Source: a virus (taxonomy: Duplodnaviria > Caudoviricetes). Taken from it: DNA of 64,000 nt. The stretch is from the IMG/VR virus record IMGVR_UViG_2855946969_000005, positions 1 to 64,000 of that record; one strand, written 5' to 3'. The position numbers and the translations under genes are program-made. The number at the start of each line of letters is the position of its first letter. Positions within the stretch are counted from its first letter, which is position 1. Below, piece by piece: positions 1 through 64,000 of the stretch. The notes under the pieces were generated by a model, which was given only the letters and a program-made list of their open reading frames with translations, made no database searches and was not told the origin of the DNA.

Positions 1-1
1 C

Positions 2-577
2 CGTCGGCAGCACGATCGAGGCGCGCCCGGCCGCTGGCGCGACGAAGCTCTGCTGGCCCGTGTAGGTGCGCGATCCGTCCCGGGCGATGAAGGTCGAGGT
101 ATCGACCGAGGCCGCCGCCTGCTGAGCCGTCTGCGCGCTCGTGGCCGCTGAGGTCGCCGAGTTGGCGGCGTTGGTCGCGGAGGTCGCCGCCGATGTGGCG
201 GAGGCGCCGGCATTGGTAGCCGAAGTCCCAGCGCTGGTGGCCGCCGCTTGCGCCTGCTGGCGCTGGTACATCGCGCTGTCGCGCGCGGTCTCGGCCTCGC
301 CCTGTGCCGCAATCGCAGCGTCGCGCGCCGCGGTGATGCCGCCCGAGGCGGAGACGGCGGTCGCGGCCGAGGCCGCGGCGTCCTGCGCCGAATCCTCCGC
401 CGCGTCGGCCGAGGTGTCGGCCGCACCCGCGGAGATGGCGGCCGCGCTCGCCGATCCCGCCGCGGCACCCTGCGATGCCTTGGCCTGGACCGCGAAGCCA
501 TAGACGGCCGCGACGGCCTGGACGACGGACGAAGTCACGTCGTCGTCCGGCTCCTCGGAGGAGACGAGAATGGTCAT
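2..577 (-). CDS. tail fibre-like Ala/Ser/Thr-rich protein (runs off the window edge)
   Basis: Not in the ORF track. Read manually from ATG at 577: MTILVSSEEPDDDVTSS...ATSAATSATNAANSATSAATSAQTAQQAAASVDTSTFIARDG. Lies at the distal end of the tail operon. Confidence 0.65.
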   Translation of the reverse strand, partial: MTILVSSEEPDDDVTSSVVQAVAAVYGFAVQAKASQGAAAGSASAAAISAGAADTSADAAEDSAQDAAASAATAVSASGGITAARDAAIAAQGEAETARDSAMYQRQQAQAAATSAGTSATNAGASATSAATSATNAANSATSAATSAQTAQQAAASVDTSTFIARDGSRTYTGQQSFVAPAAGRASIVLPT

Positions 578-639
578 CGGGGAGCCTCGGGGAGGAGGGG
601 CGGCGGTCCCGGGAGGGGCAAGGCGTGGGCGCCCCGCGC

Positions 640-1302
640 TCAGAGCCGCGTCACGCCCTGCGTGAAGGTGATGGTGCCGCCGTAGAGGACGGCGTCGGAC
701 CCGTCCGGCGGCTCGTGGCGAACGTCGTAGGCGTAGGAACCAAGGAACCGGCCGGCGTCCGCCTCAGCCATGGCGAGCGTCACCACGATGCCGCCCCCGC
801 CGAGCGACGGACCGGACAGGGTCGCGCCGGAGACGGTGGTCGCGAGCGCCATCCCGTTCGCGAGCGGGCCCGTTGCCTGCGTGGCGATCCCGAGCGCGTT
901 GCCGTTGATCGTGAAGACCAATGCGTCGAGCGTCGGGTCGGCCGAGGCGTTGAGGAAGGCTGCCAAGCTCGCGAGCGTCGCTGGCAGGTCGGCGCCGATC
1001 TGAACCTGAAAGGCGCCCGGGCCGCCCGCCACGAAGGTGATAACCCGCGCGCCTAAGGTGAGGGCCGTGCCGGCTGCCGGGTTGCTCGTGAACGCGATGC
1101 TTCCCACGGCGGGTGTCGGCGTCAGGGTCAGATTGCCCTTCACCGTGGACCACTCGTGCCGGACGAGCGCGCTCTCGGGCGTGTCGCGCAGATGCGCCCG
1201 TACCAAGCCTGCGGTCAGGTCGCGGCGCCGGGCAGTGGACGTGAGGAGGCGCCCGAACACGAGTTGCTCCGTGTTCGGCGCGCTGACGTTCACCGTCGCC
1301 AT
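640..1302 (-). CDS. phage tail/baseplate-associated protein
   Basis: 220 aa, beta-rich, C-terminal GSYAYDV...LYGGTITFTQGVTR, within the tail operon. Confidence 0.55.
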   Translation of the reverse strand: MATVNVSAPNTEQLVFGRLLTSTARRRDLTAGLVRAHLRDTPESALVRHEWSTVKGNLTLTPTPAVGSIAFTSNPAAGTALTLGARVITFVAGGPGAFQVQIGADLPATLASLAAFLNASADPTLDALVFTINGNALGIATQATGPLANGMALATTVSGATLSGPSLGGGGIVVTLAMAEADAGRFLGSYAYDVRHEPPDGSDAVLYGGTITFTQGVTRL

Positions 1303-1312
1303 GGGCTCGGCC

Positions 1313-2122
1313 TCAGTACTCGATGACGATCAGACCCGCACCGCCGCGCCCGGTTTGACCGACCGTGCAGGCGATCTGAGTGCCGGGGGTCAGGCCCGAG
1401 ATTTCCTTGAGGCAGAAGGCGCCGCCGCCGTTGCCGCCGACCGTTGTGCTTCCGCCAACGAACCCGCCGGTCCCACCGCCTGGGAAGCCGCCGTCGCCGG
1501 CCGAGCCAAGGATGCCCGCTGTCGCGCCGCCGCCACCGCCGCCGTTGGCCCCGCGGCCGTAGGGGCCGTTGCCGCCACCGCCGGTGCCGATGAAATCCAG
1601 GCTGTCGGTGCGTCCGAGGCGCCCGTGCGAGCCCCCGACGAGGCTCGCGCCCTCGCCCGTATAGCCGTTGGCCCCGAAGCCGACGCCGCCGAGATCGCCG
1701 GGCGTGAACAGGTTGCCTGCCGCGCCGCCCGCGTAGCCGTTGCCGGACCCGCCGTTGCGGTTGATGTCGCCGCCGGTCGCCGTGCCGCCCGCGCCAGGCA
1801 GCGCGGTATTGCCAGCACCCTGCGTGCCCTTCTTGCCGCCGCCCGCCGTGAGGTAATTGCCGAACTTGCTGTCGATACCGTCGCTGTTGCTGGACGCGCC
1901 GTTGTCCTGCGAGGCGCCGGAGCCCCAGGCACGCACGCGGATGCGCGTCACGCCGGGCGGCACGGTCCAGTTGCCCGAGGCCAGGATGCGGGCAATCCGG
2001 CCTGCGCCGTAGACCCCGCTCTCCGGGTTGATCAGGCTCGGGGCCGAGCCGTTGTTCAGGCCGGGCGCGCCGTTGGCGCCACCCGCACGCGCCGTCTCGA
2101 GGGCGCTGGAATAGACCCGCAT
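1313..2122 (-). CDS. glycine-rich tail fibre-associated protein
   Basis: SGNWTVPPGVTRIRVRAWGSG, GGG-rich body and GGAGLIVIEY end, typical of phage glycine-rich domains. Confidence 0.7.
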   Translation of the reverse strand: MRVYSSALETARAGGANGAPGLNNGSAPSLINPESGVYGAGRIARILASGNWTVPPGVTRIRVRAWGSGASQDNGASSNSDGIDSKFGNYLTAGGGKKGTQGAGNTALPGAGGTATGGDINRNGGSGNGYAGGAAGNLFTPGDLGGVGFGANGYTGEGASLVGGSHGRLGRTDSLDFIGTGGGGNGPYGRGANGGGGGGATAGILGSAGDGGFPGGGTGGFVGGSTTVGGNGGGAFCLKEISGLTPGTQIACTVGQTGRGGAGLIVIEY

Positions 2123-2125
2123 GGA

Positions 2126-2467
2126 TCAGGCTCCCTTCTGGCCGACGAGCGTGGCGGAGAGTCCACCGGTCGCGGTGACGAACAGGCGCCAGCCCGAGCC
2201 CAGCGTGAGGGGCTGGATCAGCCACCAGCCGCGCGGCTCGATCGTGAAGGCGGGCTGGATCTTGTTGGCGGCTGTCGGGTCTGCGCCCGAGGTCAGGGCC
2301 ACCTGACTCACGGTGACGCTGGCATCGGTGTCGTTCGTCAGCTTCAGCGAGTAGGTGCCCGCCTGCGCATCGCCGATGCTCCCGTTGGTCACGTCGGTCT
2401 GCGTGTTCGCCGCAAGGGTGATGGCGACGATGTTGGAGCGGTCGTAGACGACCGGAGGGGCTGCCAT
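2126..2467 (-). CDS. hypothetical virion protein
   Basis: 113 aa, tightly packed in the tail operon. Confidence 0.55.
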   Translation of the reverse strand: MAAPPVVYDRSNIVAITLAANTQTDVTNGSIGDAQAGTYSLKLTNDTDASVTVSQVALTSGADPTAANKIQPAFTIEPRGWWLIQPLTLGSGWRLFVTATGGLSATLVGQKGA

Positions 2468-2476
2468 CGGGGGGCC

Positions 2477-3754
2477 TCAGAGCATGGACAGGTAGAAGGC
2501 CGGGGGGCGCAGCGCCTCGATCATCGCGGCGACGGCGGCGGGGTCGGTGAACAGTCCGGTCCGGGCGGCGGCAGACTCGCTCTCGCTCGCGAAGGCGGAG
2601 CGCCAGCCGGAGGCCTGCCGGATCATGAAGGCGCCGCGCCCGGTCTGGTCCGAGACGCCGATCAGGAAGCCGACCGGCGGGCTGCGGTAGACGTAGCCGC
2701 CACCGGTAGCACCCTGCGCGATCTGCCCTGAGAGGCCCGCCCACGCCCCTGTGGCGCCGATCGGGATCAGGTAGGTGTCGCCCGGAGCCGGGCTCGCGGG
2801 CGGGGCCGTCACCGTCGCGGATTTGACCGCGAGAAAGTACGGGACGAGCGGGCCGGTGATGTCGTTTCCGGTCGCGGGTCCAGACCCGCCGCCCGTACCC
2901 GGGGGCGGGTTGAGCAACTGGAACTGCGTCCCATCGTAGAACAGGATGGTGCCGTACCCGACCATGAGGTCGTTGGCCGAGAGCGGCGTGCCGGACCCTC
3001 GGACAATCGGTTTCAGCCCCAGCCCGGCCATGTTGACCTGGGCCGGGCCGGTGTTGTTGTTGTTCGGCTTGACGACGACGATGAGCCCGGCAGAGTAACT
3101 GGCGACGGCAGGGGTCGGGTTCAGCGTCAGGGCGTTCGGTGTGGTCGAGAGATCGACACCGTAGTGCAGAAGGCTGTTCTGCAGAGGCCCGGCTTGTGCA
3201 GGCGAGAACCCGGTCAGAAGCTGCGCGATGCCGTTGTTGTCGAAGGTGAACAGGTAGATCCCGTTCGCCTTGACGGCGCCCACCTCCAACTGGTCCCCGG
3301 TCGGCCGGATCACCGCGGCGGGCGCGAGCCCGTTGATGATGATGGTCGTGTTGCCGGTGTTGGCCGCCGCGACGCGCACGAGGACGGTCAGGCCCTCGGT
3401 GTAGGCGGCCACGCCCGGAACCGCGATCTGGATCTGATTGAGTGTCGTTGAGGCATCGACCGAGTAGTGCAGAACCTCGGAGCCGAGCGACTGCTGAAGC
3501 GCGGCGACGAAGGCGCTCTCAAAGGCCGCGACATTGCCATCGTCGCGGACATCAAGACCCGAGTAGTCGGCCGTGAACTGGCCCAGCATCGCGGCGGCGA
3601 ACGAACTCTGTCGCCAGACCGTGTTGAGGTGGTCGGGCTGCGCGATCCCGTTCTGGAAGCCCTGCTGGCGCGCCGGGAGGTTCTTGTAGTCGTCGGGGTC
3701 GAGCACGTTGGCGCCCACCCCGGTCCCGAAGGGCAAGAGTTCGTTTGCGGCCAT
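2477..3754 (-). CDS. tail fibre protein with C-terminal DUF2793-like region
   Basis: N-terminus MAANELLPFGTGVGANV...GFQNGIA..LNTVWRQSS, two internal repeated domains, and APPASPAPGDTYLI..GATGAWAG. Confidence 0.8.
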   Translation of the reverse strand: MAANELLPFGTGVGANVLDPDDYKNLPARQQGFQNGIAQPDHLNTVWRQSSFAAAMLGQFTADYSGLDVRDDGNVAAFESAFVAALQQSLGSEVLHYSVDASTTLNQIQIAVPGVAAYTEGLTVLVRVAAANTGNTTIIINGLAPAAVIRPTGDQLEVGAVKANGIYLFTFDNNGIAQLLTGFSPAQAGPLQNSLLHYGVDLSTTPNALTLNPTPAVASYSAGLIVVVKPNNNNTGPAQVNMAGLGLKPIVRGSGTPLSANDLMVGYGTILFYDGTQFQLLNPPPGTGGGSGPATGNDITGPLVPYFLAVKSATVTAPPASPAPGDTYLIPIGATGAWAGLSGQIAQGATGGGYVYRSPPVGFLIGVSDQTGRGAFMIRQASGWRSAFASESESAAARTGLFTDPAAVAAMIEALRPPAFYLSML

Positions 3755-3786
3755 GCGGGCCTCGCATCAGCGGGAGGGGAGGGGGT

Positions 3787-4476
3787 TCAGTAGCCGCGCG
3801 CGACGAGGTCGGCGGGCGCGGCACCGAACGCACCGCGTCCGAAGCCGCCGATGAAGGCGTTGTCGACGCCGAACCCGAACAGCGGCGCCCGATCGACGGT
3901 CGTCACGAGCGTGCGCCCGCGGACCGTCACCGGACGCGCCGGCAGATAATCCTCGGCGAGCAGCATGAGCTTGTGCAGCGGCGGGATCTCACCGGAGACC
4001 CCGAGCAGGACCGCGCCTTCGCCCGCATCGGCATGGACGACGACGCGTGTGTTCGGGCTCGCGAAGAAGGCGTCGTAAACCTCGGCCGCGCCGGACACGG
4101 TGCCGTCCCAGCGGTTGAGCACCGCCTTGGCGCGCAGGAGGTCGCGATAGGTGTCGTCCGTCAGGCGGGTGATGCCGGTCTGCGGGTCGGTGGCTACGTA
4201 CCAGAGACCGCGCCCGAAGCCGCGCGCCGCGTCACCGAACGAGAACCAGTTGTTCGGCAGCGGGTAGGAGAGGAAGCGGGTGTAGCCCTCCCACGCACCG
4301 ACGGCATCGAGTTGGACACCCACCGCCTCGTCGATGTCGAAGGCGCGCGGCAGGTCGAGCACCGCGTTGCCCACGGCGACGGCGGGCGCGACCGAGAGCG
4401 CCACTGTGGCCTGGAAGCGCGGGCGCTGGCGGTGGTAGGCGGTCACCCGCGCCTGGAAGTCGGCGACCTGCTTCAC
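3787..4476 (-). CDS. baseplate wedge protein (DUF2612-like)
   Basis: FDIDEAVGVQLDAVG...LTDDTYRDLLRAKAVLNRWDGT. Confidence 0.8.
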   Translation of the reverse strand: MKQVADFQARVTAYHRQRPRFQATVALSVAPAVAVGNAVLDLPRAFDIDEAVGVQLDAVGAWEGYTRFLSYPLPNNWFSFGDAARGFGRGLWYVATDPQTGITRLTDDTYRDLLRAKAVLNRWDGTVSGAAEVYDAFFASPNTRVVVHADAGEGAVLLGVSGEIPPLHKLMLLAEDYLPARPVTVRGRTLVTTVDRAPLFGFGVDNAFIGGFGRGAFGAAPADLVARGY

Positions 4477-5651
4477 GGCACGCTCACGAAGGCGACGCCG
4501 TCAGGCGGCATCTCGGGTCGCTCATCGAAGCGGAAGGCAAGATCGGTCTCGCCCGGCTCCGCGCCATCGCGCGCCACGTCCACGCCGACCAAGCTGTAGG
4601 TCTCGGAGCCGGGCCCGTTGCCGAGCCGGGCCGGGACGTAGGCCCCGCCGCGCTCGAGCTGCCCGCCGATGCCCACGCTCTCGGTGAAGGTGGCGAGGGC
4701 AGCCCGGATGTCGGCCTTCACGTCGTCGGTGAAGCCGCGCTTCGCCCGCAGGCGCACCTGGTAGGTCGCGGGCACGATGGTCGGGCGGGTGAACGTGATC
4801 GTCTGGGCGATGCCGAAGGGGTCGATGTAGGATGCCCTGGTGTTCCCGATGGGAGGCACGCCGGGTGGCGCCTTGCGCCCGATCACGCTCGCGATCGCGC
4901 CCGCGTCGCCGCCCTCGATCACCAGCGCGTAAGAGCGGGGGGGCAGACCGTTCTGATCCACCGCGAGCGTCGGGTTGATGTAGCCGCGCGCGTGGATAAC
5001 GCCGGGGAGGTTGCCGATCTCGGCGATCATCCCGCCGACCACCGTGGCAGCCCCCGCCATCGTGGAGGCGGCCTGCCGCCGCCGGAGTGCCGGGTCGCGC
5101 TCGATCGGCGCGCCCGGCACGGCCGCGCGCGGGTTCGACACCGACTGCCAGCCCGGCACGGGCGTCTCGATCACCGAGAGCGCACCGGGATCAGCCGCGA
5201 CCGCCCCGGGCTCGGAGCAGGTCGCCGTAGCCGTGGTCTCGCCGGAGAACGGGATCTCGACCAGGGCGGGCAGCGTCCAGACCGTACCGTCCGCATCGGC
5301 GATCTGACCGTCCTCGATCTGCGTGCCGGCCTGGCCGATGATTCGCACATCTGCGGTCGAGGCGGTCGCGATCTTGCGCCGAAGCCCGTTGAGCTTCACC
5401 GAGCGGGACAGCCCGACGCCCTGCGCCGTCGCGGGCGAGAAGGCGTTGTAGACCGCCACCATCGCGCCGTTGGCCTGATGCAGCGCGTCGGCTTGGAGGC
5501 GGATCCACTGGCCGTCCTGGGTGTCCTCGTCCAGAACGATGTCCTGCCCGTAGATGCCCCGGTAGCCGTCCGCATAGTAGGCGAGGCAGTCCTCGAAAGG
5601 CGGGCGGTGGATGCCCGTCTCGTCGATGGTGCAGACGGGCGGGCTGGCCAT
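4473..5651 (-). CDS. baseplate J/gp47 family protein
   Basis: Start MASPPVCTIDETGIH at 5651. Motifs PATAQGVGL, GLRRK, ERDPALRRR. Confidence 0.85.
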   Translation of the reverse strand: MASPPVCTIDETGIHRPPFEDCLAYYADGYRGIYGQDIVLDEDTQDGQWIRLQADALHQANGAMVAVYNAFSPATAQGVGLSRSVKLNGLRRKIATASTADVRIIGQAGTQIEDGQIADADGTVWTLPALVEIPFSGETTATATCSEPGAVAADPGALSVIETPVPGWQSVSNPRAAVPGAPIERDPALRRRQAASTMAGAATVVGGMIAEIGNLPGVIHARGYINPTLAVDQNGLPPRSYALVIEGGDAGAIASVIGRKAPPGVPPIGNTRASYIDPFGIAQTITFTRPTIVPATYQVRLRAKRGFTDDVKADIRAALATFTESVGIGGQLERGGAYVPARLGNGPGSETYSLVGVDVARDGAEPGETDLAFRFDERPEMPPDGVAFVSVP

Positions 5652-6034
5652 CAGAGGGGACTCGCTGTGGTGAGGGAGCCGGGCCCGTAGGCCGTGTCGA
5701 CCTCGACCGTGACCGCGTTGTGCCGGGTCTCGCGGTCGAGCGTAGAGTCGTAGGCGGTGATCGCCCGGACGCCGGTCGTGCCGAGGATGCGGGAGCGGAT
5801 CGTGGGGTCGCGCAACGCGCCGGTGTATTTGCCCAGAACCTGTGTGTTCCAGGGGGTGCCGGCGGCGAGGTCCTGATACCACTCGCCCAGGAACATCTGC
5901 AGGCGGGTTTCGGCGCACTGCGCGGGCGCCTCGGGCACGTCCCGGTAGAAGTTGGACTGCCCACGCCCGAACGTCATGTCGCGCGAGCCCGCCGGATCGG
6001 CCGGATCGTAGGGCGTCAGCTTGCGCACGCGCAT
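5651..6034 (-). CDS. baseplate wedge subunit (gp46/gp25-like)
   Basis: MRVRKL...TRLQMFLGEWYQDLAAGTPW...V.VDTAYG. Confidence 0.75.
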   Translation of the reverse strand: MRVRKLTPYDPADPAGSRDMTFGRGQSNFYRDVPEAPAQCAETRLQMFLGEWYQDLAAGTPWNTQVLGKYTGALRDPTIRSRILGTTGVRAITAYDSTLDRETRHNAVTVEVDTAYGPGSLTTASPL

Positions 6035-6036
6035 CG

Positions 6037-6927
6037 TCAGCCCTCCAGCGCGGTCATGGCCGCGACATCGACCTTCATGGGGGGCGTGTGCGCGATCTGC
6101 GCGGCGAGCGCAGCGTCCATCGCGTCCTGCGCCTCGCCTTGCACCAGAGAGCGCAGGACGCCCTGGAAGCCGGTGGCGGCGCCCTCCTGGCGATTGCCCG
6201 CTTCATCGAACGCGGGCGGCACGGCGAGGGCGCCGGCCACGCTGGACACGGTCGCGATGACGGGGTGCATCTGCTCGGACCACGCCAGGGCGCCGGCCGA
6301 GCCCGCGACGATGGTGGCCGCGGTGTTTATCTGGTCGAGCACCCAGGAGGTTGCCGCGTCCGGTGCGAGGCGGCCTGCCACGACGTCGGCAACGACGCCC
6401 GGCAGCGCGCCCGCCACATCCCGCACGAAGGGGATCGCGGTGAGCGGGGCCGTGACCACCTCCATCGCGGCGGCGGCCGGCAGCGCGGCCCCCGCGAGGT
6501 CCGCCGTGTTGGCGTGGCCGATCATGGCGAAGAAGCCCTGGGCGCCGTTCGTCAGGCCCGCGAGGTTGTCGCCCGCGGCCCGCAGCGCGCCCATCGCTTG
6601 GTCGAGCCCTCCTGTGAGGCCAGAGGCGCCCGCCGCGCCCTGGATCGCGTCGATCAGGCCCTGCGTCCCGCCGCCTGCCATACCCTGAAGCTGCGAGACC
6701 AGCCCGCCGACCTGCCCCTGCACCGCGTTCGTGAGCGCGGCCGCCGGGTTCTGCATGATCGCGGACAGGTTCCCATCCTGGATTACCTTGCCCATGAGGC
6801 CGCCCATGCCGCCGCCATCCATCCGCTTCACGACGGACAGCTTCTCCATGAACACGGTCGCCACCTTGGAGAGCGGCACGCCAGACTGAAGCTGCAGGTT
6901 CTGGCCGAAAGGAACGAAGCCGGCCAT
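6037..6927 (-). CDS. hypothetical Ala/Gly-rich protein between spike and wedge genes
   Basis: Long ORF tightly packed between its neighbours. Start taken at MAGFVPFG. Confidence 0.6.
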   Translation of the reverse strand: MAGFVPFGQNLQLQSGVPLSKVATVFMEKLSVVKRMDGGGMGGLMGKVIQDGNLSAIMQNPAAALTNAVQGQVGGLVSQLQGMAGGGTQGLIDAIQGAAGASGLTGGLDQAMGALRAAGDNLAGLTNGAQGFFAMIGHANTADLAGAALPAAAAMEVVTAPLTAIPFVRDVAGALPGVVADVVAGRLAPDAATSWVLDQINTAATIVAGSAGALAWSEQMHPVIATVSSVAGALAVPPAFDEAGNRQEGAATGFQGVLRSLVQGEAQDAMDAALAAQIAHTPPMKVDVAAMTALEG

Positions 6928-6937
6928 GCGCTGCACC

Positions 6938-7576
6938 TCAGCAGTTGAGCAGGACCTTGCCCGCGACGTTCTGGATGGTCTTGTTGTCGACGAAGTGCGT
7001 CGCGCCTTCGCGCTGTGTCAGCACGCCCGTGTCGTTGGCCTGATGCACGGACTTCCCGCGCACCTGGGTCACGGCCGAGCCCGAGACGTCGGAGAGCGAC
7101 TGCTTGTCGTCGGACCGGGTCTGGGTCGAGGACTGCGACACGCCCTTGAGCGCGTTCGGCTTGGAGCGCGAGCCGGGATGGAAGCGCCCGTCCGAGAGCG
7201 CGCTGCGCATGATCACGGCGGGCTGTACGCCGCCCTTGTCGTGCCAGTTCGAGATGCCGCGTGAGCCGAAGACGATAGAGCCCTCGGACCCCTTCTTCAG
7301 CGGGAAGGTCTTCGAGAACCCGCCCGCGCCGGGGTAGTGCACCACCACGTCATCGAACTCGGGCAGCTCGACCCACTTGGTCGTGCCATCGGGCTGCATC
7401 TCGGGCAGCTTCAGCGCGCACTTCAGCTTGACGGTGTTCCCGTCCTTCGAGTCCTCCGCGACCATCACAGGTAGTTCCGTGATCACGCCGCGCAGGGCGT
7501 TGTCGATGATGGAGCGGAACTGCTCCTCCTCGTCGAAGAAGGCTTCGCGCAGGTCGGCGAGGTCGCTGTTGCTCAT
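6938..7576 (-). CDS. baseplate central spike (Gp138-like)
   Basis: Start MSNSDLADL. Motifs LP...DVVVHYPGAGGF..TFPLKKG.EG.IVF..R.I.NW and LSDG. Confidence 0.8.
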   Translation of the reverse strand: MSNSDLADLREAFFDEEEQFRSIIDNALRGVITELPVMVAEDSKDGNTVKLKCALKLPEMQPDGTTKWVELPEFDDVVVHYPGAGGFSKTFPLKKGSEGSIVFGSRGISNWHDKGGVQPAVIMRSALSDGRFHPGSRSKPNALKGVSQSSTQTRSDDKQSLSDVSGSAVTQVRGKSVHQANDTGVLTQREGATHFVDNKTIQNVAGKVLLNC

Positions 7577-7592
7577 CGGTGCCGCTCGTGGC

Positions 7593-8522
7593 TCAGGCCC
7601 GGCCCAGGCGCGCCTGCGCCGTCGTAGAAGCGCCCAGCGCGTTGCAGACGAACTCGCTGTAGAACTCGTTGCCCCGGGTATCCCCGACGTGATCGACGGC
7701 GAGCACCTTGTAGATCCCGTCCGCGGCGATGGTGCCGAGATTGGGTTCGATGTTTCGGACCTCACCACTGACGCTTAGATCGAACGCTGCGCGGTCAATC
7801 GACTTTTCGTCGATATGTACCCGGCCGTGGGCTTGGATGCGCGGGTTCAGGAGCGACCTGCCGATGATGCCGTTGTCGGTCTGCGTGGGGCGGCCGATCA
7901 TGCCGGTGTCGGAGTTCAGCACCACCGCATCCCCCGGCAGTGTCCCGCCCGCGGGCACCACGTTGAGACGCCCATCACGGATGCACCACGTGCATCCGAG
8001 CGACTGGGCGAGGCGGCGCATCGTATCGCGTGCCATGCCGAAGTGGACTTGGGCTCGCGGATCTTTCGTCTGGGCCAGGATCGGAGGGGCATACCCTGGG
8101 GATATGCCGTACTGCTTCATGGCTTTGACGACGAGGTCGTAGAGATCCTTGCCGGTCGAGTTGGCCGGCAACGCCCCCTTGATCGTAGCCTGTTGGTAGG
8201 CCTTCAGGCCGTCTTCTGCGAACAGGTCGACGTAAGTGTCCGTTGGGCTTTCGCGGCCACTATTGCGGGATCTGACATCACCCGTGAAGATCAGGCCGTA
8301 CAGACCCTCGTACCCAAGCTCTAAGCTCACGCGCCCCGAGCGCTTCGGCAAGGCCTGAACTGTGGCCTCGGAGAGGTTTGAGATGCGGATAACCGCGGCT
8401 CTCGGCGATTGAACGAACGGATCCCTGATCCTGAAGCGCACCCGGAACTCGGACAGATCCAAAGTGCCGCCTGAGCCGCCGCTCGCAGTGACCCGGCAAA
8501 CACGGCGGTACAGGCGCGTCAT
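7593..8522 (-). CDS. baseplate hub protein, copy 1
   Basis: I.NLSE, LELGYEG, IF.GDV, WCIRDG, TGMIGRP, GIYKV..V.HVGDTRG.EFYS. Confidence 0.8.
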   Translation of the reverse strand: MTRLYRRVCRVTASGGSGGTLDLSEFRVRFRIRDPFVQSPRAAVIRISNLSEATVQALPKRSGRVSLELGYEGLYGLIFTGDVRSRNSGRESPTDTYVDLFAEDGLKAYQQATIKGALPANSTGKDLYDLVVKAMKQYGISPGYAPPILAQTKDPRAQVHFGMARDTMRRLAQSLGCTWCIRDGRLNVVPAGGTLPGDAVVLNSDTGMIGRPTQTDNGIIGRSLLNPRIQAHGRVHIDEKSIDRAAFDLSVSGEVRNIEPNLGTIAADGIYKVLAVDHVGDTRGNEFYSEFVCNALGASTTAQARLGRA

Positions 8523-8836
8523 TCGACAGGCTCGTAAACGAGAAGCGTCTTGGCGCCGAGGTCGTTGAAGCCGGGCTTATAATCCGGCTCCCCTGGCGTG
8601 AAGATCGCCATGCGACACGGTATGCCCAGATCTGCGTGGGGCTCTAGCAGGTCTTGGCCGGGAAGGAGCGGCAGCCCTGCAATGAGCGCCACATCTTCTG
8701 CCAGCGAAATGTCGAGCGTCCAGCCGCCCTCTTCCTCGTCAACATAGTAGAGGAAAAGAATATAGTAGTTCTCGCCCAACGTGAGGGCCATTTTCTGAGC
8801 CGCGCCAGGAAACACGGGGATTTCAAAGATCGCCAT
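8519..8836 (-). CDS. baseplate plug-like protein
   Basis: MAIFEIP...WTLDI......IAGLPL..G.DLL, positioned between the Dit-like gene and the hub. Confidence 0.7.
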   Translation of the reverse strand: MAIFEIPVFPGAAQKMALTLGENYYILFLYYVDEEEGGWTLDISLAEDVALIAGLPLLPGQDLLEPHADLGIPCRMAIFTPGEPDYKPGFNDLGAKTLLVYEPVE

Positions 8837-8846
8837 AGCAACCCTC

Positions 8847-9530
8847 TCAAAACGCCGCGTTGCCGCTGGGGCCGCTTAGGCCAAAACCTCCGCCGCCGGG
8901 CGCCCGGCCAATGCCCGACTCGGTGTTGGGCAGCAGCGTCCCGAAGCCTACGGCGTTCGGTGAGATCTGCGTCGAGAGCCCTGACAGCCCCCCGATGTTG
9001 ACCTCTGTCGGCAGGACCGTGCCAACGTCCTTCCACGCACCTGTCGCTTCAGGGCTGGCCTGCGAGCCGTTCGGCGCGATGCCGCCTCCGCCGGCTCCAC
9101 CCCCGCCGCCTCGCGCCCGCGCCAAGCGCACCCGGCGCAGGCGCACGATGAGCATGGCGGCGTTGGTGGTCTGGTCCGTCGTGTCGGCGCCGACGAACTC
9201 CACGAGCATGTCGCGGTAGGCGCGCTTGGCGGTGAAAACCTGGAACGGCTCCCGCGCCGCCATCAGGTTGAGAACCGCCTCGTACTGCTCGCGGGAGTAG
9301 CCGACGTAGCCGCCGGTCGCATCCGAGTAGCCGATGCGCATCTCCAGCCGCTCGGGCAGGATGAAAGCATGGTCCGAGACGGAGGCGCCGATCTCGACCG
9401 GGTGGTCCGTGATCGCGACCGCGTCCTGATGGACCTCCGAGACCACCACGTCGGTGACCAGCGAGCCGATCACGCTGCCGGTCGGGACCAGCAGCGCGTA
9501 GAAATCATCGAGCAGGGCCACGGGCGGCAC
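8847..9530 (-). CDS. Dit-like distal tail/baseplate organiser
   Basis: VVSE.H.D...ITDHPVE.GA.VSDHA...P motif. GTG start. Confidence 0.75.
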   Translation of the reverse strand: MPPVALLDDFYALLVPTGSVIGSLVTDVVVSEVHQDAVAITDHPVEIGASVSDHAFILPERLEMRIGYSDATGGYVGYSREQYEAVLNLMAAREPFQVFTAKRAYRDMLVEFVGADTTDQTTNAAMLIVRLRRVRLARARGGGGGAGGGGIAPNGSQASPEATGAWKDVGTVLPTEVNIGGLSGLSTQISPNAVGFGTLLPNTESGIGRAPGGGGFGLSGPSGNAAF

Positions 9531-9611
9531 CTTCGGAGGAGGGGTGGCGCGGATGGCGGGGAGGGCGCAGTGGAGCGCCGATCAGAGGGCTAGCGTATGC
9601 ACTCGGAGCCC

Positions 9612-9764
9612 AGATGCGACAAAGGCCCGGCGTCGCCGCCAGGCCCTCGGATCTAGTCTCGGTTGTGCGTCAAATTCTCGGTGGGGGCAAGCGGTTTGGG
9701 TCGCGCCCGGCACCGGAGAGATGCAGGGTCATCTATGCCGCAAGATCCAAGCCCGGTCTAGGGG
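9612..9764 (-). promoter_or_regulatory. conserved ~150 bp non-coding element upstream of resumed tail genes, copy 1
   Basis: Collinear with 19726-19881: AGATGCG, AAAGGCCC, CGGTTGTGCG..AAATTCTCG, CAAGCGGTTT, CCGGTCTAGGGG. Confidence 0.65.
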
Positions 9765-9800
9765 ATTGGTTTCAGGCGCCACAGAGAGACAGATACGAAA

Positions 9801-9828
9801 GAGCCCCGCCGGCGGGCCGGCAGGGCTC
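9801..9828. terminator. GC-rich hairpin downstream of the PemK-like gene
   Basis: GAGCCCCGCCGGC-GG-GCCGGCAGGGCTC with AAA on the + side, giving a U-tract on the minus strand. Confidence 0.5.
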
Positions 9829-9935
9829 GTTCTGAAGCTGATTCCACGTCGGCGCCAAGACGTGTCGCAACTCCCAAAGCCCCTTCCGGGGACACGCTGG
9901 ATATAGCGTGCGGGCGAATCGCTTTCAATCAGAGG

Positions 9936-10370
9936 TCAGAGACCGAGCGCGGCGCGGAGGCCTGCCTCGACACGCGCCATGTCCCACGGAGCCAGGAACT
10001 CGCCTCGGTAGCCCTGACCCGCGAGAACGCGGTCCAGCCTCGCGTGCGACACTCTGATGGGCGAAGCGCAACTCGCCCAGACATCCTTCGTGAAGGCTCG
10101 GTAGGATCGCGCCAGGAAGGGAACATCCCAGGGACCCTCCGTCCGAGGTGGCGTCGAGGTGCACGGAACAACGGTGCAGAGCCCCGGGCCAGCGCCGTGC
10201 CGGTGGTTGAGCCTATCGTCTGACACGACGATGGCCCGCCTGTTCTTCCATACCTCGGGAGCCGCCGAGACTGGCGGCTCATAGACAGGGAAGGTGTGCG
10301 GGTTCAGTGGGTCGGGCCCGAAGTAGCACATCAGGATTGCGCCACGGCGGGGCGTGAAGGTGATAGGCAC
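9936..10370 (-). CDS. PemK/MazF-family toxin
   Basis: PITFTPRRGAILMCYF...PE.WK.R.AIVVS...LCTVVPCTST. GTG start at 10370 inferred. Confidence 0.75.
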   Translation of the reverse strand: MPITFTPRRGAILMCYFGPDPLNPHTFPVYEPPVSAAPEVWKNRRAIVVSDDRLNHRHGAGPGLCTVVPCTSTPPRTEGPWDVPFLARSYRAFTKDVWASCASPIRVSHARLDRVLAGQGYRGEFLAPWDMARVEAGLRAALGL

Positions 10371-10377
10371 GATCGTA

Positions 10378-10800
10378 TCAGCGGCCGTGAGCTTGAGCGT
10401 CGGCGCAACTCTCAAGACAGCGCATGATCCACGCATTGAGCGACTGCCCCCTGGCGGAGGCCAGAGCTTCGATCCTGCTCTTCAGACTGTCGGGGATGCG
10501 AACCGTCACTCGGCTTTCGGCCTCACCTGCCTCAGGCTGAGGACCGAAGTGGCGTTCGATCAGATGGGCGAAGCGATGCTTTTCCATCCAAGACTGCGCC
10601 TGTGCTGGCGACAATGGTTCGATGTCCTCAAGCATTTCCTCGTGCGGCCCGCCATAACTCCAGTCACCGTGGTGGCGGAAGTATGCGCCGTGACGGGTCT
10701 GATACAGCGTGTCATGCAAGTGGCCGCCGTCCTGTTCGGCTTTTGCCAGCATCGTCGCCGTTTCAGTGTTGTAGGTCTTCCCGTCCAAGATGCGTTTCAT
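10378..10800 (-). CDS. probable antitoxin with C-terminal Arc/HicB-like ribbon-helix-helix
   Basis: C-terminal RVTVRIPDSLKSRIEALASARGQSLNAWIMRCLE. Directly upstream of the toxin. Confidence 0.7.
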   Translation of the reverse strand: MKRILDGKTYNTETATMLAKAEQDGGHLHDTLYQTRHGAYFRHHGDWSYGGPHEEMLEDIEPLSPAQAQSWMEKHRFAHLIERHFGPQPEAGEAESRVTVRIPDSLKSRIEALASARGQSLNAWIMRCLESCADAQAHGR

Positions 10801-10823
10801 CGCCTGCCTCACTTGGCGCACTC

Positions 10824-10869
10824 ACATGACGTCATGTAAAGGACTTGGCGTCATGTGTCAACAGTTGAC
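10824..10869. promoter_or_regulatory. palindromic operators upstream of the TA pair
   Basis: ACATGACGTCATGT and GTCAACAGTTGAC palindromes. Confidence 0.5.
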
Positions 10870-10935
10870 GTCGAGTGATGCATGGCTCCGCATGCCGCTA
10901 CCGCTCGGTAAGCAGGACGAGCCTATGCTCAGGGG

Positions 10936-11355
10936 ATGCGTGCCTCTACCGCCATGCTCGCCTGCCTAACTGCCCTGGTCGCGGCTGAGCCTGTCCGCGC
11001 GCAAGGTGCCCTGCATCCAGACTGTCGATGGTCGAAGGGCATGCGTGCGGATCCAACTCGCGAGTGCCCCGGCGATCCGGTCCTGCCCGTAGAACTGCCC
11101 CGCTACGATGTAGAGGCCGCGTGCCGCCGGCAGAACTTCAACCCTTCAACGTGCGTCGAGTATGTCCAGCCCTACTACGACCAATTGAAGGAAGTTTGGC
11201 TGCACTTGGACGAGGACCTGAAACGGCGCTGCACTGAGAAGTACCGCGAGAACATCCACGCCCGATACGTTCAGATCCACGCCTGCATCGACGCCGAACT
11301 CACGAGGCGCGAGCATCAGGACAAGCAGCACAACCCGACGCGCTTCCGGTACTGA
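10936..11355 (+). CDS. exported Cys-containing hypothetical protein
   Basis: Signal peptide (MRASTAMLACLTALVAAEPVRA), 6 Cys in the mature part. Confidence 0.7.
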   Translation: MRASTAMLACLTALVAAEPVRAQGALHPDCRWSKGMRADPTRECPGDPVLPVELPRYDVEAACRRQNFNPSTCVEYVQPYYDQLKEVWLHLDEDLKRRCTEKYRENIHARYVQIHACIDAELTRREHQDKQHNPTRFRY

Positions 11356-11363
11356 CCTGCTCG

Positions 11364-11420
11364 GACTTCTCCTCCCCAGATTACCCCTTGTTCAGGTTCG
11401 CGCGTTATGGGTGAGCCATG
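11364..11420 (+). promoter_or_regulatory. repeated 54-bp leader before exported-protein genes, copy 1 of 4
   Basis: GACTTCTCCT..ATTACCC.T.GTT....TCGCGCGTTATGG...CCATG. Other copies start at 11807, 14905 and 32835. Confidence 0.75.
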
Positions 11421-11792
11421 TACGCTCGTCTCGCTCCTCGCTTGATCACAGGTCTTTTGCTGCTGACCTCCAGCTTCGCGGCGGCTGCCGAAGACCAATA
11501 TGATCGCGATCTGCCGTATCTATTCAGCTGCGTGAACAAGAACCTGGGCGATCTGATCCCATCCGGGGAGCCGATCAAGACTATCAATGAGGCGGTACTG
11601 GAAATCTGCGAAAGCGAATTTGACCGCGCGCTAAATGAAATGACACGCGCTGCACTCAAGGATCCCGAGCGACCGCCCCACCTTACAGAGCGCCAAGTCT
11701 ATGCCTTCTTCAATGAGAAGATGCGCAAGATGCTGTTGGCCTATGCAATCAAGTTCAAGGCGACGGGCGGGCCTACCAGCTTGTCTAGATGA
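11418..11792 (+). CDS. exported hypothetical protein
   Basis: Signal peptide LITGLLLLTSSFAAAA, 2 Cys. Confidence 0.7.
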   Translation: MYARLAPRLITGLLLLTSSFAAAAEDQYDRDLPYLFSCVNKNLGDLIPSGEPIKTINEAVLEICESEFDRALNEMTRAALKDPERPPHLTERQVYAFFNEKMRKMLLAYAIKFKATGGPTSLSR

Positions 11793-11876
11793 TCCCGGGC
11801 CGACTCGGCTTCTCCTTCCCGCATTACCCTTCGTTGAGGATCGCGCGTTATGGAGAGACCATGCGCGCCTACGGCC

Positions 11877-12185
11877 TCAGTCGCGCTCCGCCCTTTCCCA
11901 CAAGAAGGACAGGGCTTGGTTGATCGCCTCCTCGGGAGTGTCACGATTCGTCCAGGGCAGATCCCAGTCGGCCCAGACCATCATCTTGACACGGCTCTCT
12001 CCGGTGCCGGGGTAGACGAGATCCGCATAAATCTCGCGCTGTATGTAAGACACAGTCGAGAATGTGCCGCGTAGGTTGTCACGCGCAACAATCCGGATGT
12101 GCTCGGTCACCCCGTTGACGCGAACGTAGAGTTCGACAGTCTTTGCAATCTCGTAGAACTCGGAGACGCCCTCGCGATTATACAT
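11877..12185 (-). CDS. hypothetical protein
   Basis: 102 aa, overlaps the stop of the XRE gene, protein-like composition. Confidence 0.55.
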   Translation of the reverse strand: MYNREGVSEFYEIAKTVELYVRVNGVTEHIRIVARDNLRGTFSTVSYIQREIYADLVYPGTGESRVKMMVWADWDLPWTNRDTPEEAINQALSFLWERAERD

Positions 12186-12420
12186 TCGTAGGCTCCTTCA
12201 ATCTCACGCCAGGGCCGCCCCCATTCTGAGAGATGAACTCCACGCCGGCCTCCTCAAACGCGCGCTGAACCGCCGCCAGGTTATTCGCCGAGGGCACGCG
12301 TCGGCCCTTCTCGAAATCCCGGATCGTGCTCTCGCTCAGGTTTGACAGGCGGGCGAGCTGCATCTGCGGCCAGTCCAGAAGGCCCCGAGCGGCCCGCGAC
12401 TGCGCGGGGGTGAGTGACAT
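12178..12420 (-). CDS. XRE-family HTH regulator (island 1)
   Basis: MSLTPAQSRAARGLLDWPQMQLA...TIRDFEKGRR...GVEFI...GGGPGVRL. Confidence 0.9.
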   Translation of the reverse strand: MSLTPAQSRAARGLLDWPQMQLARLSNLSESTIRDFEKGRRVPSANNLAAVQRAFEEAGVEFISQNGGGPGVRLKEPTNV

Positions 12421-12525
12421 AACGGCTCCATATCTCGGAAACCGTTTAGCACACACGGAAAGCGTTGACAGCGCCTAATTTCCACGGTATCCGTTGGTGG
12501 CACACGGAAACCGAGGGAAGCAGAC

Positions 12526-12822
12526 ATGTCCGTCCGGACCATCTCCTGGAACGCCGCCCTCCGCGATCTCCGCGACGACCGCACCAAGGTCCCAGCCGGC
12601 TTTGCAGGCTCCCGCGCCCTGGCGCAGACTTTCATCAAGACCCGCCGCCTTCCGCTCGTCGTCGCCGGTCAGTACGATCGCTCGGCCATCATGCAGGTCG
12701 CGATCCTCGCGGCGAAGGCGCACCAGGGCCGGTACGGCTCGACCTGGGGCGAGGCGCTCTCCGTCTCGCTGAAGGCGACGTGGCAACTCGCTAAGGCGGC
12801 GCGCGCCGCAACCCGGCACTAG
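12526..12822 (+). CDS. hypothetical protein, paralogue of 24773-25063
   Basis: RT.SWN.ALR...LVVAGQ.DR.AIM...RYG.TW.EA.SV.L.A.WQ...ATRH shared between the two copies. Confidence 0.8.
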   Translation: MSVRTISWNAALRDLRDDRTKVPAGFAGSRALAQTFIKTRRLPLVVAGQYDRSAIMQVAILAAKAHQGRYGSTWGEALSVSLKATWQLAKAARAATRH

Positions 12823-12890
12823 CCGACGCCGGGCACCTATACCCGGCACTCCCCCAACAATCTGTCTGCCCAACCCCAGGAGGTGAACCC

Positions 12891-13322
12891 GTGGGAATGA
12901 TAAACCGTGTCTCGAACCGGCGGGGGGTGCTTGCCGGGCTGGCGGCAGCACCCTTCGGAGGCGCCGTAGCCGCTGCTGTGGCGGCAGATCCTGATGCGAC
13001 CCTACTCGCGCTCGGAACCCGTTTTGAGGCCGCCTGGGCGCACGAGCGGAAAACGGACGCCCGATTCAAAGGCGACCTCTCGGCCGAGGCAGTCGCAGCC
13101 TGTGAGGCGGCGTACGCGGCCACGGGGCTGATCGCGGAAGAGATCGAGCCGATCCGCGCAAACACGCTCGCAGGCCTCTACGTTCGCGCCCGCGTCCTAC
13201 TCTGGTGCATGGGAAGCGATCCACTGATTGCTGAGCAGTTCTCAGACAGCCCGCCCGCTACCGACGTTCGAATGATCGTCAGCCTTGCGCAGGACGTGCT
13301 CCGGATCGGCGCCGCCCCGTGA
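12891..13322 (+). CDS. twin-arginine-like hypothetical protein
   Basis: NRRGVLAGLAAA...PDATLLALG...ANTLAGLYVRAR. Confidence 0.7.
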   Translation: MGMINRVSNRRGVLAGLAAAPFGGAVAAAVAADPDATLLALGTRFEAAWAHERKTDARFKGDLSAEAVAACEAAYAATGLIAEEIEPIRANTLAGLYVRARVLLWCMGSDPLIAEQFSDSPPATDVRMIVSLAQDVLRIGAAP

Positions 13323-13753
13323 CCTACGAAGAACTGATCGCCTCGCCGTTATGGGCGAGGCAGCGCCAGGAGGCGCTCGCCCGCGACGGCTTCCGCTGCC
13401 GGGGCTGCGACACGACCGAGGATCTTGAGGTCCACCACCGCCGCTACGGCGACCCGCTGGGGACCGAGACCGTCGACGATCTGACCACCCTCTGCCGGGA
13501 ATGCCACCATGCGATCACGGAAGTCATCCGCCGCCGCCGCTCCGCCGGACGCGCCCACATCGTCCCAGAAGCCGCACGCCGCATCCCAGGCGCTGCCGCA
13601 GGCTTCAGCGCCGAAAGGCTACCAGCGCCTCAACTTCAGGCTCACCGGCGTGTCCGGCCTGGTCATGCACAACGGCCAACTGGCGAACCCGCTGAACCCC
13701 TTCGCGAAGGCGCTGAAGGCGGTCTCGGGCAAGCGAGCGAAGACGGACGCTGA
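13319..13753 (+). CDS. HNH endonuclease
   Basis: RDGFRCRGC....LEVHHRRY...DLTTLCRECH. The C-terminal half overlaps the next gene in another frame. Confidence 0.8.
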   Translation: MTYEELIASPLWARQRQEALARDGFRCRGCDTTEDLEVHHRRYGDPLGTETVDDLTTLCRECHHAITEVIRRRRSAGRAHIVPEAARRIPGAAAGFSAERLPAPQLQAHRRVRPGHAQRPTGEPAEPLREGAEGGLGQASEDGR

Positions 13754-14183
13754 CTTCGAGGAGATGGCCCGGATCGAGTTCCTGGGCGGCCTCTACGTCG
13801 GCGAGGACGGCCCTTGCATCCCGGGCGAGTTGATCGAGGCCACGCTGATTTCGGCGGCCAAGAAGGTGAAGCGCGGCCCGCAGGCAAAGGCCGGCATCCT
13901 CTCGGATGGCAACCACCCGATCCTCTACGATGGCCCGCGCAACCCGGACGCCCTCTGGGCCGAGGAGCGCTTCCGGCTCGTGGCCGGCGTGAAGGTCGGG
14001 CAGGCTCGCATCATGCGGACGCGGCCGATCTTTCGCGAATGGTCGGCCGACGTGTTCGTGGATTTCATGCCCGACGCGCTCAACGCTTCCGAGGTGGAGC
14101 AGATGATGCGCACGGCGGGTTCGGTGATCGGCCTGGGCGATTGGCGCCCCAGGTTCGGACGGTTCACAGCCGAGAGGCTGTGA
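13509..14183 (+). CDS. stand-alone Cas7/RAMP-like RNA-binding protein (Vipr-like effector)
   Basis: First strand FRLTGVSGLVMHN, CIPGE.IEATL..AA, RTRPIFREW, and C-terminal Gly-rich loop AGSVIGLGDWRPRFGRF. GGY-NN arrays begin immediately downstream. Confidence 0.75.
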   Translation: MRSRKSSAAAAPPDAPTSSQKPHAASQALPQASAPKGYQRLNFRLTGVSGLVMHNGQLANPLNPFAKALKAVSGKRAKTDADFEEMARIEFLGGLYVGEDGPCIPGELIEATLISAAKKVKRGPQAKAGILSDGNHPILYDGPRNPDALWAEERFRLVAGVKVGQARIMRTRPIFREWSADVFVDFMPDALNASEVEQMMRTAGSVIGLGDWRPRFGRFTAERL

Positions 14184-14185
14184 AG

Positions 14186-14278
14186 GGCCTGTCGGGGCTG
14201 GTCACGGCTGGGTGCGCCATGGTCAGGCGAGGCGGGGCAAGGCAGGGGTGAAGGGCGGCTTCGGCCGTCCTTCCGCCT
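14186..14278 (+). ncRNA. putative guide RNA 1: 13 x 5-nt GGY-NN units plus terminal hairpin
   Basis: GGCCT GTCGG GGCTG GTCAC GGCTG GGTGC GCCAT GGTCA GGCGA GGCGG GGCAA GGCAG GGGTG, then hairpin GAAGGGCGGC-TTCG-GCCGTCCTTC and CGCCT. Confidence 0.8.
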
Positions 14279-14338
14279 GATGACTGTGAACTCCCATCGC
14301 GGATGAGCGCGATCGGCGTCCACAGCGTGGACGAGCCA

Positions 14339-14440
14339 GGCGGGCTAAGGCACGGCATGGCAAGCTGAGGCAAGACCGGGTTCGGCTTGGCAAGGCGAGG
14401 CAAGGGTGAAGGGGTCGGCTCGCGCCGGCCCCTTCCGCCT
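14339..14440 (+). ncRNA. putative guide RNA 2: 14 x 5-nt GGY-NN units plus terminal hairpin
   Basis: GGCGG GCTAA GGCAC GGCAT GGCAA GCTGA GGCAA GACCG GGTTC GGCTT GGCAA GGCGA GGCAA GGGTG, then hairpin GAAGGGGTCGGC-TCGC-GCCGGCCCCTTC and CGCCT. Two small hairpins precede it (14296-14313, 14317-14333). Confidence 0.8.
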
Positions 14441-14479
14441 TCCACCAGTCGGTAAGGAGAACGAGATCAGTATGCCCGC

Positions 14480-14896
14480 ATGGGCATTCTGCGCGGCCTC
14501 CTCTTGCTCGTCATCATCTTCGTGTTCGTGGCCATGCGCCGCGATCCGCCGGAACCTGATCCCGAGCCGGACCGCAACGTCACGGTCATCGAGAAGAACG
14601 TGCAGCCTCCGGCCGGGCGGCCCCCGCGTGCTGAGCCAAAGCCTCAGCCGCAGATATCGCCCACACCACAGGGCGCCGAGCGGCCCAAGCTTCAGTGCAT
14701 GATCACGCGAGCCGGCAATGGCTCGTACTCGTCCTATGATGGGGGCAAATCGGCGCTGGCCATCATGATGGCATGTCCGAACGACTATGCTGCGTGGGTC
14801 GCCTATTGTGAGACGAGCGGCCCGAACGAAGACGGGAGGTGCGATGTCGCTTTGGCTACCATGGTGCAGGTGATGCTGAAGCAAGCGGGGCGCTGA
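14480..14896 (+). CDS. membrane-anchored periplasmic hypothetical protein
   Basis: N-terminal TM segment, Pro-rich linker, 4-Cys domain. Confidence 0.65.
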   Translation: MGILRGLLLLVIIFVFVAMRRDPPEPDPEPDRNVTVIEKNVQPPAGRPPRAEPKPQPQISPTPQGAERPKLQCMITRAGNGSYSSYDGGKSALAIMMACPNDYAAWVAYCETSGPNEDGRCDVALATMVQVMLKQAGR

Positions 14897-14958
14897 CCCG
14901 CGCAGACTTCTCCTCCGGCTATTACCCTTCGTTGACGCTCGTGCGTTAAGGGCAGGCT

Positions 14959-15327
14959 ATGCGCGCTGCCCTCACCCTTATCTCCGTGCTGAGCCTAACC
15001 GTCAGCGCGCTAGCGGCTGAGCGAATCCCATCTTTTCCGAAGCGGACCAGTTACGACGACGCCCGAAATAGCCTGCGTGCGCTCGGCTGGGCGCCAGTCG
15101 TGCAAACGGGCCAGCGCTGTGGGACGGATGGTTGTTACGAGCGGTGCGCGCCAGGATTTGAAGCTCGGTGCCTCACCTACCCCGAGACGGCCATCTGCCG
15201 CGGGACAGGCTTGGCCGCCTGCGAGTTCCTGTGGAAGCGAAACGATGTGCTGATCGAGATCCGGACAATCGGTGAGGATGATCCGCCTACTGTCGCCGGG
15301 GTCAGTTGCAAGGTTAATTGTAGATAG
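14959..15327 (+). CDS. exported Cys-rich protein, candidate muramidase inhibitor
   Basis: Signal peptide, Y..AR..L...GW.P...C..YPE...C.GTG...C.F.W. Convergent with tape measure copy 2. Confidence 0.7.
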   Translation: MRAALTLISVLSLTVSALAAERIPSFPKRTSYDDARNSLRALGWAPVVQTGQRCGTDGCYERCAPGFEARCLTYPETAICRGTGLAACEFLWKRNDVLIEIRTIGEDDPPTVAGVSCKVNCR

Positions 15328-15358
15328 CCCCTGAGGCGTTGGCGCCCCAGGGTTCATC

Positions 15359-18280
15359 TCACGCATACCTGTTGTTGAAGTTCCCGATCAGATCGGACCG
15401 CTGGCGCGATGCTGCGCCTGTGATGTGGCTCGCAGCCTCCTTCGGGTCGGAGACGCCGGTCACGGTTGCGGTCGTTGTGCGCTGATCGTTGAACGTCCGC
15501 TGATCGTAGACCGTTTTTCCGGCTTTGGAATCACCCGCTCCCAGCGGGCTCGTCTGGAAGGCGCCGCCCGCTTTCCACTGTTCGGCCGTCAGGCCGCGCG
15601 GGTTGATCTTGCCGATGCTGCCCTCTGCCTTGCCGATCCACATTTCTGGATAAGCCACAAGCGTTTGCTCGACCTTTTCGGCAGTTTGAAGGGCGACTTT
15701 TCTCAGCTTCTCAACGGCAGCATTGACCTCGGGTGCTAGGCCAGAGCCCTGGCCAGCCGTGTTACCGGCGCCGAACGAGTCGTTGAACCTCTGTTCAAAT
15801 GCAGAGCTGCCTTTGGGCTTGTCTGGGTCCTGTACTGCGCTTTGCATCCGCTCCAACATGGTCTGCGGATCAATCAGTTTGCCGTCCTTGTCCCGCATCT
15901 CAAGGTGTAGATGTGGGCCAGTTGAACGACTGTCGGTCGGGCCAACAGCGCCGATCCGCCCCCCTCCTTTCACAGCGTCACCCTGCTTCACCGAAGGGAC
16001 AACATGTCTATAAGTAGACGACGAACCGTCTTCGTGCTCGATGGTAATGTCGCCATGCTCATTGAGCTTGACCACCTTCCCATCTTTCAGTGCTTTCACC
16101 CCGGTCCCTGGCGTTGCGGCGAGATCGACTCCATTGTGATGACGGACATCGCCGTGGATGGGGTGTTGGCGCGGTCCAAACTTCGACGTGATGCGTCCGC
16201 CACCTTCCAAGACGTTGGCGCCGTCGCCACCAGCCTTTCCATTCGACCCGGTTTGGCCCCCTGATCGATCATCCCGCTCAAGGGCTCGTCGCGCAGCCTC
16301 ACGCTCCTTCGGGTGCGTCTTGAACCCCTCCCAAGCACCTAGGCCCTGCTGTCGCGCGATCCAATGCGCGATCTGATCTTGTGTCTTTTCATCGAACTTC
16401 GTTGTGTTCGGGTCAAGGCCAAGCGCTTTGATGGCTTCCTTGAGCGTAGAACCAACGATTTGGTATCGACCGAGCGCCGACGAATTCGGATTCCCAGGCT
16501 GTTGGCGCATGAACTTGCCGAGGTCTAGGATCTCAGCAAGTGTCTTGTCCGTAAGTGTTTGCTCTTTACCGCCAGGGAGATATTTACCGTAGCCTAGAGA
16601 GGTGTTGTAACCATTCCCGGGCCGGCCGGCAGTACCTTCGGCTCGCGCAATGTTATCAAGGAGGCCATCTGGCGCGGGACCTAAGCCCAACTTCCCCTTC
16701 ACCCAGCCGAGACCACGGCTGACGATGTTGGGGCCGCGCTCGGCACCCTGCTGAGTCTTGCCGTAGATGCGGTCGGCGATGCCCGGGTCGAGCGTGCGGA
16801 CAACGCTCTCGTGCCAGGACCGCGAGCCGGCCCCCGCGTCGAGGATACCGGCATCGTTGGCCACCTTGGCCGCGACGCCGATCCCGAGAAGGCCGAGCAG
16901 CCACGTGGGCGGACGCATGGCGCCGAGCGTCCCGAGCAGGCCCACGACCTTGCCTAGGGGTGCCAGCACCTTGGCCGCCAGCACGACCGCGAAGGCCGCG
17001 AAGGCCGCGGTGAGACCGTCCTGGCCGGTGATCGCCTTGGCGACCCGGTCGAAGCCCTCCCAGAGGTCCTTCAGGGCGTTCAGCGTGGACTGGATCGCGG
17101 GCCACCACCGATCCCACGGGATCAGGGTGTCCTTCGCGCCCTCGCGCCACTTCTGGTAGTCGTCGTAGAGGACGACGATTGCGCCCGCGAGCGCGAGCAG
17201 GGCCGCGACGGGCCCGCTCTTGAGCAGGAGGAGCGCGGTCGCCACCGCTGCGATCGAGATCAGGAACTGCTTCGTCGCCGGGTCGAGGTCGTTAAATTTG
17301 CCGATCAGGTCGACGACGCGGGTGGCCAGGCGCAGCAGGGTCTCACCGATGCCGATGACCGCCTTGGCGATTCCGTCCGCGTTGGCGAGCAGGTAGTCCG
17401 TCAGGCGCCCGATCTGCGCGCCGAACTTCGTCGTCAGCGCGGCGCCGATGCGGGTGAACAGGATGTCGACGGCGGCCCACATGCGCCGCCACATATTCAT
17501 GAAGGCGGCCGAGTCCTTGGCCGCGCGGTCGGGATCGACGCCGGCCTTGCCGAGCATCTCCCGGTATTCGAGGACCGCCTTCTTGAACGAGCCGTCCTTC
17601 AGCGCGATCAGCGTGCGCTCGTCGATCCCGAGCGCGTCCGCGTAGGCCTTGGCCTGGAAGTGCGGCATCTTGGCGAACGCGTCGCCGAGCTCCATCGTGA
17701 CCTCGGTGAGATCGCGGAGCTTGCCGTTCTGGCGCGTGGCGACGCCGAGGTTCTTGAGCATCCCCTCGTAGCCGGGGGAGGAGCGCATGTTCTGCGCCAG
17801 CGCCTCGAGCGAGCCCGCCGCGCCCTCGGCCGTCGAGCCGAGCTGCGAGGCGGCGTAGCTGAACGCCTTGAGGTTTCCGACCTTGGAGTTGGTGCGCTCG
17901 GAGGCGTAGTAGAGCTTCTCCAGCCCGTCCGAGATCTTCACGACCGCGGCAGTGGAGGCGAGGGCCGCGGCCTCCAGGGCGACCGCCATCGCGGCCACGC
18001 CCTTCACGAAGGCGGTCGTGCGCTCCTTGGCCGCCTTCGCGGCAGCGGACTCGGCGGCCTCCCGCTCCTTGGCCCGCTTCAGCGCATCCTTGGCCGCGCG
18101 GACATCCGCGTCGGCCTTGATCTTGTTCGCTTCCTGCGCCGACTTCGCGCCCGCGAGCCGGGCCGCCTCGGCCCGCTTCTCGGCCTCGATGACGGCCTTC
18201 TCGTAGGCCTTGACCGAGCCCTCCGCCTTGGACTGGGAGGCGGTGTCAACGCGCCAGCCCAGGAGGTAGACCGCGAAGCG
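15359..18280 (-). CDS. tape measure protein copy 2 with lambda-lysozyme/GH104-like and M23 peptidase domains; canonical start codon missing
   Basis: Paralogue of 33314-36265. LDNIARAEGT...YN...SSALGRYQIV..TL...F....QD, plus M23 motifs HNGVD and TGPHLHLE. The frame is open to 18280, but the first GTG is at 18007. Confidence 0.8.
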   Translation of the reverse strand, partial: RFAVYLLGWRVDTASQSKAEGSVKAYEKAVIEAEKRAEAARLAGAKSAQEANKIKADADVRAAKDALKRAKEREAAESAAAKAAKERTTAFVKGVAAMAVALEAAALASTAAVVKISDGLEKLYYASERTNSKVGNLKAFSYAASQLGSTAEGAAGSLEALAQNMRSSPGYEGMLKNLGVATRQNGKLRDLTEVTMELGDAFAKMPHFQAKAYADALGIDERTLIALKDGSFKKAVLEYREMLGKAGVDPDRAAKDSAAFMNMWRRMWAAVDILFTRIGAALTTKFGAQIGRLTDYLLANADGIAKAVIGIGETLLRLATRVVDLIGKFNDLDPATKQFLISIAAVATALLLLKSGPVAALLALAGAIVVLYDDYQKWREGAKDTLIPWDRWWPAIQSTLNALKDLWEGFDRVAKAITGQDGLTAAFAAFAVVLAAKVLAPLGKVVGLLGTLGAMRPPTWLLGLLGIGVAAKVANDAGILDAGAGSRSWHESVVRTLDPGIADRIYGKTQQGAERGPNIVSRGLGWVKGKLGLGPAPDGLLDNIARAEGTAGRPGNGYNTSLGYGKYLPGGKEQTLTDKTLAEILDLGKFMRQQPGNPNSSALGRYQIVGSTLKEAIKALGLDPNTTKFDEKTQDQIAHWIARQQGLGAWEGFKTHPKEREAARRALERDDRSGGQTGSNGKAGGDGANVLEGGGRITSKFGPRQHPIHGDVRHHNGVDLAATPGTGVKALKDGKVVKLNEHGDITIEHEDGSSSTYRHVVPSVKQGDAVKGGGRIGAVGPTDSRSTGPHLHLEMRDKDGKLIDPQTMLERMQSAVQDPDKPKGSSAFEQRFNDSFGAGNTAGQGSGLAPEVNAAVEKLRKVALQTAEKVEQTLVAYPEMWIGKAEGSIGKINPRGLTAEQWKAGGAFQTSPLGAGDSKAGKTVYDQRTFNDQRTTTATVTGVSDPKEAASHITGAASRQRSDLIGNFNNRYA

Positions 18281-18282
18281 GC

Positions 18283-19209
18283 CTAGGCCCGCCCCAGCTT
18301 CGTCTGGGCTGTCGTAGAGGCCCCAAGCGCGTTGCAGACGAACTCAGAATACCAAGCCTCGCCTCTGGTGTCTCCGATGTGATTTACAGACGATACTTTG
18401 TAGGTTCCGTCAGTCGAGATCGTGCCGAGATTAGGCTCAGACTTGTTAACTTCGCCTTTTACTGAGAGATCGAACGGGGATAGATCAATTGACCTTTCGT
18501 CAATTACAACCTTGTGTCCGGCCTGGATCCTGGCATTAAGGAGGGATCTGCCAACGATGCCCTGCTCAGTTTGCAACGGTCTTCCTATGAGACCGCTATT
18601 AGAATTCAATACAACAGGCCCGCCGGGAAGCGCCTCGCCAGCGGGCAGTACGTTCAGTCTGCCGTCCCGGATCAGCCATGTGCAGCCGAGGGACTGCGCG
18701 AGCCGTCTCATCGTATCGCGGGCCATGCCAAAATGAACCTGCGCCCTGGGATCCTTGGTCTGGGCAAGAATCTTGGGGATGTTCCCGGCAGTGATGCCAT
18801 AGGGCTTCATCGCTTCAAGAACGATGTCTAGTATGTCTTTACCTGTTGAATTCGCCGGCAACGACTTTGACACTGAAGCGTACTGATACGGCTTGAGGCC
18901 GTCCTGTGCGAATATGTCAACGTATGTGTCTGTCGGGCTTTCGCGACCAATATTGCGTGCCCGAACCTCGCCCGAAAAAATTTGCGAGTAGAGTCCGGCA
19001 TACCCGGCGATTAGGGCAATTCTTCCGCCTCGTTTTGGTATGGACCGCGCCGTACTATCGGAGAGGTTCGTTATTCGGATGGCTGCAGCTCGCGGTGTCT
19101 GAACCACCGGGTCGGTGATCCGGAAGCGCACCCGGAACTCGGACAGGTCGAGCGTGCCGCCACCGCTGCCGACATGAAGCTGGCAGATCCTGCCGTACAG
19201 TTGCGTCAT
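18283..19209 (-). CDS. baseplate hub protein, copy 2
   Basis: Full-length paralogue of 7593-8522 (for example GGTLDLSEFRVRFRI, QVHFGMARDTMRRLAQSLGCTW). Lower GC than copy 1. Confidence 0.85.
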   Translation of the reverse strand: MTQLYGRICQLHVGSGGGTLDLSEFRVRFRITDPVVQTPRAAAIRITNLSDSTARSIPKRGGRIALIAGYAGLYSQIFSGEVRARNIGRESPTDTYVDIFAQDGLKPYQYASVSKSLPANSTGKDILDIVLEAMKPYGITAGNIPKILAQTKDPRAQVHFGMARDTMRRLAQSLGCTWLIRDGRLNVLPAGEALPGGPVVLNSNSGLIGRPLQTEQGIVGRSLLNARIQAGHKVVIDERSIDLSPFDLSVKGEVNKSEPNLGTISTDGTYKVSSVNHIGDTRGEAWYSEFVCNALGASTTAQTKLGRA

Positions 19210-19218
19210 TCGGCTTGC

Positions 19219-19656
19219 CTACTTATGCCTGATCTCGAATGTGTATGCATCCGAGATTGACTTGAGGTCCGGCAGGCCGGGGCTATTGAGCGGTTGCCCT
19301 TCGGCAATCTTGGCTTTGACTGCCCGAATTACGCACTCGCTCGCTTGATGGGCTTCGGCCTCGGCCCCTGCCGCATCCCCCAATACTGCGCGCCGCGCGG
19401 CCTCTACCATGTGGCCGGCAACTTCGGGGTGGGCGCCCTCTATGGCGCGCCGTAAGTGAAAATCCGGCGGGAGATTGATTTCGGGTGCGCCCGTCTCATG
19501 CAGATAGCCAACACCCGCTGCGCTGACCAGCGTCCCACTTGCCTGCACATTCGCAGACGCCTCTGCGGGGATCCCTATTGCTATCTGGATCTGCCCTAGT
19601 TCGGCTATGCGGCGCTCAATGGCACCGAAGCCGGGACCTTTGCGAATGACGGGCAT
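19219..19656 (-). CDS. diverged paralogue of neck/tail-completion protein 40030-40584
   Basis: KGPG...IAIGIPAE...A.VGYLHETGAPEINLP versus KGPG...VLVGVPAE...AYIHDTGMPEQNIP. Confidence 0.7.
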   Translation of the reverse strand: MPVIRKGPGFGAIERRIAELGQIQIAIGIPAEASANVQASGTLVSAAGVGYLHETGAPEINLPPDFHLRRAIEGAHPEVAGHMVEAARRAVLGDAAGAEAEAHQASECVIRAVKAKIAEGQPLNSPGLPDLKSISDAYTFEIRHK

Positions 19657-19725
19657 GGGTGCTCCACACGCCCGCGGATGCGGGCGCCTTAGAAGGCTTT
19701 GAATGAGAAGGGGGGGGCGTGCGCG

Positions 19726-19881
19726 AGATGCGCAAAGCAAAAGGCCCCGCGTCATCGCAGGGCCTCTGATCCAAGGTCGGTTGTGCGCGAAATTCTCGCT
19801 GGGGACAAGCGGTTTTGCTCGCCGCGTCACCTAGTCGTCGCAGGATCGGTTATGGCCCAAGTTCCAGCGCCGGTCTAGGGG
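19726..19881 (-). promoter_or_regulatory. conserved non-coding element, copy 2
   Basis: Collinear with 9612-9764. Confidence 0.65.
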
Positions 19882-20060
19882 GAGCCAAGATCGCAGCGCC
19901 CCCTCGGCCCGGCAAGTACGGCGCCGATGGAGTCCAGGGGACGGACCGCATCAGGCTATATCTCAAATCGCAGTCGCACCGTAGCATCAGAGGCGCATTA
20001 GGTCGTATCAATCGAGCCGCCGTCAATCAGTGCGGCTCATTAAGAGGTCCGGGGGAAGCG

Positions 20061-21256
20061 GTGGCCAACAAGAAAAGGCAGCACTTTATCCCCAAATATG
20101 TACTTAGGAATTTTGCGGTTGACGGCCACAAAGCGCCCAAGGACAGAAAGCAGATTGCCCTATACAATCTCAATAAGGGTTTTTCTGTGCGCGCTGCGTC
20201 ACTTAAAGAGCAATGCTATCGAGATTATATGTACGGGAAAGATCTCGTTCTTGAGGACCATCTCGGGATAATGGAGGGCGTATTCGGGGAGATCACAACA
20301 AACGCAATAAGCAGGAATGCCCTTAGCCGAAGCTTTGATGACATAGCTGCCATTGCATTTATGGTCGCGCTACAGAAAGGCCGAACTGCTGCTTCAGAAG
20401 ACGATGCCAACTCCATGGTCGACAAGATGATGAAGATGGTAGCCTACGGGCGATTTCCTCGGGAGCAGCTTGAGCAGTTCAAAATAGGACTTACAAACGC
20501 CGCTGGCATCAACATCACGGCGGCAATGCGCGCTAGCCCTGTCATATTCGATCTAAAGCAGAAGCTTATACTTAACAAAACCAAGACACCATTCGTTTTG
20601 TCCGACAATCCCGTTTGCATGACAAACTTTTTTGCCGCAGAAAATTCGGCGAGGAGTTTGGCCTCGGCCTGGCTGCTGCGGGCCTGCAAATCTATATGCC
20701 AGTCTCGTCGTCGCATGCTCTGATTTTGTATGACGGAAATGTTTACTCATGCGACTCAGGAAATGCAATATCAATCAGCAATGTCGACGAGATATGGGCC
20801 TTAAACAGGATATCCTATTTCAATTCGAGGGAGAACATATATTTCAATGGGAATCTGTCGGAGACAGATATCTCGCGCTTCCGACAAATGGGCAAGCCGG
20901 CCAACGGCGAAGTCTTTGAGCGTCTGGAGGAAGTCGGCCCAGGGACTTACAGGCTCACCCAAAAAGACGAATATGAGGGGCCGTCAGAAGGGGTGACATC
21001 TGAGATCATCAGGTTCGGCAAACAACACCTCCCAGAAGATATCCGACTGCGCGCGTTGCGCCTGCGCAACAAACCGCAATATCACTATAATGGAACGCTG
21101 GCTGGCCCCCAGCGGGATCCGGCGTGGCTCGAAATCGTTGATGACTTTTCTGGACTTTTAGAGAAAAAGTTTGTCAAACTAACGCGGATACTGGACTATG
21201 CAAAAAATCATGCGTTGCGGGATCGCGTGGGATCCTGGATCAACAGGGTCGATTGA
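20061..21256 (+). pseudogene. DUF4238-like protein split by a frameshift (or sequencing error) in a T6 tract
   Basis: KRQHFIPKYVLRNF, FVLSDNPV and LQIYMPVS motifs lie in two frames joined at TTTTTT 20628-20633. Low GC. Confidence 0.75.
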
Positions 21257-21401
21257 GCGCGGCGCCGCCCCGGAGTAGGCAGTGAGTTGTTATGGGCGCG
21301 CCGGTGCGTCGAGTCTCCTAGGCCCAGCCGATCCGCCGCCTCAGATCTCGGAGAGGGGGTTATCCACAGGCTAAGCGCTCGGGCGCTGCTTGCACGATTT
21401 A

Positions 21402-21427
21402 GAACAATACGGGAACATGCGTGGAAC
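21402..21427 (+). promoter_or_regulatory. tandem alphaproteobacterial LexA boxes
   Basis: GAAC-N7-GAAC-N7-GAAC. Confidence 0.75.
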
Positions 21428-21483
21428 CATGCTCGGACCGGCGCACGGTCGGACACCGCGGCGCTCTATGGAGAAGCCTAGCC

Positions 21484-21735
21484 ATGACCCTACGCACGAG
21501 CTTCATGGTGCAAACCTTCGGTATCCACCGGAAGCAACTTCGGCCGAACCGGCCCGAGCCGGCATCCACGGCCAGCGGCGCGCTCAAGAAGGCGGAGGCG
21601 ATGGCCGGGCGCATGCCGGGCACCGCGGCCCTTCAGATCGTCGCCGATGACGAGACCGGGGAGTTGGAGAGCGCGACCATCCTGGGCCAGTTCGGGCAGG
21701 TGCCGGACGATTTCGCGGAGAGCTTGACCGGATAA
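21484..21735 (+). CDS. small, probably SOS-regulated hypothetical protein
   Basis: FMVQTF...D.ETGE.....ILGQFGQVPD, with LexA boxes upstream. Confidence 0.7.
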   Translation: MTLRTSFMVQTFGIHRKQLRPNRPEPASTASGALKKAEAMAGRMPGTAALQIVADDETGELESATILGQFGQVPDDFAESLTG

Positions 21736-21782
21736 CTGCGCCCTGCGGGCTAGTATGAGTAGTCGGCAGGGGAGGGGGGCGA

Positions 21783-22253
21783 ATGGCCAAGGATGCCCGT
21801 CTGCGGACGCCCGTGGATGATGCGTACCTGATCTCCCTCGGGCGTGCGCTCTACGCCTTCGCATGCCTTGAGTGGAATGCGCTTTGTTGCTGTGACCGCA
21901 TGAAGCCGGGGTACGTTCACAAGGCGGACAAAGTGACGGCCAAAGGTCTTGCCAAGGATGTAGCGAAGTACGCCGGTAGGCTAGCTGAAGAAAACGTGCG
22001 CCTCGCCTGCGTTGCCGCCGCTGAAGAGTTCGGGCGACTCGCCGATCTGCGAAACGACATCTATCACTCTCATCCGGCCACCCTGAGCGATGGGTCGCAG
22101 AGACTACTTCGCCGTCAAAGAGCCCTGACGATTGAAGAGATTGACGACGCTGCGGACGCTTTCACCGAATGCAGCATGACCCTCAACGTGCTATTGCATG
22201 GCCCGCTCAGGGAAGTGTTAGAGCTTAGTCCGTCTGCTCAGGAACCGACTTGA
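21783..22253 (+). CDS. hypothetical protein
   Basis: 156 aa, RBS GGAGG, R-N-x3-H motif (LRNDIYHS, possibly HEPN-like). Confidence 0.6.
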   Translation: MAKDARLRTPVDDAYLISLGRALYAFACLEWNALCCCDRMKPGYVHKADKVTAKGLAKDVAKYAGRLAEENVRLACVAAAEEFGRLADLRNDIYHSHPATLSDGSQRLLRRQRALTIEEIDDAADAFTECSMTLNVLLHGPLREVLELSPSAQEPT

Positions 22254-22759
22254 ACCTAAGCAATGAGGATCGCCTAATGCAGCACTACCTACCGGGCCGG
22301 GTCTGTTCGGTCGATGACCTGAAGGCCGGCGACTGCGCCCTGGTCCGCGTCGAGAGCGGCACCGTTCGGCTCGCCTTCGTCGTGGACCTCGGGGGCGAGT
22401 TGGGGTTGCTCGACCCGCTCGGGACGCATGAAGGCACCGCCCGGCCGGTCGTCTACAAGCTGTCCAGCTTCAACAACGAGGACTGCTTGGCCTTGGGCCA
22501 AGCGCGCATCGTGCCGAACGTGACGCCGGATTGGCTGCGCTACGGGCAGTGGACCGAGCTTCCGGCGACGACGCTGTACGTGGCCAATGACACCATGGTG
22601 ATCCGCGCCATGAACGGACACCGGGTCGCAACCTTTGATCTGGTCACCGGCCGGCTCGCGCGCGCCGCCACCGAGTCGATGTTCCACACGCCCGTGTGGC
22701 GCGTCGAGGTGCCGAGGGCAGATGGGAAGTACGAGACGCTGGCCGAGTTTGGGGGCTGA
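22250..22759 (+). CDS. hypothetical protein
   Basis: Overlaps the stop of the previous gene, globular composition. Confidence 0.6.
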   Translation: MNLSNEDRLMQHYLPGRVCSVDDLKAGDCALVRVESGTVRLAFVVDLGGELGLLDPLGTHEGTARPVVYKLSSFNNEDCLALGQARIVPNVTPDWLRYGQWTELPATTLYVANDTMVIRAMNGHRVATFDLVTGRLARAATESMFHTPVWRVEVPRADGKYETLAEFGG

Positions 22760-22804
22760 TCCAGAAGAGACGGGGGAGGCGCCCCAACGCCGAGCGTCGG
22801 AGGC

Positions 22805-23014
22805 TCAGGCGCGGCGCTTCACCTCTTCGCCGCCGCCCGTGAGGGGCGCCGGGCTCTCGCGCAGGATTGGCAACGGGGCTGCGCCCCGCGAACCGGCCGG
22901 ATTGAGGACCGCAGCGCGGAAGGCCGGATCGAAGGCCAGATTGCGCATGTAGCCCTTCGTCCGCTGCTCAGCGGTCGCGGCCAATCGCTCTAGTTCCTCG
23001 CGCGTCATCGTCAT
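22805..23014 (-). CDS. small hypothetical protein
   Basis: 69 aa, ATG overlaps the upstream stop. Confidence 0.4.
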   Translation of the reverse strand: MTMTREELERLAATAEQRTKGYMRNLAFDPAFRAAVLNPAGSRGAAPLPILRESPAPLTGGGEEVKRRA

Positions 23015-23472
23015 TCCTCGCAGCCCTGAGGATCGGGAGCGGTGTGAACTTTGTCAACACGCGGGGGCTTGATGCGTTCGGCCCTCCATGCCTTTCGCCC
23101 GTGCCGCAGGGGCGTCTCCGTCACGCCATAGCCAGCAGACACAACGGCGCGGCGCCAGATTTCATATTTTAGAAGCGCACGCGGCGATAGATCATCGTCG
23201 TACGTGAACCAAACGAGGTCATCCGGTTTCAAGCCGAGAAGCAGCAGGCGAATAGCCCGGCGCGTGTTGTAGACGATCGCCGATCGCTGGTGTACATCGA
23301 AAATTCTTTGCGTCTCCCGTCCGCTCCAATACGTATAAAAACTGCCCGTTGCGGCGCGGGTTTCGAGGATGTGAAAGTACAACTCCAAATCCCCGCCGGG
23401 CAGGGAGTCTAGGCCAACAACGCCTGTGTAGAGTAGCCCTGCGACGGGGTTCGATCCGATGTCTATAACGAC
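23011..23472 (-). CDS. hypothetical protein (start uncertain)
   Basis: Protein-like C-terminal part of ORF 23011-23709. Confidence 0.4.
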   Translation of the reverse strand, partial: VVIDIGSNPVAGLLYTGVVGLDSLPGGDLELYFHILETRAATGSFYTYWSGRETQRIFDVHQRSAIVYNTRRAIRLLLLGLKPDDLVWFTYDDDLSPRALLKYEIWRRAVVSAGYGVTETPLRHGRKAWRAERIKPPRVDKVHTAPDPQGCEE

Positions 23473-23609
23473 CGAACCCAACTTGCCGTCAGGCAGGAGG
23501 CGCAAGGGCAGGCGGACAACCGGGACACGCCTAGCTCGCGAGTAGCCCACTTTGCGCCCGGCTCGCCCGCCGCCGACGCGCCTGCCATGAAGCTGGACGG
23601 GCAAGGCCT

Positions 23610-23864
23610 CTAGCCCCGCACGGGCGCGCCGCCCTGCAGGTGCGCGGCCAACTTCTGGATGTCGTCCCATCCGATGATGGCGAAGCCATCGAGCGTGATG
23701 TCTAGCCAAGCCGGCGCCGGATCCAACGCGGCGAACTCATGGGCCCACCGAACGCAGTCGGCGAGCGTCCCGTCGCGGTTCGGGAGCGGGAAGCTCGGTG
23801 GCCAGACCACCAGCTTGGCAGCTTGGCCGAAGGGGATCGGGTCGGCCTGGAAAATGGAGCGCAT
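23610..23864 (-). CDS. hypothetical protein
   Basis: 84 aa, protein-like composition. Confidence 0.5.
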   Translation of the reverse strand: MRSIFQADPIPFGQAAKLVVWPPSFPLPNRDGTLADCVRWAHEFAALDPAPAWLDITLDGFAIIGWDDIQKLAAHLQGGAPVRG

Positions 23865-23906
23865 AACCAGACCCGTCGCGAGTTTTCGGCGTGCTCGGTG
23901 CGTCCG

Positions 23907-24131
23907 TTACGCCCGCGTGCGTGCCGGCTCAGGCGGAGCAGGCACCCTGCCATGCATCATCCGGTCCGTTCGGCGCATCGTCGTGGCAAGGGCGCCCTTT
24001 GCCAGGGCGTCGCGCTCTTTCCGCGCAGCATCGACCTGGGCAGCGCTTCGCATGACTGCGCGCCGCGACAGAAGGGCGAGGACCAGCGCCAGGGCCGGCG
24101 GGACAGCGAGGTAGAGGTAGGACCACTCCAT
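23907..24131 (-). CDS. small membrane protein
   Basis: MEWSYLYLAVPPALALVLALL TM segment, coupled to the upstream gene. Confidence 0.5.
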   Translation of the reverse strand: MEWSYLYLAVPPALALVLALLSRRAVMRSAAQVDAARKERDALAKGALATTMRRTDRMMHGRVPAPPEPARTRA

Positions 24132-24451
24132 CAGCGGAGACTTTCGAGCATCGTGCGCGCCCACCAATGTAGTGCACCCGAGACCAAGGTCCAAACGACC
24201 ATCGTGAGCAGGGTTAGCTGACCGGGAGGGGGCGCAGCCGCGAGGGGGTAGCTGAGCCCGACAAGGGGCAGCACGACGCCTCCTCCGAACAGGCCGAGCG
24301 CCGTGGTGTTGATCGTGGTGGCCGAGAGCTTGGCCTTCTCGTTGTGGATCGCCGTCAGGCGCGCCAGCGCCGCGTTCGCCTCGTTCAGGCGCTCGATCTC
24401 GATAAGCCGGAGGTCTTCCCTCTGGGACTCGGGCTGGGCGGTGCCGGTCAC
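24131..24451 (-). CDS. two-TM membrane protein
   Basis: HNEKAKLSAT..N followed by two hydrophobic segments, coupled to the XRE gene. Confidence 0.6.
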   Translation of the reverse strand: MTGTAQPESQREDLRLIEIERLNEANAALARLTAIHNEKAKLSATTINTTALGLFGGGVVLPLVGLSYPLAAAPPPGQLTLLTMVVWTLVSGALHWWARTMLESLR

Positions 24452-24702
24452 GCCTGAGGGTCTTTCAGGCGGACGCCTGCGCCCTCAGCCCCTCCTGGAA
24501 TGAAGGCGATGCCCGCCGATTCAAGGGCGGCCTGAAGGTCGTCAACCGTCCGCTCTCTCACCTGCCGCTTCGCTTGCTCAAAATCGGCAATGGCCGCGCG
24601 CGAGACCTTGCTGGCCGCAGCAAGATCCTCGCGGCTCCAGTCCAAAAGCGCTCGCGCCGCTCGACACTGAGCCCCGGTTATCGTCTTTTCGTCGGAATTC
24701 AT
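24448..24702 (-). CDS. XRE-family HTH regulator (island 2)
   Basis: ITGAQCRAARALLDWSREDLA...IADFE...LESAGIAFI...GAGVRL. Confidence 0.9.
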   Translation of the reverse strand: MNSDEKTITGAQCRAARALLDWSREDLAAASKVSRAAIADFEQAKRQVRERTVDDLQAALESAGIAFIPGGAEGAGVRLKDPQA

Positions 24703-24772
24703 GCAAAATGACTTGCCAAGGCCGGTTTCAGTCGATATAACTGAAATCACACGAACCGCCAAGGCTCTTCTG

Positions 24773-25063
24773 ATGCCCCGCACCCTCTCCTGGAATAACG
24801 CCCTTCGCGGCCTCCACGCTGACCGCGCCGCTGTCGTCCCTGGTCTCGCCGGTGCCCGCGCCATGGTCCAGACCTTCGCCCGCACCCGCGGCGCGCTGGT
24901 CGTCGCCGGCCAGTTCGATCGCAAGGCGATCATGGCTCACGCTGCCGCCGCCGCGAAGCTCCACCAGCGCCGGTACGGCGGCACCTGGGCCGAGGCGATG
25001 TCCGTCGCGCTTCGCGCCTCGTGGCAGGCCGCGCGCGCCGTGCGCCCGGCAACCCGGCACTGA
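24773..25063 (+). CDS. hypothetical protein, paralogue of 12526-12822
   Basis: Same motifs and same divergent arrangement with an XRE gene. Confidence 0.8.
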   Translation: MPRTLSWNNALRGLHADRAAVVPGLAGARAMVQTFARTRGALVVAGQFDRKAIMAHAAAAAKLHQRRYGGTWAEAMSVALRASWQAARAVRPATRH

Positions 25064-25075
25064 GGGGAAGGCACG

Positions 25076-25381
25076 ATGGCCGAACACACCATGCAGACCT
25101 CGCTCACCGTGTCCCTCGGGCACGGCGAAGACCGCGAGTTCGATCTGAGCGTCACCTACCGCTTCATCCCTGGCTACCCGGCAACGCGGGACGAGCCCGG
25201 CGCCGACCACGATGCGGACATTCTGTCGGTTCGGCTGGTCGCGCCCGGTTCGGACGCCAGCCTGCCGGTCCCGGAGTGGATGGACGCCCTCCTGCGGAAC
25301 GATGAGATCCTGCGGACCTGTCTGGCGATGGACGGCCGCGAGCGCGAGGCCGCGGCCCGCGAAGACGCGCAGTCTCACTGA
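25076..25381 (+). CDS. hypothetical protein
   Basis: RBS and packing in the + strand operon. Confidence 0.65.
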   Translation: MAEHTMQTSLTVSLGHGEDREFDLSVTYRFIPGYPATRDEPGADHDADILSVRLVAPGSDASLPVPEWMDALLRNDEILRTCLAMDGREREAAAREDAQSH

Positions 25382-25394
25382 GGGGGAGGAGCCG

Positions 25395-25595
25395 ATGTCC
25401 TCTCTCGCCGATCGCTCCCGCGCCCGCCGCCGCCCGCCGAGCCGGGCCGAGGTGGAAACGATGATCGAGACCCTGATCGCCTACCTCGACGTGCTCGACG
25501 GGGATCCAGATCTCGAGACCGAGGAACCTGAAGCCGGCGCCCGCGAGTGGTGCGGCTCTGGCGCCCACCGCTTCGATGTCGGGGCGGAGTCCTAG
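25395..25595 (+). CDS. small hypothetical protein
   Basis: IETLIAYLDVLDGDPDLE motif, RBS GGAGG. Confidence 0.6.
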   Translation: MSSLADRSRARRRPPSRAEVETMIETLIAYLDVLDGDPDLETEEPEAGAREWCGSGAHRFDVGAES

Positions 25596-25633
25596 CACCG
25601 CCCACCAACACAGATCCGGCCGCAGGGCCGGAA

Positions 25634-25772
25634 GCGCCCAGCGGCCATGTAGAGAGTGAGACCCACTACGCGCCTGCCGCCGGGCGCACACCAACCCTGA
25701 GATCCGGCTTCGGCCGGAAGCGGTCGGCGGCCAGGTGAATCATGGCCCCAACGGGACGTTGCCGCCGACCGC
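25634..25772 (+). ncRNA. two TIGR-like stem-loop dual-spacer units
   Basis: stem-CCA-TGTAGAGAG-TGAGACCCA-CTACGCGCC-TG-stem (25634-25687) and stem-CCA-GGTGAATCA-TGGCCCCA-ACGGGACGT-TG-stem (25720-25772). Confidence 0.75.
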
Positions 25773-25823
25773 ACCCCGAACCCAACCGATCCACCAAGCC
25801 GAGCCCCGCCGGGAGCCCGACCC

Positions 25824-26243
25824 ATGCCCCATGTCCCGACCCACGCCGACCCGATCCAAGGCGCCATCACCGACCACCGGAAGGCATGGGCTGCGTTTCA
25901 GGTCGCCCCGGCCGGCAATCCGTCACTGGTCGCGGAGCAGACGCTCGATGGGACGCTGAGCACCCTCCTGCTCACACCCTGCAAAAGCCGAGGCGGCGCG
26001 GTGGCCCTCCTGCAGCACCTTCAGTGGTGGATCGCCGAAGAGGCGCCCTACGCAGACTCGTTCGCCCCGCTCTACGCATTCGCGGAGACCCGGGCCGCCG
26101 ATCTGGCGCTGTTCCTGAACGCGCAGCCGCCCGCCGACGTCGAGCGCGAGGCGGAGGCCCGCCGCGTCGCCCACGCGCCGCGCCCGCCGGGCCCGCCCGC
26201 CAACGACCTCTGCACCTTCCGCGATCCGCGGCCTGCCTCGTAG
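25824..26243 (+). CDS. hypothetical protein
   Basis: DPI..AI.DHR.AW, TPC.S..G..ALL. Contains near-matches to the two upstream guide units. Confidence 0.65.
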   Translation: MPHVPTHADPIQGAITDHRKAWAAFQVAPAGNPSLVAEQTLDGTLSTLLLTPCKSRGGAVALLQHLQWWIAEEAPYADSFAPLYAFAETRAADLALFLNAQPPADVEREAEARRVAHAPRPPGPPANDLCTFRDPRPAS

Positions 26244-26291
26244 CGCGCCGTCTCGCCCGTCTGCCTGCCCCTCAAGCCTCAGGAGCCATCC

Positions 26292-26699
26292 ATGCGAACC
26301 GCTATGTCCCGCCGCGGCCTTCTGACCGTCGCCGCCCTGCCGGCCCTGGCCGCGCCCACGTTCGCCGCCTTGGCGGACGTCCAGCCCGACGCGGCGCTGA
26401 TCCGCGACTGCGACCGCGCAATCGCTATGCACGACGAGACGAGCCAGCGCGCGATCAATGAGAACTGGTCCGACGAGCGGCTTGAAGAGGCGTGCGACGA
26501 GTTCAACGTCCTCGCTGAAGGGATCATCGCTACACCCGCCCTCACGCAGGCCGGGTTGCGCGCCAAGGCACGGATCGTCGCGCAACAGGTCACGGCCTAT
26601 GCCAGCGACACGCCGGACCAGAGCGAGCGCTTCGCGCTCAGCCTGCTCCGCGATCTCGGCGCCGAGCCGCCCCGCCGCGAGGCGAGCGCCGCGCAGTAG
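26292..26699 (+). CDS. twin-arginine-like hypothetical protein
   Basis: SRRGLL...PDAALI...TPALTQAGLRAKAR. Confidence 0.7.
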   Translation: MRTAMSRRGLLTVAALPALAAPTFAALADVQPDAALIRDCDRAIAMHDETSQRAINENWSDERLEEACDEFNVLAEGIIATPALTQAGLRAKARIVAQQVTAYASDTPDQSERFALSLLRDLGAEPPRREASAAQ

Positions 26700-26763
26700 G
26701 GCGCGCACCGTCCCGCCCGTCACCCCTCAATTCTCGACACCCCGGAGCCAAGGAGGCCCACCG

Positions 26764-27132
26764 ATGTCCCTTCTGCCCCATAGCACCGATAACGTGATCC
26801 GCCTCGCGCAGGTCGGGCTCCGCCCGCAGGCGCCTGCGCCCGAGCCCAAGGCCGGAGACCTGATGGTCGATGAGCGGGCGTGGTGCGACAAGCACCTGAG
26901 CACCACACTCGGCGCCGCCCGCATCGTCTCGATGCCGCGCGCCGACCTGATGACGAACCTCGCCGCCCTGCGCGAGAGCGGCCCGGCTGAGATGCCCGGC
27001 GTGCTCGGCGACATCGGCGCCACGATCCTTGAGCTTGAGCGCATGGTCGGCATGCTCAGTCTCGCACAGGATCGGATCTACTCCACCGTCGCCGCCTTGA
27101 TCGCGGCAGAAGCCGCGGAGGTGCGCCAGTGA
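26764..27132 (+). CDS. hypothetical protein
   Basis: RBS AAGGAGG, start MSLLPHSTDNVIRL. Confidence 0.6.
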   Translation: MSLLPHSTDNVIRLAQVGLRPQAPAPEPKAGDLMVDERAWCDKHLSTTLGAARIVSMPRADLMTNLAALRESGPAEMPGVLGDIGATILELERMVGMLSLAQDRIYSTVAALIAAEAAEVRQ

Positions 27133-27512
27133 GCGCCGCAGGGCTGAGCCCTGCCCGCCGCGGCTTCCTCCGAGGCCTCGTCTCGCTCCCGCTCATCGGC
27201 GGCGGCGTGACGCTCATCGGCGCGCCCACGGCCGTCGCCCAGCCCGTCACACCTGGGCTTCTCGACGCCTACGCGGATTGGCTGGCCGTCGAGTACGGCG
27301 AGACCCTGATCGAGCGGAACGGGATGCAGCACCGCGAGGACTACAGGCAGTCTCTCGCGATCATGAAGTTCCGGCGCGAGTGGTGCCAGGAGAACCCGAC
27401 GCTCAACGCGGCGGGCAATAGGTTCCTGTCGCCGCCCGCCACGCTGCCGAGCGCGCGCGCTGCCGTCGTGCTGGCTGCGGCGGGCCAGAACTGGCGGGAG
27501 GGCGGACGATGA
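27129..27512 (+). CDS. twin-arginine-like hypothetical protein
   Basis: RRGFLRGLVSLPLIGGG...PSARAAVVL. Confidence 0.65.
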   Translation: MSAAGLSPARRGFLRGLVSLPLIGGGVTLIGAPTAVAQPVTPGLLDAYADWLAVEYGETLIERNGMQHREDYRQSLAIMKFRREWCQENPTLNAAGNRFLSPPATLPSARAAVVLAAAGQNWREGGR

Positions 27513-28291
27513 GCCGCCCCTTCAACCGCCGCGGGCTACTCGGCGCCTTCGCGCTCGCGCCGCTCACCGCCGCACCCGCGCTGGCGACCGCCCACCCTGA
27601 CGCCGAGATACTGAGGCTTGAGCGGCAGTGGCGCCAAGCCGGCGAGGTGCTTGCGGACTCGCTGCGCGAACTCAACGCCGCGCGTGACATCGTTCACCCC
27701 GTACTTTCGGAGTGGCCCGCCTCCCTGGCTCGGACCCCGTGGGAGCAGCGGCAGGACGACTGTCTCAACAACGTGTTCGTCCGGATGCGCGTGCGGTTCC
27801 GCTGGACCCCGCCACGAGACGAAAGCGGGTTCAGCGCAGCAGTGTGGACGGGGGCAGGCCTCCGCCGTGCCATCGCGGGGGCTGTGCCGCACCTGGGGCG
27901 TGGCGGGCTCACGCCGCATCGCATCCGCAGATGGAAGGCACTGCTCCCGCAGGCGGACGCTTTCGACAGCAGGGTTGAGGCCGCGGAAGCCCGCGCAGGG
28001 CTGAAGGCCGCCGAGGCTAGGAAGCGGGAGGCTGAGCGCGTGCGGGGGGAGGCCACCGGGGCGCTCTCGGCGTGTGTCGCCACCACCCCAGAAGGATTGG
28101 CGGCCCTGGTCCGCGTCGTCGGCGGGTATCGGTGGAAGGATGAGGGCGGCGCGTGGCCGAACCTTCTCCGTAGCGCCGCCATCGTGTCGGGCGTCGGTCT
28201 CGATGCGCTGGAACACCAGCACGCCTCTCTGCGCGGCCCTGAGGTGGCTGCCGCCCCCGCCCCGCAGCGCAAGTCCGGTGCGCGCAGCTAG
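27509..28291 (+). CDS. twin-arginine-like hypothetical protein
   Basis: NRRGLLGA...HPDAEILRL...ATTPEGLAA. Confidence 0.65.
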   Translation: MSRPFNRRGLLGAFALAPLTAAPALATAHPDAEILRLERQWRQAGEVLADSLRELNAARDIVHPVLSEWPASLARTPWEQRQDDCLNNVFVRMRVRFRWTPPRDESGFSAAVWTGAGLRRAIAGAVPHLGRGGLTPHRIRRWKALLPQADAFDSRVEAAEARAGLKAAEARKREAERVRGEATGALSACVATTPEGLAALVRVVGGYRWKDEGGAWPNLLRSAAIVSGVGLDALEHQHASLRGPEVAAAPAPQRKSGARS

Positions 28292-28328
28292 TCGCGCCTC
28301 GCTCCCTCGCACCTCTGGAGCCCACACC

Positions 28329-29009
28329 ATGGGATCAATGAATCACGCTCCATCGCGCCGGGGCATGCTGGCGGGCCTCGCGGCCGCGCCGCTGGCCGCG
28401 CTGCCGATCGCCACGGCAGCATTCGCCCTGAACCCCGATACTGCCCTCCTGGCGCTCGGCCGGCGCTGGCGCGAGGCGGTTGCTGCACGCGAGGCCGTCA
28501 GCGAGCATGCGGATGCGTGTGCAACCGCCGCGCACCGCGCCGCGCCGGGACTTCCCGAGGCCGTGCTGTACCGGGAGGGCGATGACGCCCTCGACATCGC
28601 CCACTTCACCTCAGCCCGCGGCGACGGGCGGCGCTGGTACAGCGTCGGCACCAGCGCCTGTGACGGGAAGGCATCTTGGATGCGGGCGATGGTGCATGGG
28701 CCGCAGACGCCGCGCGCGGTGCGCGCGACCGAGATCGTCGCAGCGTTCGATGCGTGGCGCGCCGCCTGCCAAGCCACACACGACGCATGCGGGCTGACGG
28801 CCGCGGATTCGGCTTGGGAGGAGGCCTGCGAGCGCGTCAGCGAGATCGAAGACCACATCAGCGCAGCGACCGCCCACACGCCTGCTGGGCTTGCCGTGAA
28901 GGCGCGCATCGCTGAGCAGGACATAGAGGCCGGCAACAAGCCTGCCCAAGCCCTGCTGGCCGGTCTCGTGCGCGACGTTCTCGCCATCGCTGAACCGGCC
29001 GGATCGTAG
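28329..29009 (+). CDS. twin-arginine-like hypothetical protein
   Basis: SRRGMLAGLAAA...PDTALLALG...AHTPAGLAVKAR. Confidence 0.7.
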   Translation: MGSMNHAPSRRGMLAGLAAAPLAALPIATAAFALNPDTALLALGRRWREAVAAREAVSEHADACATAAHRAAPGLPEAVLYREGDDALDIAHFTSARGDGRRWYSVGTSACDGKASWMRAMVHGPQTPRAVRATEIVAAFDAWRAACQATHDACGLTAADSAWEEACERVSEIEDHISAATAHTPAGLAVKARIAEQDIEAGNKPAQALLAGLVRDVLAIAEPAGS

Positions 29010-29017
29010 GGGAGGGG

Positions 29018-29566
29018 ATGGCTATGGCCACCGCATCGCAACGAAATTCGTCGGCTGACGCTGTTGCCCAAGCCGCCCGCGCCGCGCTGAAAACGGCCAA
29101 TGGCGATGTCCGCACCGCTTCGGTCGCGCTCGAGGCGCGCGTGCGCCGGGATCGCGCCTTGCGGGACGCGCTCACCGATCCCTTGCTCGCCACCGCCTGC
29201 TACACGGCCGTGGCCGTTCAAGTCCGGCAGGCTCGGCGTTCGGTTTGGGCTGCACCCGCGGCGTCCCGCCAAGAGGCCGCGGCCGCGCCTCAGCGACGGG
29301 CCCCGGAGGATGCGCGCCGAGTCGCTCAGCTCGCGGCCGGCACGCTGGCCATGTTCCCGTTACCCGGCGGCAAGCGCCTCGGTGAGGCGACCCGGGAGGA
29401 GATTGCCGCGGCGGCCTCGTTCTACGAGGCGCAGAGCGCGGACATGGCGGACAAAGCCCGATGGCTCCGCCTGATCGCCCAGAGCGTGCCGCACGCGAAG
29501 AAGGTCGGCGACGTGCTCAACGAGCGCCGCTTGCGCGAATTGCAGACGGAGGCGCGTCGTGGATAG
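29018..29566 (+). CDS. hypothetical protein translationally coupled to the Tas-like gene
   Basis: FPLPGGKRLGEATREE. The stop overlaps the GTG of the next ORF. Confidence 0.65.
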   Translation: MAMATASQRNSSADAVAQAARAALKTANGDVRTASVALEARVRRDRALRDALTDPLLATACYTAVAVQVRQARRSVWAAPAASRQEAAAAPQRRAPEDARRVAQLAAGTLAMFPLPGGKRLGEATREEIAAAASFYEAQSADMADKARWLRLIAQSVPHAKKVGDVLNERRLRELQTEARRG

Positions 29567-30566
29567 GATCGAGTTGCCGGGCAAGCCCCGGCGCGGCCGG
29601 GCGGCCAGAAGGGATTTGTCCCCCAATGATGGCACGCCGCCCGCCGCACCCCATTCCGAGATCGGCGCCAGCGCCGATCGCGAGGCCGGCCACTGTTCCG
29701 ATGCGCCCCATAGAAGCGCTGCCGGTCTCGCACCCCATTCAGAGATCGTCAGCCGCGAGGCTGGCGAGGGCGAGGTCGGCCCTTCGTCCTGCGAACCCCA
29801 AGTACCGCCTGCCGACCTCGCCGACCAAATCGCCGAGCTCCGTGAGCAGTGGCGCCGCCGCCAAGCCTGGCATCGCGCTGAGAAGGCGCTGACGCTTCAG
29901 GCCAAGGCGCTGTGCCGCCGCCTCGCGGAGGGCGGTGACAAGGCGGAAGCGGATCGCATCTACGGCGCCGCCTACGGCAAGGGCTCGCATCCTCTGGCCG
30001 ACATCGCCCTCGCGGCGACCTTCCCGTTAACCGAGGCACGGGACAGCATCGCGAAGCACCGGGCGGCCGTGGAGAAGCGGCTCGTCAAGCTGGCGAAGGC
30101 GCTCCCGGTCGCGCCGTGGGTCGAGGGTACGCGCGGCGTCGGGCTGCTCTCGCTAGCAGCGATCGTGGGCGAGGCCGGCGATCTCGGCGCCTACGCGAAC
30201 CCGGCCAAGCTATGGAAGCGCATGGGTCTGGCCATCATGCCGGATGGGCGGCAGCGGCGGACCACGGGAGCGGCGGCGCTCGACCATGGGTATTCGCCGG
30301 CGCGGCGCTCCGTCGTCTGGAATATCGGCGCCTGCATCATGAAGGCTGGCGGGCCGCTGAAAGAGATCTACGACGCACGGAAACTATACGAACTGCCGCG
30401 CGTCGAGACGAAAGGACATGCTCACAACCGCGCTCAGCGGTACGTTGAGAAGCGATTTCTTCGCTTGCTCTGGTGCGAGTGGAGAAAAGGCGGGGGCGAC
30501 CACCGCGGCCCTGACACCCATAGGACGCGTGTCGCCTCCGTCACCCCCATTCCGGACGCCGCGTGA
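29559..30566 (+). CDS. IS110-C-terminal/Nop-like RNA-binding protein lacking RuvC (TIGR-Tas-like, nuclease-less)
   Basis: Coiled coil followed by GVGLLSLAAIVGEAGDL..Y.NPAKLWKRMGLA...RR...GYSP.RRS and H..A.RY..K.FL..LW. No DEDD RuvC domain. Flanked by dual-spacer hairpin units. Confidence 0.75.
   Translation: MDRIELPGKPRRGRAARRDLSPNDGTPPAAPHSEIGASADREAGHCSDAPHRSAAGLAPHSEIVSREAGEGEVGPSSCEPQVPPADLADQIAELREQWRRRQAWHRAEKALTLQAKALCRRLAEGGDKAEADRIYGAAYGKGSHPLADIALAATFPLTEARDSIAKHRAAVEKRLVKLAKALPVAPWVEGTRGVGLLSLAAIVGEAGDLGAYANPAKLWKRMGLAIMPDGRQRRTTGAAALDHGYSPARRSVVWNIGACIMKAGGPLKEIYDARKLYELPRVETKGHAHNRAQRYVEKRFLRLLWCEWRKGGGDHRGPDTHRTRVASVTPIPDAA
29598..29822 (+). ncRNA. three TIGR-like stem-loop dual-spacer units
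   Basis: Units 29598-29643 (GAAGGGATT/ATGATGGCA), 29680-29731 (CTGTTCCGA/TAGAAGCGC) and 29769-29822 (TTCGTCCTG/AGTACCGCC). Each has a 30-nt CA-N9-TGN4CCA-N9-T core (minor variants) closed by a GC stem. Confidence 0.8.
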
Positions 30567-30627
30567 GCGGCGAGGCGGGCGCGCCCAGTGGCACTCTGGC
30601 GCCCTTATCAGGAATGGCGCGCCCGCC
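30491..30627 (+). ncRNA. two TIGR-like stem-loop dual-spacer units
   Basis: 30491-30540 (CCGCGGCCC/TAGGACGCG) and 30574-30627 (GTGGCACTC/TATCAGGAA). Confidence 0.8.
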
Positions 30628-30780
30628 GCCCAACTACCCCGCCGCGAGCGCAGCCCGGCAGCTCGACGGCCCGCGGCAGCGGGCGGCGCTCCCCGCCTTC
30701 GTGAGGCGCCGCCTCGTGGAGGGCGCCTGAGTGCCCCTCCGCCACGCCCTACTGCGCCGCATCCTCAAGGGAGACGACCC

Positions 30781-31332
30781 ATGCAGAACGTCGTGACCGT
30801 CCCGTTCCACGCCGACACCGTGTTCGCCGTCGAGCGCGCGGATGGGGTCTACATCGCCCTCAAGCCGATCGCCGACCGGCTCGGGCTCGACTGGTCCGCG
30901 CAGTACCGCCGAACCAAGCGCGATGTGGTGATGGCCCGAGGGATTGCCGTCATGGCAATACCTTCCGAGGGCGGCACGCAGGACGCGCTCTGCCTCCGCC
31001 TGCCACTCCTGCCGGGGTGGCTGTTCGGCATTGAGGTCCGCCGCGTGCGGGCCGAGTGCCGGGCCGCCGTGCTGGTCTATCAAGCCGAATGTCACGAGGC
31101 TCTTTTCCGGCACTTCTACGGCGTGGCGGACCGGGCGCCCGAGGCGCCGGACGCCCGGCGCGAGCCGCTGAAGGTGCGGCGGCAGATCGTGACGGAGGCC
31201 CGGCTGATCTTCGGGCCGCGGGCAGCTGCGGCGCTCTGGCGTTCGCTCGGCCTACCCGACGTGACGGAAATGGGCGCGCCGCCGGATCAAGGCGCGCTGC
31301 CGCTGGCACCGCCGAGCCCGCCTGCGCCTTAG
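30781..31332 (+). CDS. phage antirepressor (P22 Ant N-terminal-like domain)
   Basis: VPFH...YIALKPI...LGLDWSAQYRR...GG.Q...CL.L..LPGWLFGI...YQ.EC..ALF.HF. Confidence 0.85.
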   Translation: MQNVVTVPFHADTVFAVERADGVYIALKPIADRLGLDWSAQYRRTKRDVVMARGIAVMAIPSEGGTQDALCLRLPLLPGWLFGIEVRRVRAECRAAVLVYQAECHEALFRHFYGVADRAPEAPDARREPLKVRRQIVTEARLIFGPRAAAALWRSLGLPDVTEMGAPPDQGALPLAPPSPPAP

Positions 31333-31374
31333 GGCCACCTGACAGCGGGCCACGGGCGTCTCTGACTTCCAAAT

Positions 31375-31389
31375 GTTCTTGTTTTGTGC
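31375..31389 (+). promoter_or_regulatory. degenerate LexA box
   Basis: GTTC-TTGTTTT-GTGC, one mismatch from GTTC-N7-GTTC, 15 bp before an ATG. Confidence 0.5.
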
Positions 31390-31403
31390 TAGAGGCGAAG
31401 CTA

Positions 31404-32786
31404 ATGGGCGCTCCACCTCCGACGATCTACACCATCTACACCATTACTAATACCGTCAATGGTAAGATATATGTAGGACGCTCCAAAGAATATGAGCGCA
31501 GAAAACAAGCTCACCTGAATTGGTCCCGTCGTGGCGACAAGCCAAGGCATCCTCTATATAACTCAATCCGCAAGTACGGTGAGGAAGTTTTCGCTTTTGA
31601 AGTGATTGCGGATCTGGCCGGGTACGAAGAGTCTTTAGCGGCTGAGAAGACTCTGATATCGGAGCTGGGGACAACCAAACGAGATCGGGGATACAACATA
31701 TCCGATGGAGGTGAGGATATCCTATCTGCTATAAAAGCCAACGTCGCGCGGATAGAATTATGGAGGAAAGAGGATCCAGAAGGGTTCAAGGCTTACTATT
31801 CAGCCTTGAACAAGGCCGGCTGCGCTAGCCTGACCTTGGAGGCGAGGCAAGCAACAATACGGAAAGCCCATATAACAATGGGGCCAGCTGCAATGCGCGC
31901 CCGATTGTCAGCGACCAGAGCCGCACTGTCCCCGGCGGACCTGCGGGCCAACGCCGCGAAAGCACTCGCCACCCTCGGGCCCGAAGGTCGGAAAGCACGA
32001 GCACGCGCCGCCGTGGCCACCCTCGGTCCAGAGGGGCTAAGCGCCCGCGCCAAGAAAACGGTCGCGGCACAATCTCCCGAAGCGCGGAGCGATGCGCGCA
32101 GGCGTTCATGGAAGGCTCGGCGGGAGACATGGGCCAAACGTGCCGAACAAATCGGGCCGCCACCGACAATTACAGGTGCTCAACTGTTCGCCGCGCGGGA
32201 TCAATTGGGCTGGTCACGCCCTCGACTGTACGAATTGACAGGTGTAGGGCGCGGGACGATTGAAAACTTTGAGACAGGCGTTCGGCCAATGCCAGTCCAC
32301 AAGCTTGCGAAGATCGAGCGCGCCTTGACTGAGGCCGGCGTAGAAATATGTCATATTTCTGAGTTGTCTTCCGAATATACAGCCGACTTTAGTCCCCAAA
32401 ACCTGCCAATTTACCGCGAGAGGGCCAAGATTACGCAGGACGCTCTCTCGGAGATATCAGGTGTTCCAGCTTGGTTGATCAGGGATTACGAGCGGGGCGC
32501 CCGACCGATGCCCGGCTACAAGCTCGCCAAGATCGAGCGGGCCCTTGTCGCGCTCGGGCTTGACCTTGCGGTGCCGATCAAGCCCGAGCCGTCCGCCCCG
32601 GCCGACTTCGGTCCAGAGGAGGTAGCGCGGCGCAGAAAGGCGCTGTCGTGGTCTCGGGTCCGCCTATCCGAGGCGTCCGGCGTCCCGGTATGGTTGATCC
32701 TCGACTATGAGCACGGCAAGCGAGGCATACCGCCGAGGAAGCTCGCTCGGATCTGGGGCGCACTCACAGCGGGCACGCAAGACTGA
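31404..32786 (+). CDS. GIY-YIG endonuclease fused to helical repeats and three XRE-like HTH domains
   Basis: IYTITNTVNGKIYVGRS...R...H, IRKYG, GYN, repeats ATLGPEG, and three R..LGWSR..L/SGVP.WLI.DYE.G.R units. Confidence 0.75.
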   Translation: MGAPPPTIYTIYTITNTVNGKIYVGRSKEYERRKQAHLNWSRRGDKPRHPLYNSIRKYGEEVFAFEVIADLAGYEESLAAEKTLISELGTTKRDRGYNISDGGEDILSAIKANVARIELWRKEDPEGFKAYYSALNKAGCASLTLEARQATIRKAHITMGPAAMRARLSATRAALSPADLRANAAKALATLGPEGRKARARAAVATLGPEGLSARAKKTVAAQSPEARSDARRRSWKARRETWAKRAEQIGPPPTITGAQLFAARDQLGWSRPRLYELTGVGRGTIENFETGVRPMPVHKLAKIERALTEAGVEICHISELSSEYTADFSPQNLPIYRERAKITQDALSEISGVPAWLIRDYERGARPMPGYKLAKIERALVALGLDLAVPIKPEPSAPADFGPEEVARRRKALSWSRVRLSEASGVPVWLILDYEHGKRGIPPRKLARIWGALTAGTQD

Positions 32787-32888
32787 GGGGACCGCACCGG
32801 CCGGTCGAGCGCCGGGACCGGCTAGACCCGCCCGGACTTCTCCTGCCGGCATTACCCTTCATTGACTCTCGCGCGTTATGGGTTGGCC

Positions 32889-33311
32889 ATGCGCGCCGTA
32901 GCCGTAATCACCATCGCTGGGCATCTCCTCTGGTCCATGTCGGCCGCTATGGCCGAAGATGCGCGCCCGCCCGGCATCTACCTGCGAGACACCATCCAGA
33001 CACCAGCGGGATCTGCAGCATTCTCGGATCTGCTAAAGCAAGAAGCGAACGTGCCGCCGTGGTTGGGGAAATTTATAAGGGATGGTGATGGCATTGATAT
33101 GCCATTCAGACTTGTTCGAATAGACGGCGAGAAACACTATTATTCCAGAGTATGCCGACCCCGCGCATGTTGGCAGGACGAGGTCAACATACTGTTTACC
33201 GCAGACATGGCTCATGCTTGGGGCTATCGCCTTGAGAACGGGAAGCCTCACTGGGTTGGCTACGTGCCCCCTACAGTGAAGCGCGCCATCCTCAAGGCGC
33301 AATCCGAATAG
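32889..33311 (+). CDS. Ivy-family lysozyme inhibitor-like exported protein
   Basis: Signal peptide, P.W, CRPRAC resembling the Ivy CKPHDC loop, LFTAD..HAWG, W.G..P. Convergent with tape measure copy 1. Confidence 0.7.
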   Translation: MRAVAVITIAGHLLWSMSAAMAEDARPPGIYLRDTIQTPAGSAAFSDLLKQEANVPPWLGKFIRDGDGIDMPFRLVRIDGEKHYYSRVCRPRACWQDEVNILFTADMAHAWGYRLENGKPHWVGYVPPTVKRAILKAQSE

Positions 33312-33313
33312 CA

Positions 33314-36265
33314 CTAAGCATATCGGTTCTGGAACTGTCCGATCATATTGGAACGTTGTCGATTCTCAGCGCCAATTACCTGATCTGCTGCGGTCTTCGG
33401 CTCAGAGACGCCATTGACGGTCGTCGTGCGAGTTCCCTCATTGAATACTCGATTATCAATGATGGTCTTGCCTGCAGATGTTCCGCCGGCACCTAAAGGT
33501 GCAGTCTCGAACGCCGGCCGCCGCCGCCAATTGTCGACGGCATCGAGACGTGAAGGACCCTTGCCGAGAGACGTTTCAGCTTGGTCCATCCAAGCTCGCG
33601 GATAGGCGATCAGGGTTTGCTCAACCTTGCCGGCCGTGTCGAGCGCTACACGCTTCAGTCGATCAACGGCAGCATCGACCTCAGGCGAGGCCGCACTCTG
33701 CTTCCGCTCCAGGGAGGACTGAGGATCGACTAAGTTGCCATCCTTATCCCTCAACTCGAGATGAAGGTGCGGGCCTGTGGACCTACCGTCAGTGGGCCCA
33801 ATTTTTCCAATTTGTCCGCCACCCTTTACCGCGTCTCCATTTCGGACGCTCGGCACAATGTGACGATATGTCGAAGAAGACCCGTCCGGGTGCCGTACGG
33901 TTACATCGCCTTCGCGGTTAATCGACACGATGCCATCGCGCATCGCCTGCACATCTGTCCCCTCGGGGGCTGCCAAGTCGATGCCGTTGTGATGCTTCAT
34001 CTCGCCTGTTTTGGGATGACGGCGCATCCCGAACCGGGAGGAAAGCCGGCCCTGGCCGCCTAGAGGATGATGCCCTCTCTCAACGGCGCCGCCCTCCTCC
34101 GGCTTGCCCTTGACGATTGGGAGCCAGCCTCGTGCGTGCGCGCCCCGGTTGCCCTCCTCGCCGACCCCATACCGCTCAAACTCGCGGATTCCCTCCATCG
34201 CGTGGTCAAGGTCGCGCGGGTTGCGGAGGATCTTGCCAGCTTTCTCGGTCCGCCGGCTGTCGTAGAGCGGGTCGCCGGGCTTGGCATCGAGTTCTGCGAT
34301 GGCGCCCTTCGTCTGCCAGCGTGCGTCGTAGGGGTCGCCACCCTGGTCCTCAATCCACTTCTTGATCTTGGGCCAGCGGTTCTTGTCCCATTGGAACAGG
34401 CCGGTGTGGCCGCCCGCCACCTCGTTGCGCGCACGAGGGTTGAAGGTGCTTTCGGTCTGTGCAGAGCCGAGCATGGCGGCGATCGCCTCATCGGAGTACC
34501 CTGCGGCGCTCAACTCCTCCATCATAGCCCGCGCATTCCCATTCTGCGCGAGCTTACCGATTCGGCTTGTACCGCCCCCAGCCGGATCCCCACCGAGTCC
34601 GACCTTCTCCTTCACCCAACCGAGACCTCGGCTGACGATGTTGGGCCCGCGCGCAGCGTCCTGCGAAGTCTGCCCGTAGATCCGATCTGCGATGCCCGGA
34701 TCAAGCGTGCGGAGAATGCTCTCGTGCCATGACCGGGAGCCGGCGCCGCCGTCGAGGATCCCATTGTCGTTTGCCACCTTCGCCGCGACGCCGACGCCCA
34801 GGAGCGCGAGCATCCACCCCGGGGGACGCATGCTCCCGAGGGAGCCAAGGAGGCCGACGACCTTCCCGAGCGGGGCCAAAACCTTCGCCGTGAGCACCAC
34901 CGCGAACGCTGCGAACGCCACGGTCAAGCCGTCCTGCCCGGTCAACGCCTTCGCCGCGCGATCGAAACCTTCCCAGAGTGACTTGAGCGCCGCTAGTAAA
35001 TTCTCAACGGCCGGGGCCCATTTGTCCCAATCGACAAGATTGTCTGTCGAGCCCTCGCGCCACTTCTTATAATCGTCGTAGAGGACGACGATGGCCGCCG
35101 AGAGCGCCAACAGAGCTGCGACAGGCCCGCTCTTGAGGAAAAGCAGTGCCCCCGCAATCGCTGCCATTTGCAGAACGAAGGATCGCGTACCGGGATCGAG
35201 GCGCGTAAATGCCTCCACCAAATCCACAACACGCTTCGCGAGCCGAAGGAGCGTTTCCCCAATGTTGATTACGGATTTCGTAATCTGATCGGCGTTGTCG
35301 TGTAGGTACTTGGTGAATCGTTCGATCTGCGCAGAGAACTTGTCGAATACCGCGCCACCGATCCGGATTTTCAGGCCGTCGATAGCCGCGAACATGCGAC
35401 GCATCGCATTCTCGAACACGACCGCGCCAGCCGCAGCCTTGTCCGGATCGACGCCCATCTTGGCGAGACTGTCGTTGTATTCCTTGGTGAGCTTATCTAC
35501 TTCGTTGCTGCGAAGCATGCGAACGAGATCTTCATGCAGACCCATCGCATTGGCGAAGGAATTGGCCTGATGCCGCGGCTGCTCTGTAAAAGCACGCTTC
35601 AGTTCTTCGATAAGCTTTACAGTGCCGATGAGGTCGCCATTGGCATCCCGCGTCTGGACCCCAAGGTTTTTCAGCATCGTCTCATAGCCAGGGGAGTCGC
35701 GCATGTTCTTGGCGAGCGCTTCGACTGACTGAATTGCAGTCTCAGACGATACGCCCAACTGCTCCGCCGCATAGGCGAACGCCTTGAGATCTTTGACGCT
35801 GCTGTTCGTGCGCTTGCTCGTATAGTACGCACGCTCCAAGCCGGACGCGATATTGTCCACAGCCGCCGTAATACCGACCGCGGCGGCCTGGATAGCCGCC
35901 ACCATCGCCAAGGAGCCCTTGACGAAAGCCGCAGTGCGGTCTTCATGGGATTGCGCAGCGCGCTTGTTGGCTGTGGTCTCGGTCTCCCGAGCCTCCGCGC
36001 TCGCCTTCGCGGCTTTCGCTTCGGCCGCCTGCTGGCGCTTCAGGTCGGCGATGTGGGCGGCGGCCCCCTTCGTCCTGACGCCGCGCTCGCGGTTGGTCTC
36101 GATGATCCGCTTCGCCGCGCCCTGCACGGTCGCCTTCGTGGCGCGCGACTCTGCCACCTCGACAGCGGACGCCACCTCGTCCGGCGCCGCCTTCGCGCGC
36201 CGGACGCTGGCCTCATCGACCTTGAAGCCAAGGGCGTAAAAGAAGTCCTGAAGTATGTTGTTCAC
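33314..36265 (-). CDS. tape measure protein copy 1 with phage tail lysozyme and M23 peptidase domains
   Basis: Follows the tail chaperones. GYS.EAIAAMLG....ES.FNP.A....G..GLFQW...R, HNGID and TGPHLHLE. Confidence 0.85.
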   Translation of the reverse strand: MNNILQDFFYALGFKVDEASVRRAKAAPDEVASAVEVAESRATKATVQGAAKRIIETNRERGVRTKGAAAHIADLKRQQAAEAKAAKASAEARETETTANKRAAQSHEDRTAAFVKGSLAMVAAIQAAAVGITAAVDNIASGLERAYYTSKRTNSSVKDLKAFAYAAEQLGVSSETAIQSVEALAKNMRDSPGYETMLKNLGVQTRDANGDLIGTVKLIEELKRAFTEQPRHQANSFANAMGLHEDLVRMLRSNEVDKLTKEYNDSLAKMGVDPDKAAAGAVVFENAMRRMFAAIDGLKIRIGGAVFDKFSAQIERFTKYLHDNADQITKSVINIGETLLRLAKRVVDLVEAFTRLDPGTRSFVLQMAAIAGALLFLKSGPVAALLALSAAIVVLYDDYKKWREGSTDNLVDWDKWAPAVENLLAALKSLWEGFDRAAKALTGQDGLTVAFAAFAVVLTAKVLAPLGKVVGLLGSLGSMRPPGWMLALLGVGVAAKVANDNGILDGGAGSRSWHESILRTLDPGIADRIYGQTSQDAARGPNIVSRGLGWVKEKVGLGGDPAGGGTSRIGKLAQNGNARAMMEELSAAGYSDEAIAAMLGSAQTESTFNPRARNEVAGGHTGLFQWDKNRWPKIKKWIEDQGGDPYDARWQTKGAIAELDAKPGDPLYDSRRTEKAGKILRNPRDLDHAMEGIREFERYGVGEEGNRGAHARGWLPIVKGKPEEGGAVERGHHPLGGQGRLSSRFGMRRHPKTGEMKHHNGIDLAAPEGTDVQAMRDGIVSINREGDVTVRHPDGSSSTYRHIVPSVRNGDAVKGGGQIGKIGPTDGRSTGPHLHLELRDKDGNLVDPQSSLERKQSAASPEVDAAVDRLKRVALDTAGKVEQTLIAYPRAWMDQAETSLGKGPSRLDAVDNWRRRPAFETAPLGAGGTSAGKTIIDNRVFNEGTRTTTVNGVSEPKTAADQVIGAENRQRSNMIGQFQNRYA

Positions 36266-36282
36266 AAATAAGCCTCAGGATC

Positions 36283-36534
36283 TCAACGGCCGTTGTTCTT
36301 CTCTGCGGCTGCATTGGCGCGCGCTTGATTCTCCAAAGAGATATCAATCACCTCGTTCATGCGCGCGATGTCGCAGAGGTCGAAGGTCCCGTCGAATAGG
36401 CTCTCCGCTTTGCAGAGCCCTCGCTCAACGGGGCGCCACATCCACCCCTCTTCGTCGGGGAGGGCGACGGGGTCGAACTCTACGCCGCCGCTCTCCCGCC
36501 GATCGACGTGAAAGCGTTGCCGGGCCCAAAAGGG
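36283..36534 (-). CDS. tail assembly chaperone, second frame
   Basis: LPD...W..RPV..GLC..ESL.DG..DL.DIA.MN. Candidate -1 slip site CCCTTTT at 36534-36528. Confidence 0.65.
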   Translation of the reverse strand, partial: PFWARQRFHVDRRESGGVEFDPVALPDEEGWMWRPVERGLCKAESLFDGTFDLCDIARMNEVIDISLENQARANAAAEKNNGR

Positions 36535-36965
36535 CCGATGTTCTCCTGGATCACCTGCTGGGCGATCGCGAGCATCTCCAGGGCGGAGAGATCGTTGAAC
36601 ATCAGACCCGCGCCCTTGCGGTAGAGCAGGGACCACGTCGGCTGCGCCTCGCTGCCCTGACGGCGCGAGACCACCGCGAAGCACTTGTTGAGGACGTACT
36701 CCGAGTCCTCGTCCGACATCGCGCCGACCGCCTTGGCGATCGGGATGGCGATGGCGGCGAGGGTATCGGTGGAGGCCTCGGGCTTCGGGGCCTCGGCCCC
36801 CTCGTCCGAGCCATCGGCGGGCGCAACCTTGGCCTGCACGAGGCTCTGGCGGGCCTCCACCAGGGCCGCGACCACAGGCGTGAGACGGCGCAGCACGTGG
36901 AACTGGGTCATGCCGTCGAGCTTGCCCGAGCGGTAGGTGTGCGATCCGACGACGAACTCGGCCAT
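36480..36965 (-). CDS. tail assembly chaperone
   Basis: EF.VG...YR..KL....QFHV.RRL.P, positioned between tube and tape measure. Confidence 0.8.
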   Translation of the reverse strand: MAEFVVGSHTYRSGKLDGMTQFHVLRRLTPVVAALVEARQSLVQAKVAPADGSDEGAEAPKPEASTDTLAAIAIPIAKAVGAMSDEDSEYVLNKCFAVVSRRQGSEAQPTWSLLYRKGAGLMFNDLSALEMLAIAQQVIQENIGPFGPGNAFTSIGGRAAA

Positions 36966-36976
36966 GGGGTGCTTCC

Positions 36977-37444
36977 TCAGATCAGGGGCTGGTCGAGGCC
37001 GTTGACGCCGAGGTTCGGGTCAATGACGATGAAGTCGAGCATCCAGTCCAGAGCCGGGCCGGACTTGCTGTAGGAGTTCTTCGGCAGCTTCACGAAGGCG
37101 CCGCGCAGACAGGTGTAGAAATCACCGCTGGCCACGTTGCCGAGGGTCAGCGTGTTGCGCCCGTGGTAGACAGCGGTGTTGGTCGTCTGGAGCTTGTAGA
37201 GCTGCAGGAGCTTCGCGTTGACCGGGCTCACCTTCAGGAGGTGGATGGTCACGCGACCGGCGCGGGTGCCGTGCAGGTTGTGCTGCCCGGCGCCGCCGGC
37301 GCCGATGATCATGGAGGACTTGTCCTCCGTCATGTCGATCTCGATGCCCTCCTCCGCGGCCGCCGCGCTCTGCGCGCTGAGGTCGAGGGAGCCGAAGGGA
37401 CCGGCCAGGGTGCCGGTGAAATCGAGGAACGAGTACGCGGGCAT
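36977..37444 (-). CDS. tail tube protein (DUF3277-like)
   Basis: YSFLD, AEEGI, M.IGA.G.G.H.L, LLK.SP.NA.L. Confidence 0.8.
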   Translation of the reverse strand: MPAYSFLDFTGTLAGPFGSLDLSAQSAAAAEEGIEIDMTEDKSSMIIGAGGAGQHNLHGTRAGRVTIHLLKVSPVNAKLLQLYKLQTTNTAVYHGRNTLTLGNVASGDFYTCLRGAFVKLPKNSYSKSGPALDWMLDFIVIDPNLGVNGLDQPLI

Positions 37445-37521
37445 GAGCGCGCCTCCTCAGGAAGAACGGGAACGGGTCAGGGCGGGGGCGCGCCGCGGCG
37501 TGGGCGGCGCGCCGGTCGGGC

Positions 37522-39018
37522 TCAGCGGTTGACCGTGAGCAGCACGTCCACGTCGTGGACGGCGCCCGCGAGCTTCACGAGCACTTGGAACGGCACGGCG
37601 TGGCGCGCCTCGCGGTCGGCCTGGGCCTGATCCGCGACGAGGCCGTAGATCACCGCGAAGCCGGTCGCGAGCATGTCGCCGGTCTCGATGGTGCCGACCG
37701 GGTCGCCGTTCCACTGGCCGGGGGCGAGCAGGCCGTTGTTGACGCCGCGCTCGCAGGCCCGCGTGATCGCGTTGGCGATCCGCATCATGCCGGCGTCGGT
37801 CTGCGGGATCTTCGTGGTCGACTGCGCGAGTTCGTTGAACACCTCGGTCTGGATCTCGGAGACGAGCCAGTCGAGACCGTGCACCTCGTCGGCGAAGGTG
37901 CCGTCCGCCATCACGCCTTGCTGGATGATGGCGGTGTCGTTGGCGTACTGGACGAAGACGTTGACGTTCTTCGCCTTCAGCGTGTTCGCCTGGGTCTGCG
38001 TCAGACGCTCGGCCTTCACGCCCGGCTCGTTCTTGAACTTGAGCGTGATGGTGGAGCGGTTGGCCTTGAAGTTGACCGTGAACATCCGCCCGATCAGCGA
38101 ATTGATCGCGTGGATCGAGGAGGACGAATACTGCGAGAGGGTGCGGCGGTAGCCGAAGTCCTTCGCCACCGAGCCGAGATCGGTGTTGTTGGTCGGGTCC
38201 AGCACCGTGGTGTCGACGATGGTCGAGGCGAAGATGCGCGCGCGCTCCGAGCCCTCGATGTAGGCCGAGACCGCCATCTGGTCGTCGATCTCGGGGATGG
38301 CGTCGGTCGCCACCGTGAGGCCGTACCACTCGGACGAGGCGTCAGCGAGCGCGAGCACCGCGTCGATCAGCGCCTCGGCGGCGACGCCGGGCACCGCGAG
38401 CGCGCCCTGCGCGGCGTTCAGGCCGAACAGCGCGGCGACGTTCACGCCCGCGCTCGGCGCCACGGGGTAGAGCAGCACCGAGGCGGTGCCGGCGCTGGGC
38501 GCGGTGAGGATGAAGCGGCTCTGCACCGCGTCGAACTTCACCGTGGTGCCGGCGGCGAGCGCGGCGAGCGCCGACTGGAGAATGGAGGCGACGCCGTTGA
38601 TGTTGGTCGCGCTCGAGAAGTCGAGCCCGGTGACCTCGCGCAGCGTTCCGTTGATGGAGAGCTTCAGCGCGCCGGTCTTCACCGCGGTGAAGTTCGCGAG
38701 CGCGCGCTGGGTCGGGTTGAGGATCGTGCCGCGCAGGATGCCCGCCGCATCGGTGCGCACCCAGCGGCCGACGTAGAGCACCTTCGGGCGCGGTTTCTGG
38801 CTGAAGTAGAGGTTCGCCGCCGCGAACACGGGCGAGCTCGTGCCGTGGTCGAGGCCCACCGACAGGGAATCGGTGTAGGTGCGCAGGCGCTCCTGCTGGT
38901 CGATGGCGGGGCTGTCCGTGAGGGTGAGCAGCGTGCCGAAGTTGCCGGGCTGCGCCGCGATACGGGCGAGCGACAGCGTGACGTTGACGATGTTGGAGAC
39001 GGAGAGGGCCTGAACCAT
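37522..39018 (-). CDS. tail sheath protein (DUF3383-like)
   Basis: L.VS.IVNV, AA.LYFSQ.P.P, T.KFK.EPGV, DEVHGLDWL, KIPQTD.G, KLAGAVH. Confidence 0.9.
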   Translation of the reverse strand: MVQALSVSNIVNVTLSLARIAAQPGNFGTLLTLTDSPAIDQQERLRTYTDSLSVGLDHGTSSPVFAAANLYFSQKPRPKVLYVGRWVRTDAAGILRGTILNPTQRALANFTAVKTGALKLSINGTLREVTGLDFSSATNINGVASILQSALAALAAGTTVKFDAVQSRFILTAPSAGTASVLLYPVAPSAGVNVAALFGLNAAQGALAVPGVAAEALIDAVLALADASSEWYGLTVATDAIPEIDDQMAVSAYIEGSERARIFASTIVDTTVLDPTNNTDLGSVAKDFGYRRTLSQYSSSSIHAINSLIGRMFTVNFKANRSTITLKFKNEPGVKAERLTQTQANTLKAKNVNVFVQYANDTAIIQQGVMADGTFADEVHGLDWLVSEIQTEVFNELAQSTTKIPQTDAGMMRIANAITRACERGVNNGLLAPGQWNGDPVGTIETGDMLATGFAVIYGLVADQAQADREARHAVPFQVLVKLAGAVHDVDVLLTVNR

Positions 39019-39608
39019 CAGGGCTGCGCCTTCTGTGACGAAAAGGGGAGGGCCGCGTGGCCGGTCCGGACGACGCCGCTGGCGGCGACGAGGTTGAGGA
39101 CGCTGTATGTCCGGTCGATCTGGCGTCGGACGCGGAGCGACAGGTCGATGCGGCGCACCCACTGCCCGTTGGTGAGGGCGGGGGCCGCGATGGCCTTGCC
39201 GATGTCGGCAAGCGCCATGTTCGCGCGGTAGAGCGCCTCGCGGTTCTGGGGGATCGCGAGACCGTCACGCAGGCGCGCGGCGTAGCCCCAGGCGTTGGGG
39301 CCGTAGAACGAGACGAGGATCTCCACGCTCTCGTGCCGGCGCAGATGGTCCGAGCCGTCGCCCCGGCTGTCGTGGCGAACGTAGGCGTTGGCGTCGGGGG
39401 TCACCTCGGTGACGCCGAGCGCCGCCCAGTCCGCGTCCGCGGGCGGTTGCGGGGGCGGCTCGGCCTGCCAGCGCGGGCGAACCAGATCGCCGGGCAGTCC
39501 GGTGATGCCGGCGATCGCCGCCTGGATCTGATCCTCGAACGCGTCGTCCTGCGTCGGCTGCGGACCGACAGGCGCGAGGTATCCGCCGCTGGCGGATGTG
39601 TTGGCCAT
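39018..39608 (-). CDS. tail terminator/neck protein
   Basis: NTSA.GGYL, GITGLPG.LVRPRWQ, SFYGP. Confidence 0.75.
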   Translation of the reverse strand: MANTSASGGYLAPVGPQPTQDDAFEDQIQAAIAGITGLPGDLVRPRWQAEPPPQPPADADWAALGVTEVTPDANAYVRHDSRGDGSDHLRRHESVEILVSFYGPNAWGYAARLRDGLAIPQNREALYRANMALADIGKAIAAPALTNGQWVRRIDLSLRVRRQIDRTYSVLNLVAASGVVRTGHAALPFSSQKAQP

Positions 39609-39639
39609 CGGCGGTGTCTCGCGTCGGGGGAGGGGAGCG

Positions 39640-40026
39640 TCAGACCGGCTGGGCGGTCAGGTCGGTCAGCGTGCAGACGGCGGCGCAGAAGCCGGAGCCG
39701 TAGGGGCTGAAGTCGGACAGGGCCGAGACCGTGTAGAGCGCGCCGAGGTACTCGATCCGATCGGCCGCCGAGCGCTCGGTCTGCACCGAGAGCTTGGTGC
39801 GGGTGTAGACCGCGATGGCGCCGCTCGCCCGCGCGCCGTCCGGCAGCAGGTCGAGCATCGAGCCCGAGGCCGGCATTGCCACACCCTCCAGGGGCGTGCG
39901 CGCCGACGTGGTGCGGGTGCGCCCGTTCTCGCCGATCCCCTGCGCCCGGGTGAGCAGGAACAGCGTGCCGGGCTCGGCCGCGAAGTCGGGATCGTCGATG
40001 AGTTCGGAGGCGTCGAGGAGGGGCAT
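39640..40026 (-). CDS. head-tail adaptor/closure protein
   Basis: MPLLD.S.L..DPDF, YG.GF. Confidence 0.7.
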   Translation of the reverse strand: MPLLDASELIDDPDFAAEPGTLFLLTRAQGIGENGRTRTTSARTPLEGVAMPASGSMLDLLPDGARASGAIAVYTRTKLSVQTERSAADRIEYLGALYTVSALSDFSPYGSGFCAAVCTLTDLTAQPV

Positions 40027-40029
40027 CGG

Positions 40030-40584
40030 CTACTCCCCGCGCGGCCGGATGACGTAGGTGATGGAGTTCCGGAGTTGCCCGGTGTCGATCAGGGGCTTGG
40101 CGTTCGTGAGCGTCGGGGCCTCGCCCTTCGCTCGCGCCTTCAGTTCCTTGATCGCGCCCTTGCGCCCGCGGGCGGCGCGCGCCCGCAGCGTGCGCTCGGA
40201 CAGCGGCGGGGCGATGCCCTCGTTGATCTTGCCCCGGATGGCGTTCTGCGCCGCGAGTCCGGCCATGTGCTGCGCCCGGATCATGCCCGCCTCGTCGCCG
40301 ATCAGCGCCTGCTGACCCGCAAGAGCGTACGCCTTCGTGATGGCGCCCTCCCCCTCGGCGATCCCGGGCGCCATGAAGGGACGGGCCGGGATGTTCTGCT
40401 CCGGCATGCCGGTGTCGTGGATGTAGGCCAGCGCCGCGTTGTTCGGGCGCTCGCCTGTCTCCCCGGGCTCGGACGGGCGCTCGGCCTTCTCGGCCGGCAC
40501 GCCGACGAGCACGTCCGTGCGGGTCAGCGCGCGCACGTTCTTCAGCACCCCGGCGAGGCCGGGGCCCTTGGCCGTTACGGTCAC
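40030..40584 (-). CDS. neck/tail completion protein
   Basis: VLVGVP, NA.LAYIH..G.P..NIPARPF, KPLIDTGQLRNSITY. Confidence 0.75.
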   Translation of the reverse strand: MTVTAKGPGLAGVLKNVRALTRTDVLVGVPAEKAERPSEPGETGERPNNAALAYIHDTGMPEQNIPARPFMAPGIAEGEGAITKAYALAGQQALIGDEAGMIRAQHMAGLAAQNAIRGKINEGIAPPLSERTLRARAARGRKGAIKELKARAKGEAPTLTNAKPLIDTGQLRNSITYVIRPRGE

Positions 40585-40958
40585 AGTTGCGCCCCGCCCG
40601 CACCGAACATGCGCATCAGTTGATAGAACTGAACGCCGTAGGGGGTGGTGTTCCAGTTGCCTGCACCGGCGATCGTGCCCGCCCCCGTGTCGTAGCTCAC
40701 CGAGAGCTTGTCGATGGACTTCGACGCGACGACGCCAACGCTTGCCGCGCCGCCCTTCGCGGCAGCTTTCGCGCTCGCACGGCCCGAGACGAGCTTGTGC
40801 GCGGTGTAGAGGGCGAGGCCCTGGTCGAGGAGTTCGGCCCAGCGCCCGGGATCGAGTTGCAGCGACGCCTGCTTCAACCAGAAGTCGATCGCCGCGTCCG
40901 GGTAGATCGCGGCGTCACCGAACTCGGTGAAGAGGGCCCGGAAGGTGGGCCGGTCCAT
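40581..40958 (-). CDS. head-tail adaptor (DUF4054-like)
   Basis: FR..F.EF, L.TAH.L, SVSYD, WN.T.YG.QF. Confidence 0.8.
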   Translation of the reverse strand: MDRPTFRALFTEFGDAAIYPDAAIDFWLKQASLQLDPGRWAELLDQGLALYTAHKLVSGRASAKAAAKGGAASVGVVASKSIDKLSVSYDTGAGTIAGAGNWNTTPYGVQFYQLMRMFGAGGAQL

Positions 40959-40960
40959 CG

Positions 40961-41410
40961 TCAGGCGGCCCGACGGGCCTTGGACGGGGTGGGGTCGGTG
41001 GCCGGCTCGGCCGAGGGCGCCTCGGCGCTCGCAGCGGGCGTGCTGGCCTCGCTGATGAGCGCGTGGGCGGCCTCCAACTCACCGGTCAGGCGGGCGATCT
41101 CGGCCTTGGCCGCATCGCGCTCGGTGACCAGGGCATCGCGGGCGGCAACAGCCGCGTCACGCTCGGCCACGGCGGCGTCGCGCTCGCTGCCCGCATCCTT
41201 CAGGCTCTCGACCTGGCGGCGCAGCATGGCGAACTCGCCCGGATCCACGACGCCATCCGGCAACTCCTCTGGCTCGCCGCAGTGCAGCTTGGTGAACCAG
41301 TGATCGGCGTGCTCGTCCGGCACGTTGCGGTGGGTGCCGACCGAGTAGGGAACGCGCTCGCCGCCGGTGAGGGCCAGGACGAATGCCTTGATGACGTGGA
41401 TGGTCTTCAT
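40961..41410 (-). CDS. phage-associated protein downstream of the capsid gene
   Basis: V.KAF.L...G.H.V....ADHWF followed by a coiled coil. Confidence 0.6.
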   Translation of the reverse strand: MKTIHVIKAFVLALTGGERVPYSVGTHRNVPDEHADHWFTKLHCGEPEELPDGVVDPGEFAMLRRQVESLKDAGSERDAAVAERDAAVAARDALVTERDAAKAEIARLTGELEAAHALISEASTPAASAEAPSAEPATDPTPSKARRAA

Positions 41411-41561
41411 GTCGGGATCCCAGGAGGACGCAGGCTTGACGGGAGCGGCGCCCGCGACGGGCCGCTGGCAAAGGGACTAAGCGAATCGTGCGTCGGCAAA
41501 GGGCGCGAGAGGCGGGCACAGGGAACCCCATGCCCGCCGCCGCAAAGCGCGGCGCGACGGC

Positions 41562-42611
41562 TTACATGCCGTCGGCGTAGGCGACCGTCTCCGGGTACAC
41601 GAACTCCACGGCGCCGAGGCGGCCGTAGTAAGTCGTGATCTGGTAGAGGGAGCGGTACTCCAGCGGGGTGCGCTGCAGGGGCACCATCGGGAACCGCACG
41701 CGGTTCTTCTGCTGGGTGTAGGCCAGCATGCGGTCGGTGCCGCCGACGCCGCGGCCCGTGAGCCACTTCACCGGCTGGATGTCGAGCGGGCGACCGTTCT
41801 GGGCGTTCGCGATGCAGTTCTGCTTCACGTACTCCAGCACCGAGATGTTGCCGGCCTCGGAGACCTTGCGGCTCACGAGGTAGCTGAACTTCAGCGGCGC
41901 GAGCAGGAGCTTGCTCGGCACGACCGAGTAGCCGGTGGCGGTCCACGACGCGGTGAGCACGTCGTTGATGTCCGCCACGATCTCGTCGGCGGTCTTGTTG
42001 CGCCACAGCGGCGAGGCGGCGGCGCCGTTGGCCACGTTGGAGGCAGCGACCAGCGGCGAGTTGGCCAGACCGAACATGCCGAGCTCGGCATCGCCGATGT
42101 AGACCTGCTCGTCGATGTCCATGTCGTGCTTGATCGACAGGCCGGTGTACTTCTGCGCGTCGATCGGCCGGCCGGCGCGGATGGCCGACTCCAGCTCGGG
42201 CAGGGAGTATTTCAGCTCCTGCGCCCAGATCGGCAGCGGGTTGGCCGTCTTGCCGATGTCGAGCGCGATGCCGGCGATCTGGTTGGCGGCCTTCGAAGCC
42301 CAGGACTTGCCGCCCGGGGTGGTGCCGCCGACCGAGGCGAAGGTCGAGTTGGTGAAGCTCGACACCTCGTCGCCCATCGACACGTCCTCGCGGAGGTCGA
42401 TGTCACGACCCCAGGTCGTGGCGTAGAGCGGGGCGTGATCCTCCTGGTCGAGCCGCTCGAGCTCGCCGATGAGGAAGGCGCCGGTCGAGTCGATCGTCCG
42501 GCGGTCGTAGGTCTGGAAACCGCTGTCGAGCGTGCGGGCGCGGACCAGGGCGGGGGCGGCCAGGGTCAGGGCGGCGGCCGAGACGCCCACGATGTTGCGA
42601 GTGTGGAACAT
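41562..42611 (-). CDS. major capsid protein (DUF2184-like)
   Basis: DSTGAFL.GELERLD, TW.RDI.LREDV, GRPID.QK, Y.GRLG.VE.VYPET..Y.DG. Confidence 0.9.
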   Translation of the reverse strand: MFHTRNIVGVSAAALTLAAPALVRARTLDSGFQTYDRRTIDSTGAFLIGELERLDQEDHAPLYATTWGRDIDLREDVSMGDEVSSFTNSTFASVGGTTPGGKSWASKAANQIAGIALDIGKTANPLPIWAQELKYSLPELESAIRAGRPIDAQKYTGLSIKHDMDIDEQVYIGDAELGMFGLANSPLVAASNVANGAAASPLWRNKTADEIVADINDVLTASWTATGYSVVPSKLLLAPLKFSYLVSRKVSEAGNISVLEYVKQNCIANAQNGRPLDIQPVKWLTGRGVGGTDRMLAYTQQKNRVRFPMVPLQRTPLEYRSLYQITTYYGRLGAVEFVYPETVAYADGM

Positions 42612-42631
42612 GGAGGTCAGGTTCCCGGGGA

Positions 42632-43123
42632 TCAGATGTTGAACTCGAGCTCGGTCACGGCGCCGGCGTCGGCCGGACCCGCGAAGGTCGTGGTCGCGGG
42701 CAGCGCGATGGTGTTCGTGCTGTCGGCCGCGGCCTCGAAGCCGCCGATCGGCTTGCCAGCCGCCGGGGCGGCGATGCGCACGTAGACCGTGCCGCCCTTC
42801 ACTGCCGGGGCGGTGCCGCCGAGCAGGATCGAGATGCGACCGCGGCGCAGGACGTTGCAGTGGCCGGAGGTCGGCGGGACCGCGGCGCCCAGCGCGTTCT
42901 GCGAGGACTGCGTCGGGAAGGGGCGCACCAGCACGCCGGCGACGACGGCGGCGGTGTCACCCGCGCCGACCGGCACGAACTTGCCGGCGACGAACTTGCC
43001 GGGCAGGCCGTAGGCCGGGAACGGAGCGCTGCTGTCGTAGTTGCCCGGCGCGACGTCGGCGGACTCGGCGCGGGTCACGTCGCCGGGGATGCCGGCGGCC
43101 ATCCGGTAGAGGAAAGCGACCAT
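42632..43123 (-). CDS. capsid decoration/cement protein
   Basis: AFLYRM..GI.G, GVLVRPFP, GG.VYVR. Confidence 0.75.
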   Translation of the reverse strand: MVAFLYRMAAGIPGDVTRAESADVAPGNYDSSAPFPAYGLPGKFVAGKFVPVGAGDTAAVVAGVLVRPFPTQSSQNALGAAVPPTSGHCNVLRRGRISILLGGTAPAVKGGTVYVRIAAPAAGKPIGGFEAAADSTNTIALPATTTFAGPADAGAVTELEFNI

Positions 43124-43135
43124 GTCAGGGGGTCC

Positions 43136-44554
43136 TTAGTTCCGGCCCCAGCGGGCGCGGTTGGCTGCGTTGATCTGGGCGGGGGTGCGGGCCTGGGCCG
43201 TGGTGCCGCCGCCTGCCGCGCTGTCCCGGATCGAGGAGAGGATCGAGCCGGTGGTCTCGGTCTTGGCGCGCTCGCTCGCGGCCACGAACAGGATGCGGGC
43301 GGCATCGCAGGTCATGTCGGCGAACTGGGTGCGACCGTCCGAGAACGGGGTGATGGCGGCGCGACCGGAATCGGTCTTCATCGCCGCGTCGAGCACCTTG
43401 CGCCGGAAGACGCAGAGGGTGTCCTTCGTCGCCTTGGCGTCGGCCTTGGCGTCGTAGGTCGGAAGCTTGATGCCGGGCGCGAGGATCTCAGCGCGGGCGA
43501 GGGTGTCGCGGAACAGCGGGGCGAGCCCAGCCGCGTCGGCGGTCTTCCCCTTGTCCTCGTCCTCCTCGGCGGCCTCGTCCTTGGTCTCGGACTCGGCCTT
43601 GTCCTCCTCGGACGCCTCGTCCTTGGTCTCGGCGCCCTCGCCCTCCTCCTCGGAGGCCTCGTCGGTCGCGCCGGCCTTGCCGTCCACGAGCTTCTGCAGG
43701 AGGGCCTCGATCGCGGCGAAGCGCGCCTCGCACTGAGCGCCCAGCGTAGCGACCGGGTCGTCGTCGCCGGTCTTCGTCTCGGCCTCGGCCGCGGCGGCCT
43801 CGCCCTTCTCCTCGGGGTCGGCGTCGGGCGTCTTCACCTCGATGACGACGCGCTGGGGCGCGGTCTCGCCGCTCTCCATCTCGGCCTGGGCGGCCTCGAT
43901 CTCCTCGTTGAAGGCGGCCTCGTCCTTGGCCTTGAACGCGGTGGTCAGGCGGTCCCAGACGGTCCGCTTCGACTTGGGCATCTTGTGGTCTCCGATGGCG
44001 CAGCGGGGTCCGCACCGGCCTTCCTCGACCAGCGCGACGTGGTTCCCGATGATGTTGGTCTGGCGGCCCCGGCCGGAGCCCGCTTGCTCGTACTCGGCGT
44101 CGTAGCCGCAGCTCACCTCGCGCTTGCCGGCGCGGACCGCCGCGATCGTATCGGCGCAGGTGATGACGAGGTCGGCCAGGAGCAGGTCAGCGTGATCGCC
44201 GACGCCCTGGCGGACGTTTCGGACGAAGCCGCGAGCGAAGCGGCTCCAGTTCGAAGGGGTGACATCGACGGGCGGGTGGTCGTCCGTGACCGGCTTGCCC
44301 TCAAAGGACGCCATGGTCTCGGGCCGGAACACCTCTGCGGCGTCGCGTTCGACGGTGATGATCCCGTCCGCGCCCGGCTCCAGCGGCAACTCGCCCGCGG
44401 CGTAGTGCATCTGGCCGGTGCGGGCGATGGGGACCGCCTCGCAGATCAGGAAGCCCTCGGGCGTGAGCGTCTGGCTTGGGCCGAGACGCGACGGGGCATA
44501 GAACGTCGCCCGCTGCGGATCAGCGTCCGCGCGGTCACGGGTCGGATGGGGCAC
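43136..44554 (-). CDS. prohead protease/scaffold (DUF2213-like)
   Basis: TPEGFL.C..VPIARTG, SFEGKPVT..HP, EVSCGY, NHVALV..GRCG, acidic scaffold tail. Confidence 0.9.
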   Translation of the reverse strand: MPHPTRDRADADPQRATFYAPSRLGPSQTLTPEGFLICEAVPIARTGQMHYAAGELPLEPGADGIITVERDAAEVFRPETMASFEGKPVTDDHPPVDVTPSNWSRFARGFVRNVRQGVGDHADLLLADLVITCADTIAAVRAGKREVSCGYDAEYEQAGSGRGRQTNIIGNHVALVEEGRCGPRCAIGDHKMPKSKRTVWDRLTTAFKAKDEAAFNEEIEAAQAEMESGETAPQRVVIEVKTPDADPEEKGEAAAAEAETKTGDDDPVATLGAQCEARFAAIEALLQKLVDGKAGATDEASEEEGEGAETKDEASEEDKAESETKDEAAEEDEDKGKTADAAGLAPLFRDTLARAEILAPGIKLPTYDAKADAKATKDTLCVFRRKVLDAAMKTDSGRAAITPFSDGRTQFADMTCDAARILFVAASERAKTETTGSILSSIRDSAAGGGTTAQARTPAQINAANRARWGRN

Positions 44555-44591
44555 GGGCAGGAGCCTCAGGCGAGAGGCCGGGCGGCGATCC

Positions 44592-45359
44592 TCAGTCGGG
44601 GATCACCACCTCGGAGTAGCACCGACAGTTGGGCAGGCAGCCCGCGTGACCGGTGAGCTTGTCGAGGGTGGGCGGGCTGTCCCAGCGGACGAACTTGCCC
44701 TCCATCGTACGGTGAGAGGGCCGAACGTCGCCGTCGCCCGAGGTGCGCCAGATGTAGCCCTCCGAGCCGACGTGCTCGGCCCGCGCCTGCGTCAGCGCAG
44801 AGGCGGTGCGCGAGACCTCGGTGCGGGCGATCAGCGTCGCGCGTGCTTCGGTCACCTCGCCGGTGCGCAGGATCTCGGCGGCGATCGCGTCGGCGCGCCG
44901 CCCCTGCACGATCCCCTCCTGCGTCAGGCGGTGAACCCGCTCGGCCGCCTCACGCGGAAGGGAGGTGATCAGCCCGACTTGGTCGGCGAGTTGTCGCCGC
45001 ATCACTGCGCCCGTGGGCGCCGTGGTGATCTCCTTGTGAAGCGCGCGGCCCATCTCGGCCGAGACATGCCGCCACGCCTGCGCGTCGCGCTGGGCCACCT
45101 CGGCGACCATGCGGGCCCCAACGGACTGCGCCCAGGGCTCGATCGCGTTGGCGTATCGGCGCAGAGCCTCGCCGAGCAGCGGCACGCGCTCAAGACCCGC
45201 AAGGTCGAAGCCGCGGACCAGCACGCCGATGTGACGGGCGAGCCCGCGCAACTGCCTGGCGTAGAGGTTCTCGGCCTTGCGCGCCCGGATGAACGCCGAG
45301 CGCGGAGAGGGCGGGGCGCGGTCGCCGACGCTAAGCCGCGAGCGACAGTGCTGGCACAT
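44592..45359 (-). CDS. minor head protein (Mu F/SPP1 gp7 family)
   Basis: RA.LIARTE, Y.WRT..D..VR.SH, G...NCRC. Confidence 0.85.
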   Translation of the reverse strand: MCQHCRSRLSVGDRAPPSPRSAFIRARKAENLYARQLRGLARHIGVLVRGFDLAGLERVPLLGEALRRYANAIEPWAQSVGARMVAEVAQRDAQAWRHVSAEMGRALHKEITTAPTGAVMRRQLADQVGLITSLPREAAERVHRLTQEGIVQGRRADAIAAEILRTGEVTEARATLIARTEVSRTASALTQARAEHVGSEGYIWRTSGDGDVRPSHRTMEGKFVRWDSPPTLDKLTGHAGCLPNCRCYSEVVIPD

Positions 45360-46791
45360 CGGGCCTGCCCTCGGGGGTTGTGGGCCCATCCGCGGGGTCC
45401 GCGACCGGGTCGAGTTCGCTCGGCAGCGGGATCGTGTCGTCGGCGGCCTCGATGTCGGCGTCGGTGATGTTCGACCACACGCCGGTCACATCGCTGGACT
45501 GCCGCAGTTCCTTCAGGGCCGTGCGGTCGGAGACGACGCCGGCCTCCTTGGCGCCGAGCACGGTGTCGGTCACCGTCTTGGCAACGTCCGCCTTCTCCTT
45601 GTCCGACATCTGCCACAGCGGCTCAAAGCTGAACTCAAAGCCCTCGGGGAGGGGGCGCCCCGTCTCGGAGCGTGCGAGCACGTCGAGGATACGCGCGAGC
45701 CCCGGCCGCAGGCGGCTCTCCTGCTGCGCATTGATCCCGTCGTAGTAGTTCCGGATGTCGCTCTCGCCGCTGGAGAACCCCGCGGGCGATTGCCCGAACA
45801 GGATCACGAGCGGGATGCCCGAGGCCATGGACAGTTGTTCGGCGAAGCGTGCCAGCACGTCGGGCAGGCCCGAGAACTGGTAGGTCAGCGCCTCGAACTT
45901 GTCCTTGGCATCAATGAGAGTGATGCCCTCGATCGACTGGAACCGCCGGATGGCCTCGACGCGCTTGGCGAGGACCTCCAGCGCCGGCCCGCCCATCCCG
46001 AGGATGTCAACGAGACCTTCGATCTGGAGGACGCGCAGGTGCGCGCGGTAGACAAGCTGCGCCGTGCCCTGCGTGGTGGAGTCGAAGGCCACCAGCCGGT
46101 CGTAGAGACGCTCGACCACCGAGGCCCCCCAGCCGTTCTCGGCCTGGGCCTGCCAGAAGGGGAGTTCGACGCCGTCGAAGCGGATCACCCGGGAGTAGTG
46201 GACGTAGCGACCCGAGAGCGCGGGCGCGTTGGCGTTGGGGATGTAGTATTTCGGCTGCCCGAGATCGGGGCCGAGCTCCTGCACGGTCTCGGTGAGTGTC
46301 GGCTGCACCATCCACCGGTCGAGGACGAGGATGCCCTTGAACTGGCCGGGGCCCACGGTCTCAGGGCGTAGCGGTGTCGCCGGGTGCTGGCCGTCGATCA
46401 GGAGCACCCCGATCGCGCCGCCGTAGAGGCGCGACCACTTCAGCGTGCTCTCGATCGCTTTCCACACCCCGCGGCGCTGCAGGCCGGCCTTGATCGCCTC
46501 GCCGTCGTCGGGCGGCAGGGTCGAGCCGAGGTCGATGCCGGCGCGCACCATATCCTCGGCAGGCGTGTCAACGATCCGGCCGACGATGGCCGATCCGCGA
46601 TACATCCACTCGAGCTGCAGGCGGTTCCGGGTGACCGGGTTGAAGCCGTACTGCGAGGCTGAGGCGAGGTTGTCCGTCCCGATGCCGATCCGGGCCTCAA
46701 AGTTCTGGTAGCTGTCCAAGGTGCTGAGGCGGTCGGCGGTCGGCGCGGACCCGGCCGGCACGCGCAGGCGCGGCTTCTCGGAGGTGCTCAT
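45331..46791 (-). CDS. portal protein (DUF1073-like)
   Basis: IVD.PAEDM.R, W.RLYGG, H.SRVIRF.G, IPL..LFGQSP.GF..GESD..NYYD. Confidence 0.9.
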   Translation of the reverse strand: MSTSEKPRLRVPAGSAPTADRLSTLDSYQNFEARIGIGTDNLASASQYGFNPVTRNRLQLEWMYRGSAIVGRIVDTPAEDMVRAGIDLGSTLPPDDGEAIKAGLQRRGVWKAIESTLKWSRLYGGAIGVLLIDGQHPATPLRPETVGPGQFKGILVLDRWMVQPTLTETVQELGPDLGQPKYYIPNANAPALSGRYVHYSRVIRFDGVELPFWQAQAENGWGASVVERLYDRLVAFDSTTQGTAQLVYRAHLRVLQIEGLVDILGMGGPALEVLAKRVEAIRRFQSIEGITLIDAKDKFEALTYQFSGLPDVLARFAEQLSMASGIPLVILFGQSPAGFSSGESDIRNYYDGINAQQESRLRPGLARILDVLARSETGRPLPEGFEFSFEPLWQMSDKEKADVAKTVTDTVLGAKEAGVVSDRTALKELRQSSDVTGVWSNITDADIEAADDTIPLPSELDPVADPADGPTTPEGRPDVPALSLAA

Positions 46792-48329
46792 CAGCCGAAC
46801 GCTCTCATCATCTGCTCGGCAGCCGAGCCGGCCCCGCCCACCATCTCGTTGACTGCGTCCATGGTCGGATCAACTTGGTCGTCGTGCGCGCCGTTCGGGA
46901 AGGCGAGCATCTCGCCCCGCCAACCCGCGATCCAAGCCGTCTCGGGCCCCTCGGCGGGGATCCGGACGAGCCCGGCCGCGAAGGACGGCAGCGCGTCGTT
47001 GGCGCGCATCACCTTGTCCTTCTCGCGCGGGATGCCGACCACCGGCACCACGACCTGAGCCATGGCAGGATCAACGGGCAGCCGCCCGAGTGACTGGATC
47101 AGGCCTGTGCCGGAGGATTTGTCCTCGATCTTCATGGCGCGTAGGGCGCCGAAGATGGTGTGATCCGCCGCGCGGTGTTTAGCCCAGAAGAGCCGGGCGG
47201 TCTTTTCCAGATCCGGCGCCTCAAAGCGCCCGCGGATCTGGTCCAGCAGGTATGCTTTGCCGTCCTTGCCCATGCCCCAGCACTGGAACACGGAGTAGTC
47301 GTTCCGCTCGGAGGTCTTCTGCGCCGTGTCGACGTAGATCACCCGGTAAGCGAGGGGCGGCAGCACGGTGTAGGGCGTGAGCCACTCCGCCTTGAACAGG
47401 TTGCCGCCCGCGACGGTGGGCACCTGCCCATACTGGCCCGCGAAGACGTAGGGATTCGTCTTCAGGAGGACGATCTGCTCGCCGGTGTGCTTGGCCGCCC
47501 AGAGGGGGCCGTCCGGCAGACCATGCGGGATCGGGTCGCCGTGGGTGTACTCGGCCGGGTAGAGGGCCGCGTTGTCGATCTCGACGGGCAGGAGCAAGTG
47601 GTGCCAGCGGCAGCCCGCGCCGCCCTTCAGGAGGAAGCCCGAGAAATCGTCCACATGCAGGCGCTGCATGATGACGATGACGGGCACATCCTCGTGCGCG
47701 AGGCGGCTCTTGAAGGTCGAGTGCCAGCGGTTGTTGACCTTGGTCCGCTCGATCTCGCTCTCGGCATCGTCGGGTTTGACCGGGTCGTCGATGATGAGGG
47801 CGCCAGTGAAGCCCGGCTCCATACGGCCCGCGCGGAAGCCCGTGATCGGGCCCGCCGCGTGGGAGGCCTTCATCCCGCCGCCCTCGGTCGTGCGCCAGAG
47901 TTCCTTGGCGGCTACGTCGTCACGAATTTTGACCGGCCAGTGCTCTTGGTAGCCCTCCAGGGCCACGACGTCTCGCACCGAGTTCGAATTGAACAGGGCG
48001 AGCGGGCCGTTGAACGAGGCGTGGATGAAGCGTGCGCGAGGGTTCCAGGCCAGACCGCGGGCCACGAAGTGGACCACCGCCATCTCGGTCTTGGTGTAGC
48101 CCGGCGGGATGTTGATGATCAGGCGCGGGATCTCGCCCCGGATGACCCGGTCGAGGGTATCGGCGATCACGCGATGATGGGCGCCGACCAAGAACTCGGC
48201 CTGCTCTTTCTCGCGGAAGAACTTCGCGGTGAACCGAAGCTGGCTCTCCAGGCAGTCGACCCGGTCAAGCTCCTTCAGTGTCGCCCGCGGATCCGCCAGC
48301 CAGTTGCTCAAGCGCTGCTCGAAGCCCAT
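46791..48329 (-). CDS. terL: terminase large subunit
   Basis: LIINIPPGYTKT, IIDDP.K, IMQRLH.DD, DTA.K...NDYS, FPNGAHDDQVD. Confidence 0.93.
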   Translation of the reverse strand: MGFEQRLSNWLADPRATLKELDRVDCLESQLRFTAKFFREKEQAEFLVGAHHRVIADTLDRVIRGEIPRLIINIPPGYTKTEMAVVHFVARGLAWNPRARFIHASFNGPLALFNSNSVRDVVALEGYQEHWPVKIRDDVAAKELWRTTEGGGMKASHAAGPITGFRAGRMEPGFTGALIIDDPVKPDDAESEIERTKVNNRWHSTFKSRLAHEDVPVIVIMQRLHVDDFSGFLLKGGAGCRWHHLLLPVEIDNAALYPAEYTHGDPIPHGLPDGPLWAAKHTGEQIVLLKTNPYVFAGQYGQVPTVAGGNLFKAEWLTPYTVLPPLAYRVIYVDTAQKTSERNDYSVFQCWGMGKDGKAYLLDQIRGRFEAPDLEKTARLFWAKHRAADHTIFGALRAMKIEDKSSGTGLIQSLGRLPVDPAMAQVVVPVVGIPREKDKVMRANDALPSFAAGLVRIPAEGPETAWIAGWRGEMLAFPNGAHDDQVDPTMDAVNEMVGGAGSAAEQMMRAFG

Positions 48330-48795
48330 CCCGGCCTGCCTGGTCCAGGCCCGAGAGGTCGGGCTTCACGACGGTCTCGGATTGGATCGGGCCACCGCCA
48401 AGGCCGCCGATCTCCCGCTTGTTGGTGAAGGCGCCGCCCGACTCCTTGGCTGCCTGCTCCATGAGCGAGGCCACGAGGACGAGGTTGCCGGATTTCTCGG
48501 CCTTCTCGGCGAGGCGCTGCAGCGTGCGCAGACGAACCGCGCGGTGCGAGACGCCGATCCGGGCGGTGTCGGTGAGGAACTCGGTGCGGGTCGATTCGAA
48601 GATCGCCCGGTAGCCCTCGGAGAGGAACCGGCCGGCCCGCTTCGTCGGATCGTAGGCCTCGACCTGCTGAGGCGTGACGGCCAAGCCGTCGAACTCTTCC
48701 TTCACGGCACGCACGACGGCCGAGGGCGGATCGAAGCACGCAAGCTGCTGGACGATGAAGGTTTTCACCTCATCGGAGAGCGTGTTCTGGGCCAT
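48265..48795 (-). CDS. terS: terminase small subunit (DUF2280-like)
   Basis: VK.FIVQ.LACFD.PS.V, YDPTK, EQAAKE.GGAFTN. Confidence 0.85.
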   Translation of the reverse strand: MAQNTLSDEVKTFIVQQLACFDPPSAVVRAVKEEFDGLAVTPQQVEAYDPTKRAGRFLSEGYRAIFESTRTEFLTDTARIGVSHRAVRLRTLQRLAEKAEKSGNLVLVASLMEQAAKESGGAFTNKREIGGLGGGPIQSETVVKPDLSGLDQAGRDGLRAALEQLAGGSAGDTEGA

Positions 48796-48820
48796 GGCTG
48801 TCTCAAGGGGCTATCAAGGA

Positions 48821-49462
48821 TCAGCCCACTCCTCTCCCGCACGTCCCGCAGGCGCCGGCGATGTCGGCCTCACAGATGATCGGTGTACGGCCAGCGGCAG
48901 CCACGAGGGCGGCGGTCTGACCGGCGGCGTTGCCCACCCCGTAGCGGGAGACGACGCCGACGAACTCCTCAACGTCATGGCCTCGTATGCCGAAGACGGG
49001 CCGGCCGGTCTGGGCGTTGAAGCGCGGCGCGCCCCAGCGGTCCCGCTTCTGGCCAGCGTGGTAGAGTTCGTGCTCGACCAGGGCGCAGAAGGCAGCGTCG
49101 GAACACTGGTCGGCGTAGGCAGCGTCGAAGGTGAGCAGGAAGTCGGGGATGGTGCCGAACCACCCGGTGATCTGCTGCTCCCATCGGGCCTTCGCCCAGC
49201 GGTTACCGATGAAGGTGGCCTCCTCGCAGAGGCCGACGACGGTGTTGCCCTTGCTCTCCATGGGCTCGGAGCACCAGAGCAGGCCGAGGGTCGCGTCACG
49301 CAGGTGCGCGTGATCCTCGTTCAGCAGTCGCGCGTCCTCCGCGATGAAGGTGGCGCGGGCCCAGGCCTCCAGATCGTGTGCGGGCTCCACCGTGCGGAAG
49401 GCGGTGGCGGCATCCTGCTCCATGAGGAGCGAGGCGGGCGGGCGCGGGCGGGCTAGTTCCAT
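48821..49462 (-). CDS. putative phage metallopeptidase
   Basis: LVEHELYH and HDVEEF.GVV.RYG. Confidence 0.8.
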   Translation of the reverse strand: MELARPRPPASLLMEQDAATAFRTVEPAHDLEAWARATFIAEDARLLNEDHAHLRDATLGLLWCSEPMESKGNTVVGLCEEATFIGNRWAKARWEQQITGWFGTIPDFLLTFDAAYADQCSDAAFCALVEHELYHAGQKRDRWGAPRFNAQTGRPVFGIRGHDVEEFVGVVSRYGVGNAAGQTAALVAAAGRTPIICEADIAGACGTCGRGVG

Positions 49463-49587
49463 CGCCCCACCCTAGGGAGAAGACCATCGCGGGCGGGAGA
49501 AGTCTTCTCCCCGCCTGTTGCATCATGTGGAGAAGTCATGCGTTATGGACACGATCTGTTCCGCACCTGCAACACAGTGATGCGCCG

Positions 49588-50091
49588 ATGCTCGACAGCA
49601 GCTCCAGCCGGTTCGACTTCTCCGAGCCGTACGCACCCACCTCGTCCGAGGACGAGACCCGCTCCGATTACTCGGCGGCGATCTCGCGCGCTGCGCCGGC
49701 TCTCCCCGCCTCGCTGGATCCAGAGGCGATCAGCGCGGCGCTGTCGGCAGCGTTCGCGGCAGGGGTGCGGGCAGCGGCCGAGCGGGCGGCCTCTCGTCAG
49801 AAGGTCCGGGGCGACCAGCCGAAGTACCAGATCATCGCCGACCTCCTGCAGCGTGAGCAGGGCTGCATGGCCTGGGAGATCCGGGAGGCGACGGGCTGGA
49901 CGACGTTCTCGATCCCCCGCTGGGCGGAGGCCGCCGGTCTCGTGCTGCACAAGGTCCGGATCGCCGGGAACACCTTCCGGTTCTTCGGCATCCCACGGGA
50001 GATGGCCGAGACCATGGACTATGAGGTGATCGGGCCGCCGAAGGACATGCGGATCGTGTTCCGGCCGAAGGCGGTGCGGTTGCAGGCCTAG
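49588..50091 (+). CDS. winged-HTH-like hypothetical protein
   Basis: K.QIIADLLQR.QG....EI.EATGW. Start uncertain. Confidence 0.5.
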   Translation: MLDSSSSRFDFSEPYAPTSSEDETRSDYSAAISRAAPALPASLDPEAISAALSAAFAAGVRAAAERAASRQKVRGDQPKYQIIADLLQREQGCMAWEIREATGWTTFSIPRWAEAAGLVLHKVRIAGNTFRFFGIPREMAETMDYEVIGPPKDMRIVFRPKAVRLQA

Positions 50092-50843
50092 GCCGCGAGC
50101 GCCAGAAGAGGCTCGGGCTCGGCCTGGGCGAGACGCCGCGCCGCGATGGCGTGGTGCGCCGGCGCCTTCTCGATCAGGATCGAGCGGCGACCGAGGGCGC
50201 GGCAGGCAATACCGGTGGTGCCGGTCCCCGCGCAGGAATCCAAGACGAGATCGCCGGGGCGGGTATAGGTCGCCACGAGGTAGCGCATCAGCTCCTCGGG
50301 TTTTTGGCTGGATAGTAGCCGCCCTTCCGCGCCGCGCCGATCCGCCTTGATGGTGATCAGGTCGCGGGGATAGCGCAGGCCGTCCGAGCAGTCGGTCGTG
50401 GCGGGACGCTGGAACTTGTAGACGTTGCCGTCCGCCTTCGTCGCCTTCCGGTACGGCTCACCCTGAACCATCTGCGGGTTGTAGGTGTGCGGGCCCGGCG
50501 CGAAGACGAGGACGTCCTCCGTCACGCGCAGCGGCTGGCGCTTCGCGTTGAGGTGCCCCGACATCCGGTTCACCTTGTCCCAGGTCCAGCGGTAGCGGAA
50601 CCAGTCGAGGTTCGAGACCGTGAGGAGGGCCGAGAACACGCCCGAGGCGGTGAGCACCACCACCCCGTTCGGCGCCAGCACGTGGCGGTAGGCCGCCCAG
50701 AGCGCGTCGAAGGGGATGATCTGGTCCCAGGCGCACCGCGTGGACCCGTAGGGCAGATCGGCGATGATCGCGTCGACCGAGCCGGCGGGCAGGGTCGGGA
50801 TCACCGAGAGGCAGTCGCCCAGGATCAGGGTTGGGTCCGGCAT
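50088..50843 (-). CDS. N4/N6 DNA methyltransferase
   Basis: GDCL, DLPYG, QKP.EL..YL..TYT..GD.VLD..AG.GTT. Confidence 0.9.
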   Translation of the reverse strand: MPDPTLILGDCLSVIPTLPAGSVDAIIADLPYGSTRCAWDQIIPFDALWAAYRHVLAPNGVVVLTASGVFSALLTVSNLDWFRYRWTWDKVNRMSGHLNAKRQPLRVTEDVLVFAPGPHTYNPQMVQGEPYRKATKADGNVYKFQRPATTDCSDGLRYPRDLITIKADRRGAEGRLLSSQKPEELMRYLVATYTRPGDLVLDSCAGTGTTGIACRALGRRSILIEKAPAHHAIAARRLAQAEPEPLLALAA

Positions 50844-50854
50844 GCGGGCTCGCG

Positions 50855-53849
50855 TCAGCGGCCCAGCGGCCGGTCGGTGTCGATGAGGACAGTCTGGCCG
50901 GTGATCGGGTTGAGGATGGCGATCTTCGCCATGGCTCAACGCTTCCGGTAGCGGCCAGCAGCGTTGCGCGCTGGCGGCGCGTAGGCGCAGCCGGACGGCG
51001 GCAGTTCGCGGCACGGCATGACGAGCACCCAGATCAGTCCGGCGACGAGCCCGGCAGCGAGGACCGCGAAGAGGTCCGGGTGTGTGAGGAGCGCGTCGCG
51101 CGCCGCCTCGCGGAGGCCAGGGCCGATTGCGGCGCCCAAGCTGCCCGCAAGGGTCGCGGCGAGAACGGAACGGAGCATCATGGCCTCTCGGGATCGGCGG
51201 CGGGCGCCGGCTCCTCCGGCCAGGGTGCGCGGTAGGGTTCAAGCCAGCCCGTCGACCAAGCGGCGATGCCGACGGCGTAGGACAGCCAGAGCTCCACCAT
51301 GCGGTCGATGAGATCGGGGCGTGGGCCGAGCGTCACGCGTAGAGGTCCGAGGCATCGATCGGCGGCCCGGCGGCCTCAGCAGCGCGGGCCCGGATCGCCG
51401 GGTCGGCCTGCCAGCCGTTCGCCGCGGCGAGCTCCACGTAGTCCCGGCTCGAGACGTAGCCGGCATCGCAGAGCGCGCGCACGGTGGTCTGGTCGAGCGT
51501 GACGAGTACGACCGGAGCGGGCGCGCCGTAGCCGTCGAACGGGTCAGCGTGCCGCATGGTCCTGTCCCTTCCGGCGTTCGCAGGCGATCTTGAGATACCG
51601 ACCCTCGCCCGGATGGCCGAAGGTCTCGGCGGCGAGCGTCTGGCCGACATGGGCGCACTCGGCGACGGTCGCGACCGGCTGGGTCATGACGTCGAGCGCA
51701 TTGGTGCGGTCGCAGTCTGGGCCGGCGATGGACGCGGCGCAGACGAGGATGACGGCGAGGGCCTGGGACATCACGCGCTCCGGAGACCGTAGACGGGGAC
51801 GCAGCGCGCCCGCACCGTCCACGCGCCGGCCGGAAGGCCGATACGGGCGAGCATCGCGGGCTCGGCGAATTGCTGCATGGCCTCGGCCCGGGTCTGGCAG
51901 GCGTAGCGCTGCCCCCAGGTCCGGGGGGAGGGCGGGAGCGCGACACAGCCCGCGGGCCGGCAGGCCTCGGCGAGGATCTGGAAACCGGTGACGACGCGGG
52001 CGTCCTGCGCGTGCCCGGCGCCGATGGCGGCCAGGAGCACGGCGGAGGCGACGGCGACGTAGAGCACGGCCACCCGCCAGCCGAGCGGGAAGCGGACGGC
52101 GGCGCGGTTCATGGTGGGGCTCGCGGATCAGGGATCCCCTCCCCCCTCAGCGGGGGAGGGTGGTCGGCTCACTCGGCCGCGTAGCGCAGCACCACCCGCT
52201 CGGCCGCGCCGACGCGGAAGGGCAGGTAGAACGAGGGCGGCTCGTAGCCGGTGAGGTGCGTACCGGGTGGCAGCGCGTAGACACCGGGCGGGATTTCGCC
52301 CTCGTCGTCCGTCACCACGGCGGTGAGACCGGCGGAGGCTCCGGGGCCGAACACGCCGCAGAGGTAGGCGATCAGGCAGGCGAGCCCGAGAACGGCGGCG
52401 ACGCCGATGGCGATGGCGGCGTCCATCAGCGCCGTCCCGGCTTCACGCGCGGGGCGAAGCGGCCACCACGACCGCCCTGCACCCGCGTCTCGCCCGCCGC
52501 GTACCCGTCCGCGTAGGACTCCCGGCAGACTGTGTCGGCGAGCGGGACATGGGCCGTGAGGCCGCGTTCCTTGCGCCAGCGGCCAAGGGCGAACGAGGGA
52601 CCGTGCATGGGGGATCAGACCGGATAGGAGCGGGCGGGCCGGCCGGGCTGAAGCACGGGCGGGGCGGGCAGAATCAGGGGCAGCGCCGGGCGCGCCGCGG
52701 CGAGCGCGACGGCGGCGGAGAGAGCGAGGGCGACGCGGAGCATCAGGCTGCCATCCGGACCGCAGCGGGCGTGCCGCCCAGATCGTCGGTCGGCAGGCCA
52801 TGGGGCGGTGCGACGCCGACGTCCCACTGGTCGTGCGGCAGGTGCTCGGCGGCGAAGGCGCAGGCCTTCTCGGGCGAGCCGAATTTCTCGGCCCGGGCGA
52901 TGTCCTTCGTCCAGGTGAAGGGGCGCCAGCCCTTCGCGCGGGAGCCCTCGGCGTCAGGCCGCGCGAGGTAGCGCCGGAGCCGGCCGGACCCGAAGCAGAC
53001 GACGTAGCGCATGGGTTCGGTGCTCTCGGAATCGATGGATCTGCGCGCGCTCGCGCCGCTCCTCCGCCTCGACCCACGCCAGGGCATCACGCACCGGGGA
53101 TCGAGAGGCGGCGAGACGAAGGTCGCCTTCCGAGAGCCGGAGGTCAGGCTCTCGGGCATCGGCGTCGGCGAGGACGCGGTCGGTGGAGGTCATGCCGTGA
53201 GCAGGCCCACGTCCCGGAGGAAGGCCGCCACGTCGAACAACTCGGGAGCGAGTTCCATGACGAAGGCGCGCTTCGTCGGGGCGTCCATGCCCAGCACGTC
53301 GCCGTAGCTGAAGCCGTAGGACATCAGGAACAGCGTGAGGCGAACCTCGGGCGGCGTCGGGCCCGCGGCGGGCGCACGGAGCGGTGCGGGCTCGGCCGGC
53401 GCTTGCCCCCAGGGGCTCGTGCGCGCGGCGGCCGCGTCCCGCTTCGGGCAGACGATGCCCTTGCACCACCCCGGTGCGTCGTACCCGCAGCGCCGGCAGG
53501 CGGTGCCCGCGGTCGGCTTCGGCTCGGGCGCCGGCTCGCGCCGCGGCACGCGCGGCTCGGCCATCGTGCCGAGGATCGACATGGACGTCATGTTCCGCCG
53601 CTGCACCATGATCGGTTCGCGGAAGACCGGGATGTCGTCGGGCCGGCCGCGCATCAGCAGCGCCTCGTCCGCCTCGGTCGGCGCGACCAGCACATGCGTG
53701 GAGGCCATCGCATCGACGCCGTGCATCGACGTGCGCAGGTCCCGCACGAGACAGGCATCCGCCTTGTCCATCACGAAGACGACCACGCTGGTGCGCGGCA
53801 GGGACGCGACGAAGGCCGCCGTTTCGGCGACGCGATGCGGCTCAATCAT
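50855..53849 (-). other. string of about ten small overlapping phage hypothetical genes
   Basis: Coupled short ORFs, for example 50936-51181, 51333-51557, 51544-51771, 51771-52112, 52169-52426, 52426-52608, 52743-53032 and 53190-53849. Confidence 0.5.
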
Positions 53850-53985
53850 GTTGGAGGTCCGGTCAGGGTTAGGGCGAGCCGCACAGGCGGTCGCGGGCCG
53901 GGCGCGGGATGCGTCGGGCCGGGCGCGCGGCGGGAGCCGGCGCAGTCAGAGCTTCAGGGGATCACAGGATCCGGTGAGCTGTAGG

Positions 53986-54112
53986 GGTCGAAGGCGGGCC
54001 GGGCTCGACACCGGCTCAGAGTATTCGGCTTTACAGGTTCGCCATGTCTCTGCCGCCCACTGAGTAGGCCCTGCCTTGGCTGGCGCGTCCTTCCGCGCCG
54101 CCGCCTTCGACC
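53986..54112 (-). ncRNA. structured RNA with tRNA-like outer arms, copy 1
   Basis: Minus strand GGTCGAAGGCGG...CCGCCTTCGACC closing stem, GCGCGGAAGGACGCGC hairpin, and GCCGG-TGTCGAGC-CCGGC T-arm-like hairpin. Confidence 0.5.
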
Positions 54113-54120
54113 GCTACCGC

Positions 54121-54381
54121 CTATGCCGCGAGCGCGAGGCCGCGGAGTGGTTCGAACTCCATCACCGGGAGAACGATGGTGGCCACCTCCCCGCGCGGCG
54201 GCGGGTTCTTCTGTATAGCGTCGAGCGCCGCCTTGATCGACGCGATCTCGCCGGGGCCCGTGCCGACTCTGTAGAGGGTCGGACCGGTCCAGACCTGAGG
54301 CCGGATCACCGGAAGCCCGACAGCCGCCGCGCCCGCGGTTGCGAACACGCTTCCGAGGAAGGATCGGCGGCTCAGGCGCAT
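54121..54381 (-). CDS. small twin-arginine-like protein
   Basis: MRLSRRSFLGSVFATAGAAA. Confidence 0.45.
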   Translation of the reverse strand: MRLSRRSFLGSVFATAGAAAVGLPVIRPQVWTGPTLYRVGTGPGEIASIKAALDAIQKNPPPRGEVATIVLPVMEFEPLRGLALAA

Positions 54382-54403
54382 CGGGCTCGTCTCCACATGG
54401 CCA

Positions 54404-54575
54404 GAGCAGCAGGGGGCGAAGGCGGACCGGGCCTGCAAGGAACCCGGCAATTCGGTCCGCACCTTTCTCGACAGATCTCGGCGCATCCTACGGCCTGCAG
54501 ATTGGGCGCAGGTCTATGCACGCCCTCAGGGCCGAAGCCCTTTCACCGTGTCGCCGCCTTCGACCACTACTGCTC
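54404..54575 (-). ncRNA. structured RNA, copy 2
   Basis: Same GGTCGAAGGCGGCG...CCCGGTCCGCCTTCGCC closing stem, different interior. Confidence 0.45.
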
Positions 54576-54772
54576 AGGGGCGAACGTTACCAGAACGTCC
54601 GATCTCCGCAAGCCGTAGCGCCCACGCATACAGCCCCGCACGAAAGGCGATCGGCGGTAGCGCGGGCATGACGGGATCCTTGGATCAGGTGAGCGCTAGG
54701 ACGCCCAGCAGCAGTGCGGCGCCCGCCGCGATCGGCAGGCAGATGGCCAGGGCGTCGGCGCGCATCAGAGCC

Positions 54773-55639
54773 TCAGAGGATCGGGGCGTGCGTGCCGTCT
54801 TGCAGGACGTGCGTCGTCGCGCCGTTCCACTGGAACAGGTATTCGAGCGCGCCGCGGTACTTCTGATTGTCCACGATGTAGGAGATGCCGGACGGATGCC
54901 AGATGCCGCCGTTCGGTGCCGGGATCCCCTCCCCGTTCAACTCTGCGCAGATCGAGCGAAGTGTGCGCTTCTCGCGCTTCACCGCCTTGTAGATCCGCTT
55001 CACGACTTTAGCCTGCTCGGGCACGACGACCAACTGGCGTTGGCCTTTGTCGCCGCCCTCGACCCGGTAGCCGTAGGGCGCCCTCCCCCCGGCGAAGCCG
55101 CCGCGGCCGGCCTTGTTCATCCGGCCGCCGGCTGTGCGATCCCGGATCGTGTAGCGCTCGTTCTCCGCCATGCCGGCGAAGATCGCGAAGAAGGTTCGGC
55201 CCATTGGGCTCGACGTGTCGATCACTGACTCGGTCACGGACCGGAACGCCACCTCGTGCTGCTCGGCCAGATCCGAGACCGTCGTGATCGCGTAGCGGAT
55301 GTCGCGCGCCAGACGGTCGATCTTGTAGACGAGCAGGATCGAGAATGCCCGCGCCTCTGCCAACTCCATCACCCGGGCGAAGCCGGGGCGATCCGCCGGG
55401 CGTGTCGCACCGGAGAACCCGGGGTCGGTGATCGCCTCGACCACCTCGTAGCCCTGGCTCTCAGCGAAGGCGTGAACCGCGCGCTGCTGCGTCTCGAGGC
55501 CGGTGCCGCTGTTGGCCTGCTCATCGGTCGAAACGCGGAAGTAGGCGACGACCTTGGTGCGCTCGGCCGCCTTCTGGCTAGCTCGGACTTCCGTCCTAGC
55601 CTTGATCCGGGCTACCCGTTTGCTGCCAAAAGCGCCCAA
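54773..55639 (-). CDS. serine recombinase (resolvase plus recombinase domain, short)
   Basis: AYFRVSTDEQ, SGA...RPGF, KIDRLAR, IDTSSPMG, GG.APYGY, LN.EGI. TTG start uncertain. Confidence 0.9.
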   Translation of the reverse strand: MGAFGSKRVARIKARTEVRASQKAAERTKVVAYFRVSTDEQANSGTGLETQQRAVHAFAESQGYEVVEAITDPGFSGATRPADRPGFARVMELAEARAFSILLVYKIDRLARDIRYAITTVSDLAEQHEVAFRSVTESVIDTSSPMGRTFFAIFAGMAENERYTIRDRTAGGRMNKAGRGGFAGGRAPYGYRVEGGDKGQRQLVVVPEQAKVVKRIYKAVKREKRTLRSICAELNGEGIPAPNGGIWHPSGISYIVDNQKYRGALEYLFQWNGATTHVLQDGTHAPIL

Positions 55640-55800
55640 AACGCTAACCCTACCAGAGCGTTAAGACCCCTAGGAAGCCGCTTTGTCCAAACTCTCACAA
55701 GAATTCGAACACGGCGATGCTTCGGGGTAGGGACGGCTGGTTAACAGATGGTTTACGCTGCGTCTCTGGCCGCGCTTGCGGGCCGCCCTGGGAGCCAATC

Positions 55801-56517
55801 GTGTCGCGCCTGAAGCTCTATCGCGCCATCGGTGTGAAGCCCGTCGCCTCGCCGATCACGGCGATCCGCGCCGAACTCCGGAGGTACGACCGCAAGCGGA
55901 CGTGCCGAGCCCGCGCGATCCTCATACCCGTCACAGAGCCCCGGGGGCCCGGCTCGGGGGCGCACGCCGGACGCCACATGCAGCTGAAGCTCAGCGCCCA
56001 AGCCTTCCTGAGAGGGCAGGGGAAGCTCGACGTCACCCTGGAGCAGGACGACCGAGGCCGCGTCTATGACGTCGCAGCCACGTGCGAGCGGGTGGCGGTC
56101 GAGGTCGGCCAGACCCAGGTGTCGAAGCTACTCAGCATCGCCCAGGATGGCGTGCTTGCCATCTGGCTCCCGTACCGCCCCGAAGGCGACTATCAGGTCG
56201 GCGATCTCGCTCAGGCCGTGGCGCTGACAAGCCCGCGCGTCCGAGCGACCAAGAAAAACACTCCAGGGGCGATTGCCGTTCACATCGAGCAGAGGCGCAC
56301 CCTTGCAAGGGCGTACGCTGTCATACTGGAGACCAATTCTGTGGACGCCTACCTAGCTGAGCTGAATTTGTTCAAGAAGCCCCGACTCCGAGAGCATGAA
56401 GAGTTCGCAACGAACTGCCTCAAACTGCCGGAACCCATTCCCGACGACGAGCCAGAGGTCCAACGAGAAATCGAAGTCGACTGGGCGGGCCTAAAGAAGG
56501 CCTTCCCCTTCATGTGA
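55801..56517 (+). CDS. hypothetical protein, possibly PD-(D/E)XK-like
   Basis: H.QLK...YDV...VAVEVG.T. Divergent from the recombinase. Confidence 0.45.
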   Translation: MSRLKLYRAIGVKPVASPITAIRAELRRYDRKRTCRARAILIPVTEPRGPGSGAHAGRHMQLKLSAQAFLRGQGKLDVTLEQDDRGRVYDVAATCERVAVEVGQTQVSKLLSIAQDGVLAIWLPYRPEGDYQVGDLAQAVALTSPRVRATKKNTPGAIAVHIEQRRTLARAYAVILETNSVDAYLAELNLFKKPRLREHEEFATNCLKLPEPIPDDEPEVQREIEVDWAGLKKAFPFM

Positions 56518-56526
56518 GGGTCCGAC

Positions 56527-56946
56527 CTACGCCGCGCTCGCCAGCCCGATCGTCCCCGCGATCCGCCGATGCGGCGCCCGGACCTCGGCCTTGGCCACGT
56601 GCCCCGCCCGCTTCGGCCCGAAGTTGGCGAACACGTCCTGCGCGCGGAAGGTCCCGCGCTCGGCCGGGTCGTCGCGGCGCGCCACCTCGTTCGCCCGGCG
56701 TCGCATGGCGCGGGCGAGATCGAGCTTGGCGTGGACGGGCTCGGCTGGGTCCGTGTTGCTGGCGAGGGCGAGCGCCTCGACCTGGTCGGCGAAAGCGCGG
56801 AGCTCGGCGACGTAGTCGAAGCGGCGCTTCAGGGGAGGGGCCACGTGCGGGCTCCGGTTTCCAGTGACAAAGGCGTTGGCAAGGCCGGACCCCAACTCGG
56901 CTATCGCACCCGCCCTTCGCCGATGCGAGTAGCGGGGTTTGATCAT
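56527..56946 (-). CDS. hypothetical protein (start uncertain)
   Basis: Protein-like C-terminal part of ORF 56527-57255. Confidence 0.4.
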   Translation of the reverse strand: MIKPRYSHRRRAGAIAELGSGLANAFVTGNRSPHVAPPLKRRFDYVAELRAFADQVEALALASNTDPAEPVHAKLDLARAMRRRANEVARRDDPAERGTFRAQDVFANFGPKRAGHVAKAEVRAPHRRIAGTIGLASAA

Positions 56947-57350
56947 GCGGAGAGACGCGCGAGATCCGCCGGGGCCTGAGGGCTCGCCGGGGCGCATCAT
57001 CATCCGCCAAGGTACTGAGGGTGCGTTTACAGACTTCTTGCCAAGATGGACGCGCAGTTCGCGCGAATAGCATGCGGCACCGAACGACGCCTCGCCAGTG
57101 CTAAACTCGACTGCTTTGGAGGGGAGCAGAGCCCAGCAGCCCGCGCCAGCGAAGTACGCTAGACGCACAAAAGGCCCCCGCGTTTCCTTGGGAGCCCTTG
57201 TTGAGCCGCTATGGAAACGTGTGTGCCAAATTCCAAGCCCGAGGTCAACAGCCATGGCGGGCCGCCATCGCGGCCGGCGCGCCCGCGAGAAAGAGGAGAA
57301 GACCGCGCCTGAGTGGTTGATATCAGCCCAGGAGAACGTACTATGAACGC

Positions 57351-58490
57351 GTGAGCATCGTTTGTGCGCATCAATATCGGATCTACCCGACGAAAGAGCA
57401 GGCCGACCTGCTCACGAGAACGTTCGGGTGTGCCCGCCTTGTATACAACATGGCTCTTGAGCATTGGCGAGATGCTCATAAGGCGGAGCAGCGACTTATC
57501 CCCTTCCGCGAGCTAAGTGCGATGTTGCCGACGTGGAAAGGCAAGCTGCCGTTCCTCAAAGAGGTATCGTCGGTCCCATTGCAGCAGGCAATTCGCCATC
57601 TAAATGAAGCCATAGGCAATTTCTTCCAGAAGCGAGGCAAATACCCTTCTTTCAAGAGCAAAAGCGGTCATCAGTCTGCGACATTCATGCGGAACGCGTT
57701 CAAGATTGCCGATGGCGATTTGACGCTTGCGAAGATGCCCCACCCGCTGCGCGTTGTTTGGAGCCGCCCACTTCTGGGGCACCCGTCGACCGTGACGATC
57801 ACGAAAGATCCTGCAGGAAGGTGGTTCGCTTCACTACAATTTGAGTGCGCCCATAAAGTCGTTCCTGCGCCGAGCAATGCCGCAATTGGTGTCGATGTCG
57901 GGCTTATTGATATTGCTGTGACGAGTTGCGGCAAGCGGTATAAGGCCCCGCGGTATCTCAGTCAGCGGCTGCATTCGCTTAAAAGGGCCCAGCGTGCTCT
58001 AGCAAGAAAAAAGAACGGCAGCAGAAATCGGGAAAAAGCAAAGCAGCGCGTCGCACGGCTGCATTCCAAGGTGGCTGACCAAAGGAGAGATTTTACCCAT
58101 AAGCTTTCGACTAACCTGATCCGCGATAACCAAGCGATCTATGTAGAGGATTTGGACGTTGGCCCGTTGGGTAGAACGTTCCTGGCTCGCGCAATCTATG
58201 ATGCAGGCTGGGGCATGCTCAGGCGGCAGCTAAAGTACAAAGCCTCTTGGTACGGCAGGTCTCTGATAAAGGTCCCGAAGCATTACCCTAGCACTAGGAA
58301 GTGCTCCAACTGCGGCATCATTGGCCAGAAGAAACCCTTGCCCGTTCGGACTTGGACATGCCATGGCTGCGGCGCAGAGCATGATCGGGATATGAATGCT
58401 GCAATAAATATTTTGGCCGCGGGGCACGCGGTGTCTGCCTGTGGAGAAGTCTTAAGTCCTGTTCCAGAAATGGATAGGCAGCCTTCGTGA
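57351..58490 (+). CDS. tnpB: TnpB RNA-guided endonuclease (IS200/IS605 family)
   Basis: YRIYPT.EQ...FGCAR.VYN, RuvC GVDVG / YVEDL / DRDMNAA.NI, zinc finger CSNCG...CHGCG. Confidence 0.93.
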   Translation: MSIVCAHQYRIYPTKEQADLLTRTFGCARLVYNMALEHWRDAHKAEQRLIPFRELSAMLPTWKGKLPFLKEVSSVPLQQAIRHLNEAIGNFFQKRGKYPSFKSKSGHQSATFMRNAFKIADGDLTLAKMPHPLRVVWSRPLLGHPSTVTITKDPAGRWFASLQFECAHKVVPAPSNAAIGVDVGLIDIAVTSCGKRYKAPRYLSQRLHSLKRAQRALARKKNGSRNREKAKQRVARLHSKVADQRRDFTHKLSTNLIRDNQAIYVEDLDVGPLGRTFLARAIYDAGWGMLRRQLKYKASWYGRSLIKVPKHYPSTRKCSNCGIIGQKKPLPVRTWTCHGCGAEHDRDMNAAINILAAGHAVSACGEVLSPVPEMDRQPS

Positions 58491-58572
58491 AGCAGGAACC
58501 TGTGAAGCAATTCATAGGATCGCATGGGCGATTCAGCCCTTGAGAACATGCCAAGGGCGTCTCGTGAGTCTT
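58417..58572 (+). ncRNA. putative omegaRNA scaffold, right end and guide
   Basis: GCGGGGCACGCGG..TGCCTGTGGAG...TGAAGCAGGAA, then a degenerate terminal hairpin ending ATGCCAA at about 58554. Confidence 0.55.
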
Positions 58573-58671
58573 GCCCCTACAAATACAAGGACCCAATCCA
58601 TCTTACCGTCCCGTAAGCCGCCGCCGCGAAGGCGTAGGGCAGGCAGTCGATCCAGCATTTGAGGGGGACGG

Positions 58672-61352
58672 TCACGTCGGCGCGTGCTCGCTGATCTTCA
58701 CGTCGAGCGCCGCAAAGCGCCCGAGTTCGCCGAACACCCGCACCTTGATCGCCTCGCGCGGGCCCGGCGCCATGACACCGAGGGAGAGAGGCGAAAGGAA
58801 CTGGTAGTCCCAGCGCGGATCCTCGTGGACGCTCGCGCTCGCGCAGCCGACGAAGGTGGAGCCGGACCAGATCTCGACCCGGCCGGGATCGGCCGCGGGA
58901 TCGATCTGGATCGGGAATCGGCCGGTGAAGCCGATGCGGACGAAGAAGGTGGCTGCCGGACGTGGCGGGGCTGCGGCCGCGCGGGCGAGCGCCGGTGCGG
59001 CGAGCGCGCCGGCACCGAGACCAAGGAGGGCGCGACGGGCGAGGATCACGCCCGCCCTCCCCCGAGCGCCGGGCGCAGGGCTTCGGGCCGCAGTGGGACC
59101 TCAGCCGCGATGCGGGCCAGGATGTCGGGGTGCGCGTGGATCGCGTCACCGAAGACGATCACTTGGGGGCTCGCCCGCTGCACGGGACGGATGCGCTGGG
59201 GATGACCCTGCCGCCGACGGCGCGACGCGCGAGAGGGCGAGCGCACCTCGGACCAGTCCTCCGCGGTCTCGGTGAGGAACGGGGACGGCATGAGGCGCAT
59301 GCCGAACATCAGGCGGCCGCCGCGTAGACAGCCGGATCAATGTGCCGGACCGGCTCCGGCGTGCGCTTGCGCGGCGGCAGGGTGGCGACCTTCGCGGGGG
59401 CGAGATCGTCGTTCATCGGTACGAGGCTCGGGCGCACGGTGGCGGGCTCGGTCGGGCCCGAGAGCCAGGGCGCGGCCGGCGCGCGGGGCGGCGTCACCTT
59501 GAGCGAGGTGAGGTGGCCGAGCCGGTCCGCGAGGTAGCAGAGCGCGGCGTGCTCGGTGGCGTAGCGGGCGCGGTCCTCGGCGACGTCGTTGTGATCGCGT
59601 CCCCAGACCAGGCGGCAGTAGAGGCCGGCGTCGCGGGCATCGCCCTTGGACGCGGCGCGCTGCGGCGCGGTGAGGAAGAGGGGATGCCCCTGCGCATCCA
59701 CGCCGGCCGGCGTCGAGACCATGCGCCAGAGCACGACCTTGCCGTTGGGGCCGATCTCCTGTTCGCAGTGGACGGTCTCGTCCAAGCTCGGGCGCTTGCC
59801 CTTTACGGCATGTGTGATGAGCCAGCCGCAGGCCTCGAGCACCGCGTTGTAGGCGATCTGGTTGGCCCGGGTTTCCCGGCCGAGCCGGTAGCCGATCCGG
59901 TAGCCGTCGAGGTTGAGCGGGAGCGGCTCCCGCGCCTCGGCCGCCCGCTTGATCGCGGCGTCGAGCGCCAGGATCTCCGCCTCGATCAGGAGCGCGTCGG
60001 GATGGGGGTCGCCCATGGCGAGCGGCATGCCGGGCTCGCGAGACCAGCAATCGATGCGACCGCCGAAGATCCCGCCCCGCCACATCGGGTGCATGGAGGC
60101 GGTGGGCGGGGCCTTGATCGGCTGATCGCGGCGGCGCTTGGGCAACTCGTCCCGGAGGCACCACCGCAGGACTTCCTCCACCGGCAGCGCACGGCGCGCC
60201 CGGCCCTCAGCGGTGAAGGTGTTCGGCGCCGACGTGAGCATGGTGGGGACTCCCGATGTGCGCGTCCGGTCCGAGAACGGAGCGGAAACATCGGTCTCTT
60301 CACTCAGGCCCGATCAATCTCACTGTCAAGCGGCTTCACGGTGCTGCGACAAGAAATTCTTGAGGTCCGCCGCGTTCTTAGCTGCGGTGATCCGCTCGCA
60401 GGCGCGCTTGCGGCGGCGGTGGAAGGTCGCGGGGCTCCACCGGTCCCCTTTTCGGCTGCACCACTCGGCGATCGAACCCTCAGCGCGACCGCCCTCCGCC
60501 ATGATCCGGGCCCAGGTCACGACCGCGAGGAGATCGTCGCTGCCCTTGCCGAGCACCGTCCGAGCGAAGGCCAAGATGTCGAAGGTCGACGAGGGCTGGT
60601 TCGGATTCACAGCGATCAGCGCATTCCCCGCGGAGGCGATCAGCGCCGTCTCCCGCAGCGCCCGCATGGGGATGACCAGCCATCGCTCGACATCGCGAAC
60701 GGTCCAGGGAGCGGGAGGTGCCAGTCCGGTCGGGGCGGGCATGGTGGGGAAGGCGGGGGACTCTCGGGTTGGGGGAGCGAGCCGCGGTTGGCTCGGCTAG
60801 GGGCTGGGCTCCACGTGGAGGAACAGCATCGTGGAGATGATGAGCAGCGTCCCGAACGCGTAGGACGCCGGGATGTCGCGCCAGTCCCGTGGGATCCGCC
60901 CTGCGACCTGCATGAACAGGCGCGTCGCCGTGACGGACGTGGCCATGGCCGACACGAGCATGGCGGCGAACAGGATCCAGCCGGGGAGCGTCTGGGGCAT
61001 CGGCCTACCCCTCCCCTGCCCCGTTAGCTGTGGCGTTGAAGCGTCCGCGCGCCCGCCAGCCATCCACGAAGCCTGCCCGCCACGTCGCCTCGGCGAAGGT
61101 CGGGATCCGGTGGCGCTCGCCGAAGGCCCGAACATCGGGCGGGCACCGAAGCTCGGAGAGGCACGACAGCGCCGCGACGCCGGCCGCGCGATCCTCCGCA
61201 TCAAGGCGTTCCTCCCGTTCCCGCAGGACGTCCGGGTTCGACAGGAACAGCGCCTTGTTGCGGAGGTCTCGGTTCTCCCGCCGGAGCGCCAGGATCTCGC
61301 TGCGCATCTGCGCGGGCGTCAGCAGCTCGGTGTCGTCTGTGACGTGGCTCAT
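58672..61352 (-). other. phage hypothetical genes
   Basis: ORFs 58672-59049 (RR motif), 59046-59309, 59309-60241, 60326-60742, 60797-61000 and 61005-61352. Confidence 0.55.
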
Positions 61353-61735
61353 GGCGCCTTCCCCTCCACCGCGTAGATCACTGAGACGCCAGCTGCGTCG
61401 GCCTGCTTAGTCATGTCGGTCGTGCCCTCGCCCCAGCGTCCGTTAGCCCGCGGGAACGCGAAGACGATCTCCGGCTGCACGACCTCAAGCATCCGTCCGT
61501 TCCGGTACGGGCCGCCGGGCTTTCCACGCCCCTCCCAGTTCGGCGGGAAGGCGATCCGGTCGATCCCGCGCTTCATCGCCCACTGGTCGCCCATGAGATC
61601 GGCACCGCCGGGGCGGTGGGTGTCGAGGCCTGTCACGACCAGGGTGATTGGGCGGCGTGCATGATGCGCGTCGAGGAACGCCCAGGCGCGGTGGAACAGG
61701 GTGAAGTCGCGACCGCCGCAGATCAGGGCGCGCAT
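61349..61735 (-). CDS. SLOG/YspA-like (DUF2493) protein
   Basis: MRALICGGRDF, GAD.MG..WA, GPYRN..ML, AFP...GT.DM. Confidence 0.8.
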   Translation of the reverse strand: MRALICGGRDFTLFHRAWAFLDAHHARRPITLVVTGLDTHRPGGADLMGDQWAMKRGIDRIAFPPNWEGRGKPGGPYRNGRMLEVVQPEIVFAFPRANGRWGEGTTDMTKQADAAGVSVIYAVEGKAP

Positions 61736-61986
61736 ATGGTCGCCTCCGCGGTGGGCTGTCGCAGAGGCAGCGATCCTGTTTCGACGAAGTGCTGAAGCAG
61801 CGGCACGAGCGCCGCGGCCATCTCCTGCGTGAGGTGCGCACGAGAGCCCTCGCCCTCGTCGCACCCGAGCCAAATGCACGCCTCCTCCGCGAGGCTGCTT
61901 TCTTGGATGGAACAGCTCCGCTGGTAGCGGTCGAGAAAGCGCCCGACCGCGAACCCGCGCGAGGTGGTCGCGAGTTCGATAATCAC
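61723..61986 (-). CDS. phage hypothetical protein
   Basis: T.RGF....F.DRY...CSIQESSLA....IWLG...R.HL. Confidence 0.65.
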   Translation of the reverse strand: MIIELATTSRGFAVGRFLDRYQRSCSIQESSLAEEACIWLGCDEGEGSRAHLTQEMAAALVPLLQHFVETGSLPLRQPTAEATICAP

Positions 61987-62546
61987 GCGCCCTCCCCCTT
62001 CCATCCCCGCGCCGCGGCCGCCGCGCGCAGCACGACCTTCGCCGGCTCGTACTTCGCGAGGAGCCGGGCCCGGGTCGCTTCATCCAACAGCGCCAGCCGG
62101 TCCGGATCCGAGTTGACCTCGACGTCCGCGAGCTTGACCAAGATGCAGTGGAGCGGCGCCTTCGCACCGATGCTCGCGATCCACTCCGCGTAGGGGCGCG
62201 TATCCCCGCGCTGGCGCGTCAGCCATTCCACGCCCGTGACGACGATCAGGCTGAAGCCCTCGGCCCGGAGGTGATTGCCGTCGTAGGGGGCGTCCTCGAT
62301 GACGTCGTGAAGCCACGCGATTTGCATGGCCTCATCGAAATCCACTCCGCGCCAGCTCCGGGGCGCGAACTCTACCAAGACCTCAAGAACCCGGGTCAGG
62401 TGGCGCGCGTACGGGTGTCCGGCCTTGTCGGTCTGGCCGCAGTGGGCGTGCAGGGCGAAGGTGCGGGCGTCCTGCTCTGTCCGCCGGAAGCGGGGAAGGA
62501 CAAGCGCTGGGCCGAGCGGGCCATGGTCGATCGGGGCGGGCTTCAT
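61983..62546 (-). CDS. HD-domain phosphohydrolase (RelA/SpoT hydrolase-like)
   Basis: AH.GQ.DK.G.PY..H..RV, AWLHDVIED, VKLAD. Confidence 0.85.
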   Translation of the reverse strand: MKPAPIDHGPLGPALVLPRFRRTEQDARTFALHAHCGQTDKAGHPYARHLTRVLEVLVEFAPRSWRGVDFDEAMQIAWLHDVIEDAPYDGNHLRAEGFSLIVVTGVEWLTRQRGDTRPYAEWIASIGAKAPLHCILVKLADVEVNSDPDRLALLDEATRARLLAKYEPAKVVLRAAAAARGWKGEGA

Positions 62547-62918
62547 CGCGCCACCTCGGCGGGCGCGGGCTCCGGCTCGACCAAGGGGGTGCCTCGCGCG
62601 ATCAGGGCGGCCACGGCCTCTGCGCGGCTGATCCGGCGGCTTGCATCGAAATCGTAGCGGTGGCCGTGCTCGTCCCGCCCGTAGTCCCGCAATGCGCAGT
62701 ACCGACCCCGGGCGGCCTTCACGAGCGGCTCGCTGTAGGAGAGCGGATCGTGGCGGTTCTCGATCGCATCGAGGAGCCGAACGATCTGCGTCGACAAAGC
62801 CGTGTCGGCCTGGCACGCGGGGTCCTTCCCGCCCTGGACCGCGCCGACGAACCACGACCCGAACTGAACGCCGTAGAGACGTAGTCGGAGATCGCCTCTT
62901 GGCGGGTGAGGAGATCGG

Positions 62919-63803
62919 TCATCGGGCCGCTCCGGTACGTTGGTCCTGCAACCGCGCCAGCTCACCCTGCATGACTTCGCGTGCCGCACAGAGCGCCGCC
63001 AACGGATCTGGCGAGGAAGAAGCTTCAGCGAGCATCCTCATGGCCGATCCGATCACCCCACTTGGCGGGCCGCCATAAGGTGAGAAGTCACCAGGGTCTG
63101 GTGCCTCCAGGAAGCTGAAGAAATCGCTGCGAGTAAATTTCGCCGTTCCATACTGACTGTGGAAGCGATGATGGCAGGGCTCGCATAGAGTTGCGCCATT
63201 TGAAATGTCTTTGCGTCTCTCAACGCAACGTGCATACCCAACGATATGATGGGCGCAGCGCGCATCTTCGCTGTGGCATGCGGCACATACAAATTTGTCC
63301 CGGGTCAATACGCTCGACCGCCACGAAGATGTAGATCTGTAGGCCGATCTCTCTGCGTCCGAGATACTGGGATCCCACCTCGGGTGCTCTGGCCCCTTAC
63401 GACCTGCAAGATTCTTCGACGCCAGGGCGCTGGAATTCTCTGACTGCAGGCACCCGCAGGACTTGGTATGACCCGAGGTCAATCTCCCATATGTCAGTTC
63501 GGTTATGCCGCCACATTCGCATACGCATCTCCAAATTGAGATGCCACGCGCAGTCGAGACAAGATCCCGAGCCGTCAATCGGCCAAACTTACGGCCAGTA
63601 ATATCCTTTGCCTGCCGCCGAGACTTCAGGCAGCCGCAGGATTTTGTGTTCCCGGACTTCAGGTTCAGTCCGGTTGCGGTTGCGGATTGTCCGCAGTCGC
63701 ATCGGCAAAGCCAAGTGGTCTTTCCACTTGGGTCGTAGCCGGCACGGCCATTGACCACAAGCATGCCGAACCGAAGCCCCGAAAGGTCAATCACCCTTCG
63801 CAT
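62919..63803 (-). CDS. HNH homing endonuclease with tandem CxCxCG/SCGC DNA-binding repeats
   Basis: DL.G.RFG.L...W.C.C.CG...L.SG.TKSCGC twice, RDKF.C..C...AHH...NG.TLC..CH. Confidence 0.85.
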   Translation of the reverse strand: MRRVIDLSGLRFGMLVVNGRAGYDPSGKTTWLCRCDCGQSATATGLNLKSGNTKSCGCLKSRRQAKDITGRKFGRLTARDLVSTARGISIWRCVCECGGITELTYGRLTSGHTKSCGCLQSENSSALASKNLAGRKGPEHPRWDPSISDAERSAYRSTSSWRSSVLTRDKFVCAACHSEDARCAHHIVGYARCVERRKDISNGATLCEPCHHRFHSQYGTAKFTRSDFFSFLEAPDPGDFSPYGGPPSGVIGSAMRMLAEASSSPDPLAALCAAREVMQGELARLQDQRTGAAR

Positions 63804-63999
63804 GCTTTTCTCTCTCAACGGCCCGAGTGGCGTACCAGAGGCACTTTTCGAGATCTTGAATCTTGCTGGCTCCGTCCTTTAGGCCGGCGCGCCACGCATA
63901 TTTGATGATATTGCCGATCACGAAGTCATAGTGCTCTGTGATCGCGATACATTCCACGCCGGAGGGATGCGAGGTGTAGTGCTTCGGATGATTGACAGC
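63787..63999 (-). CDS. DUF3310-like protein (5' end outside the window)
   Basis: Read manually: VNHPKHYTSHPSGVECI...GNIIKYAWRAG.K....QDLEK..WY. Confidence 0.8.
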   Translation of the reverse strand, partial: AVNHPKHYTSHPSGVECIAITEHYDFVIGNIIKYAWRAGLKDGASKIQDLEKCLWYATRAVEREKHAKGD

Positions 64000-64000
64000 A

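Follow-up and report, generated by a model that had tools for sequence, protein, structure and literature searches.

The two units of the tail operon

The window analysed, 64 kb in length, is the first part of a 99-kb virus record (a linear IMG/VR entry) and belongs to a myovirus with plasmid-type partition genes that is most likely temperate, with a genome of roughly 99 kb, and probably has a Methylobacterium-like host. Its tail operon contains two paralogous tape-measure genes (TMP-A and TMP-B, 51% amino acid identity) and two baseplate hub genes (hub-A and hub-B, 71%). Self-BLASTN and a repeat search find collinear, directly oriented matches between the tape-measure genes (16691-17554 and 34604-35467, 71% over 868 nt, including a 300-nt stretch at 79%), the hub genes (7595-8525 and 18285-19212, 68%), a first plus-strand gene (12534-12820 and 24778-25061, 71%) and a "150-bp element" (9621-9764 and 19740-19881, 75%); together with the protein identities, these confirm the duplication into parallel units that the initial annotation had proposed. 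Each of two islands, A and B, is placed just past the 3' end of a tape-measure gene, and their common backbone consists of a divergent XRE regulator (45% amino acid identity between XRE_A and XRE_B), a phrog_36439 gene (62%), twin-arginine proteins and a nuclease. Both islands also encode an exported protein behind a shared 70-nt leader, which occurs in four copies with an ATG at the end of each.

The tail genes of unit A, all on the minus strand, are hub-A (7593..8522, 309 aa; phrog_196, E 8e-57; weak PF22759), and the plug (8519-8836; PF22479, E 2.4e-15) and Dit-like protein (8847-9530; PF21821, E 2.5e-22) that are found in this unit only. About 90 nt upstream of the Dit-like gene is copy A of the 150-bp element (9621..9764), with a terminator-like hairpin of 12 pairs (9801-9828, minus strand) just ahead of it; the element may serve the tail genes downstream of it as a restart promoter or as their 5' region. 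The cargo of island A begins with a MazF/PemK-like toxin (9936-10436, minus; PF02452, E 1.1e-7), an RHH antitoxin-like protein (10378-10821, minus; PF05534, PF01402) and two small proteins, exp139 (10936-11355, plus) and exp124 (11418-11792, plus), judged by eye to have signal peptides in translation. The first leader copy is located at 11354-11420 and the second, at 11800-11869, has no long ORF behind it (both plus strand). XRE_A (12178-12456, minus; PF01381, E 8e-8; PADLOC "control protein", E 3e-12), with a 102-aa gene downstream of it (11877-12185, minus), is divergent from the plus-strand island A operon, in which phrog_36439 gene A (12526-12822; E 1e-29) and RR143, with an RR motif in its translation (12891-13322), precede the RNA-guided locus, and the membrane protein TM138 (14480-14896), the third leader copy (14895-14966) and the exported, cysteine-rich exp122 (14959-15327) follow it. 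The exp122 gene is convergent with TMP-A; a homologue in one relative (L011) is likewise convergent, after the tape-measure gene.

In unit B, hub-B (18283..19209, minus, 308 aa; phrog_196, E 3e-59) is preceded by a minus-strand ORF (19219..19830, likely start near 19659) that was considered as a Dit paralogue and ruled out: it is unrelated to Dit and matches the tail completion/Neck1 family phrog_222 (E 1.5e-8, residues 62-184), with relatives in L009, L010, L028, L029 and L036. Neither a Dit nor a plug paralogue was found in unit B by protein comparison or self-BLASTN; the initial claim that both units have the same gene order is thus upheld by the collinear repeats and the shared backbone but fails for these two genes. 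Copy B of the 150-bp element (19740..19881) is followed by a DUF4238 gene of 49% GC that is split over two frames (19815-20723 and 20615-21256; PF14022, E 1.6e-24 and 8e-6); X1 contigs, produced by another assembler, have an extra T behind 20627. Further cargo consists of small plus-strand genes (21421-22759), minus-strand genes (22805-24451) and XRE_B (24448-24933, minus), which is divergent from phrog_36439 gene B (24701-25063, plus). A plus-strand operon (25824..29566) begins with c139, continues with four twin-arginine proteins recognized in translation (26292-26699, 27129-27512, 27509-28291, 28329-29009) and ends with c182 (29018-29566); family and PHROG profile searches gave no family matches for these genes. 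The stretch 30418..32786 (plus) comprises an antirepressor (P22_AR_N, likely 30781-31332; PF10547, E 9e-27) and a fusion of a GIY-YIG endonuclease with three HTH domains (likely 31401-32786; PF01541, E 6e-7; PF01381 in three stretches; homing-endonuclease PHROGs). The fourth leader copy (from 32825, plus) leads into an exported Ivy-like lysozyme inhibitor (32889-33311, plus; PF08816, E 1.5e-7, 32 bits against a cut-off of 21; NF007443 weak) that is convergent with TMP-B. Convergent exported proteins with a shared leader had been noted for both units; the leader is indeed common, but protein comparison ruled out homology between exp122 and the Ivy-like protein.

RNA-guided loci of the two islands

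The vipr gene of island A (13509..14183, plus; phrog_4652, E 2.6e-52; homologous core 13626-14183) is intact, with a GC3 of 0.90, and encodes a Cas7-like minimal RAMP protein. VIA-align scores for its AF2 model (pLDDT 93.5) are Z 10.2, 10.1 and 9.9 against Cmr4, Csm3 and gRAMP, the best match having an rmsd of 3.0 Å over 143 residues; CRISPR RAMPs occupy all of the top 17 rows, and the top Foldseek matches are to Csm3 (E about 1e-4). A G-rich C-terminal loop is invariant among 38 aligned homologues. Two vrRNA-like arrays follow on the plus strand, one with eight units (GGYNN tract 14206-14245, tail to about 14280) and one with 11 units, two of them imperfect (tract 14350-14404, tail to about 14447). 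They start 23 and 167 nt past vipr and are the only GGYNN runs of at least six units in the 99-kb record, for which a Markov null predicts 0.11; behind each tract is a conserved tail with a hairpin bearing compensatory changes. Such arrays are found beside the Vipr homologue in each of the three phage loci that were retrieved for homologues of the protein (Felixounavirus, Pseudomonas and Mycobacterium phages) and in none of the other loci, out of 504 kb scanned in all. The reading of island A as encoding a VIPR system, with a Cas7-like RAMP protein and two vrRNAs, survived testing; the fold matches and arrays identify as a VIPR locus what had been described as RAMP/GGY-NN plus HNH.

Like the VIPR of coliphage SUSP1 and others, island A is phage-borne and combines a minimal RAMP protein of Cas7-like fold with roughly 100-nt RNAs, made of GGY/NN pentamers and a structured, conserved 3' tail, immediately behind the gene. 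It differs in adjoining a tape-measure gene and in having two vrRNAs only, one with eight clear units; 9-16 units are reported in the accessible text of the VIPR preprints (bioRxiv 10.64898/2026.04.26.720920, 10.64898/2026.10.15.759431), according to which VIPR types with a nuclease are enriched in cellular defence islands. The usual Vap1-type partner was looked for at the VIPR locus and is absent; instead, an HNH endonuclease gene (13319..13753, plus; PF01844, E 3e-5; HNH PHROGs) overlaps the vipr 5' end. Its match to IscB is at domain level only (34.7 bits versus a cut-off of 175), and it is a candidate vap or homing nuclease that may be an unrelated homing endonuclease. The best matches of vrRNA2, 17/22, are at homologous codon-phased sites in both tape-measure C-termini, and 25 of 100 shuffled guides match as well; its full pattern has no exact match in IMG/VR and none with up to three mismatches in 146 Methylobacterium genomes.

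The tasA ORF of island B (29559..30566, plus; conserved Tas domain from about 29823 onward) is also intact, with a GC3 of 0.81, and matches TIGR_Tas_endo (NF052498, E 3.2e-26) with 92.6 bits, below the NCBI cut-off of 100 bits, as well as IS110 (E 2e-9). The top ten PDB fold matches of its AF2 model (pLDDT 85.9) in Foldseek are all TasR or TasH (TM 0.61-0.66). Six tigRNA-like stem-loop units, five strict and one degenerate, are present on the plus strand: two upstream in the operon, in the intergenic gap 25595-25824 (25636-25685, 25722-25770), and four within the tasA frame, of which three are in the 5' 260 nt (29596-29645, 29681-29730 and the degenerate 29767-29818) and one (30491-30540) coincides with the disordered C-terminal tail of the AF2 model, a position also described for stem-loop systems in the accessible text of a preprint (bioRxiv 10.64898/2026.09.09.750476). 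Each unit has a stem of roughly 10 bp and a 30-nt loop that reads CCA, 9 nt, UG, CCA, 9 nt, UG; compensatory changes keep the stems paired, and the spacers vary between units and between loci. The five strict units are the only ones in the record, all on the plus strand of island B (null mean 0.05, maximum 2 in 200 shuffles), and the single one in 449 kb of other loci is beside the Tas homologue of prophage L035. The spacers have no match with up to two mismatches in 603 kb, and natural targets of TIGR systems are usually not found, according to the same 2026 preprint as far as its text is accessible.

The interpretation of island B as encoding TIGR-TasA, a nuclease-free Nop-domain Tas protein with six guide units, likewise survived testing; the HMM, the fold and the units agree with the initial "Tas/TIGR plus GIY-YIG". 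In the accessible descriptions of the TasA subtype with stem-loop arrays (Faure et al. 2025, PMC12045711; Xu et al. 2026), as in island B, a solo Nop-domain protein with a coiled coil is phage-borne, two 9-nt spacers between CCA (box C) and UG (box D) are enclosed by a stem, and units are found both ahead of the gene and within its two ends, 5' and 3', with the frame unbroken. Island B differs in its HMM score just under the NCBI cut-off, in having its units distributed along 5 kb of a long operon, with a pair of them 4 kb ahead of tasA, and in its conserved 182-aa partner c182, which also accompanies tas in prophage L035 (55% amino acid identity). Its host group, Rhizobiales prophages, has no mention in the accessible parts of the TIGR-Tas descriptions (PMC12045711; bioRxiv 10.64898/2026.09.09.750476).

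Tape measures and the origin of unit B

TMP-B (33314..36265, minus, 983 aa; PF18013, Phage_lysozyme2, E 3.5e-20; PF01551, M23, E 1.2e-19) comes directly after TAC/DUF6889. TMP-A (15359-18007, minus; PF01551, M23 peptidase; phrog_2276, E 1e-62; an unnamed lysozyme-like domain) is annotated from a GTG at 18007, but its frame stays open for about 112 further codons, up to 18343, overlapping the hub-B stop; this extension, which has its homologue in the TMP-B N-terminus, lacks any ATG, GTG or TTG. Both frames are intact, with 995 codons in TMP-A and 983 in TMP-B. The GC3 of core genes is 0.89-0.96, and that of TMP-A is 0.87-0.98 between 18343 and about 16850 and drops to about 0.6 below about 16750, compared with 0.59-0.89 in TMP-B (0.59-0.83 over most of the gene), 0.63 in hub-B and 0.65 in the Neck1-like gene. 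Codon composition thus suggests that an 18-kb foreign block, from TMP-B to hub-B, was inserted ahead of the native tape-measure gene. The block would comprise TMP-B, island B, the Neck1-like gene and hub-B, with the tail assembly chaperone genes on one side of it and the native tape-measure gene on the other; TMP-B would then occupy the expressed position, and TMP-A would keep its 995-codon frame without a start codon. We assign a probability of about 0.75 to the overall reading of a tail module of a temperate myovirus with VIPR and TIGR-TasA islands in which the second unit is such an inserted block. A symmetric pair of complete units, as first described, is not what is found, since unit B is without Dit and plug and TMP-A is without a start codon.

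The source of the block may be a related phage or a satellite-like element carrying a hub and a tape measure. Of 23 contexts examined, eight with a hub homologue are small elements in the genomes of relatives that have integrase, primase and terminase genes but no capsid, portal, sheath or tube genes, and their gene content suggests that they are satellites; in five of these (L009, L033, L037, L038, L039), the hub is directly followed, as in the window, by a tape-measure gene homologous to that of a helper-type myovirus. One of them (L038) shares, in addition, the layout of a convergent phrog_36439 gene and a divergent XRE gene, and in prophage L035 the gap between the tape-measure and Dit genes holds c182 and tas. 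Against a satellite origin, the hub-then-TMP order is also found in two full phages (L008, L011), and the block has no integrase, primase or second terminase, unlike the small elements, which encode an integrase, a large terminase and either a primase or a helicase, and in one case a DUF2213 protease-like gene. The composition breaks and these contexts fit the earlier suggestion of a recombinant or an integrated hitch-hiker.

Alternatively, the segment from tape measure to hub may be an old in-place tandem duplication, now fixed, with both tape measures and hubs in use, for example as two tail/tip variants or for different lytic specificities, and with the islands as ordinary moron hotspots. 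The hubs are each other's closest relatives (71% versus at most 46% to any other), which fits this reading too, as do the collinear units and the intact tape-measure frames of similar length; none of the collections searched yielded a close relative with a single unit. An old duplication is nevertheless unlikely, given the sharp GC3 break inside TMP-A, the foreign composition of hub-B and TMP-B, the missing canonical start codon, the lack of Dit and plug in unit B, and the X2, X3 and X6 contigs of relatives, which match 17183-18270 in the N-terminal part of TMP-A at about 98%, break off at 18270 and contain hardly any of island B.

It is also quite unlikely that the RNA-guided loci are decayed and non-functional, with the homing endonucleases (HNH, GIY-YIG), the toxin-antitoxin pair and the exported proteins as the active agents. 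The missing targets and Vap1, the degenerate tigRNA unit, the short vrRNA1, the two imperfect units of vrRNA2 and the split DUF4238 gene nearby would agree with decay, but vipr and tasA are intact, with confident folds and high GC3, the stems stay paired while their spacers differ, both vrRNA tails are conserved, and missing natural targets are usual for TIGR systems.

That the assembler joined two strain variants of one phage head to tail is very unlikely, at least for the inner junctions: X1 contigs run across TMP-A, hub-B and the Neck1-like gene (16860-19582), across the adjoining stretches as far as 27539, and across the Ivy-like gene and TMP-B (32856-34574), with 0-14 differences each, and the overlap of the hub-B stop with the TMP-A frame resembles a natural junction. 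With 68-79% identity and no run of more than 24 identical bases, the copies are too dissimilar to confuse an assembler; in favour of a chimera are the linear record, a second X1 contig that diverges left of 16764 and the lack of X1 cover in the bins 16000-16666 and 34676-35342. The easy loop-out of about 18 kb between the directly repeated tape-measure copies, which would swap the lytic domain, is highly improbable: these copies share no exact match longer than 20 nt (the hubs none longer than 24 nt), and 20 nt does not exceed the minimum that RecA-type recombination needs to be efficient. Among the X1, X2 and X3 contigs, none connects TMP-A with TMP-B over the block, and the single X6 record that holds pieces like both comes from a diverged relative, with differences at 99/500 letters in its TMP-B-like piece.

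A probable role in conflict

The C-terminal lytic third of each tape measure and the convergent exported protein behind it seem to form an exchangeable cassette, and the exported protein, which after TMP-B is an Ivy-like inhibitor, may block the tail lysozyme of superinfecting relatives. Phage T4 has a periplasmic inhibitor of its tail lysozyme gp5, Spackle, which gives superinfection exclusion. Judged from the genes, unit B resembles the Spackle and Ivy-family cases in having an exported Ivy-family protein right after a lysozyme-domain tape measure, whereas in unit A the exported protein is cysteine-rich and unrelated, and the lytic domain that it follows is a different one.

Published work suggests by analogy that VIPR and TIGR-TasA most likely serve to silence genes of rival phages or satellites; no target was found for any guide, and this role is inferred. 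The initial proposal of a hotspot of inter-phage conflict fits the literature on both systems, as far as the text of these sources is accessible (PMC12045711; bioRxiv 10.64898/2026.04.26.720920, 10.64898/2026.10.15.759431, 10.64898/2026.09.09.750476). Each RNA-guided system is of a known kind, and the combined two-island architecture is new. Because each island carries a different RNA-guided DNA-targeting system, VIPR in one and TIGR-Tas in the other, this stretch is likely an arsenal for fights between phages and their parasites.

The phage and its two tail units

The IMG/VR record is linear, 99,285 bp long and 90% complete according to CheckV (the window being its bases 1-64000), and Pfam matches across the whole record describe a complete contractile-tailed phage with its genes on the minus strand. 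These comprise the terminase (46791-48329), the portal, Mu-F, DUF2213 and cement protein genes, the major capsid protein (41562-42611), the DUF3383 sheath (37522-39162), the tube (36977-37444), the tail assembly chaperone with DUF6889 (36283-36965) and, further down the tail module, Baseplate_J, DUF2612 and a DUF2793 fibre, all on the minus strand. Outside the window, Pfam finds DnaB, ThyX, Ros/MucR, GapR and a terminal ParA/RepB pair, and thus the gene content suggests a phage-plasmid lifestyle in an alphaproteobacterium. The partition pair, a ParA-type ATPase with a RepB/ParB protein at the record's end (record positions 96791-99027; 12791-15024 of locus L004), along with the serine recombinase gene at 54773-55639 of the window and an ISL3 transposase (67.3-68.6 kb of the record), may reflect plasmid-type maintenance. 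For two of the island proteins, the nearest homologues belong to Methylobacterium, Microvirga and Bosea.

Self-comparison of the window resolves two collinear units in the tail operon, as the initial annotation had described: unit A, with a baseplate hub, Dit, plug and the tape measure TMP-A (15359-18007, 882 aa), and unit B, with a second hub and TMP-B (33314-36265, 983 aa). The tape measures are 51% identical, with a near-identical central part and an M23 domain common to both but different lytic inserts, which is Phage_lysozyme2 in TMP-B and an unnamed domain matching PHROG endolysin families in TMP-A; the hubs are 71% identical. The first plus-strand gene of both islands belongs to the family phrog_36439 (62% amino acid identity between A and B) and stands opposite a divergent XRE regulator (45%). 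After either island, the first tail gene has 80-90 nt ahead of it a copy of a 144-nt element (the 150-bp element of the initial annotation; the copies are 75% identical), preceded in unit A by a strong terminator-like hairpin, and a 70-nt element ending in ATG occurs four times, before the exported protein genes exp124 and exp122, a stretch that lacks any long ORF and an Ivy-like gene. A sigma-70 promoter scan of 9400-15400 found no promoter (1.2 expected by chance), so the roles of the 70-nt leader and of the 150-bp element are putative. The claim of a parallel gene order stands for the collinear paralogues but not throughout, as Dit and plug are confined to unit A and the exp122 and Ivy-like proteins are unrelated at the protein level. 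The ORF upstream of hub-B is a relative of Neck1/tail-completion proteins.

Three further features of the units were noted. The TMP-A frame stays open for ~112 codons upstream of its first canonical start (18007-18343, minus strand). This extension shares homology with the N-terminus of TMP-B; it overlaps the stop codon of hub-B and is devoid of ATG, GTG and TTG codons. A DUF4238 gene (19815-21256, plus strand) in a patch of 49% GC is broken into two frames near 20620-20720; in contigs of the public sequencing run X1, position 20627 is followed by an additional T that may bring the halves back into one frame. Five proteins encoded on the plus strand at 26292-29009 and 12891-13322 begin with a twin-arginine (Tat-like) N-terminus and continue into a helical region; the five share only a weak relationship and have no family match in Pfam, PHROGs, NCBIfam or PADLOC.

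The Ivy-like gene is convergent with TMP-B and comes right after this lysozyme-domain tape measure. Its product, a putative exported lysozyme inhibitor of the Ivy family with a signal-like N-terminus in translation, carries an Ivy domain at residues 48-124 (PF08816, E 1.5e-7, 32 bits against a cut-off of 21), and its score of 17 against the NCBIfam equivalog is far under the cut-off of 180. TMP-A has a different exported protein behind it, with a homologue after the tape measure in a Methylobacterium prophage. In phage T4, Spackle brings about superinfection exclusion through inhibition of incoming tail lysins, and by analogy we infer that the exported proteins may exclude superinfecting phages by blocking their tail lysins.

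Two RNA-guided loci

In island A, the vipr gene (13509-14183) encodes a member of phrog_4652, a family without an assigned function, and has 2063 homologues in a large protein database. In an exhaustive structural search with VIA-align, its AlphaFold2 model (built from 38 homologues, pLDDT 93.5) matched Cmr4 (Z 10.2), Csm3 (10.1) and gRAMP (9.9), the best 17 rows all being CRISPR RAMPs of the Cas7 type; the best Foldseek matches were Csm3 (E 1e-4, TM 0.42-0.52), and glycines near the C-terminus are invariant across the 38 homologues. By its modelled fold Vipr is a minimal RAMP, with an RRM core and a G-rich loop, related to Cas7, Cas5 and Cas6. In the published description of VIPR, the system consists of the minimal phage RAMP Vipr, a partner Vap and vrRNAs, each with 9-16 GGY/NN pentamers and a conserved 3' tail, which read DNA by a code that skips one nucleotide and silence competing elements, notably satellites (10.64898/2026.04.26.720920; 10.64898/2026.10.15.759431). 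A scan of both strands of the whole 99-kb record for at least six GGYNN units found exactly two runs, both just downstream of vipr, compared with 0.11 runs per record under a Markov null. The vrRNA1 tract starts at 14206, 23 nt after the vipr stop codon, and has 8 units, one below the published range; the vrRNA2 tract starts at 14350, 167 nt after the stop codon, and has 11 units, two of them imperfect. Both tracts are followed by the same tail motif, with hairpin arms that differ in a compensatory way, so that GGY/NN tracts with structured tails stand beside the RAMP gene.

The same association occurs elsewhere: all three phage loci with Vipr homologues (Medea1, LittleE and the Felixounavirus bumzen) have 1 to 5 same-strand GGYNN arrays beside the gene, and arrays are absent from every other locus scanned (504 kb in all). 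A conserved partner gene adjoins vipr in these three phages, and this Vap1-like partner has no tblastn homologue in either island. In the window, vipr shares its 5' end with an overlapping HNH gene; HNH-domain Vaps are named in the figure S21 legend of the VIPR preprint. A search for HNH-Vipr fusions found 11 longer Vipr homologues (226-286 aa), all without any Pfam domain. The earlier assignment of a RAMP/GGY-NN system with HNH to this island is upheld by the RAMP fold and by the restriction of GGYNN runs to this one site in the record. In the Pseudomonas phage Medea1 (L051), the vipr locus is flanked by the tail-tip genes K and I and comes with a divergent HTH gene, an antirepressor and a lipoprotein; in the Mycobacterium phage LittleE (L052), the Vipr homologue directly follows the tape measure and is encoded on the opposite strand.

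In island B, the ORF at 29559-30566 matches the NCBIfam model TIGR_Tas_endo (NF052498) with an E-value of 3.2e-26 and 92.6 bits, which is under the curated cut-off of 100, and matches IS110 more weakly. The AlphaFold2 model of its conserved 247 residues is all-helical (pLDDT 85.9); in a PDB search, TasR and TasH take the first ten places (E 2.4e-7 to 1.3e-4, TM 0.61-0.66), and IS110 recombinases come next. The conserved part aligns with the Nop/coiled-coil portion of both Tas proteins, identifying a Tas protein with a Nop domain; the 88 residues ahead of it are array-encoded. The product has no nuclease domain, and no Pfam domain at E-values up to 5, and therefore belongs to a TasA-like subtype, the literature distinguishing TasH and TasR, with a nuclease, from TasA, without one (PMC12045711; 10.64898/2026.09.09.750476). 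As described in the same two sources, TIGR units have two spacers of 8-12 nt with box C (CCA) and box D (UG), lie near or inside tas, and form dual-repeat or stem-loop arrays (PMC12045711; 10.64898/2026.09.09.750476); in the stem-loop form, as set out in the second, two ~9-nt spacers are bounded by CCA/UG within a stem, and units can sit inside the tas frame in disordered regions (10.64898/2026.09.09.750476). The record contains five strict stem-loop units, all on the plus strand of island B between 25.6 and 30.5 kb, with loops starting at 25646, 25732, 29606, 29691 and 30501 (null mean 0.05, maximum 2 in 200 shuffles), as well as a degenerate sixth unit at 29767-29818 on the same strand. Loops are 30 nt long (29 nt in one unit) and stems ~10 bp, and the intragenic unit at 30491-30540 falls where the TasA model has its disordered C-terminal tail; the locus thus contains a TIGR array. 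A strict scan of 449 kb of other loci returned a single match, beside the Tas homologue (63% amino acid identity) of the prophage L035, in which stems are kept through compensatory changes and spacers differ from those in the window. Profile, fold and units together confirm the initial assignment of a Tas/TIGR system. A gene for a 182-aa protein, c182 (29018-29566, plus strand), lies directly upstream of tasA and has the same placement in L035 (12101-12607, 55% amino acid identity), where c182 and tas are situated between the tape measure and Dit; from its position and conservation, c182 may be a conserved Tas partner.

Neither array was seen by Tandem Repeats Finder, Rfam at gathering thresholds or a tRNA scan; standard repeat and RNA tools miss both types because the arrays lack repeat conservation, and PADLOC (2023) has a model for neither system. 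The spacers of the TIGR guide units have no match with two or fewer mismatches in 603 kb, and their three-mismatch matches in the phage's own record are at chance level. By the one-nucleotide skip rule, the best guide matches (13/16 and 17/22) are within the shuffled-guide null. The two best matches of vrRNA2 (17/22) are homologous sites in the C-termini of both tape measures, with the skipped base at the wobble position; these matches are suggestive, though 25 of 100 shuffled guides scored as high. The full vrRNA2 pattern has no match in IMG/VR, and none with three or fewer mismatches in 146 genomes. Elsewhere in the record, an intact TnpB/IS605 OrfB gene (57351-58490, plus strand; OrfB_IS605, Cas12f1-like TNB and HTH domains) in a low-GC patch represents a third RNA-guided nuclease family within the same phage.

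Origin of the 18-kb block

The unit-B block of ~18 kb consists of TMP-B, island B, the Neck1-like gene and hub-B. The proposal in the initial annotation that recombination between the tape measures would loop out this block is not supported: the longest exact matches, of 20 nt between the tape measures and 24 nt between the hubs, make efficient homologous excision unlikely, and none of the contigs of the sequencing runs X1, X2 and X3 joins the two tape measures.

Third-position GC (GC3) is 0.89-0.96 in the core structural genes and 0.87-0.98 in TMP-A from its startless 5' end at 18343 to ~16850, where it drops sharply to ~0.6; values are foreign-like in hub-B (0.63), the Neck1-like gene (0.65) and most of TMP-B (0.59-0.83). 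Contigs of X1, nearly identical to the window, span 16860-19582 and 32856-34574, so that those junctions are real; X1 gave no cover in the bins 16000-16666 and 34676-35342. Contigs of X2, X3 and X6 match 17183-18270 at ~98%, break at 18270 and near 16755, and contain almost nothing of island B, the coverage of X2 and X3 being limited to 16755-19161 and a few short pieces. This pattern suggests that the whole stretch running from TMP-B to hub-B came in as an insert behind the chaperone genes and ahead of the native tape measure, whose start codon it would have removed. The C-terminal lytic third of the tape measure with the adjacent island would be a separate cassette, variable among relatives. 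A ~150-nt piece (21574-21726) inside a small plus-strand ORF is also present in X2, X3 and X6 and, from its doubled depth, apparently occurs twice in X1. None of the runs listed for this sequence is recorded as RNA.

The comparison with relatives that had been proposed found no close single-unit version in any collection searched. The hub protein matched 175 phage records, all below 60% identity, 46 plasmid records, four IMG/VR loci (at most 45%), three loci in GTDB genomes, two in metagenomes, and 26 of 401 genomes in the family sample (best 46%); TMP-A matched 31 of 146 genomes of the genus, at best 65% over one domain. The 23 hub contexts in other genomes comprise 13 full tail operons, one ambiguous, one orphan and eight small elements of ~15 kb each (L009, L033, L037, L038, L039, L032, L034 and L007). 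These small elements encode an integrase or recombinase, a primase/helicase and a baseplate hub; most add a large terminase, and a tape measure of 620-740 aa with a lysozyme domain is usually present as well. Genes for capsid, portal, sheath, tube, Dit and plug are missing from them. The hub is followed directly by the tape measure in five of the eight (L009, L033, L037, L038 and L039), and L038 also shows the layout of a convergent phrog_36439 gene with a divergent XRE regulator. From their gene content, these elements may form a satellite family of Rhizobiales myoviruses that has yet to be described.

The F5-like "tape measure + baseplate" satellites are small, integrase-anchored elements that carry tail-module genes and lack those for capsid and packaging. 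The 18-kb block resembles them, but neither Pfam nor PHROGs finds an integrase in it, and it is not assigned to them; the small elements of the relatives have an integrase but, unlike F5-like satellites, also a large terminase. Since the block has no integrase and the full phages L008 and L011 also place the hub before the tape measure, a satellite origin of the block is a lead. The initial annotation's account of a recombinant or a hitch-hiking element is partly supported, by the composition breaks and by the hub-tape measure elements of relatives.

A bolder reading, to which a probability of about one in four is given, is that a helper myovirus captured the hub and tape measure of a satellite, that VIPR and TIGR-TasA police its relatives, and that the lytic and inhibitor cassettes are exchangeable. 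Recombination would have occurred at the 5' end of the tape measure gene, with the incoming tape measure displacing the native one, and the source satellite would be a parasite of the very phage that absorbed its module. VIPR and TIGR-TasA, of different origin, would occupy paralogous landing pads beside the two tape measure genes, where the two silencers would police related satellites and phages, and the tape measure lytic domains with their convergent exported inhibitors would form exchangeable cassettes of attack and immunity.

Meaning of the paired systems

VIPR and TIGR-TasA of this phage are each a new member of a recently described family. New, too, is the arrangement that pairs them, one in each paralogous island of a duplicated tape-measure/hub module; in the literature searched, vrRNA and TIGR-Tas are named together in a single paper, once each. 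The two systems were described only in 2025-2026, and one of each stands at equivalent positions of a single phage, next to the duplicated tape measure and hub genes. The tape measure and hub are the two structural genes of the sole VIPR-targeted satellites so far characterised. If the capture of a satellite module proved true, VIPR and TIGR-Tas would for the first time be seen working side by side, and a satellite module would for the first time be seen fixed inside its helper. The record offers a concrete system for the study of guide targets and of the division of labour between VIPR and TIGR-TasA. VIPR may commonly reside in tail-operon islands, and the question is raised whether the islands adjacent to the tape measure are a general home of inter-phage weapons (compare LittleE and Medea1). 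The work also points to a Rhizobiales family of small hub/tape measure/terminase elements that are possibly undescribed satellites.

Follow-up and report, generated by a model that had tools for sequence, protein, structure and literature searches.

Gene content of the tail-module cassette

The window analysed here is a stretch of 64,000 nt, positions 1 to 64,000 of the virus record IMGVR_UViG_2855946969_000005, whose whole contig (99,285 nt, 67% G+C) carries terminase, portal, capsid, sheath, tape-measure and baseplate genes. The tail-gene region of this myovirus-like phage contig holds the VIPR (Viral Interference Programmable Repeat; 10.64898/2026.04.26.720920) system described below, which is made up of a small HNH gene, a gene encoding a RAMP protein (vipr) and two arrays of GGYNN units, the putative guide RNAs vrRNA1 and vrRNA2 (Table 1). 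This cassette (13319-14440) is located between tape-measure gene 1 and the Dit/hub gene 2 (7593-9530). The contig has two diverged copies of both the tape-measure and the hub genes, the hub copies being 70% identical to each other. Neither an integrase nor a satellite hallmark turned up in the island at 20-33 kb.

Table 1 Features of the cassette and predicted guide sites in the window
Feature	Position	Strand	Evidence or composition
XRE-type HTH gene, divergent	12178..12456	-	Pfam HTH_3 E 7.8e-8; PADLOC 'control protein'
HNH endonuclease gene, predicted accessory (vap-like) partner	13319..13753	+	Pfam HNH PF01844, HNH PHROGs
vipr (RAMP protein)	13509..14183	+	PDB 36pp, phrog_4652, AF2, Foldseek
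vrRNA1 (putative), ~93 nt if begun at first unit	14186..14278	+	12 GGYNN units, GGGTG, hairpin, CGCCT
vrRNA2 (putative), about 102 nt	14339..14440	+	13 GGYNN units, GGGTG, hairpin, CGCCT
vrRNA2 near-cognate site, tape-measure gene 1 (15359-18007)	15483..15520	-	21/26 NN, codon phase 0
vrRNA2 near-cognate site, tape-measure gene 2 (33314-36265)	33435..33472	-	21/26 NN, 10/13 units perfect, phase 0
vrRNA1 best site, baseplate-hub gene 1 (18283-19209)	18656..18690	-	18/24, codon phase 0
vrRNA1 second-best site, homologous position, baseplate-hub gene 2 (7593-8522)	7966..8000	-	17/24, phase 0

Judged from its sequence, the vipr ORF encodes a Vipr RAMP protein in which the residues contacting GGY and the target backbone are kept. 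A single-sequence search matched the PDB entry 36pp, 'SUSP1 Vipr protein', over residues 4-186 of 188 (E 5.2e-34), and the comparison of this entry with a Vipr profile extended over the full length (E 8.9e-45); the ORF also matched phrog_4652 (E 2.6e-52). This full-length homology bears out the likeness to viral VIPR systems that the first-pass annotation, made from the letters alone, had pointed out. The nearest relatives are 80% identical to the ORF, which is intact, and the homologues of Felixounavirus-type phages are only ~39-40% identical to it. The AF2 model of the protein (pLDDT 92.8, pTM 0.86) was compared with the PDB by Foldseek. The best 31 of the 42 matches with E<=1e-3 were all CRISPR RAMP chains, with Csm3 chains at the top (E 5e-5, TM about 0.5), in line with the RAMP/Cas7-like protein proposed at the outset.

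In the homologue alignment, the key positions of the G-loop GLGDWRPRFGRF are invariant, and a beta-hairpin at 120-139 of Vipr bears a conserved Arg. The cryo-EM preprint on SUSP1 Vipr (10.64898/2026.04.26.720927) assigns His and Asp to G1, Arg and Trp to G2, Glu and Arg to Y3, and Lys to the target backbone. The SUSP1 residues H17, K33, E71, R138, D177, W178 and R179 are identical in the alignment to the protein studied here (H18, K34, E71, R136, D175, W176 and R177 in core numbering), and all seven are invariant or nearly so among 23 homologues.

The conserved core of vipr spans 13617-14180 (188 aa) and is followed by the TGA stop codon at 14181-14183. The ATG at 13509 is the sole in-frame start codon and yields a 36-aa Ala/Pro/Ser-rich extension that overlaps the HNH gene; no start codon was found in the vipr frame near the conserved N-terminus. 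Homologues are mostly 187-191 aa long and begin beside a GYQRL motif, and a long N-terminal extension in place of a proximal start is also present in other Vipr homologues. GC3 in the vipr frame is 0.90-0.93.

The 5-nt periodicity indeed begins 2 nt past the stop codon, as had been noticed, with the first unit at 14186. The two tracts consist of 12 units (14186-14245) and 13 units (14339-14403), each followed by GGGTG (14246-14250 and 14404-14408, respectively), which accounts for the 13 and 14 units counted earlier. All 25 units have G at position 1 and C or T at position 3; the second G, at position 2, is present in 19 units and absent from the other six. The resulting trinucleotides (GGC 16, GGT 3, GTC 2, GCT 2, GCC 1, GAC 1), together with an information content of 0.17 and 0.11 bits at the NN positions 4-5, agree with the earlier description of a near-constant trinucleotide, with GTC, GCC, GCT and GAC variants, plus a variable dinucleotide. 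The shared GGGTG, hairpin and CGCCT ends were likewise found in both tracts: the first tail has a 10-bp stem (14250-14259/14264-14273) with a TTCG loop before CGCCT at 14274-14278, and the second has a 12-bp stem (14408-14419/14424-14435) with a TCGC loop before CGCCT at 14436-14440. Folding tools without a pseudoknot model gave plain hairpins in these tails, and no pseudoknot of the SUSP1-clade kind was seen with them.

When the two strands of the window were scanned for GG periodicity over 12 units, the tracts scored 9 and 10, and no other place scored more than 8. On both strands of the whole contig, a tolerant GGY caller returned exactly these two arrays; the same caller returned 2 arrays in total on 20 block-shuffled contigs. 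A stricter array caller found no arrays on the contig because of the six units that lack the second G. Neither tract was reported by Tandem Repeats Finder, and in the Rfam scan no family rose above noise and hammerheads were absent. The sigma-70 promoter scan had 0 matches, and the terminator scan had one, located elsewhere and not at the vrRNA hairpins, which are not followed by a T-run. No RNA sequencing run containing the stretch was listed, and the DNA runs share only 0.11 and 0.05 of its words.

In the upstream gene product, the HNH domain (PF01844, E 5.4e-6) extends roughly from residue 27 to residue 66. The HNH reading frame stays open into vipr, and its GC3 falls from 0.89 up to 13508 to 0.42 after 13617, which indicates that the overlapping HNH end lacks coding signal. 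The frame also continues into vipr in the closer relatives examined, but not in four more distant ones. The divergent XRE-type HTH gene precedes the run of + strand genes whose last members are HNH, vipr and the vrRNAs. This HTH gene has homologues near vipr in 10 of 55 related loci and a paralogue in a second island (24448-24933, by blastp self-comparison of the ORFs), and is a possible regulator rather than a core part. When the neighbouring ORFs were searched for in the 55 loci by tblastn, the downstream ORFs 14480-14896 and 14959-15327 and the upstream ORF 12526-12822 gave no match, and the upstream ORF 12891-13322 matched in only one locus. PADLOC assigned none of the 71 window ORFs to cas1/2/3/5/6/8, and no CRISPR-like array was found in the window, as the first reading had stated. 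An unrelated TnpB/Cas12f-like gene at 57351-58487 was also reported by PADLOC.

Related loci and published VIPR systems

The association between vipr and the arrays was examined in 55 related loci, a check that the first-pass annotation had proposed. A same-strand array lies just downstream of vipr in 46 of them and solely upstream in 3 more; all 334,578 nt of these loci contain only 1 opposite-strand array. The position and strand of the array beside vipr are kept across several phyla, and Methylobacterium and Microvirga are among the relatives. Where the array is downstream (46 loci), a single vrRNA is the rule, with 35 such loci. The 892 units in the relatives have NN information of 0.08 and 0.01 bits. 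Of the 33 array ends that were folded in the relatives, most run on into a hairpin, and compensatory changes were found in 8 of the 9 consensus hairpin pairs. By tblastn, which was used for the final count, 43/55 loci have an HNH homologue immediately before vipr and in the same orientation (Pfam on the longest upstream frames detected HNH in only 14/51). With this gene upstream both here and in most of the relatives, the protein is not the 'solo' one that had been described.

VIPR has already been described in three 2026 bioRxiv preprints, so that the locus is an added member and the system itself is not new. According to one of them (10.64898/2026.04.26.720920), VIPR RNAs have 9-16 GGYNN (YNNGG) units with conserved GGY, variable NN and a structured 3' tail, are ~100 nt long and co-purify with Vipr, a minimal RAMP protein with an RRM core, a glycine-rich loop and a thumb. 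Their targets follow a 1-nt-skip rule in which the skipped base is the codon wobble position, and disturbing either GGY or the NN pairing abolished silencing in the SUSP1 study (same source), a finding against which the six units here that lack the second G have to be weighed.

The locus very probably belongs to VIPR in both membership and mechanism. By analogy with the published mechanism, one Vipr protomer would bind each GGY of the ~93-nt and ~102-nt vrRNAs, and the resulting filament would present the NN pairs, which would read double-stranded DNA with one base skipped per unit; the GC-rich hairpin tail would cap the vrRNA 3' end. We infer that vrRNA2 may be aimed at a conserved C-terminal stretch of tape-measure gene alleles and vrRNA1 at a conserved stretch of baseplate-hub gene alleles, with the skipped base presumably falling on the codon wobble position. 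The cognate targets would most likely belong to a relative of the phage or to a satellite with tail genes that competes in the same host. The upstream HNH protein, which is conserved, probably contributes cleavage in addition to the binding.

Type II VIPR (Escherichia phage SUSP1 and a Pseudomonas fulva prophage) resembles the locus in its full-length homologous protein with the contact residues kept, its GGYNN guides with a structured 3' tail adjoining the gene, its phage-borne location and, if the guides here are read as predicted, its 1-nt skip in codon phase. However, type II accessory genes are given as predicted DNA-binding proteins (10.64898/2026.04.26.720920), in contrast to the upstream HNH gene here. 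The locus further differs from type II in its plain GC hairpin without a detectable pseudoknot, in having both vrRNAs downstream, and in its predicted targets, which are tail structural genes instead of the satellite recombinase or lysis-lysogeny regulators named in the published work. The nuclease-associated types III-V share a predicted nuclease accessory, and HNH domains are mentioned in the legend of fig. S21 (10.64898/2026.04.26.720920); the single vrRNA of most relatives is counted as a further likeness. Types III and V act as host immunity according to that preprint, which finds them enriched in the defence islands of cells, whereas the present locus lies inside a phage tail module and the nearest matches of its guides are the phage's own tail genes. 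Going by the text and figure legends of that preprint, the locus is probably of the nuclease-type VIPR class, its 'type III': the predicted nuclease accessory is present as the HNH gene, here and in the 43 relatives, but the locus is flanked by the tape-measure and baseplate genes of a virus record and does not stand in a cellular defence island, a context that the preprint presents as an enrichment and not as a strict requirement.

The Class 1 CRISPR backbone (Cas7/Csm3/Cmr4) has in common with Vipr the RAMP fold and the glycine-rich loop and, if the analogy holds here, polymerisation on RNA with a fixed period. In contrast to these systems, no cas operon or CRISPR array accompanies the protein, the period is 5 nt versus 6 nt, and three of every five guide bases would be sequestered, so that the target would be read as two bases with one skipped.

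Predicted targets and alternative readings

A gapped target code had been proposed for the NN pairs. The predicted gap is one base per unit and not three, because matches above the null were obtained with the 1-nt skip alone; when skips of 0-3 were compared, only skip 1 yielded a non-self score >17. The vrRNA2 score of 21/26 was reached by none of 2000 shuffled guides on the contig (shuffle maximum 20), and its two sites are at homologous positions of both tape-measure genes, each with five mismatches distributed over 3-5 units. The vrRNA1 score of 18/24 is not above the contig-wide null (121/2000 shuffles reach 18); in a restricted test, which was designed post hoc, 30/5000 shuffles reach 18.

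The contig's own copies match the guides at only 71-81% (80.8% for vrRNA2), which suggests that the cognate targets are most likely to be found in another, related phage or in a satellite bearing tail genes in the same host. A precedent in the published work is SUSP1, a VIPR phage opposed to a satellite that bears homologues of phage tape-measure and baseplate genes. The guides here resemble the same two kinds of gene; the key SUSP1 target, however, is the satellite excision recombinase, and no satellite was identified here. A tape-measure allele is, by a small margin, the favoured target of vrRNA2, and a hub allele is put forward tentatively, with doubt prevailing, for vrRNA1. Rival alleles of these tail genes are probably what the guides are really directed at; none was found in public data.

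The searches for such alleles covered several data sets. The vrRNA2 pattern with <=3 mismatches was found in 0/5 genomes holding close vipr relatives and in 0/401 genomes of the family of genome G001. Exact 1-nt-skip patterns of vrRNA1 and vrRNA2 had 0 and 0 matches in viral contigs, and units 1-12 of vrRNA2 had 0 matches in metagenome contigs. Units 1-10 of vrRNA1 had 1 match in metagenome contigs (L136), which was judged to be due to chance; it lies on a 47% G+C contig, out of frame within another ORF. On the protein side, the last 73 aa of the tape-measure protein had no relative, including in the 121 genomes of the genus of G001, and region 880-982 had no homologous proteins. Among representative proteins, the tape-measure C-terminus had 6 matches at E<=0.001, one being the window's own, and none carried the guide-implied peptide. 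The 80 loci obtained with a 200-aa tape-measure C-terminus were unusable, as the search had settled on peptidase M23 motifs. For the hub, 16 relatives (31-48% identical) were found in viral contigs, and the best guide score among them was 15/24.

The guides of the related loci were compared with their own surroundings as well. Five of 28 have a match within +-20 kb that <=6/300 shuffles reach, and the other 23 have no such near-self match. Three of the five matches fall, with the phase-0 frame open, within structural genes of phages, namely a tape measure (18/20), a tail protein and a head-tail adaptor. The tape-measure match is that of the L004 guide, at 90% and ~4.5 kb from its own vipr; the near-match of locus L012 is in the gene that immediately precedes HNH. 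When the flanks were restricted to +-3 kb, 2 guides out of 58 from the relatives matched them above the null.

These near-self matches raise the question of whether the guides act on the carrier itself or on rivals. Despite the mismatches, they might regulate the carrier's own tape-measure and hub genes, e.g. in lysogen silencing or in the timing of late expression. Such a role would draw on the vrRNA2 match, which is just over the published natural-target threshold, and on the L004 match, but we regard it as rather unlikely: each site has its five mismatches in a code in which disturbed NN pairing abolished silencing according to the paper, an associated nuclease would make self-targeting costly, and 23/28 relatives' guides have no comparable match. 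The position of the cassette, next to the very genes that hold the best guide sites, would also fit RNA-guided homing or allele exclusion, in which an HNH-vipr-vrRNA cassette is aimed at rival alleles of the flanking tape-measure and hub genes; we consider this unlikely. The accompanying scheme, in which HNH would cleave a co-infecting relative and recombinational repair would copy the cassette while own alleles are spared by 5-7 NN mismatches, is just as unlikely. Intron-less homing by phage HNH enzymes follows the same logic, and the conservation of HNH in relatives, the L012 near-match directly upstream of HNH and the L004 near-match in a nearby tape-measure gene speak for the homing reading. 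Against it, only the two guides of relatives match their flanks above the null within +-3 kb, no cassette-free genome with a cognate site was found, and the term 'homing' is absent from the third VIPR preprint.

Two further readings dispense with guided targeting altogether. The absence of a proximal start codon, the six degenerate units of 25 and the lack of a detected cognate target could mean that the copy is decaying or inactive, with fold and repeats kept and function lost. This is very unlikely given the intact ORF, its 80% identity to the nearest relatives, the retention of all contact residues, the high GC3 in the vipr frame and the two intact tails, and long N-terminal extensions also occur in other homologues. 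That the pentamer tracts have nothing to do with the protein, and are generic G-rich repeats or terminator-like elements, can hardly be credited, even though the genome is GC-rich and the hairpins could act as terminators; only two such arrays occur in 99 kb, their position and strand by vipr are kept in 46/55 loci of several phyla, and neither a T-run nor a predicted terminator is found at the hairpins.

Under the favoured reading of a VIPR system directed at rival tail genes, the locus adds an alphaproteobacterial-type, phage-borne, HNH-linked member to the VIPR family, one that could be recognised from raw sequence without tools; within this clade, the small HNH gene and the arrays are conserved to the same degree. 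If cognate alleles are found, they would offer a natural test of the number of NN mismatches that separates self from rival. Should homing be true instead, the cassette would spread through the repair of cleaved rival genomes, and the duplicate target genes could be either a scar of exchange or a redundancy that lessens the effect of VIPR in a rival. The locus is thus a tail-module cassette whose guides resemble, in codon phase, the tape-measure and hub genes of its own carrier, and in one relative do so still more closely. This resemblance bears on the published comparison, in which, according to 10.64898/2026.04.26.720920, natural targets were defined by an NN match of >=80% and no self-contig match of >=80% occurred in the paper's sets: on their own contigs, vrRNA2 and the L004 guide reach 80.8% and 90%, respectively.

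A Vipr homologue followed by two vrRNA-like arrays

A full-text literature search showed that VIPR (Viral Interference Programmable Repeat) is described in three preprints. According to the accessible part of one of them (10.64898/2026.04.26.720920), the system comprises a minimal RAMP protein (Vipr), usually with one accessory gene (vap), and vrRNAs of ~100 nt in which 9-16 YNNGG repeats precede a structured tail. Its setting is mostly viral or proviral, and each variable dinucleotide (NN) pairs with the target while one target base, usually the codon wobble base, is skipped. Seven types are distinguished; in types III-V the accessory gene is of nuclease or helicase type. The window locus matches every sequence-level feature in this accessible description and is therefore a member of the described family, not a new kind of system.

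The vipr ORF had no match in Pfam and matched phrog_4652 in PHROGs (E 2.6e-52), a family of unknown function. In a large protein collection, 1803 candidates yielded 1008 homologues with E<=0.001. Most are 187-191 aa long, their sources are Methylobacterium, Microvirga, Roseomonas and metagenomes, and those with a name are all labelled 'hypothetical protein'. The single PDB sequence matched by the window protein is 36pp, the 'SUSP1 Vipr protein' from an Escherichia phage (E 5.2e-34, residues 4-186 of the 188-residue core), and a 23-sequence profile matched it at E 8.9e-45. As given in the accessible part of the cryo-EM preprint on SUSP1 Vipr (10.64898/2026.04.26.720927), H17 and D177 contact G1, R138 and W178 contact G2, E71 and R179, among others, contact Y3, and K33 contacts the target backbone. 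In the alignment to 36pp, these residues are identical in the window protein (7/7), and they are invariant or nearly invariant across 23 aligned homologues. Homology to Vipr, with the putative contact residues kept, is thus evident from the alignments. An AlphaFold2 model built from the 23-homologue alignment was confident (pLDDT 92.8, pTM 0.86), and Foldseek against PDB returned 42 matches at E<=1e-3. Among the matches listed (31 of 42), all were CRISPR RAMPs (Csm3/Cas7, Cmr4, type VII Cas7 and Cas6 chains; TM about 0.45-0.55), in agreement with the Cas7/RAMP fold proposed by the first-pass annotation. Because 36pp was not returned by the Foldseek structural library, the tie of the window protein to Vipr itself is sequence-based.

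Homologues start one to three codons ahead of a conserved GYQRL-type N-terminus, with a Shine-Dalgarno-like sequence upstream. No ATG, GTG or TTG occurs at the matching position of the window vipr, and a start codon beside the conserved N-terminus is likewise absent in a related locus, L005. The sole in-frame start, an ATG at 13509, lies within the HNH gene and adds 36 Ala/Pro/Ser-rich residues; comparable N-terminal extensions are present in some database homologues, and we leave this ATG as a candidate start.

The 5-nt periodicity starts two bases past the vipr TGA, and both tracts can be read in register (see the table). Unit position 1 is G in 25/25, position 2 is G in 19/25 and position 3 is C or T in 25/25, while the information at positions 4-5 is close to nil over the 25 units. 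The tails are GC-rich hairpins followed by CGCCT, with 10 bp and a TTCG loop in tract 1 and 12 bp and a TCGC loop in tract 2. The two tracts gave the top two GG-periodicity scores on both window strands, and a tolerant GGY caller, run over both strands of the 99,285-nt contig, called no array but these two, which confirms the repeat tracts reported by the first-pass annotation. The same caller found 2 arrays summed over 20 block-shuffled contigs; the tracts are not an effect of base composition. A stricter caller missed both of them because 6 units are without the second G. A promoter scan found no promoter, and the vrRNA ends as given are guesses.

Features of the window locus and its surroundings
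Feature	Position	Strand	Remark
Major phage genes, in order		-	terminase, portal, protease, major head, sheath, tube-like protein, chaperone, then tape-measure gene 2
Tape-measure gene 2	33314-36265	-	after chaperone
vrRNA2 near-match	33435-33472	-	21/26; tape-measure gene 2, near 3' end
Hub gene 1 (baseplate hub)	18283-19209	-	after tape-measure gene 2
Tape-measure gene 1	15359-18007	-	after hub gene 1
vrRNA2 near-match	15483-15520	-	21/26; tape-measure gene 1, near 3' end
Dit-like gene	8847-9530	-	after tape-measure gene 1
Hub gene 2 (baseplate hub)	7593-8522	-	after Dit-like gene; then baseplate wedge, tail fibres
HNH gene	13319 onward	+	upstream of vipr
vipr ORF	13509-14183	+	stop TGA at 14181-14183
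Tract 1 (vrRNA1)	14186-14245	+	12 units, then GGGTG
Tract 2 (vrRNA2)	14339-14403	+	13 units, then GGGTG
Divergent pairs at island heads	12178-12822 and 24448-25063	-/+	XRE-type HTH gene (-), small phrog_36439 gene (+)
PemK/MazF-like toxin-domain ORF	9936-10436	-	Pfam E 1e-7
DUF4238 ORFs	19815-20723 and 20615-21256	+	adjacent frames
GIY-YIG nuclease domain fused to HTH domains	31056-32786	+	adjoins Ivy-like protein
Ivy-like lysozyme-inhibitor domain protein	32862-33311	+
phrog_513 transposase	48821-49462	-
TnpB/Cas12f-like gene	57351-58487	+	PADLOC Cas12f E 1.6e-62; phrog_506 transposase
Second, larger HNH endonuclease gene	62919-63818	-

Related loci and the HNH partner

Scanning one genome per species gave 55 loci encoding vipr relatives, from Alphaproteobacteria, Actinobacteria, Cyanobacteria, Acidobacteria and a Phycisphaerae MAG. 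Using the same tolerant caller, and counting arrays on the gene's strand that start between 30 nt before and 700 nt after the gene end, we found at least one downstream array in 46/55 loci, a check that the first-pass annotation had suggested; 3 more loci have upstream arrays only. No array was called in 6/55 loci, and L005 among them nonetheless visibly carries a degenerate array with register shifts. Over all 334,578 nt of the loci, opposite-strand arrays numbered 1 and same-strand arrays elsewhere 5. A stable hairpin follows most of the folded array ends in relatives; its sequence is lineage-specific, and compensatory changes occur in 8 of the 9 consensus pairs of a 12-sequence tail alignment. 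Together with the full-length homology to 36pp and the conserved contacts, the arrays in relatives support the earlier reading of a RAMP/Cas7-like VIPR system.

A Vipr homologue was also seen in 131 GenBank phage records, and in all 25 of the 131 that were listed it is annotated as hypothetical or 'Phage protein' or is unannotated. In Mycobacterium phage LittleE (NC_042322.1, 25292-25888), the homologue gp34 is 44% identical and annotated as hypothetical; it lies on the opposite strand, with the tape-measure gene on one side and a minor tail gene on the other.

The ORF upstream of vipr contains an HNH domain. A tblastn search with its first 87 residues found an HNH homologue in 43/55 loci, immediately upstream of vipr and on its strand (a further locus, L008, is without upstream sequence), so the description of the protein as 'solo' does not hold. 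At the junctions of close relatives (L001, L002, L005, L007 and L012), the HNH frame is open to about 130 nt into vipr, and in more remote relatives (L033, L039, L040 and L042) it stops just before vipr. At the window's own junction, 13509-13753, GC3 of the overlap is 0.93 in the vipr frame and 0.42 in the HNH frame, showing that no coding signal is present there in the latter. Apart from an XRE-type HTH gene near vipr in 10/55 loci, no other neighbouring ORF is conserved with vipr across the 55 loci. Since HNH is conserved upstream and other neighbours mostly are not, the core of the clade is HNH, vipr and the vrRNA(s). The window locus thus has two vrRNA-like arrays with tails, a conserved HNH partner and a phage context. 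In the accessible text of the family preprint (10.64898/2026.04.26.720920), predicted nucleases are confined to antiviral types III and V, and HNH domains are listed, in the legend of fig. S21, for Vap structures of types II, III and VII. Because types II and VII are described there as DNA-binding, we infer from this text and legend that the clade is type III.

Likeness of the guides to tail genes

Targets were scanned by the published rule, in which successive NN are joined by one wildcard, on both strands, and the score counts matching informative positions. The two vrRNA2 near-matches are homologous, and both would be read with NN at codon positions 1-2 and the wobble base skipped. None of 2000 vrRNA2 shuffles reached 21 on the contig (shuffle maximum 20); with skips of 0 and 2 the best contig scores were 16-17, and a skip of 3 gave only the trivial self-match to its own array. 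Read as codons, vrRNA2 spells G-[KN]-T-[IM]-[KN]-[DE]-[KN]-R-S-[FL]-[KN]-[DE]-[KN], and the two tape-measure genes encode GKTIIDNRVFNEG and GKTVYDQRTFNDQ at these sites. From this comparison, the guide looks like a third allele of a conserved tape-measure stretch. The two best vrRNA1 sites (18/24 and 17/24) are homologous and lie in codon phase 0 in the two hub genes. Contig-wide, 121/2000 shuffles reach 18, which is not significant alone; in a restricted test, designed after the hits had been seen and covering codon-phase-0 positions of 24 structural genes, 30/5000 shuffles reach 18 and 6/5000 reach the second score.

No fully matching target was found in any collection searched: a vrRNA2 target with at most 3 mismatches occurred in 0/5 and 0/401 genomes, an exact match to either guide in no viral contig, and a vrRNA2 match in no metagenome contig. 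A shortened vrRNA1 pattern matched one metagenome contig, which was judged chance. Among 1.84 billion cluster representatives, only three others match the tape-measure C-terminus at or near E<=1e-10, and none contains the guide-implied peptide; in viral contigs, relatives of the hub have 31-48% identity and guide scores of at most 15/24. The candidate target genes are rare.

Among relatives, 2/58 guides match their flanks above shuffles within +-3 kb. A wider test took in 26 loci with up to +-20 kb on either side and 28 guides with 8 or more units; for 5/28 guides the best match was reached by at most 6/300 shuffles, with about 0.6 expected by chance, and all five matches lie in an open phase-0 frame. 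They are L004 (18/20, 0/300 shuffles; tape-measure gene, phrog_28), L012 (21/30, 4/300; tail protein, phrog_2048, directly upstream of HNH), L030 (21/30, 5/300; head-tail adaptor, phrog_442), and L015 (16/20, 5/300) and L038 (16/20, 6/300), both in genes with no phage family. The 10-unit L004 guide has its site, in codon phase, at 15415-15443 (- strand) of L141, the genome containing L004, roughly 4.5 kb away from the vipr of that locus. The other 23/28 guides had no match above shuffles within +-20 kb, where power is low for short guides. A minority of cassettes therefore carry guides resembling structural genes of their own carrier, which fits an aim at close relatives of the carrier. In the accessible part of the family preprint (10.64898/2026.04.26.720920), the paper's own sets contain no self-contig match at >=80%, whereas the matches here reach 90% (L004) and 81% (vrRNA2). 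Within the literature searched, vrRNA and 'tape measure' co-occur only in the third VIPR preprint, where the tape measure belongs to satellite genes; the gene kinds of the SUSP1 satellites (tape-measure and baseplate) are the two kinds that the guides here resemble.

Proposed mechanism and contig context

By analogy with the published mechanism, one Vipr protomer would bind each repeat unit, sequestering GGY and presenting NN, double-stranded DNA would be read such that each unit skips one base, and the tail would cap the filament. In addition, we propose that the targets may be tape-measure and hub alleles of a competing relative or of a tail-gene-bearing element, that the 5-7 mismatches would spare the carrier's own tape-measure and hub copies, and that HNH may add cleavage. 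The likeness to resident genes can, with much lower probability, also be read as self-regulation of the carrier's tail genes, in which the near-matches themselves would be the sites of action. Another rival, about as unlikely, is an RNA-guided homing cassette; the words 'HNH' and 'homing' are absent from the text of the third VIPR preprint. It is also improbable that the locus is a decaying copy of a VIPR system, a reading favoured by the units lacking the second G and opposed by the intact contact residues. The locus adds a member to the described VIPR family, and a few of its details deserve a specialist's look.

The contig is one virus record, of which the window makes up the first 64 kb. 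The minus-strand gene series is broken by two plus-strand islands (about 20-33 kb and 9.9-15.3 kb), the second of which contains the VIPR cassette, giving the layout TMP2 - island - hub1 - TMP1 - island (VIPR) - Dit - hub2. Paralogue pairs on the contig are few, namely the tape-measure genes (about 52% identity), the hub genes (70%), one HTH gene and one small phrog_36439 gene per island, and a weak neck-like pair. The doubled tape-measure and hub genes may have arisen by duplication, at a mosaic junction or through an inserted element. Both islands open with the divergent pair, whose copies are 40% (HTH) and about 56-62% (phrog_36439) identical, which suggests a common regulatory head in front of differing cargo.

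The PemK/MazF-like ORF lies at the edge of the VIPR island, and the GIY-YIG and Ivy-like genes stand beside tape-measure gene 2. DUF4238 is apparently split across two frames, which may be a frameshift. With the TnpB/Cas12f-like gene, the window also holds an independent relative of RNA-guided nucleases.

What the first reader, a model, noticed from the sequence alone, without database searches (positions are those of the whole stretch)
14186..14250. Array 1 decodes to the baseplate-hub gene (codon positions 1-2, wobble base skipped)
The NN series is CT GG TG AC TG GC AT CA GA GG AA AG. Read as NNx triplets it spells L-G-(C/W)-T-(W/C)-A-I-(Q/H)-(D/E)-G-(K/N). The hub proteins contain LGCTWCIRDGR and LGCTWLIRDGR. 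Hub 1 sense strand (8000 to 7971): CTC GGA TGC ACG TGG TGC ATC CGT GAT GGG. Hub 2 (18690 to 18661): CTC GGC TGC ACA TGG CTG ATC CGG GAC GGC. In both, 8 of the first 10 dinucleotides match (17/20 nt), and the mismatches fall at the same units (6 and 8). Inference: the guide targets the hub allele of a competing relative. Skipping the wobble base would prevent synonymous escape, and self copies would be protected by amino-acid changes.
Basis: partly seen in the sequence, partly recalled or inferred. Interest (0 to 1): 0.93.

Follow-up and report, generated by a model that had tools for sequence, protein, structure and literature searches.

The report
Phage VIPR guide RNA matching hub gene
The repeat tract is a guide RNA of a recently described phage system (VIPR) that reads DNA two bases out of every three, and its closest matches are the phage's own two baseplate-hub genes, so it is a new example of a known kind rather than a new mechanism.

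Summary
Array 1 (14186-14245, + strand) is 12 GGY-NN pentamers. Read as NNx, its NN series matches both hub genes in frame at 17/20, or 18/24 and 17/24 over all 12 units. The match is modestly above chance: 3-5 of 1000 shuffles reach it for 10-11 units, 42-50 of 1000 for 12 units.

Three things strengthen it:
- The sister array hits both tape-measure genes at 21/26, reached by 0 of 1200 shuffles.
- Only a 1-nt skip gives outliers.
- The upstream gene is a Cas7/Csm3-like RAMP and is 39% identical to the phage SUSP1 gene that sits among SUSP1's GGY-NN arrays.

This is the VIPR system of three 2026 bioRxiv preprints. They already report the wobble-skipping code and its use against competing phages and satellites.

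The "competing allele" idea is only partly supported:
- One database hub protein, P0003, would match 19-20/24.
- No perfect or near-perfect hub target turned up in three DNA collections.

The unusual feature is that both guides have near-cognate sites in their own record, next to a hub/tape-measure cassette.

Verdict: a new member of a known kind, of moderate interest.

The parts
13319..13753 (+). HNH endonuclease ORF that overlaps the start of the vipr ORF; candidate accessory (vap-like) gene
   Evidence: Pfam HNH E 3e-5 and PHROG HNH families. A full-length homologue sits directly upstream of vipr in L013, L014/L015, L017 and L034 only, 5 of 27 related loci.
13509..14183 (+). vipr gene, a small RAMP / Cas7-like protein. 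Homology to relatives starts near residue 38, about 13620.
   Evidence: phrog_4652 E 3e-52. AlphaFold2 model mean pLDDT 93.2, pTM 0.86. Foldseek PDB top hits are Csm3 chains, E 3e-5, TM about 0.5, with 51 hits at E<=0.001. 39% identity, E 2.6e-36, to the SUSP1 gene at 28498-29058.
14186..14245 (+). vrRNA1 guide tract (Array 1): 12 GGY-NN units, NN = CT GG TG AC TG GC AT CA GA GG AA AG
   Evidence: It starts 2 nt after the vipr stop codon.
14246..14279 (+). vrRNA1 3' tail: GGGTG followed by a GC-rich hairpin (stem 14250-14273), with no U run
   Evidence: Fold. The same GGGTGAA-plus-hairpin tail, with different stem letters, follows Array 2, the L013 array and a second array in G001.
14339..14403 (+). 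vrRNA2 guide tract (Array 2): 13 units, NN = GG AA AC AT AA GA AA CG TC TT AA GA AA
14404..14437 (+). vrRNA2 3' tail: GGGTG followed by a hairpin
7965..8000 (-). Near-cognate site for vrRNA1 in hub 1 (LGCTWCIRDGRL), in frame and in the sense orientation; 17/24
18655..18690 (-). Near-cognate site for vrRNA1 in hub 2 (LGCTWLIRDGRL), in frame and in the sense orientation; 18/24
33434..33472 (-). Near-cognate site for vrRNA2 in tape measure 1 (GKTIIDNRVFNEG); 21/26
15482..15520 (-). Near-cognate site for vrRNA2 in tape measure 2 (GKTVYDQRTFNDQ); 21/26
7593..8522 (-). Baseplate hub gene 1
   Evidence: phrog_196 E 8e-57.
18283..19209 (-). Baseplate hub gene 2. It is 71% protein identity and 68% nucleotide identity to hub 1, and lies next to tape measure 2 and about 4 kb from the VIPR locus.

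Best explanation
The 13.3-14.44 kb stretch is a VIPR locus (Viral Interference Programmable Repeat). It holds an HNH ORF, a vipr gene for a small Cas7-like RAMP, and two vrRNAs. Each vrRNA is a run of GGY-NN pentamers capped by a GGGUGAA-plus-hairpin tail. Array 1 is the guide part of vrRNA1.

The mechanism is taken from the preprints and was not shown here. Vipr protomers polymerise along the RNA, hide each GGY and present each NN. The NN pairs then read double-stranded DNA two bases in, one base skipped.

Shown here: under exactly that rule, the best sites for vrRNA1 in the record are the conserved LGCTWxIxDG block of the two baseplate-hub genes. The best sites for vrRNA2 are near the 3' ends of the two tape-measure genes. 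All four sites are in frame, with the skipped base on the wobble position, and all are in the mRNA sense. The RNA could therefore pair with the template DNA strand but not with the mRNA.

Inferred: the resident copies are near-cognate, not cognate, at 71-81% of read bases. The cognate targets are hub and tape-measure alleles of a related competing phage or satellite. Binding silences them, or cuts them if the HNH protein is an effector.
For: (1) Family membership. The fold is RAMP/Csm3-like. The protein is 39% identical, E 2.6e-36, to the SUSP1 gene flanked by one upstream and three downstream GGT-NN arrays. That layout matches the preprint's description of the SUSP1 VIPR locus. Phage wV8 shows the same arrangement.

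(2) Arrays are conserved next to the gene. Same-strand arrays follow the gene in 26 of 27 related viral loci by a GGC caller, and none lie on the other strand. The 27th, L026, has a GGY-type tract at its contig end. In 83 distinct arrays (1017 units), G, G and Y stand at 97%, 96% and 95%, while the NN positions are free.

(3) The skip rule. Of skips 0, 1 and 2, only skip 1 gives outliers. Array 2 scores 21/26, reached by 0 of 300 shuffles. Array 1 scores 18/24, reached by 12 of 300. Skip 3 only finds the array itself.

(4) Array 2. It scores 21/26 at both tape measures, the next best position scores 16/26, and 0 of 600 plus 0 of 600 shuffles reach 21.

(5) Array 1. See the observation check.

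(6) Read and skipped positions behave differently. At the hub site the two paralogues agree at 21/24 read positions but only 4/12 wobble positions. At the tape-measure site the figures are 18/26 and 3/13.

(7) A better-matching allele exists at protein level. P0003 would match 19-20/24, and guide units 8 and 11 (CA, AA) spell the family's commonest residues, Q and K.

(8) Precedent. [quoted passage not shown]
Against: - Array 1 alone is weak when all 12 units are counted: 4-5% of shuffles reach it, and a local score gives 32 of 300.
- No cognate hub target was found. There were 0 exact hits, and only non-hub hits for the relaxed 20-base pattern in viral, genome and metagenome collections (6 hits). 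The 34 loci of hub relatives reach at most 16/24.
- A relaxed Array 2 pattern found 0 other alleles.
- Neither guide tells the two resident copies apart (17 against 18, and 21 against 21), so 'self protected, rival hit' cannot be read off this record.
- Array 2 at 21/26 (80.8%) on its own contig sits at the >=80% line. The preprint says no guide crossed that line on its own contig.
- Expression, processing and binding were not tested.
Confidence: 0.72

Rival explanations
1. The locus is a VIPR system, but the Array 1 / hub match is a coincidence. The natural target of vrRNA1 lies in DNA that is not in this record or in the searched collections.
For: 18/24 is reached by 42-50 of 1000 shuffled guides in the record. 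One of 82 guides from relatives reached 18/22 by chance in 655 kb. The two hub hits are one event because the genes are paralogues. No better hub allele was found at DNA level.
Against: The hit is in frame with the wobble skipped, and it lies in one of the most conserved hub blocks. Counting 10-11 units, the match is reached by only 3-5 of 1000 shuffles. The sister guide hits the hub's partner gene far above chance. P0003 improves the match at exactly the mismatched codons.
Confidence: 0.2
2. The guides act on the resident copies themselves, and imperfect pairing (71-81% of read bases) is tolerated. In this reading the element carrying VIPR damps tail-gene expression of the phage it sits in, or of its own hub/tape-measure cassette. 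An absent competitor is not the target.
For: Both guides have their best sites inside the same record. That is unlike SUSP1, whose four guides were reached by 94, 178, 113 and 200 of 200 shuffles on its first 46 kb. It is also unlike the closest relative's record, G001, at 294 of 300. Array 2 reaches 80.8%, the preprint's working threshold for natural targets. If the last unit before the tail is not read, the values rise to 18/22 and 21/24.
Against: The preprint reports that perturbing NN pairing abolished silencing and that no guide passed 80% on its own contig. Array 1 is at 71-75% over 12 units. If the HNH protein is a nuclease effector, self-targeting would be costly. Mismatch tolerance is not quantified in the passages I read.
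Confidence: 0.15
3. The pentamer tracts are not guides. They would instead be binding sites for a ring-shaped RNA-binding protein (TRAP-like, 5-nt period), a protein sponge, or packaging or terminal repeats beside the HNH gene.
For: This was my first reading. It rested on the 5-nt period with a fixed triplet, 10-16 units per tract, the terminator-like hairpins, and several related contigs ending near the arrays.
Against: The adjacent conserved protein is a RAMP homologous to SUSP1 Vipr, not a TRAP-like or terminase protein. The NN letters carry in-frame matches to genes under the 1-nt skip only. Contig ends at repeats are expected from assembly breaks.
Confidence: 0.02

Closest known systems
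VIPR system of Escherichia phage SUSP1 (bioRxiv 10.64898/2026.04.26.720920; structures in 10.64898/2026.04.26.720927, of which I saw the abstract only)
   Same: Homologous Vipr protein (39% identity). GGY-NN tracts of 9-16 units capped by a conserved 3' tail, on the gene's strand and beside the gene. 1-nt skip with the skipped base on the wobble. Phage-borne.
   Different: GGC-rich rather than GGT-rich units, in a record of 67.7% G+C. The tail is a simple GC hairpin after GGGUGAA, where SUSP1 is described as having a pseudoknotted tail. The upstream partner gene is an HNH ORF, and the SUSP1/wV8 locus has a small second gene after vipr. Both guides have above-chance near-cognate sites in their own record, and SUSP1's do not. 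I could not assign one of the preprint's seven types, because the defining figures and supplements are not readable here.
F5 satellites of SUSP1 and their solo vrRNAs (bioRxiv 10.64898/2026.10.15.759431; abstract, sections 6 and 17, and passages read)
   Same: Conflict between elements that share tail genes. [quoted passage not shown] Here a compact hub2 / tape-measure-2 cassette lies beside the VIPR locus, and both guides read hub and tape-measure genes. Codon-periodic reading is used against escape.
   Different: There the phage's guide targets the satellite recombinase, and the satellites carry guide RNAs without vipr. Here a complete vipr sits next to the cassette and the read genes are the structural genes themselves. 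I found no detectable sequence similarity between these tail proteins and SUSP1's (tblastn). I did not show that the cassette belongs to a satellite.
Class 1 CRISPR-Cas backbone (Cas7/Csm3 filament on crRNA)
   Same: RAMP fold; the best PDB matches are Csm3 chains. The protein polymerises along a guide, and periodic positions are excluded from pairing (every sixth in Class 1, as stated in the preprint).
   Different: No CRISPR repeat-spacer array and no other cas gene was seen. Tandem Repeats Finder gave no CRISPR-like rows, but I ran no dedicated cas search. The guide is built from 5-nt units with 2 read bases, and the target is read 2 bases of every 3.
TRAP (trp RNA-binding attenuation protein) binding sites; description recalled, not from a call
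   Same: Tracts of about 11 fixed triplets separated by 2-nt spacers on RNA.
   Different: The neighbouring protein is a RAMP, not TRAP-like. Here the spacers, not the triplets, carry the information.

Membership tests
VIPR (Vipr + vrRNA) | Small Vipr protein with a RAMP fold, related to described Vipr proteins | tested here: met
   AlphaFold2 model pLDDT 93.2. Foldseek PDB top hits are Csm3, E 3e-5. 39% identity, E 2.6e-36, to the SUSP1 gene within its array-flanked locus. tblastn finds 131 phage records, 77 of them Escherichia phages. The G-loop and thumb were not inspected residue by residue.
VIPR (Vipr + vrRNA) | Tandem GGY-NN (YNNGG) units, 9-16 per RNA, with conserved GGY and hypervariable NN, beside vipr | tested here: met
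   12 and 13 units starting 2 nt after the vipr stop. Family logo from 83 arrays: G 97%, G 96%, Y 95%, NN free.
VIPR (Vipr + vrRNA) | Conserved structured 3' tail after the repeat tract | tested here: met
   GGGUGAA plus a GC hairpin follows both arrays and two arrays in relative G001. The stems differ in sequence but keep their pairing. Only four examples were seen, and no covariation statistic was run.
VIPR (Vipr + vrRNA) | NN read DNA by the 1-nt skip rule, with the skipped base on the codon wobble | tested here: met
   Only skip 1 gives outliers: Array 2 is reached by 0 of 300 shuffles and Array 1 by 12 of 300. All four sites are in frame. This is a computational match only.
VIPR (Vipr + vrRNA) | vrRNA is expressed, co-purifies with Vipr, and the RNP binds or represses dsDNA | not testable with these tools
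   No RNA run was listed for this stretch. See Tried and rejected.
VIPR (Vipr + vrRNA) | Accessory vap gene in the locus | tested here: inconclusive
   The HNH ORF overlaps the vipr start and is conserved upstream in 5 of 27 related loci. A figure legend in the preprint names HNH domains among Vap proteins, but I could not see which type.
VIPR (Vipr + vrRNA) | Reported property, not a definition: no guide reaches >=80% NN match on its own contig | tested here: not met
   Array 2 reaches 21/26 = 80.8% at two sites of its own record. Array 1 reaches 75% and 71%.
CRISPR-Cas | Repeat-spacer array plus cas operon | tested here: not met
   Tandem Repeats Finder reports no CRISPR-like array in the window. 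Rfam finds nothing at gathering threshold. The neighbours of vipr are HNH and unknown small ORFs. No dedicated cas profile scan of the whole record was run.
TRAP-type RNA-binding attenuation | A ring protein of the TRAP family encoded or acting at the site | tested here: not met
   The adjacent conserved protein has a RAMP fold.

The most novel reading that the evidence does not exclude
About 24 kb lie between tape measure 1 and the Dit-like/plug/hub 1 genes. The most novel reading is that this stretch is a satellite-like or cassette-like mobile element lodged inside the tail operon of its helper phage. It brings its own hub / tape-measure pair and a complete, HNH-linked VIPR. The two guides are aimed at exactly those two structural genes in helpers or rival elements. 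On this reading the resident alleles, with Arg at hub codons 8 and 11 where the family has Gln and Lys, are escape variants. The record would then capture both sides of a VIPR arms race on one molecule, with a parasite rather than the phage carrying the full system.
Probability: 0.2. Interest if true: 0.65.

Novelty: new member of a known kind. Interest (0 to 1): 0.4.

Why it matters
The mechanism is therefore not new.

The locus is still useful in four ways:
- It extends VIPR to a GC-rich, HNH-linked clade with a simple hairpin tail.
- It points to tail structural genes (hub and tape measure) as the genes being read.
- It supplies four resident near-cognate sites at 71-81% of read bases. These are ready-made substrates for measuring how many and which NN mismatches VIPR tolerates, which is how such a system tells self from rival.
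- If the neighbouring hub/tape-measure cassette belongs to a satellite, this would be a parasite carrying the whole system.

Tried and rejected
Readings and searches that led nowhere:
- My first reading was TRAP-like binding sites, a sponge RNA or packaging repeats. I dropped it after the fold and homology results.
- Rfam at gathering threshold found 0 matches in the window. Tandem Repeats Finder did not report the arrays.
- A pattern taken from the array ends found 10 stretches in viral contigs. By eye none was an array.
- blastn of 14100-14480 against phages found one hit, inside the vipr coding end and not in the arrays.

Searches for a cognate target:
- All 12 units of Array 1, exact: 0 hits.
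- Units 1-5 and 7-11: 1 viral, 1 genome and 4 metagenome hits. None is in a hub gene; five have in-frame stops beside the site.
- A single-protein search found 6 hub loci. An alignment-based search found 34, all at 48% identity or less, with best scores of 16/24 for Array 1 and 18/26 for Array 2.
- A relaxed Array 2 pattern gave 0 hits.
- A protein search with the C-terminal 124 residues of tape measure 1 returned nothing at E<=1e-5, not even the paralogue. It is therefore uninformative.

Controls on relatives:
- 82 guides from relatives against 655 kb showed nothing above chance.
- Guides from G001 against this record showed nothing.
- tblastn of these tail proteins against SUSP1 1-46 kb gave no hit.
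- No sigma-70-like promoter and no U-tract terminator lies at the arrays.

Sequencing runs: no RNA holder was listed. One run of unknown kind (X1) held 7% of the sampled words. Its contigs carry a diverged relative of vipr with a different array, but the listing gives no usable cover of the hub target sites.

Supplementary tables of the three preprints (type assignments, target lists) were not opened. They may already list this clade or its hub and tape-measure targets.

Full report
WHAT IS THERE

The window is the first 64 kb of a 99,285-base linear virus record estimated to be about 90% complete. Its G+C content is 67.7%.

A 224-codon ORF ends at 14183. Two nucleotides later a strict 5-nt period begins: 12 units of GGY-NN (14186-14245), then GGGTG and a GC hairpin. 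A second tract of 13 units (14339-14403) ends the same way.

These are the only two clear tracts in the record, and both are on the + strand. A weak 8-unit run at 56713-56752 was not followed up. Rfam has nothing at gathering threshold, and Tandem Repeats Finder does not list the tracts.

THE OBSERVATION

Both hub ORFs match PHROG phrog_196 'baseplate hub'.

Scanning the window on both strands with the first ten NN as NNx gives 17/20 at the two hub sites. One position scores 14/20 and nothing lies between. Both sites are in frame with the skipped base on the wobble (19209-18690 = 519 and 8522-8000 = 522, both multiples of three). Both are in the sense orientation.

Shuffled guides reach the score as follows:
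- 10 units: 2 of 1500 and 7 of 1500 in the window, and 4 and 3 of 1000 in the whole record.
- 11 units (18/22): 5 and 5 of 1000.
- All 12 units (18/24): 42 and 50 of 1000.
- A local score that does not pick the length afterwards: 32 of 300.

The two hub hits are paralogous and count once. On its own, then, the match is suggestive.

WHAT IT IS

I first read the tracts as binding sites for a ring protein, with a fixed triplet every 5 nt. Homologues of the upstream protein gave 27 viral loci. Same-strand tracts follow the gene in 26 of them by a GGC caller, with none on the other strand. The 27th, L026, has a GGY-type tract at its contig end. Some loci carry up to ten tracts with conserved spacers.

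In 83 distinct tracts (1017 units) the first three positions are G 97%, G 96% and C/T 95%. The last two are free and purine- and A-rich, with TA the rarest dinucleotide, as expected of codon positions 1 and 2.

A full-text search then turned up bioRxiv 10.64898/2026.04.26.720920. It describes VIPR as follows:
- A phage-borne ancestral RAMP (Vipr) works with vrRNAs of 9-16 GGY/NN units and a conserved 3' tail.
- The NN pair with double-stranded DNA while one target base is skipped.
- The skipped base falls mostly on the wobble position.
- Natural targets lie in competing satellites and prophages.

Two companion preprints add more. One gives the filament/triplex structure (10.64898/2026.04.26.720927, abstract only). 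The other gives the biology: codon-periodic reading blocks escape, and satellites answer with solo guide RNAs (10.64898/2026.10.15.759431).

MEMBERSHIP

- The protein model is confident (pLDDT 93.2). Its best PDB matches are Csm3 chains of type III CRISPR complexes (E 3e-5, TM about 0.5).
- It is 39% identical (E 2.6e-36) to a SUSP1 gene. That gene has one GGT-NN tract upstream and three downstream, the layout the preprint gives for SUSP1. Phage wV8 shows the same arrangement.
- The tail here is a simple hairpin after GGGUGAA. Its stem sequence differs between the two tracts and two tracts of the closest relative's record, but pairing is kept.
- An HNH ORF overlaps the start of vipr. It is conserved there in 5 of 27 loci, the closest clade.

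THE GUIDE READING

I repeated the preprint's test on this record. With 0, 1, 2 or 3 skipped bases, only the 1-nt skip gives outliers; the 3-nt skip merely finds the tract itself.

Array 2 scores 21/26 at both tape-measure genes (33472-33434 and 15520-15482). The next best position scores 16/26, and none of 600 unit-order and 600 base shuffles reaches 21. It lifts the Array 1 reading, because two guides of one locus have their best sites in the two partner tail genes, all in frame.

At the hub site the two paralogues agree at 21/24 read positions but only 4/12 skipped positions. That is why one guide fits both.

Because the guides have mRNA polarity, they could pair with template-strand DNA, not with the mRNA. 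This fits DNA recognition.

COMPETITOR OR SELF

The resident sites are near-cognate: 17/24 and 18/24 for the hubs, and 21/26 twice for the tape measures.

Among 74 hub homologues, P0003 (69% identical to hub 2) reads LGCTWKIQDGKL and would match 19-20/24. Guide units 8 and 11 spell Q and K, the commonest residues in the family. Only the two resident hubs have Arg at both places.

That fits escape by conservative changes, but it is protein-level evidence from one sequence, and its DNA could not be fetched. No cognate DNA target was found in any collection I could scan.

Neither guide discriminates between the two resident copies. The alternative, that the near-cognate resident sites are themselves bound, cannot be excluded. 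SUSP1's four guides and the closest relative's guide show no above-chance hit in their own records. Array 2 touches the preprint's 80% line on its own contig.

CONTEXT

In SUSP1 the tape measure, the next two genes and the hub are contiguous. Here about 24 kb separate tape measure 1 (33314-36265) from the Dit-like, plug and hub 1 genes (9530-7593).

That stretch holds:
- a compact cassette, 19830-15359, of an unknown ORF, hub 2 and tape measure 2 (50% identical to tape measure 1; its frame is open into the end of hub 2);
- the VIPR locus;
- assorted accessory genes.

[quoted passage not shown] The resemblance is a lead. I did not show that the stretch is mobile, and the record could be misassembled.

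VERDICT

The competitor-allele inference is plausible but unproven.

Noticed in passing
window 9600-33300: About 24 kb lie between tape measure 1 and the Dit-like/plug/hub 1 genes, which are adjacent in SUSP1. The stretch carries a second, compact hub 2 / tape-measure 2 cassette, the VIPR locus, DUF4238 ORFs, an IS110-like transposase-like ORF and a GIY-YIG+HTH ORF. It may be a satellite-like insert or an assembly artefact.
   Followed up: partly
window 18007-18343: The tape measure 2 frame stays open upstream to 18343 and overlaps the end of hub 2. There is no ATG/GTG/TTG before 18007. Even so, the protein aligns with tape measure 1 from residue 10 onward (49.8% identity over 1027 columns).
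   Followed up: partly
window 13509-13753: The HNH ORF and the vipr ORF overlap by 245 nt in different frames. Vipr homologues outside the closest clade begin to align only near residue 38. The same overlap exists in L013. Which frame is translated there, or whether a fusion is made, remains open.
   Followed up: partly
L091-L096 (G001), 74371-74450: The closest relative's record has a 16-unit tract with the same GGGTGAA-plus-hairpin tail, 19 kb away from its vipr. This is a candidate solo vrRNA. An 11-unit tract also lies on the other strand at 87364-87310.
   Followed up: partly
L018 1-1650: One related contig end carries ten tracts of 11-16 units around vipr, separated by a near-identical 24-nt spacer. 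Several related contigs end in or near their tracts, probably because assemblies break at repeats.
   Followed up: no
window 11354-11420, 11804-11869, 14907-14966, 32825-32897: A repeat of about 60 nt (78-84% identity) recurs before small + strand ORFs on both sides of the VIPR locus and near tape measure 1.
   Followed up: no
window 56713-56752: A weak 8-unit GGY-NN run (5 exact units) lies on the + strand inside a region coding on the - strand. It is probably chance.
   Followed up: no
window 13320-14277 (run X1): A public run holds a 1461-base contig with a diverged vipr relative (84 differences, 17 gaps). Its array region differs by many insertions, so a related VIPR with other guides exists in that sample.
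   Followed up: no
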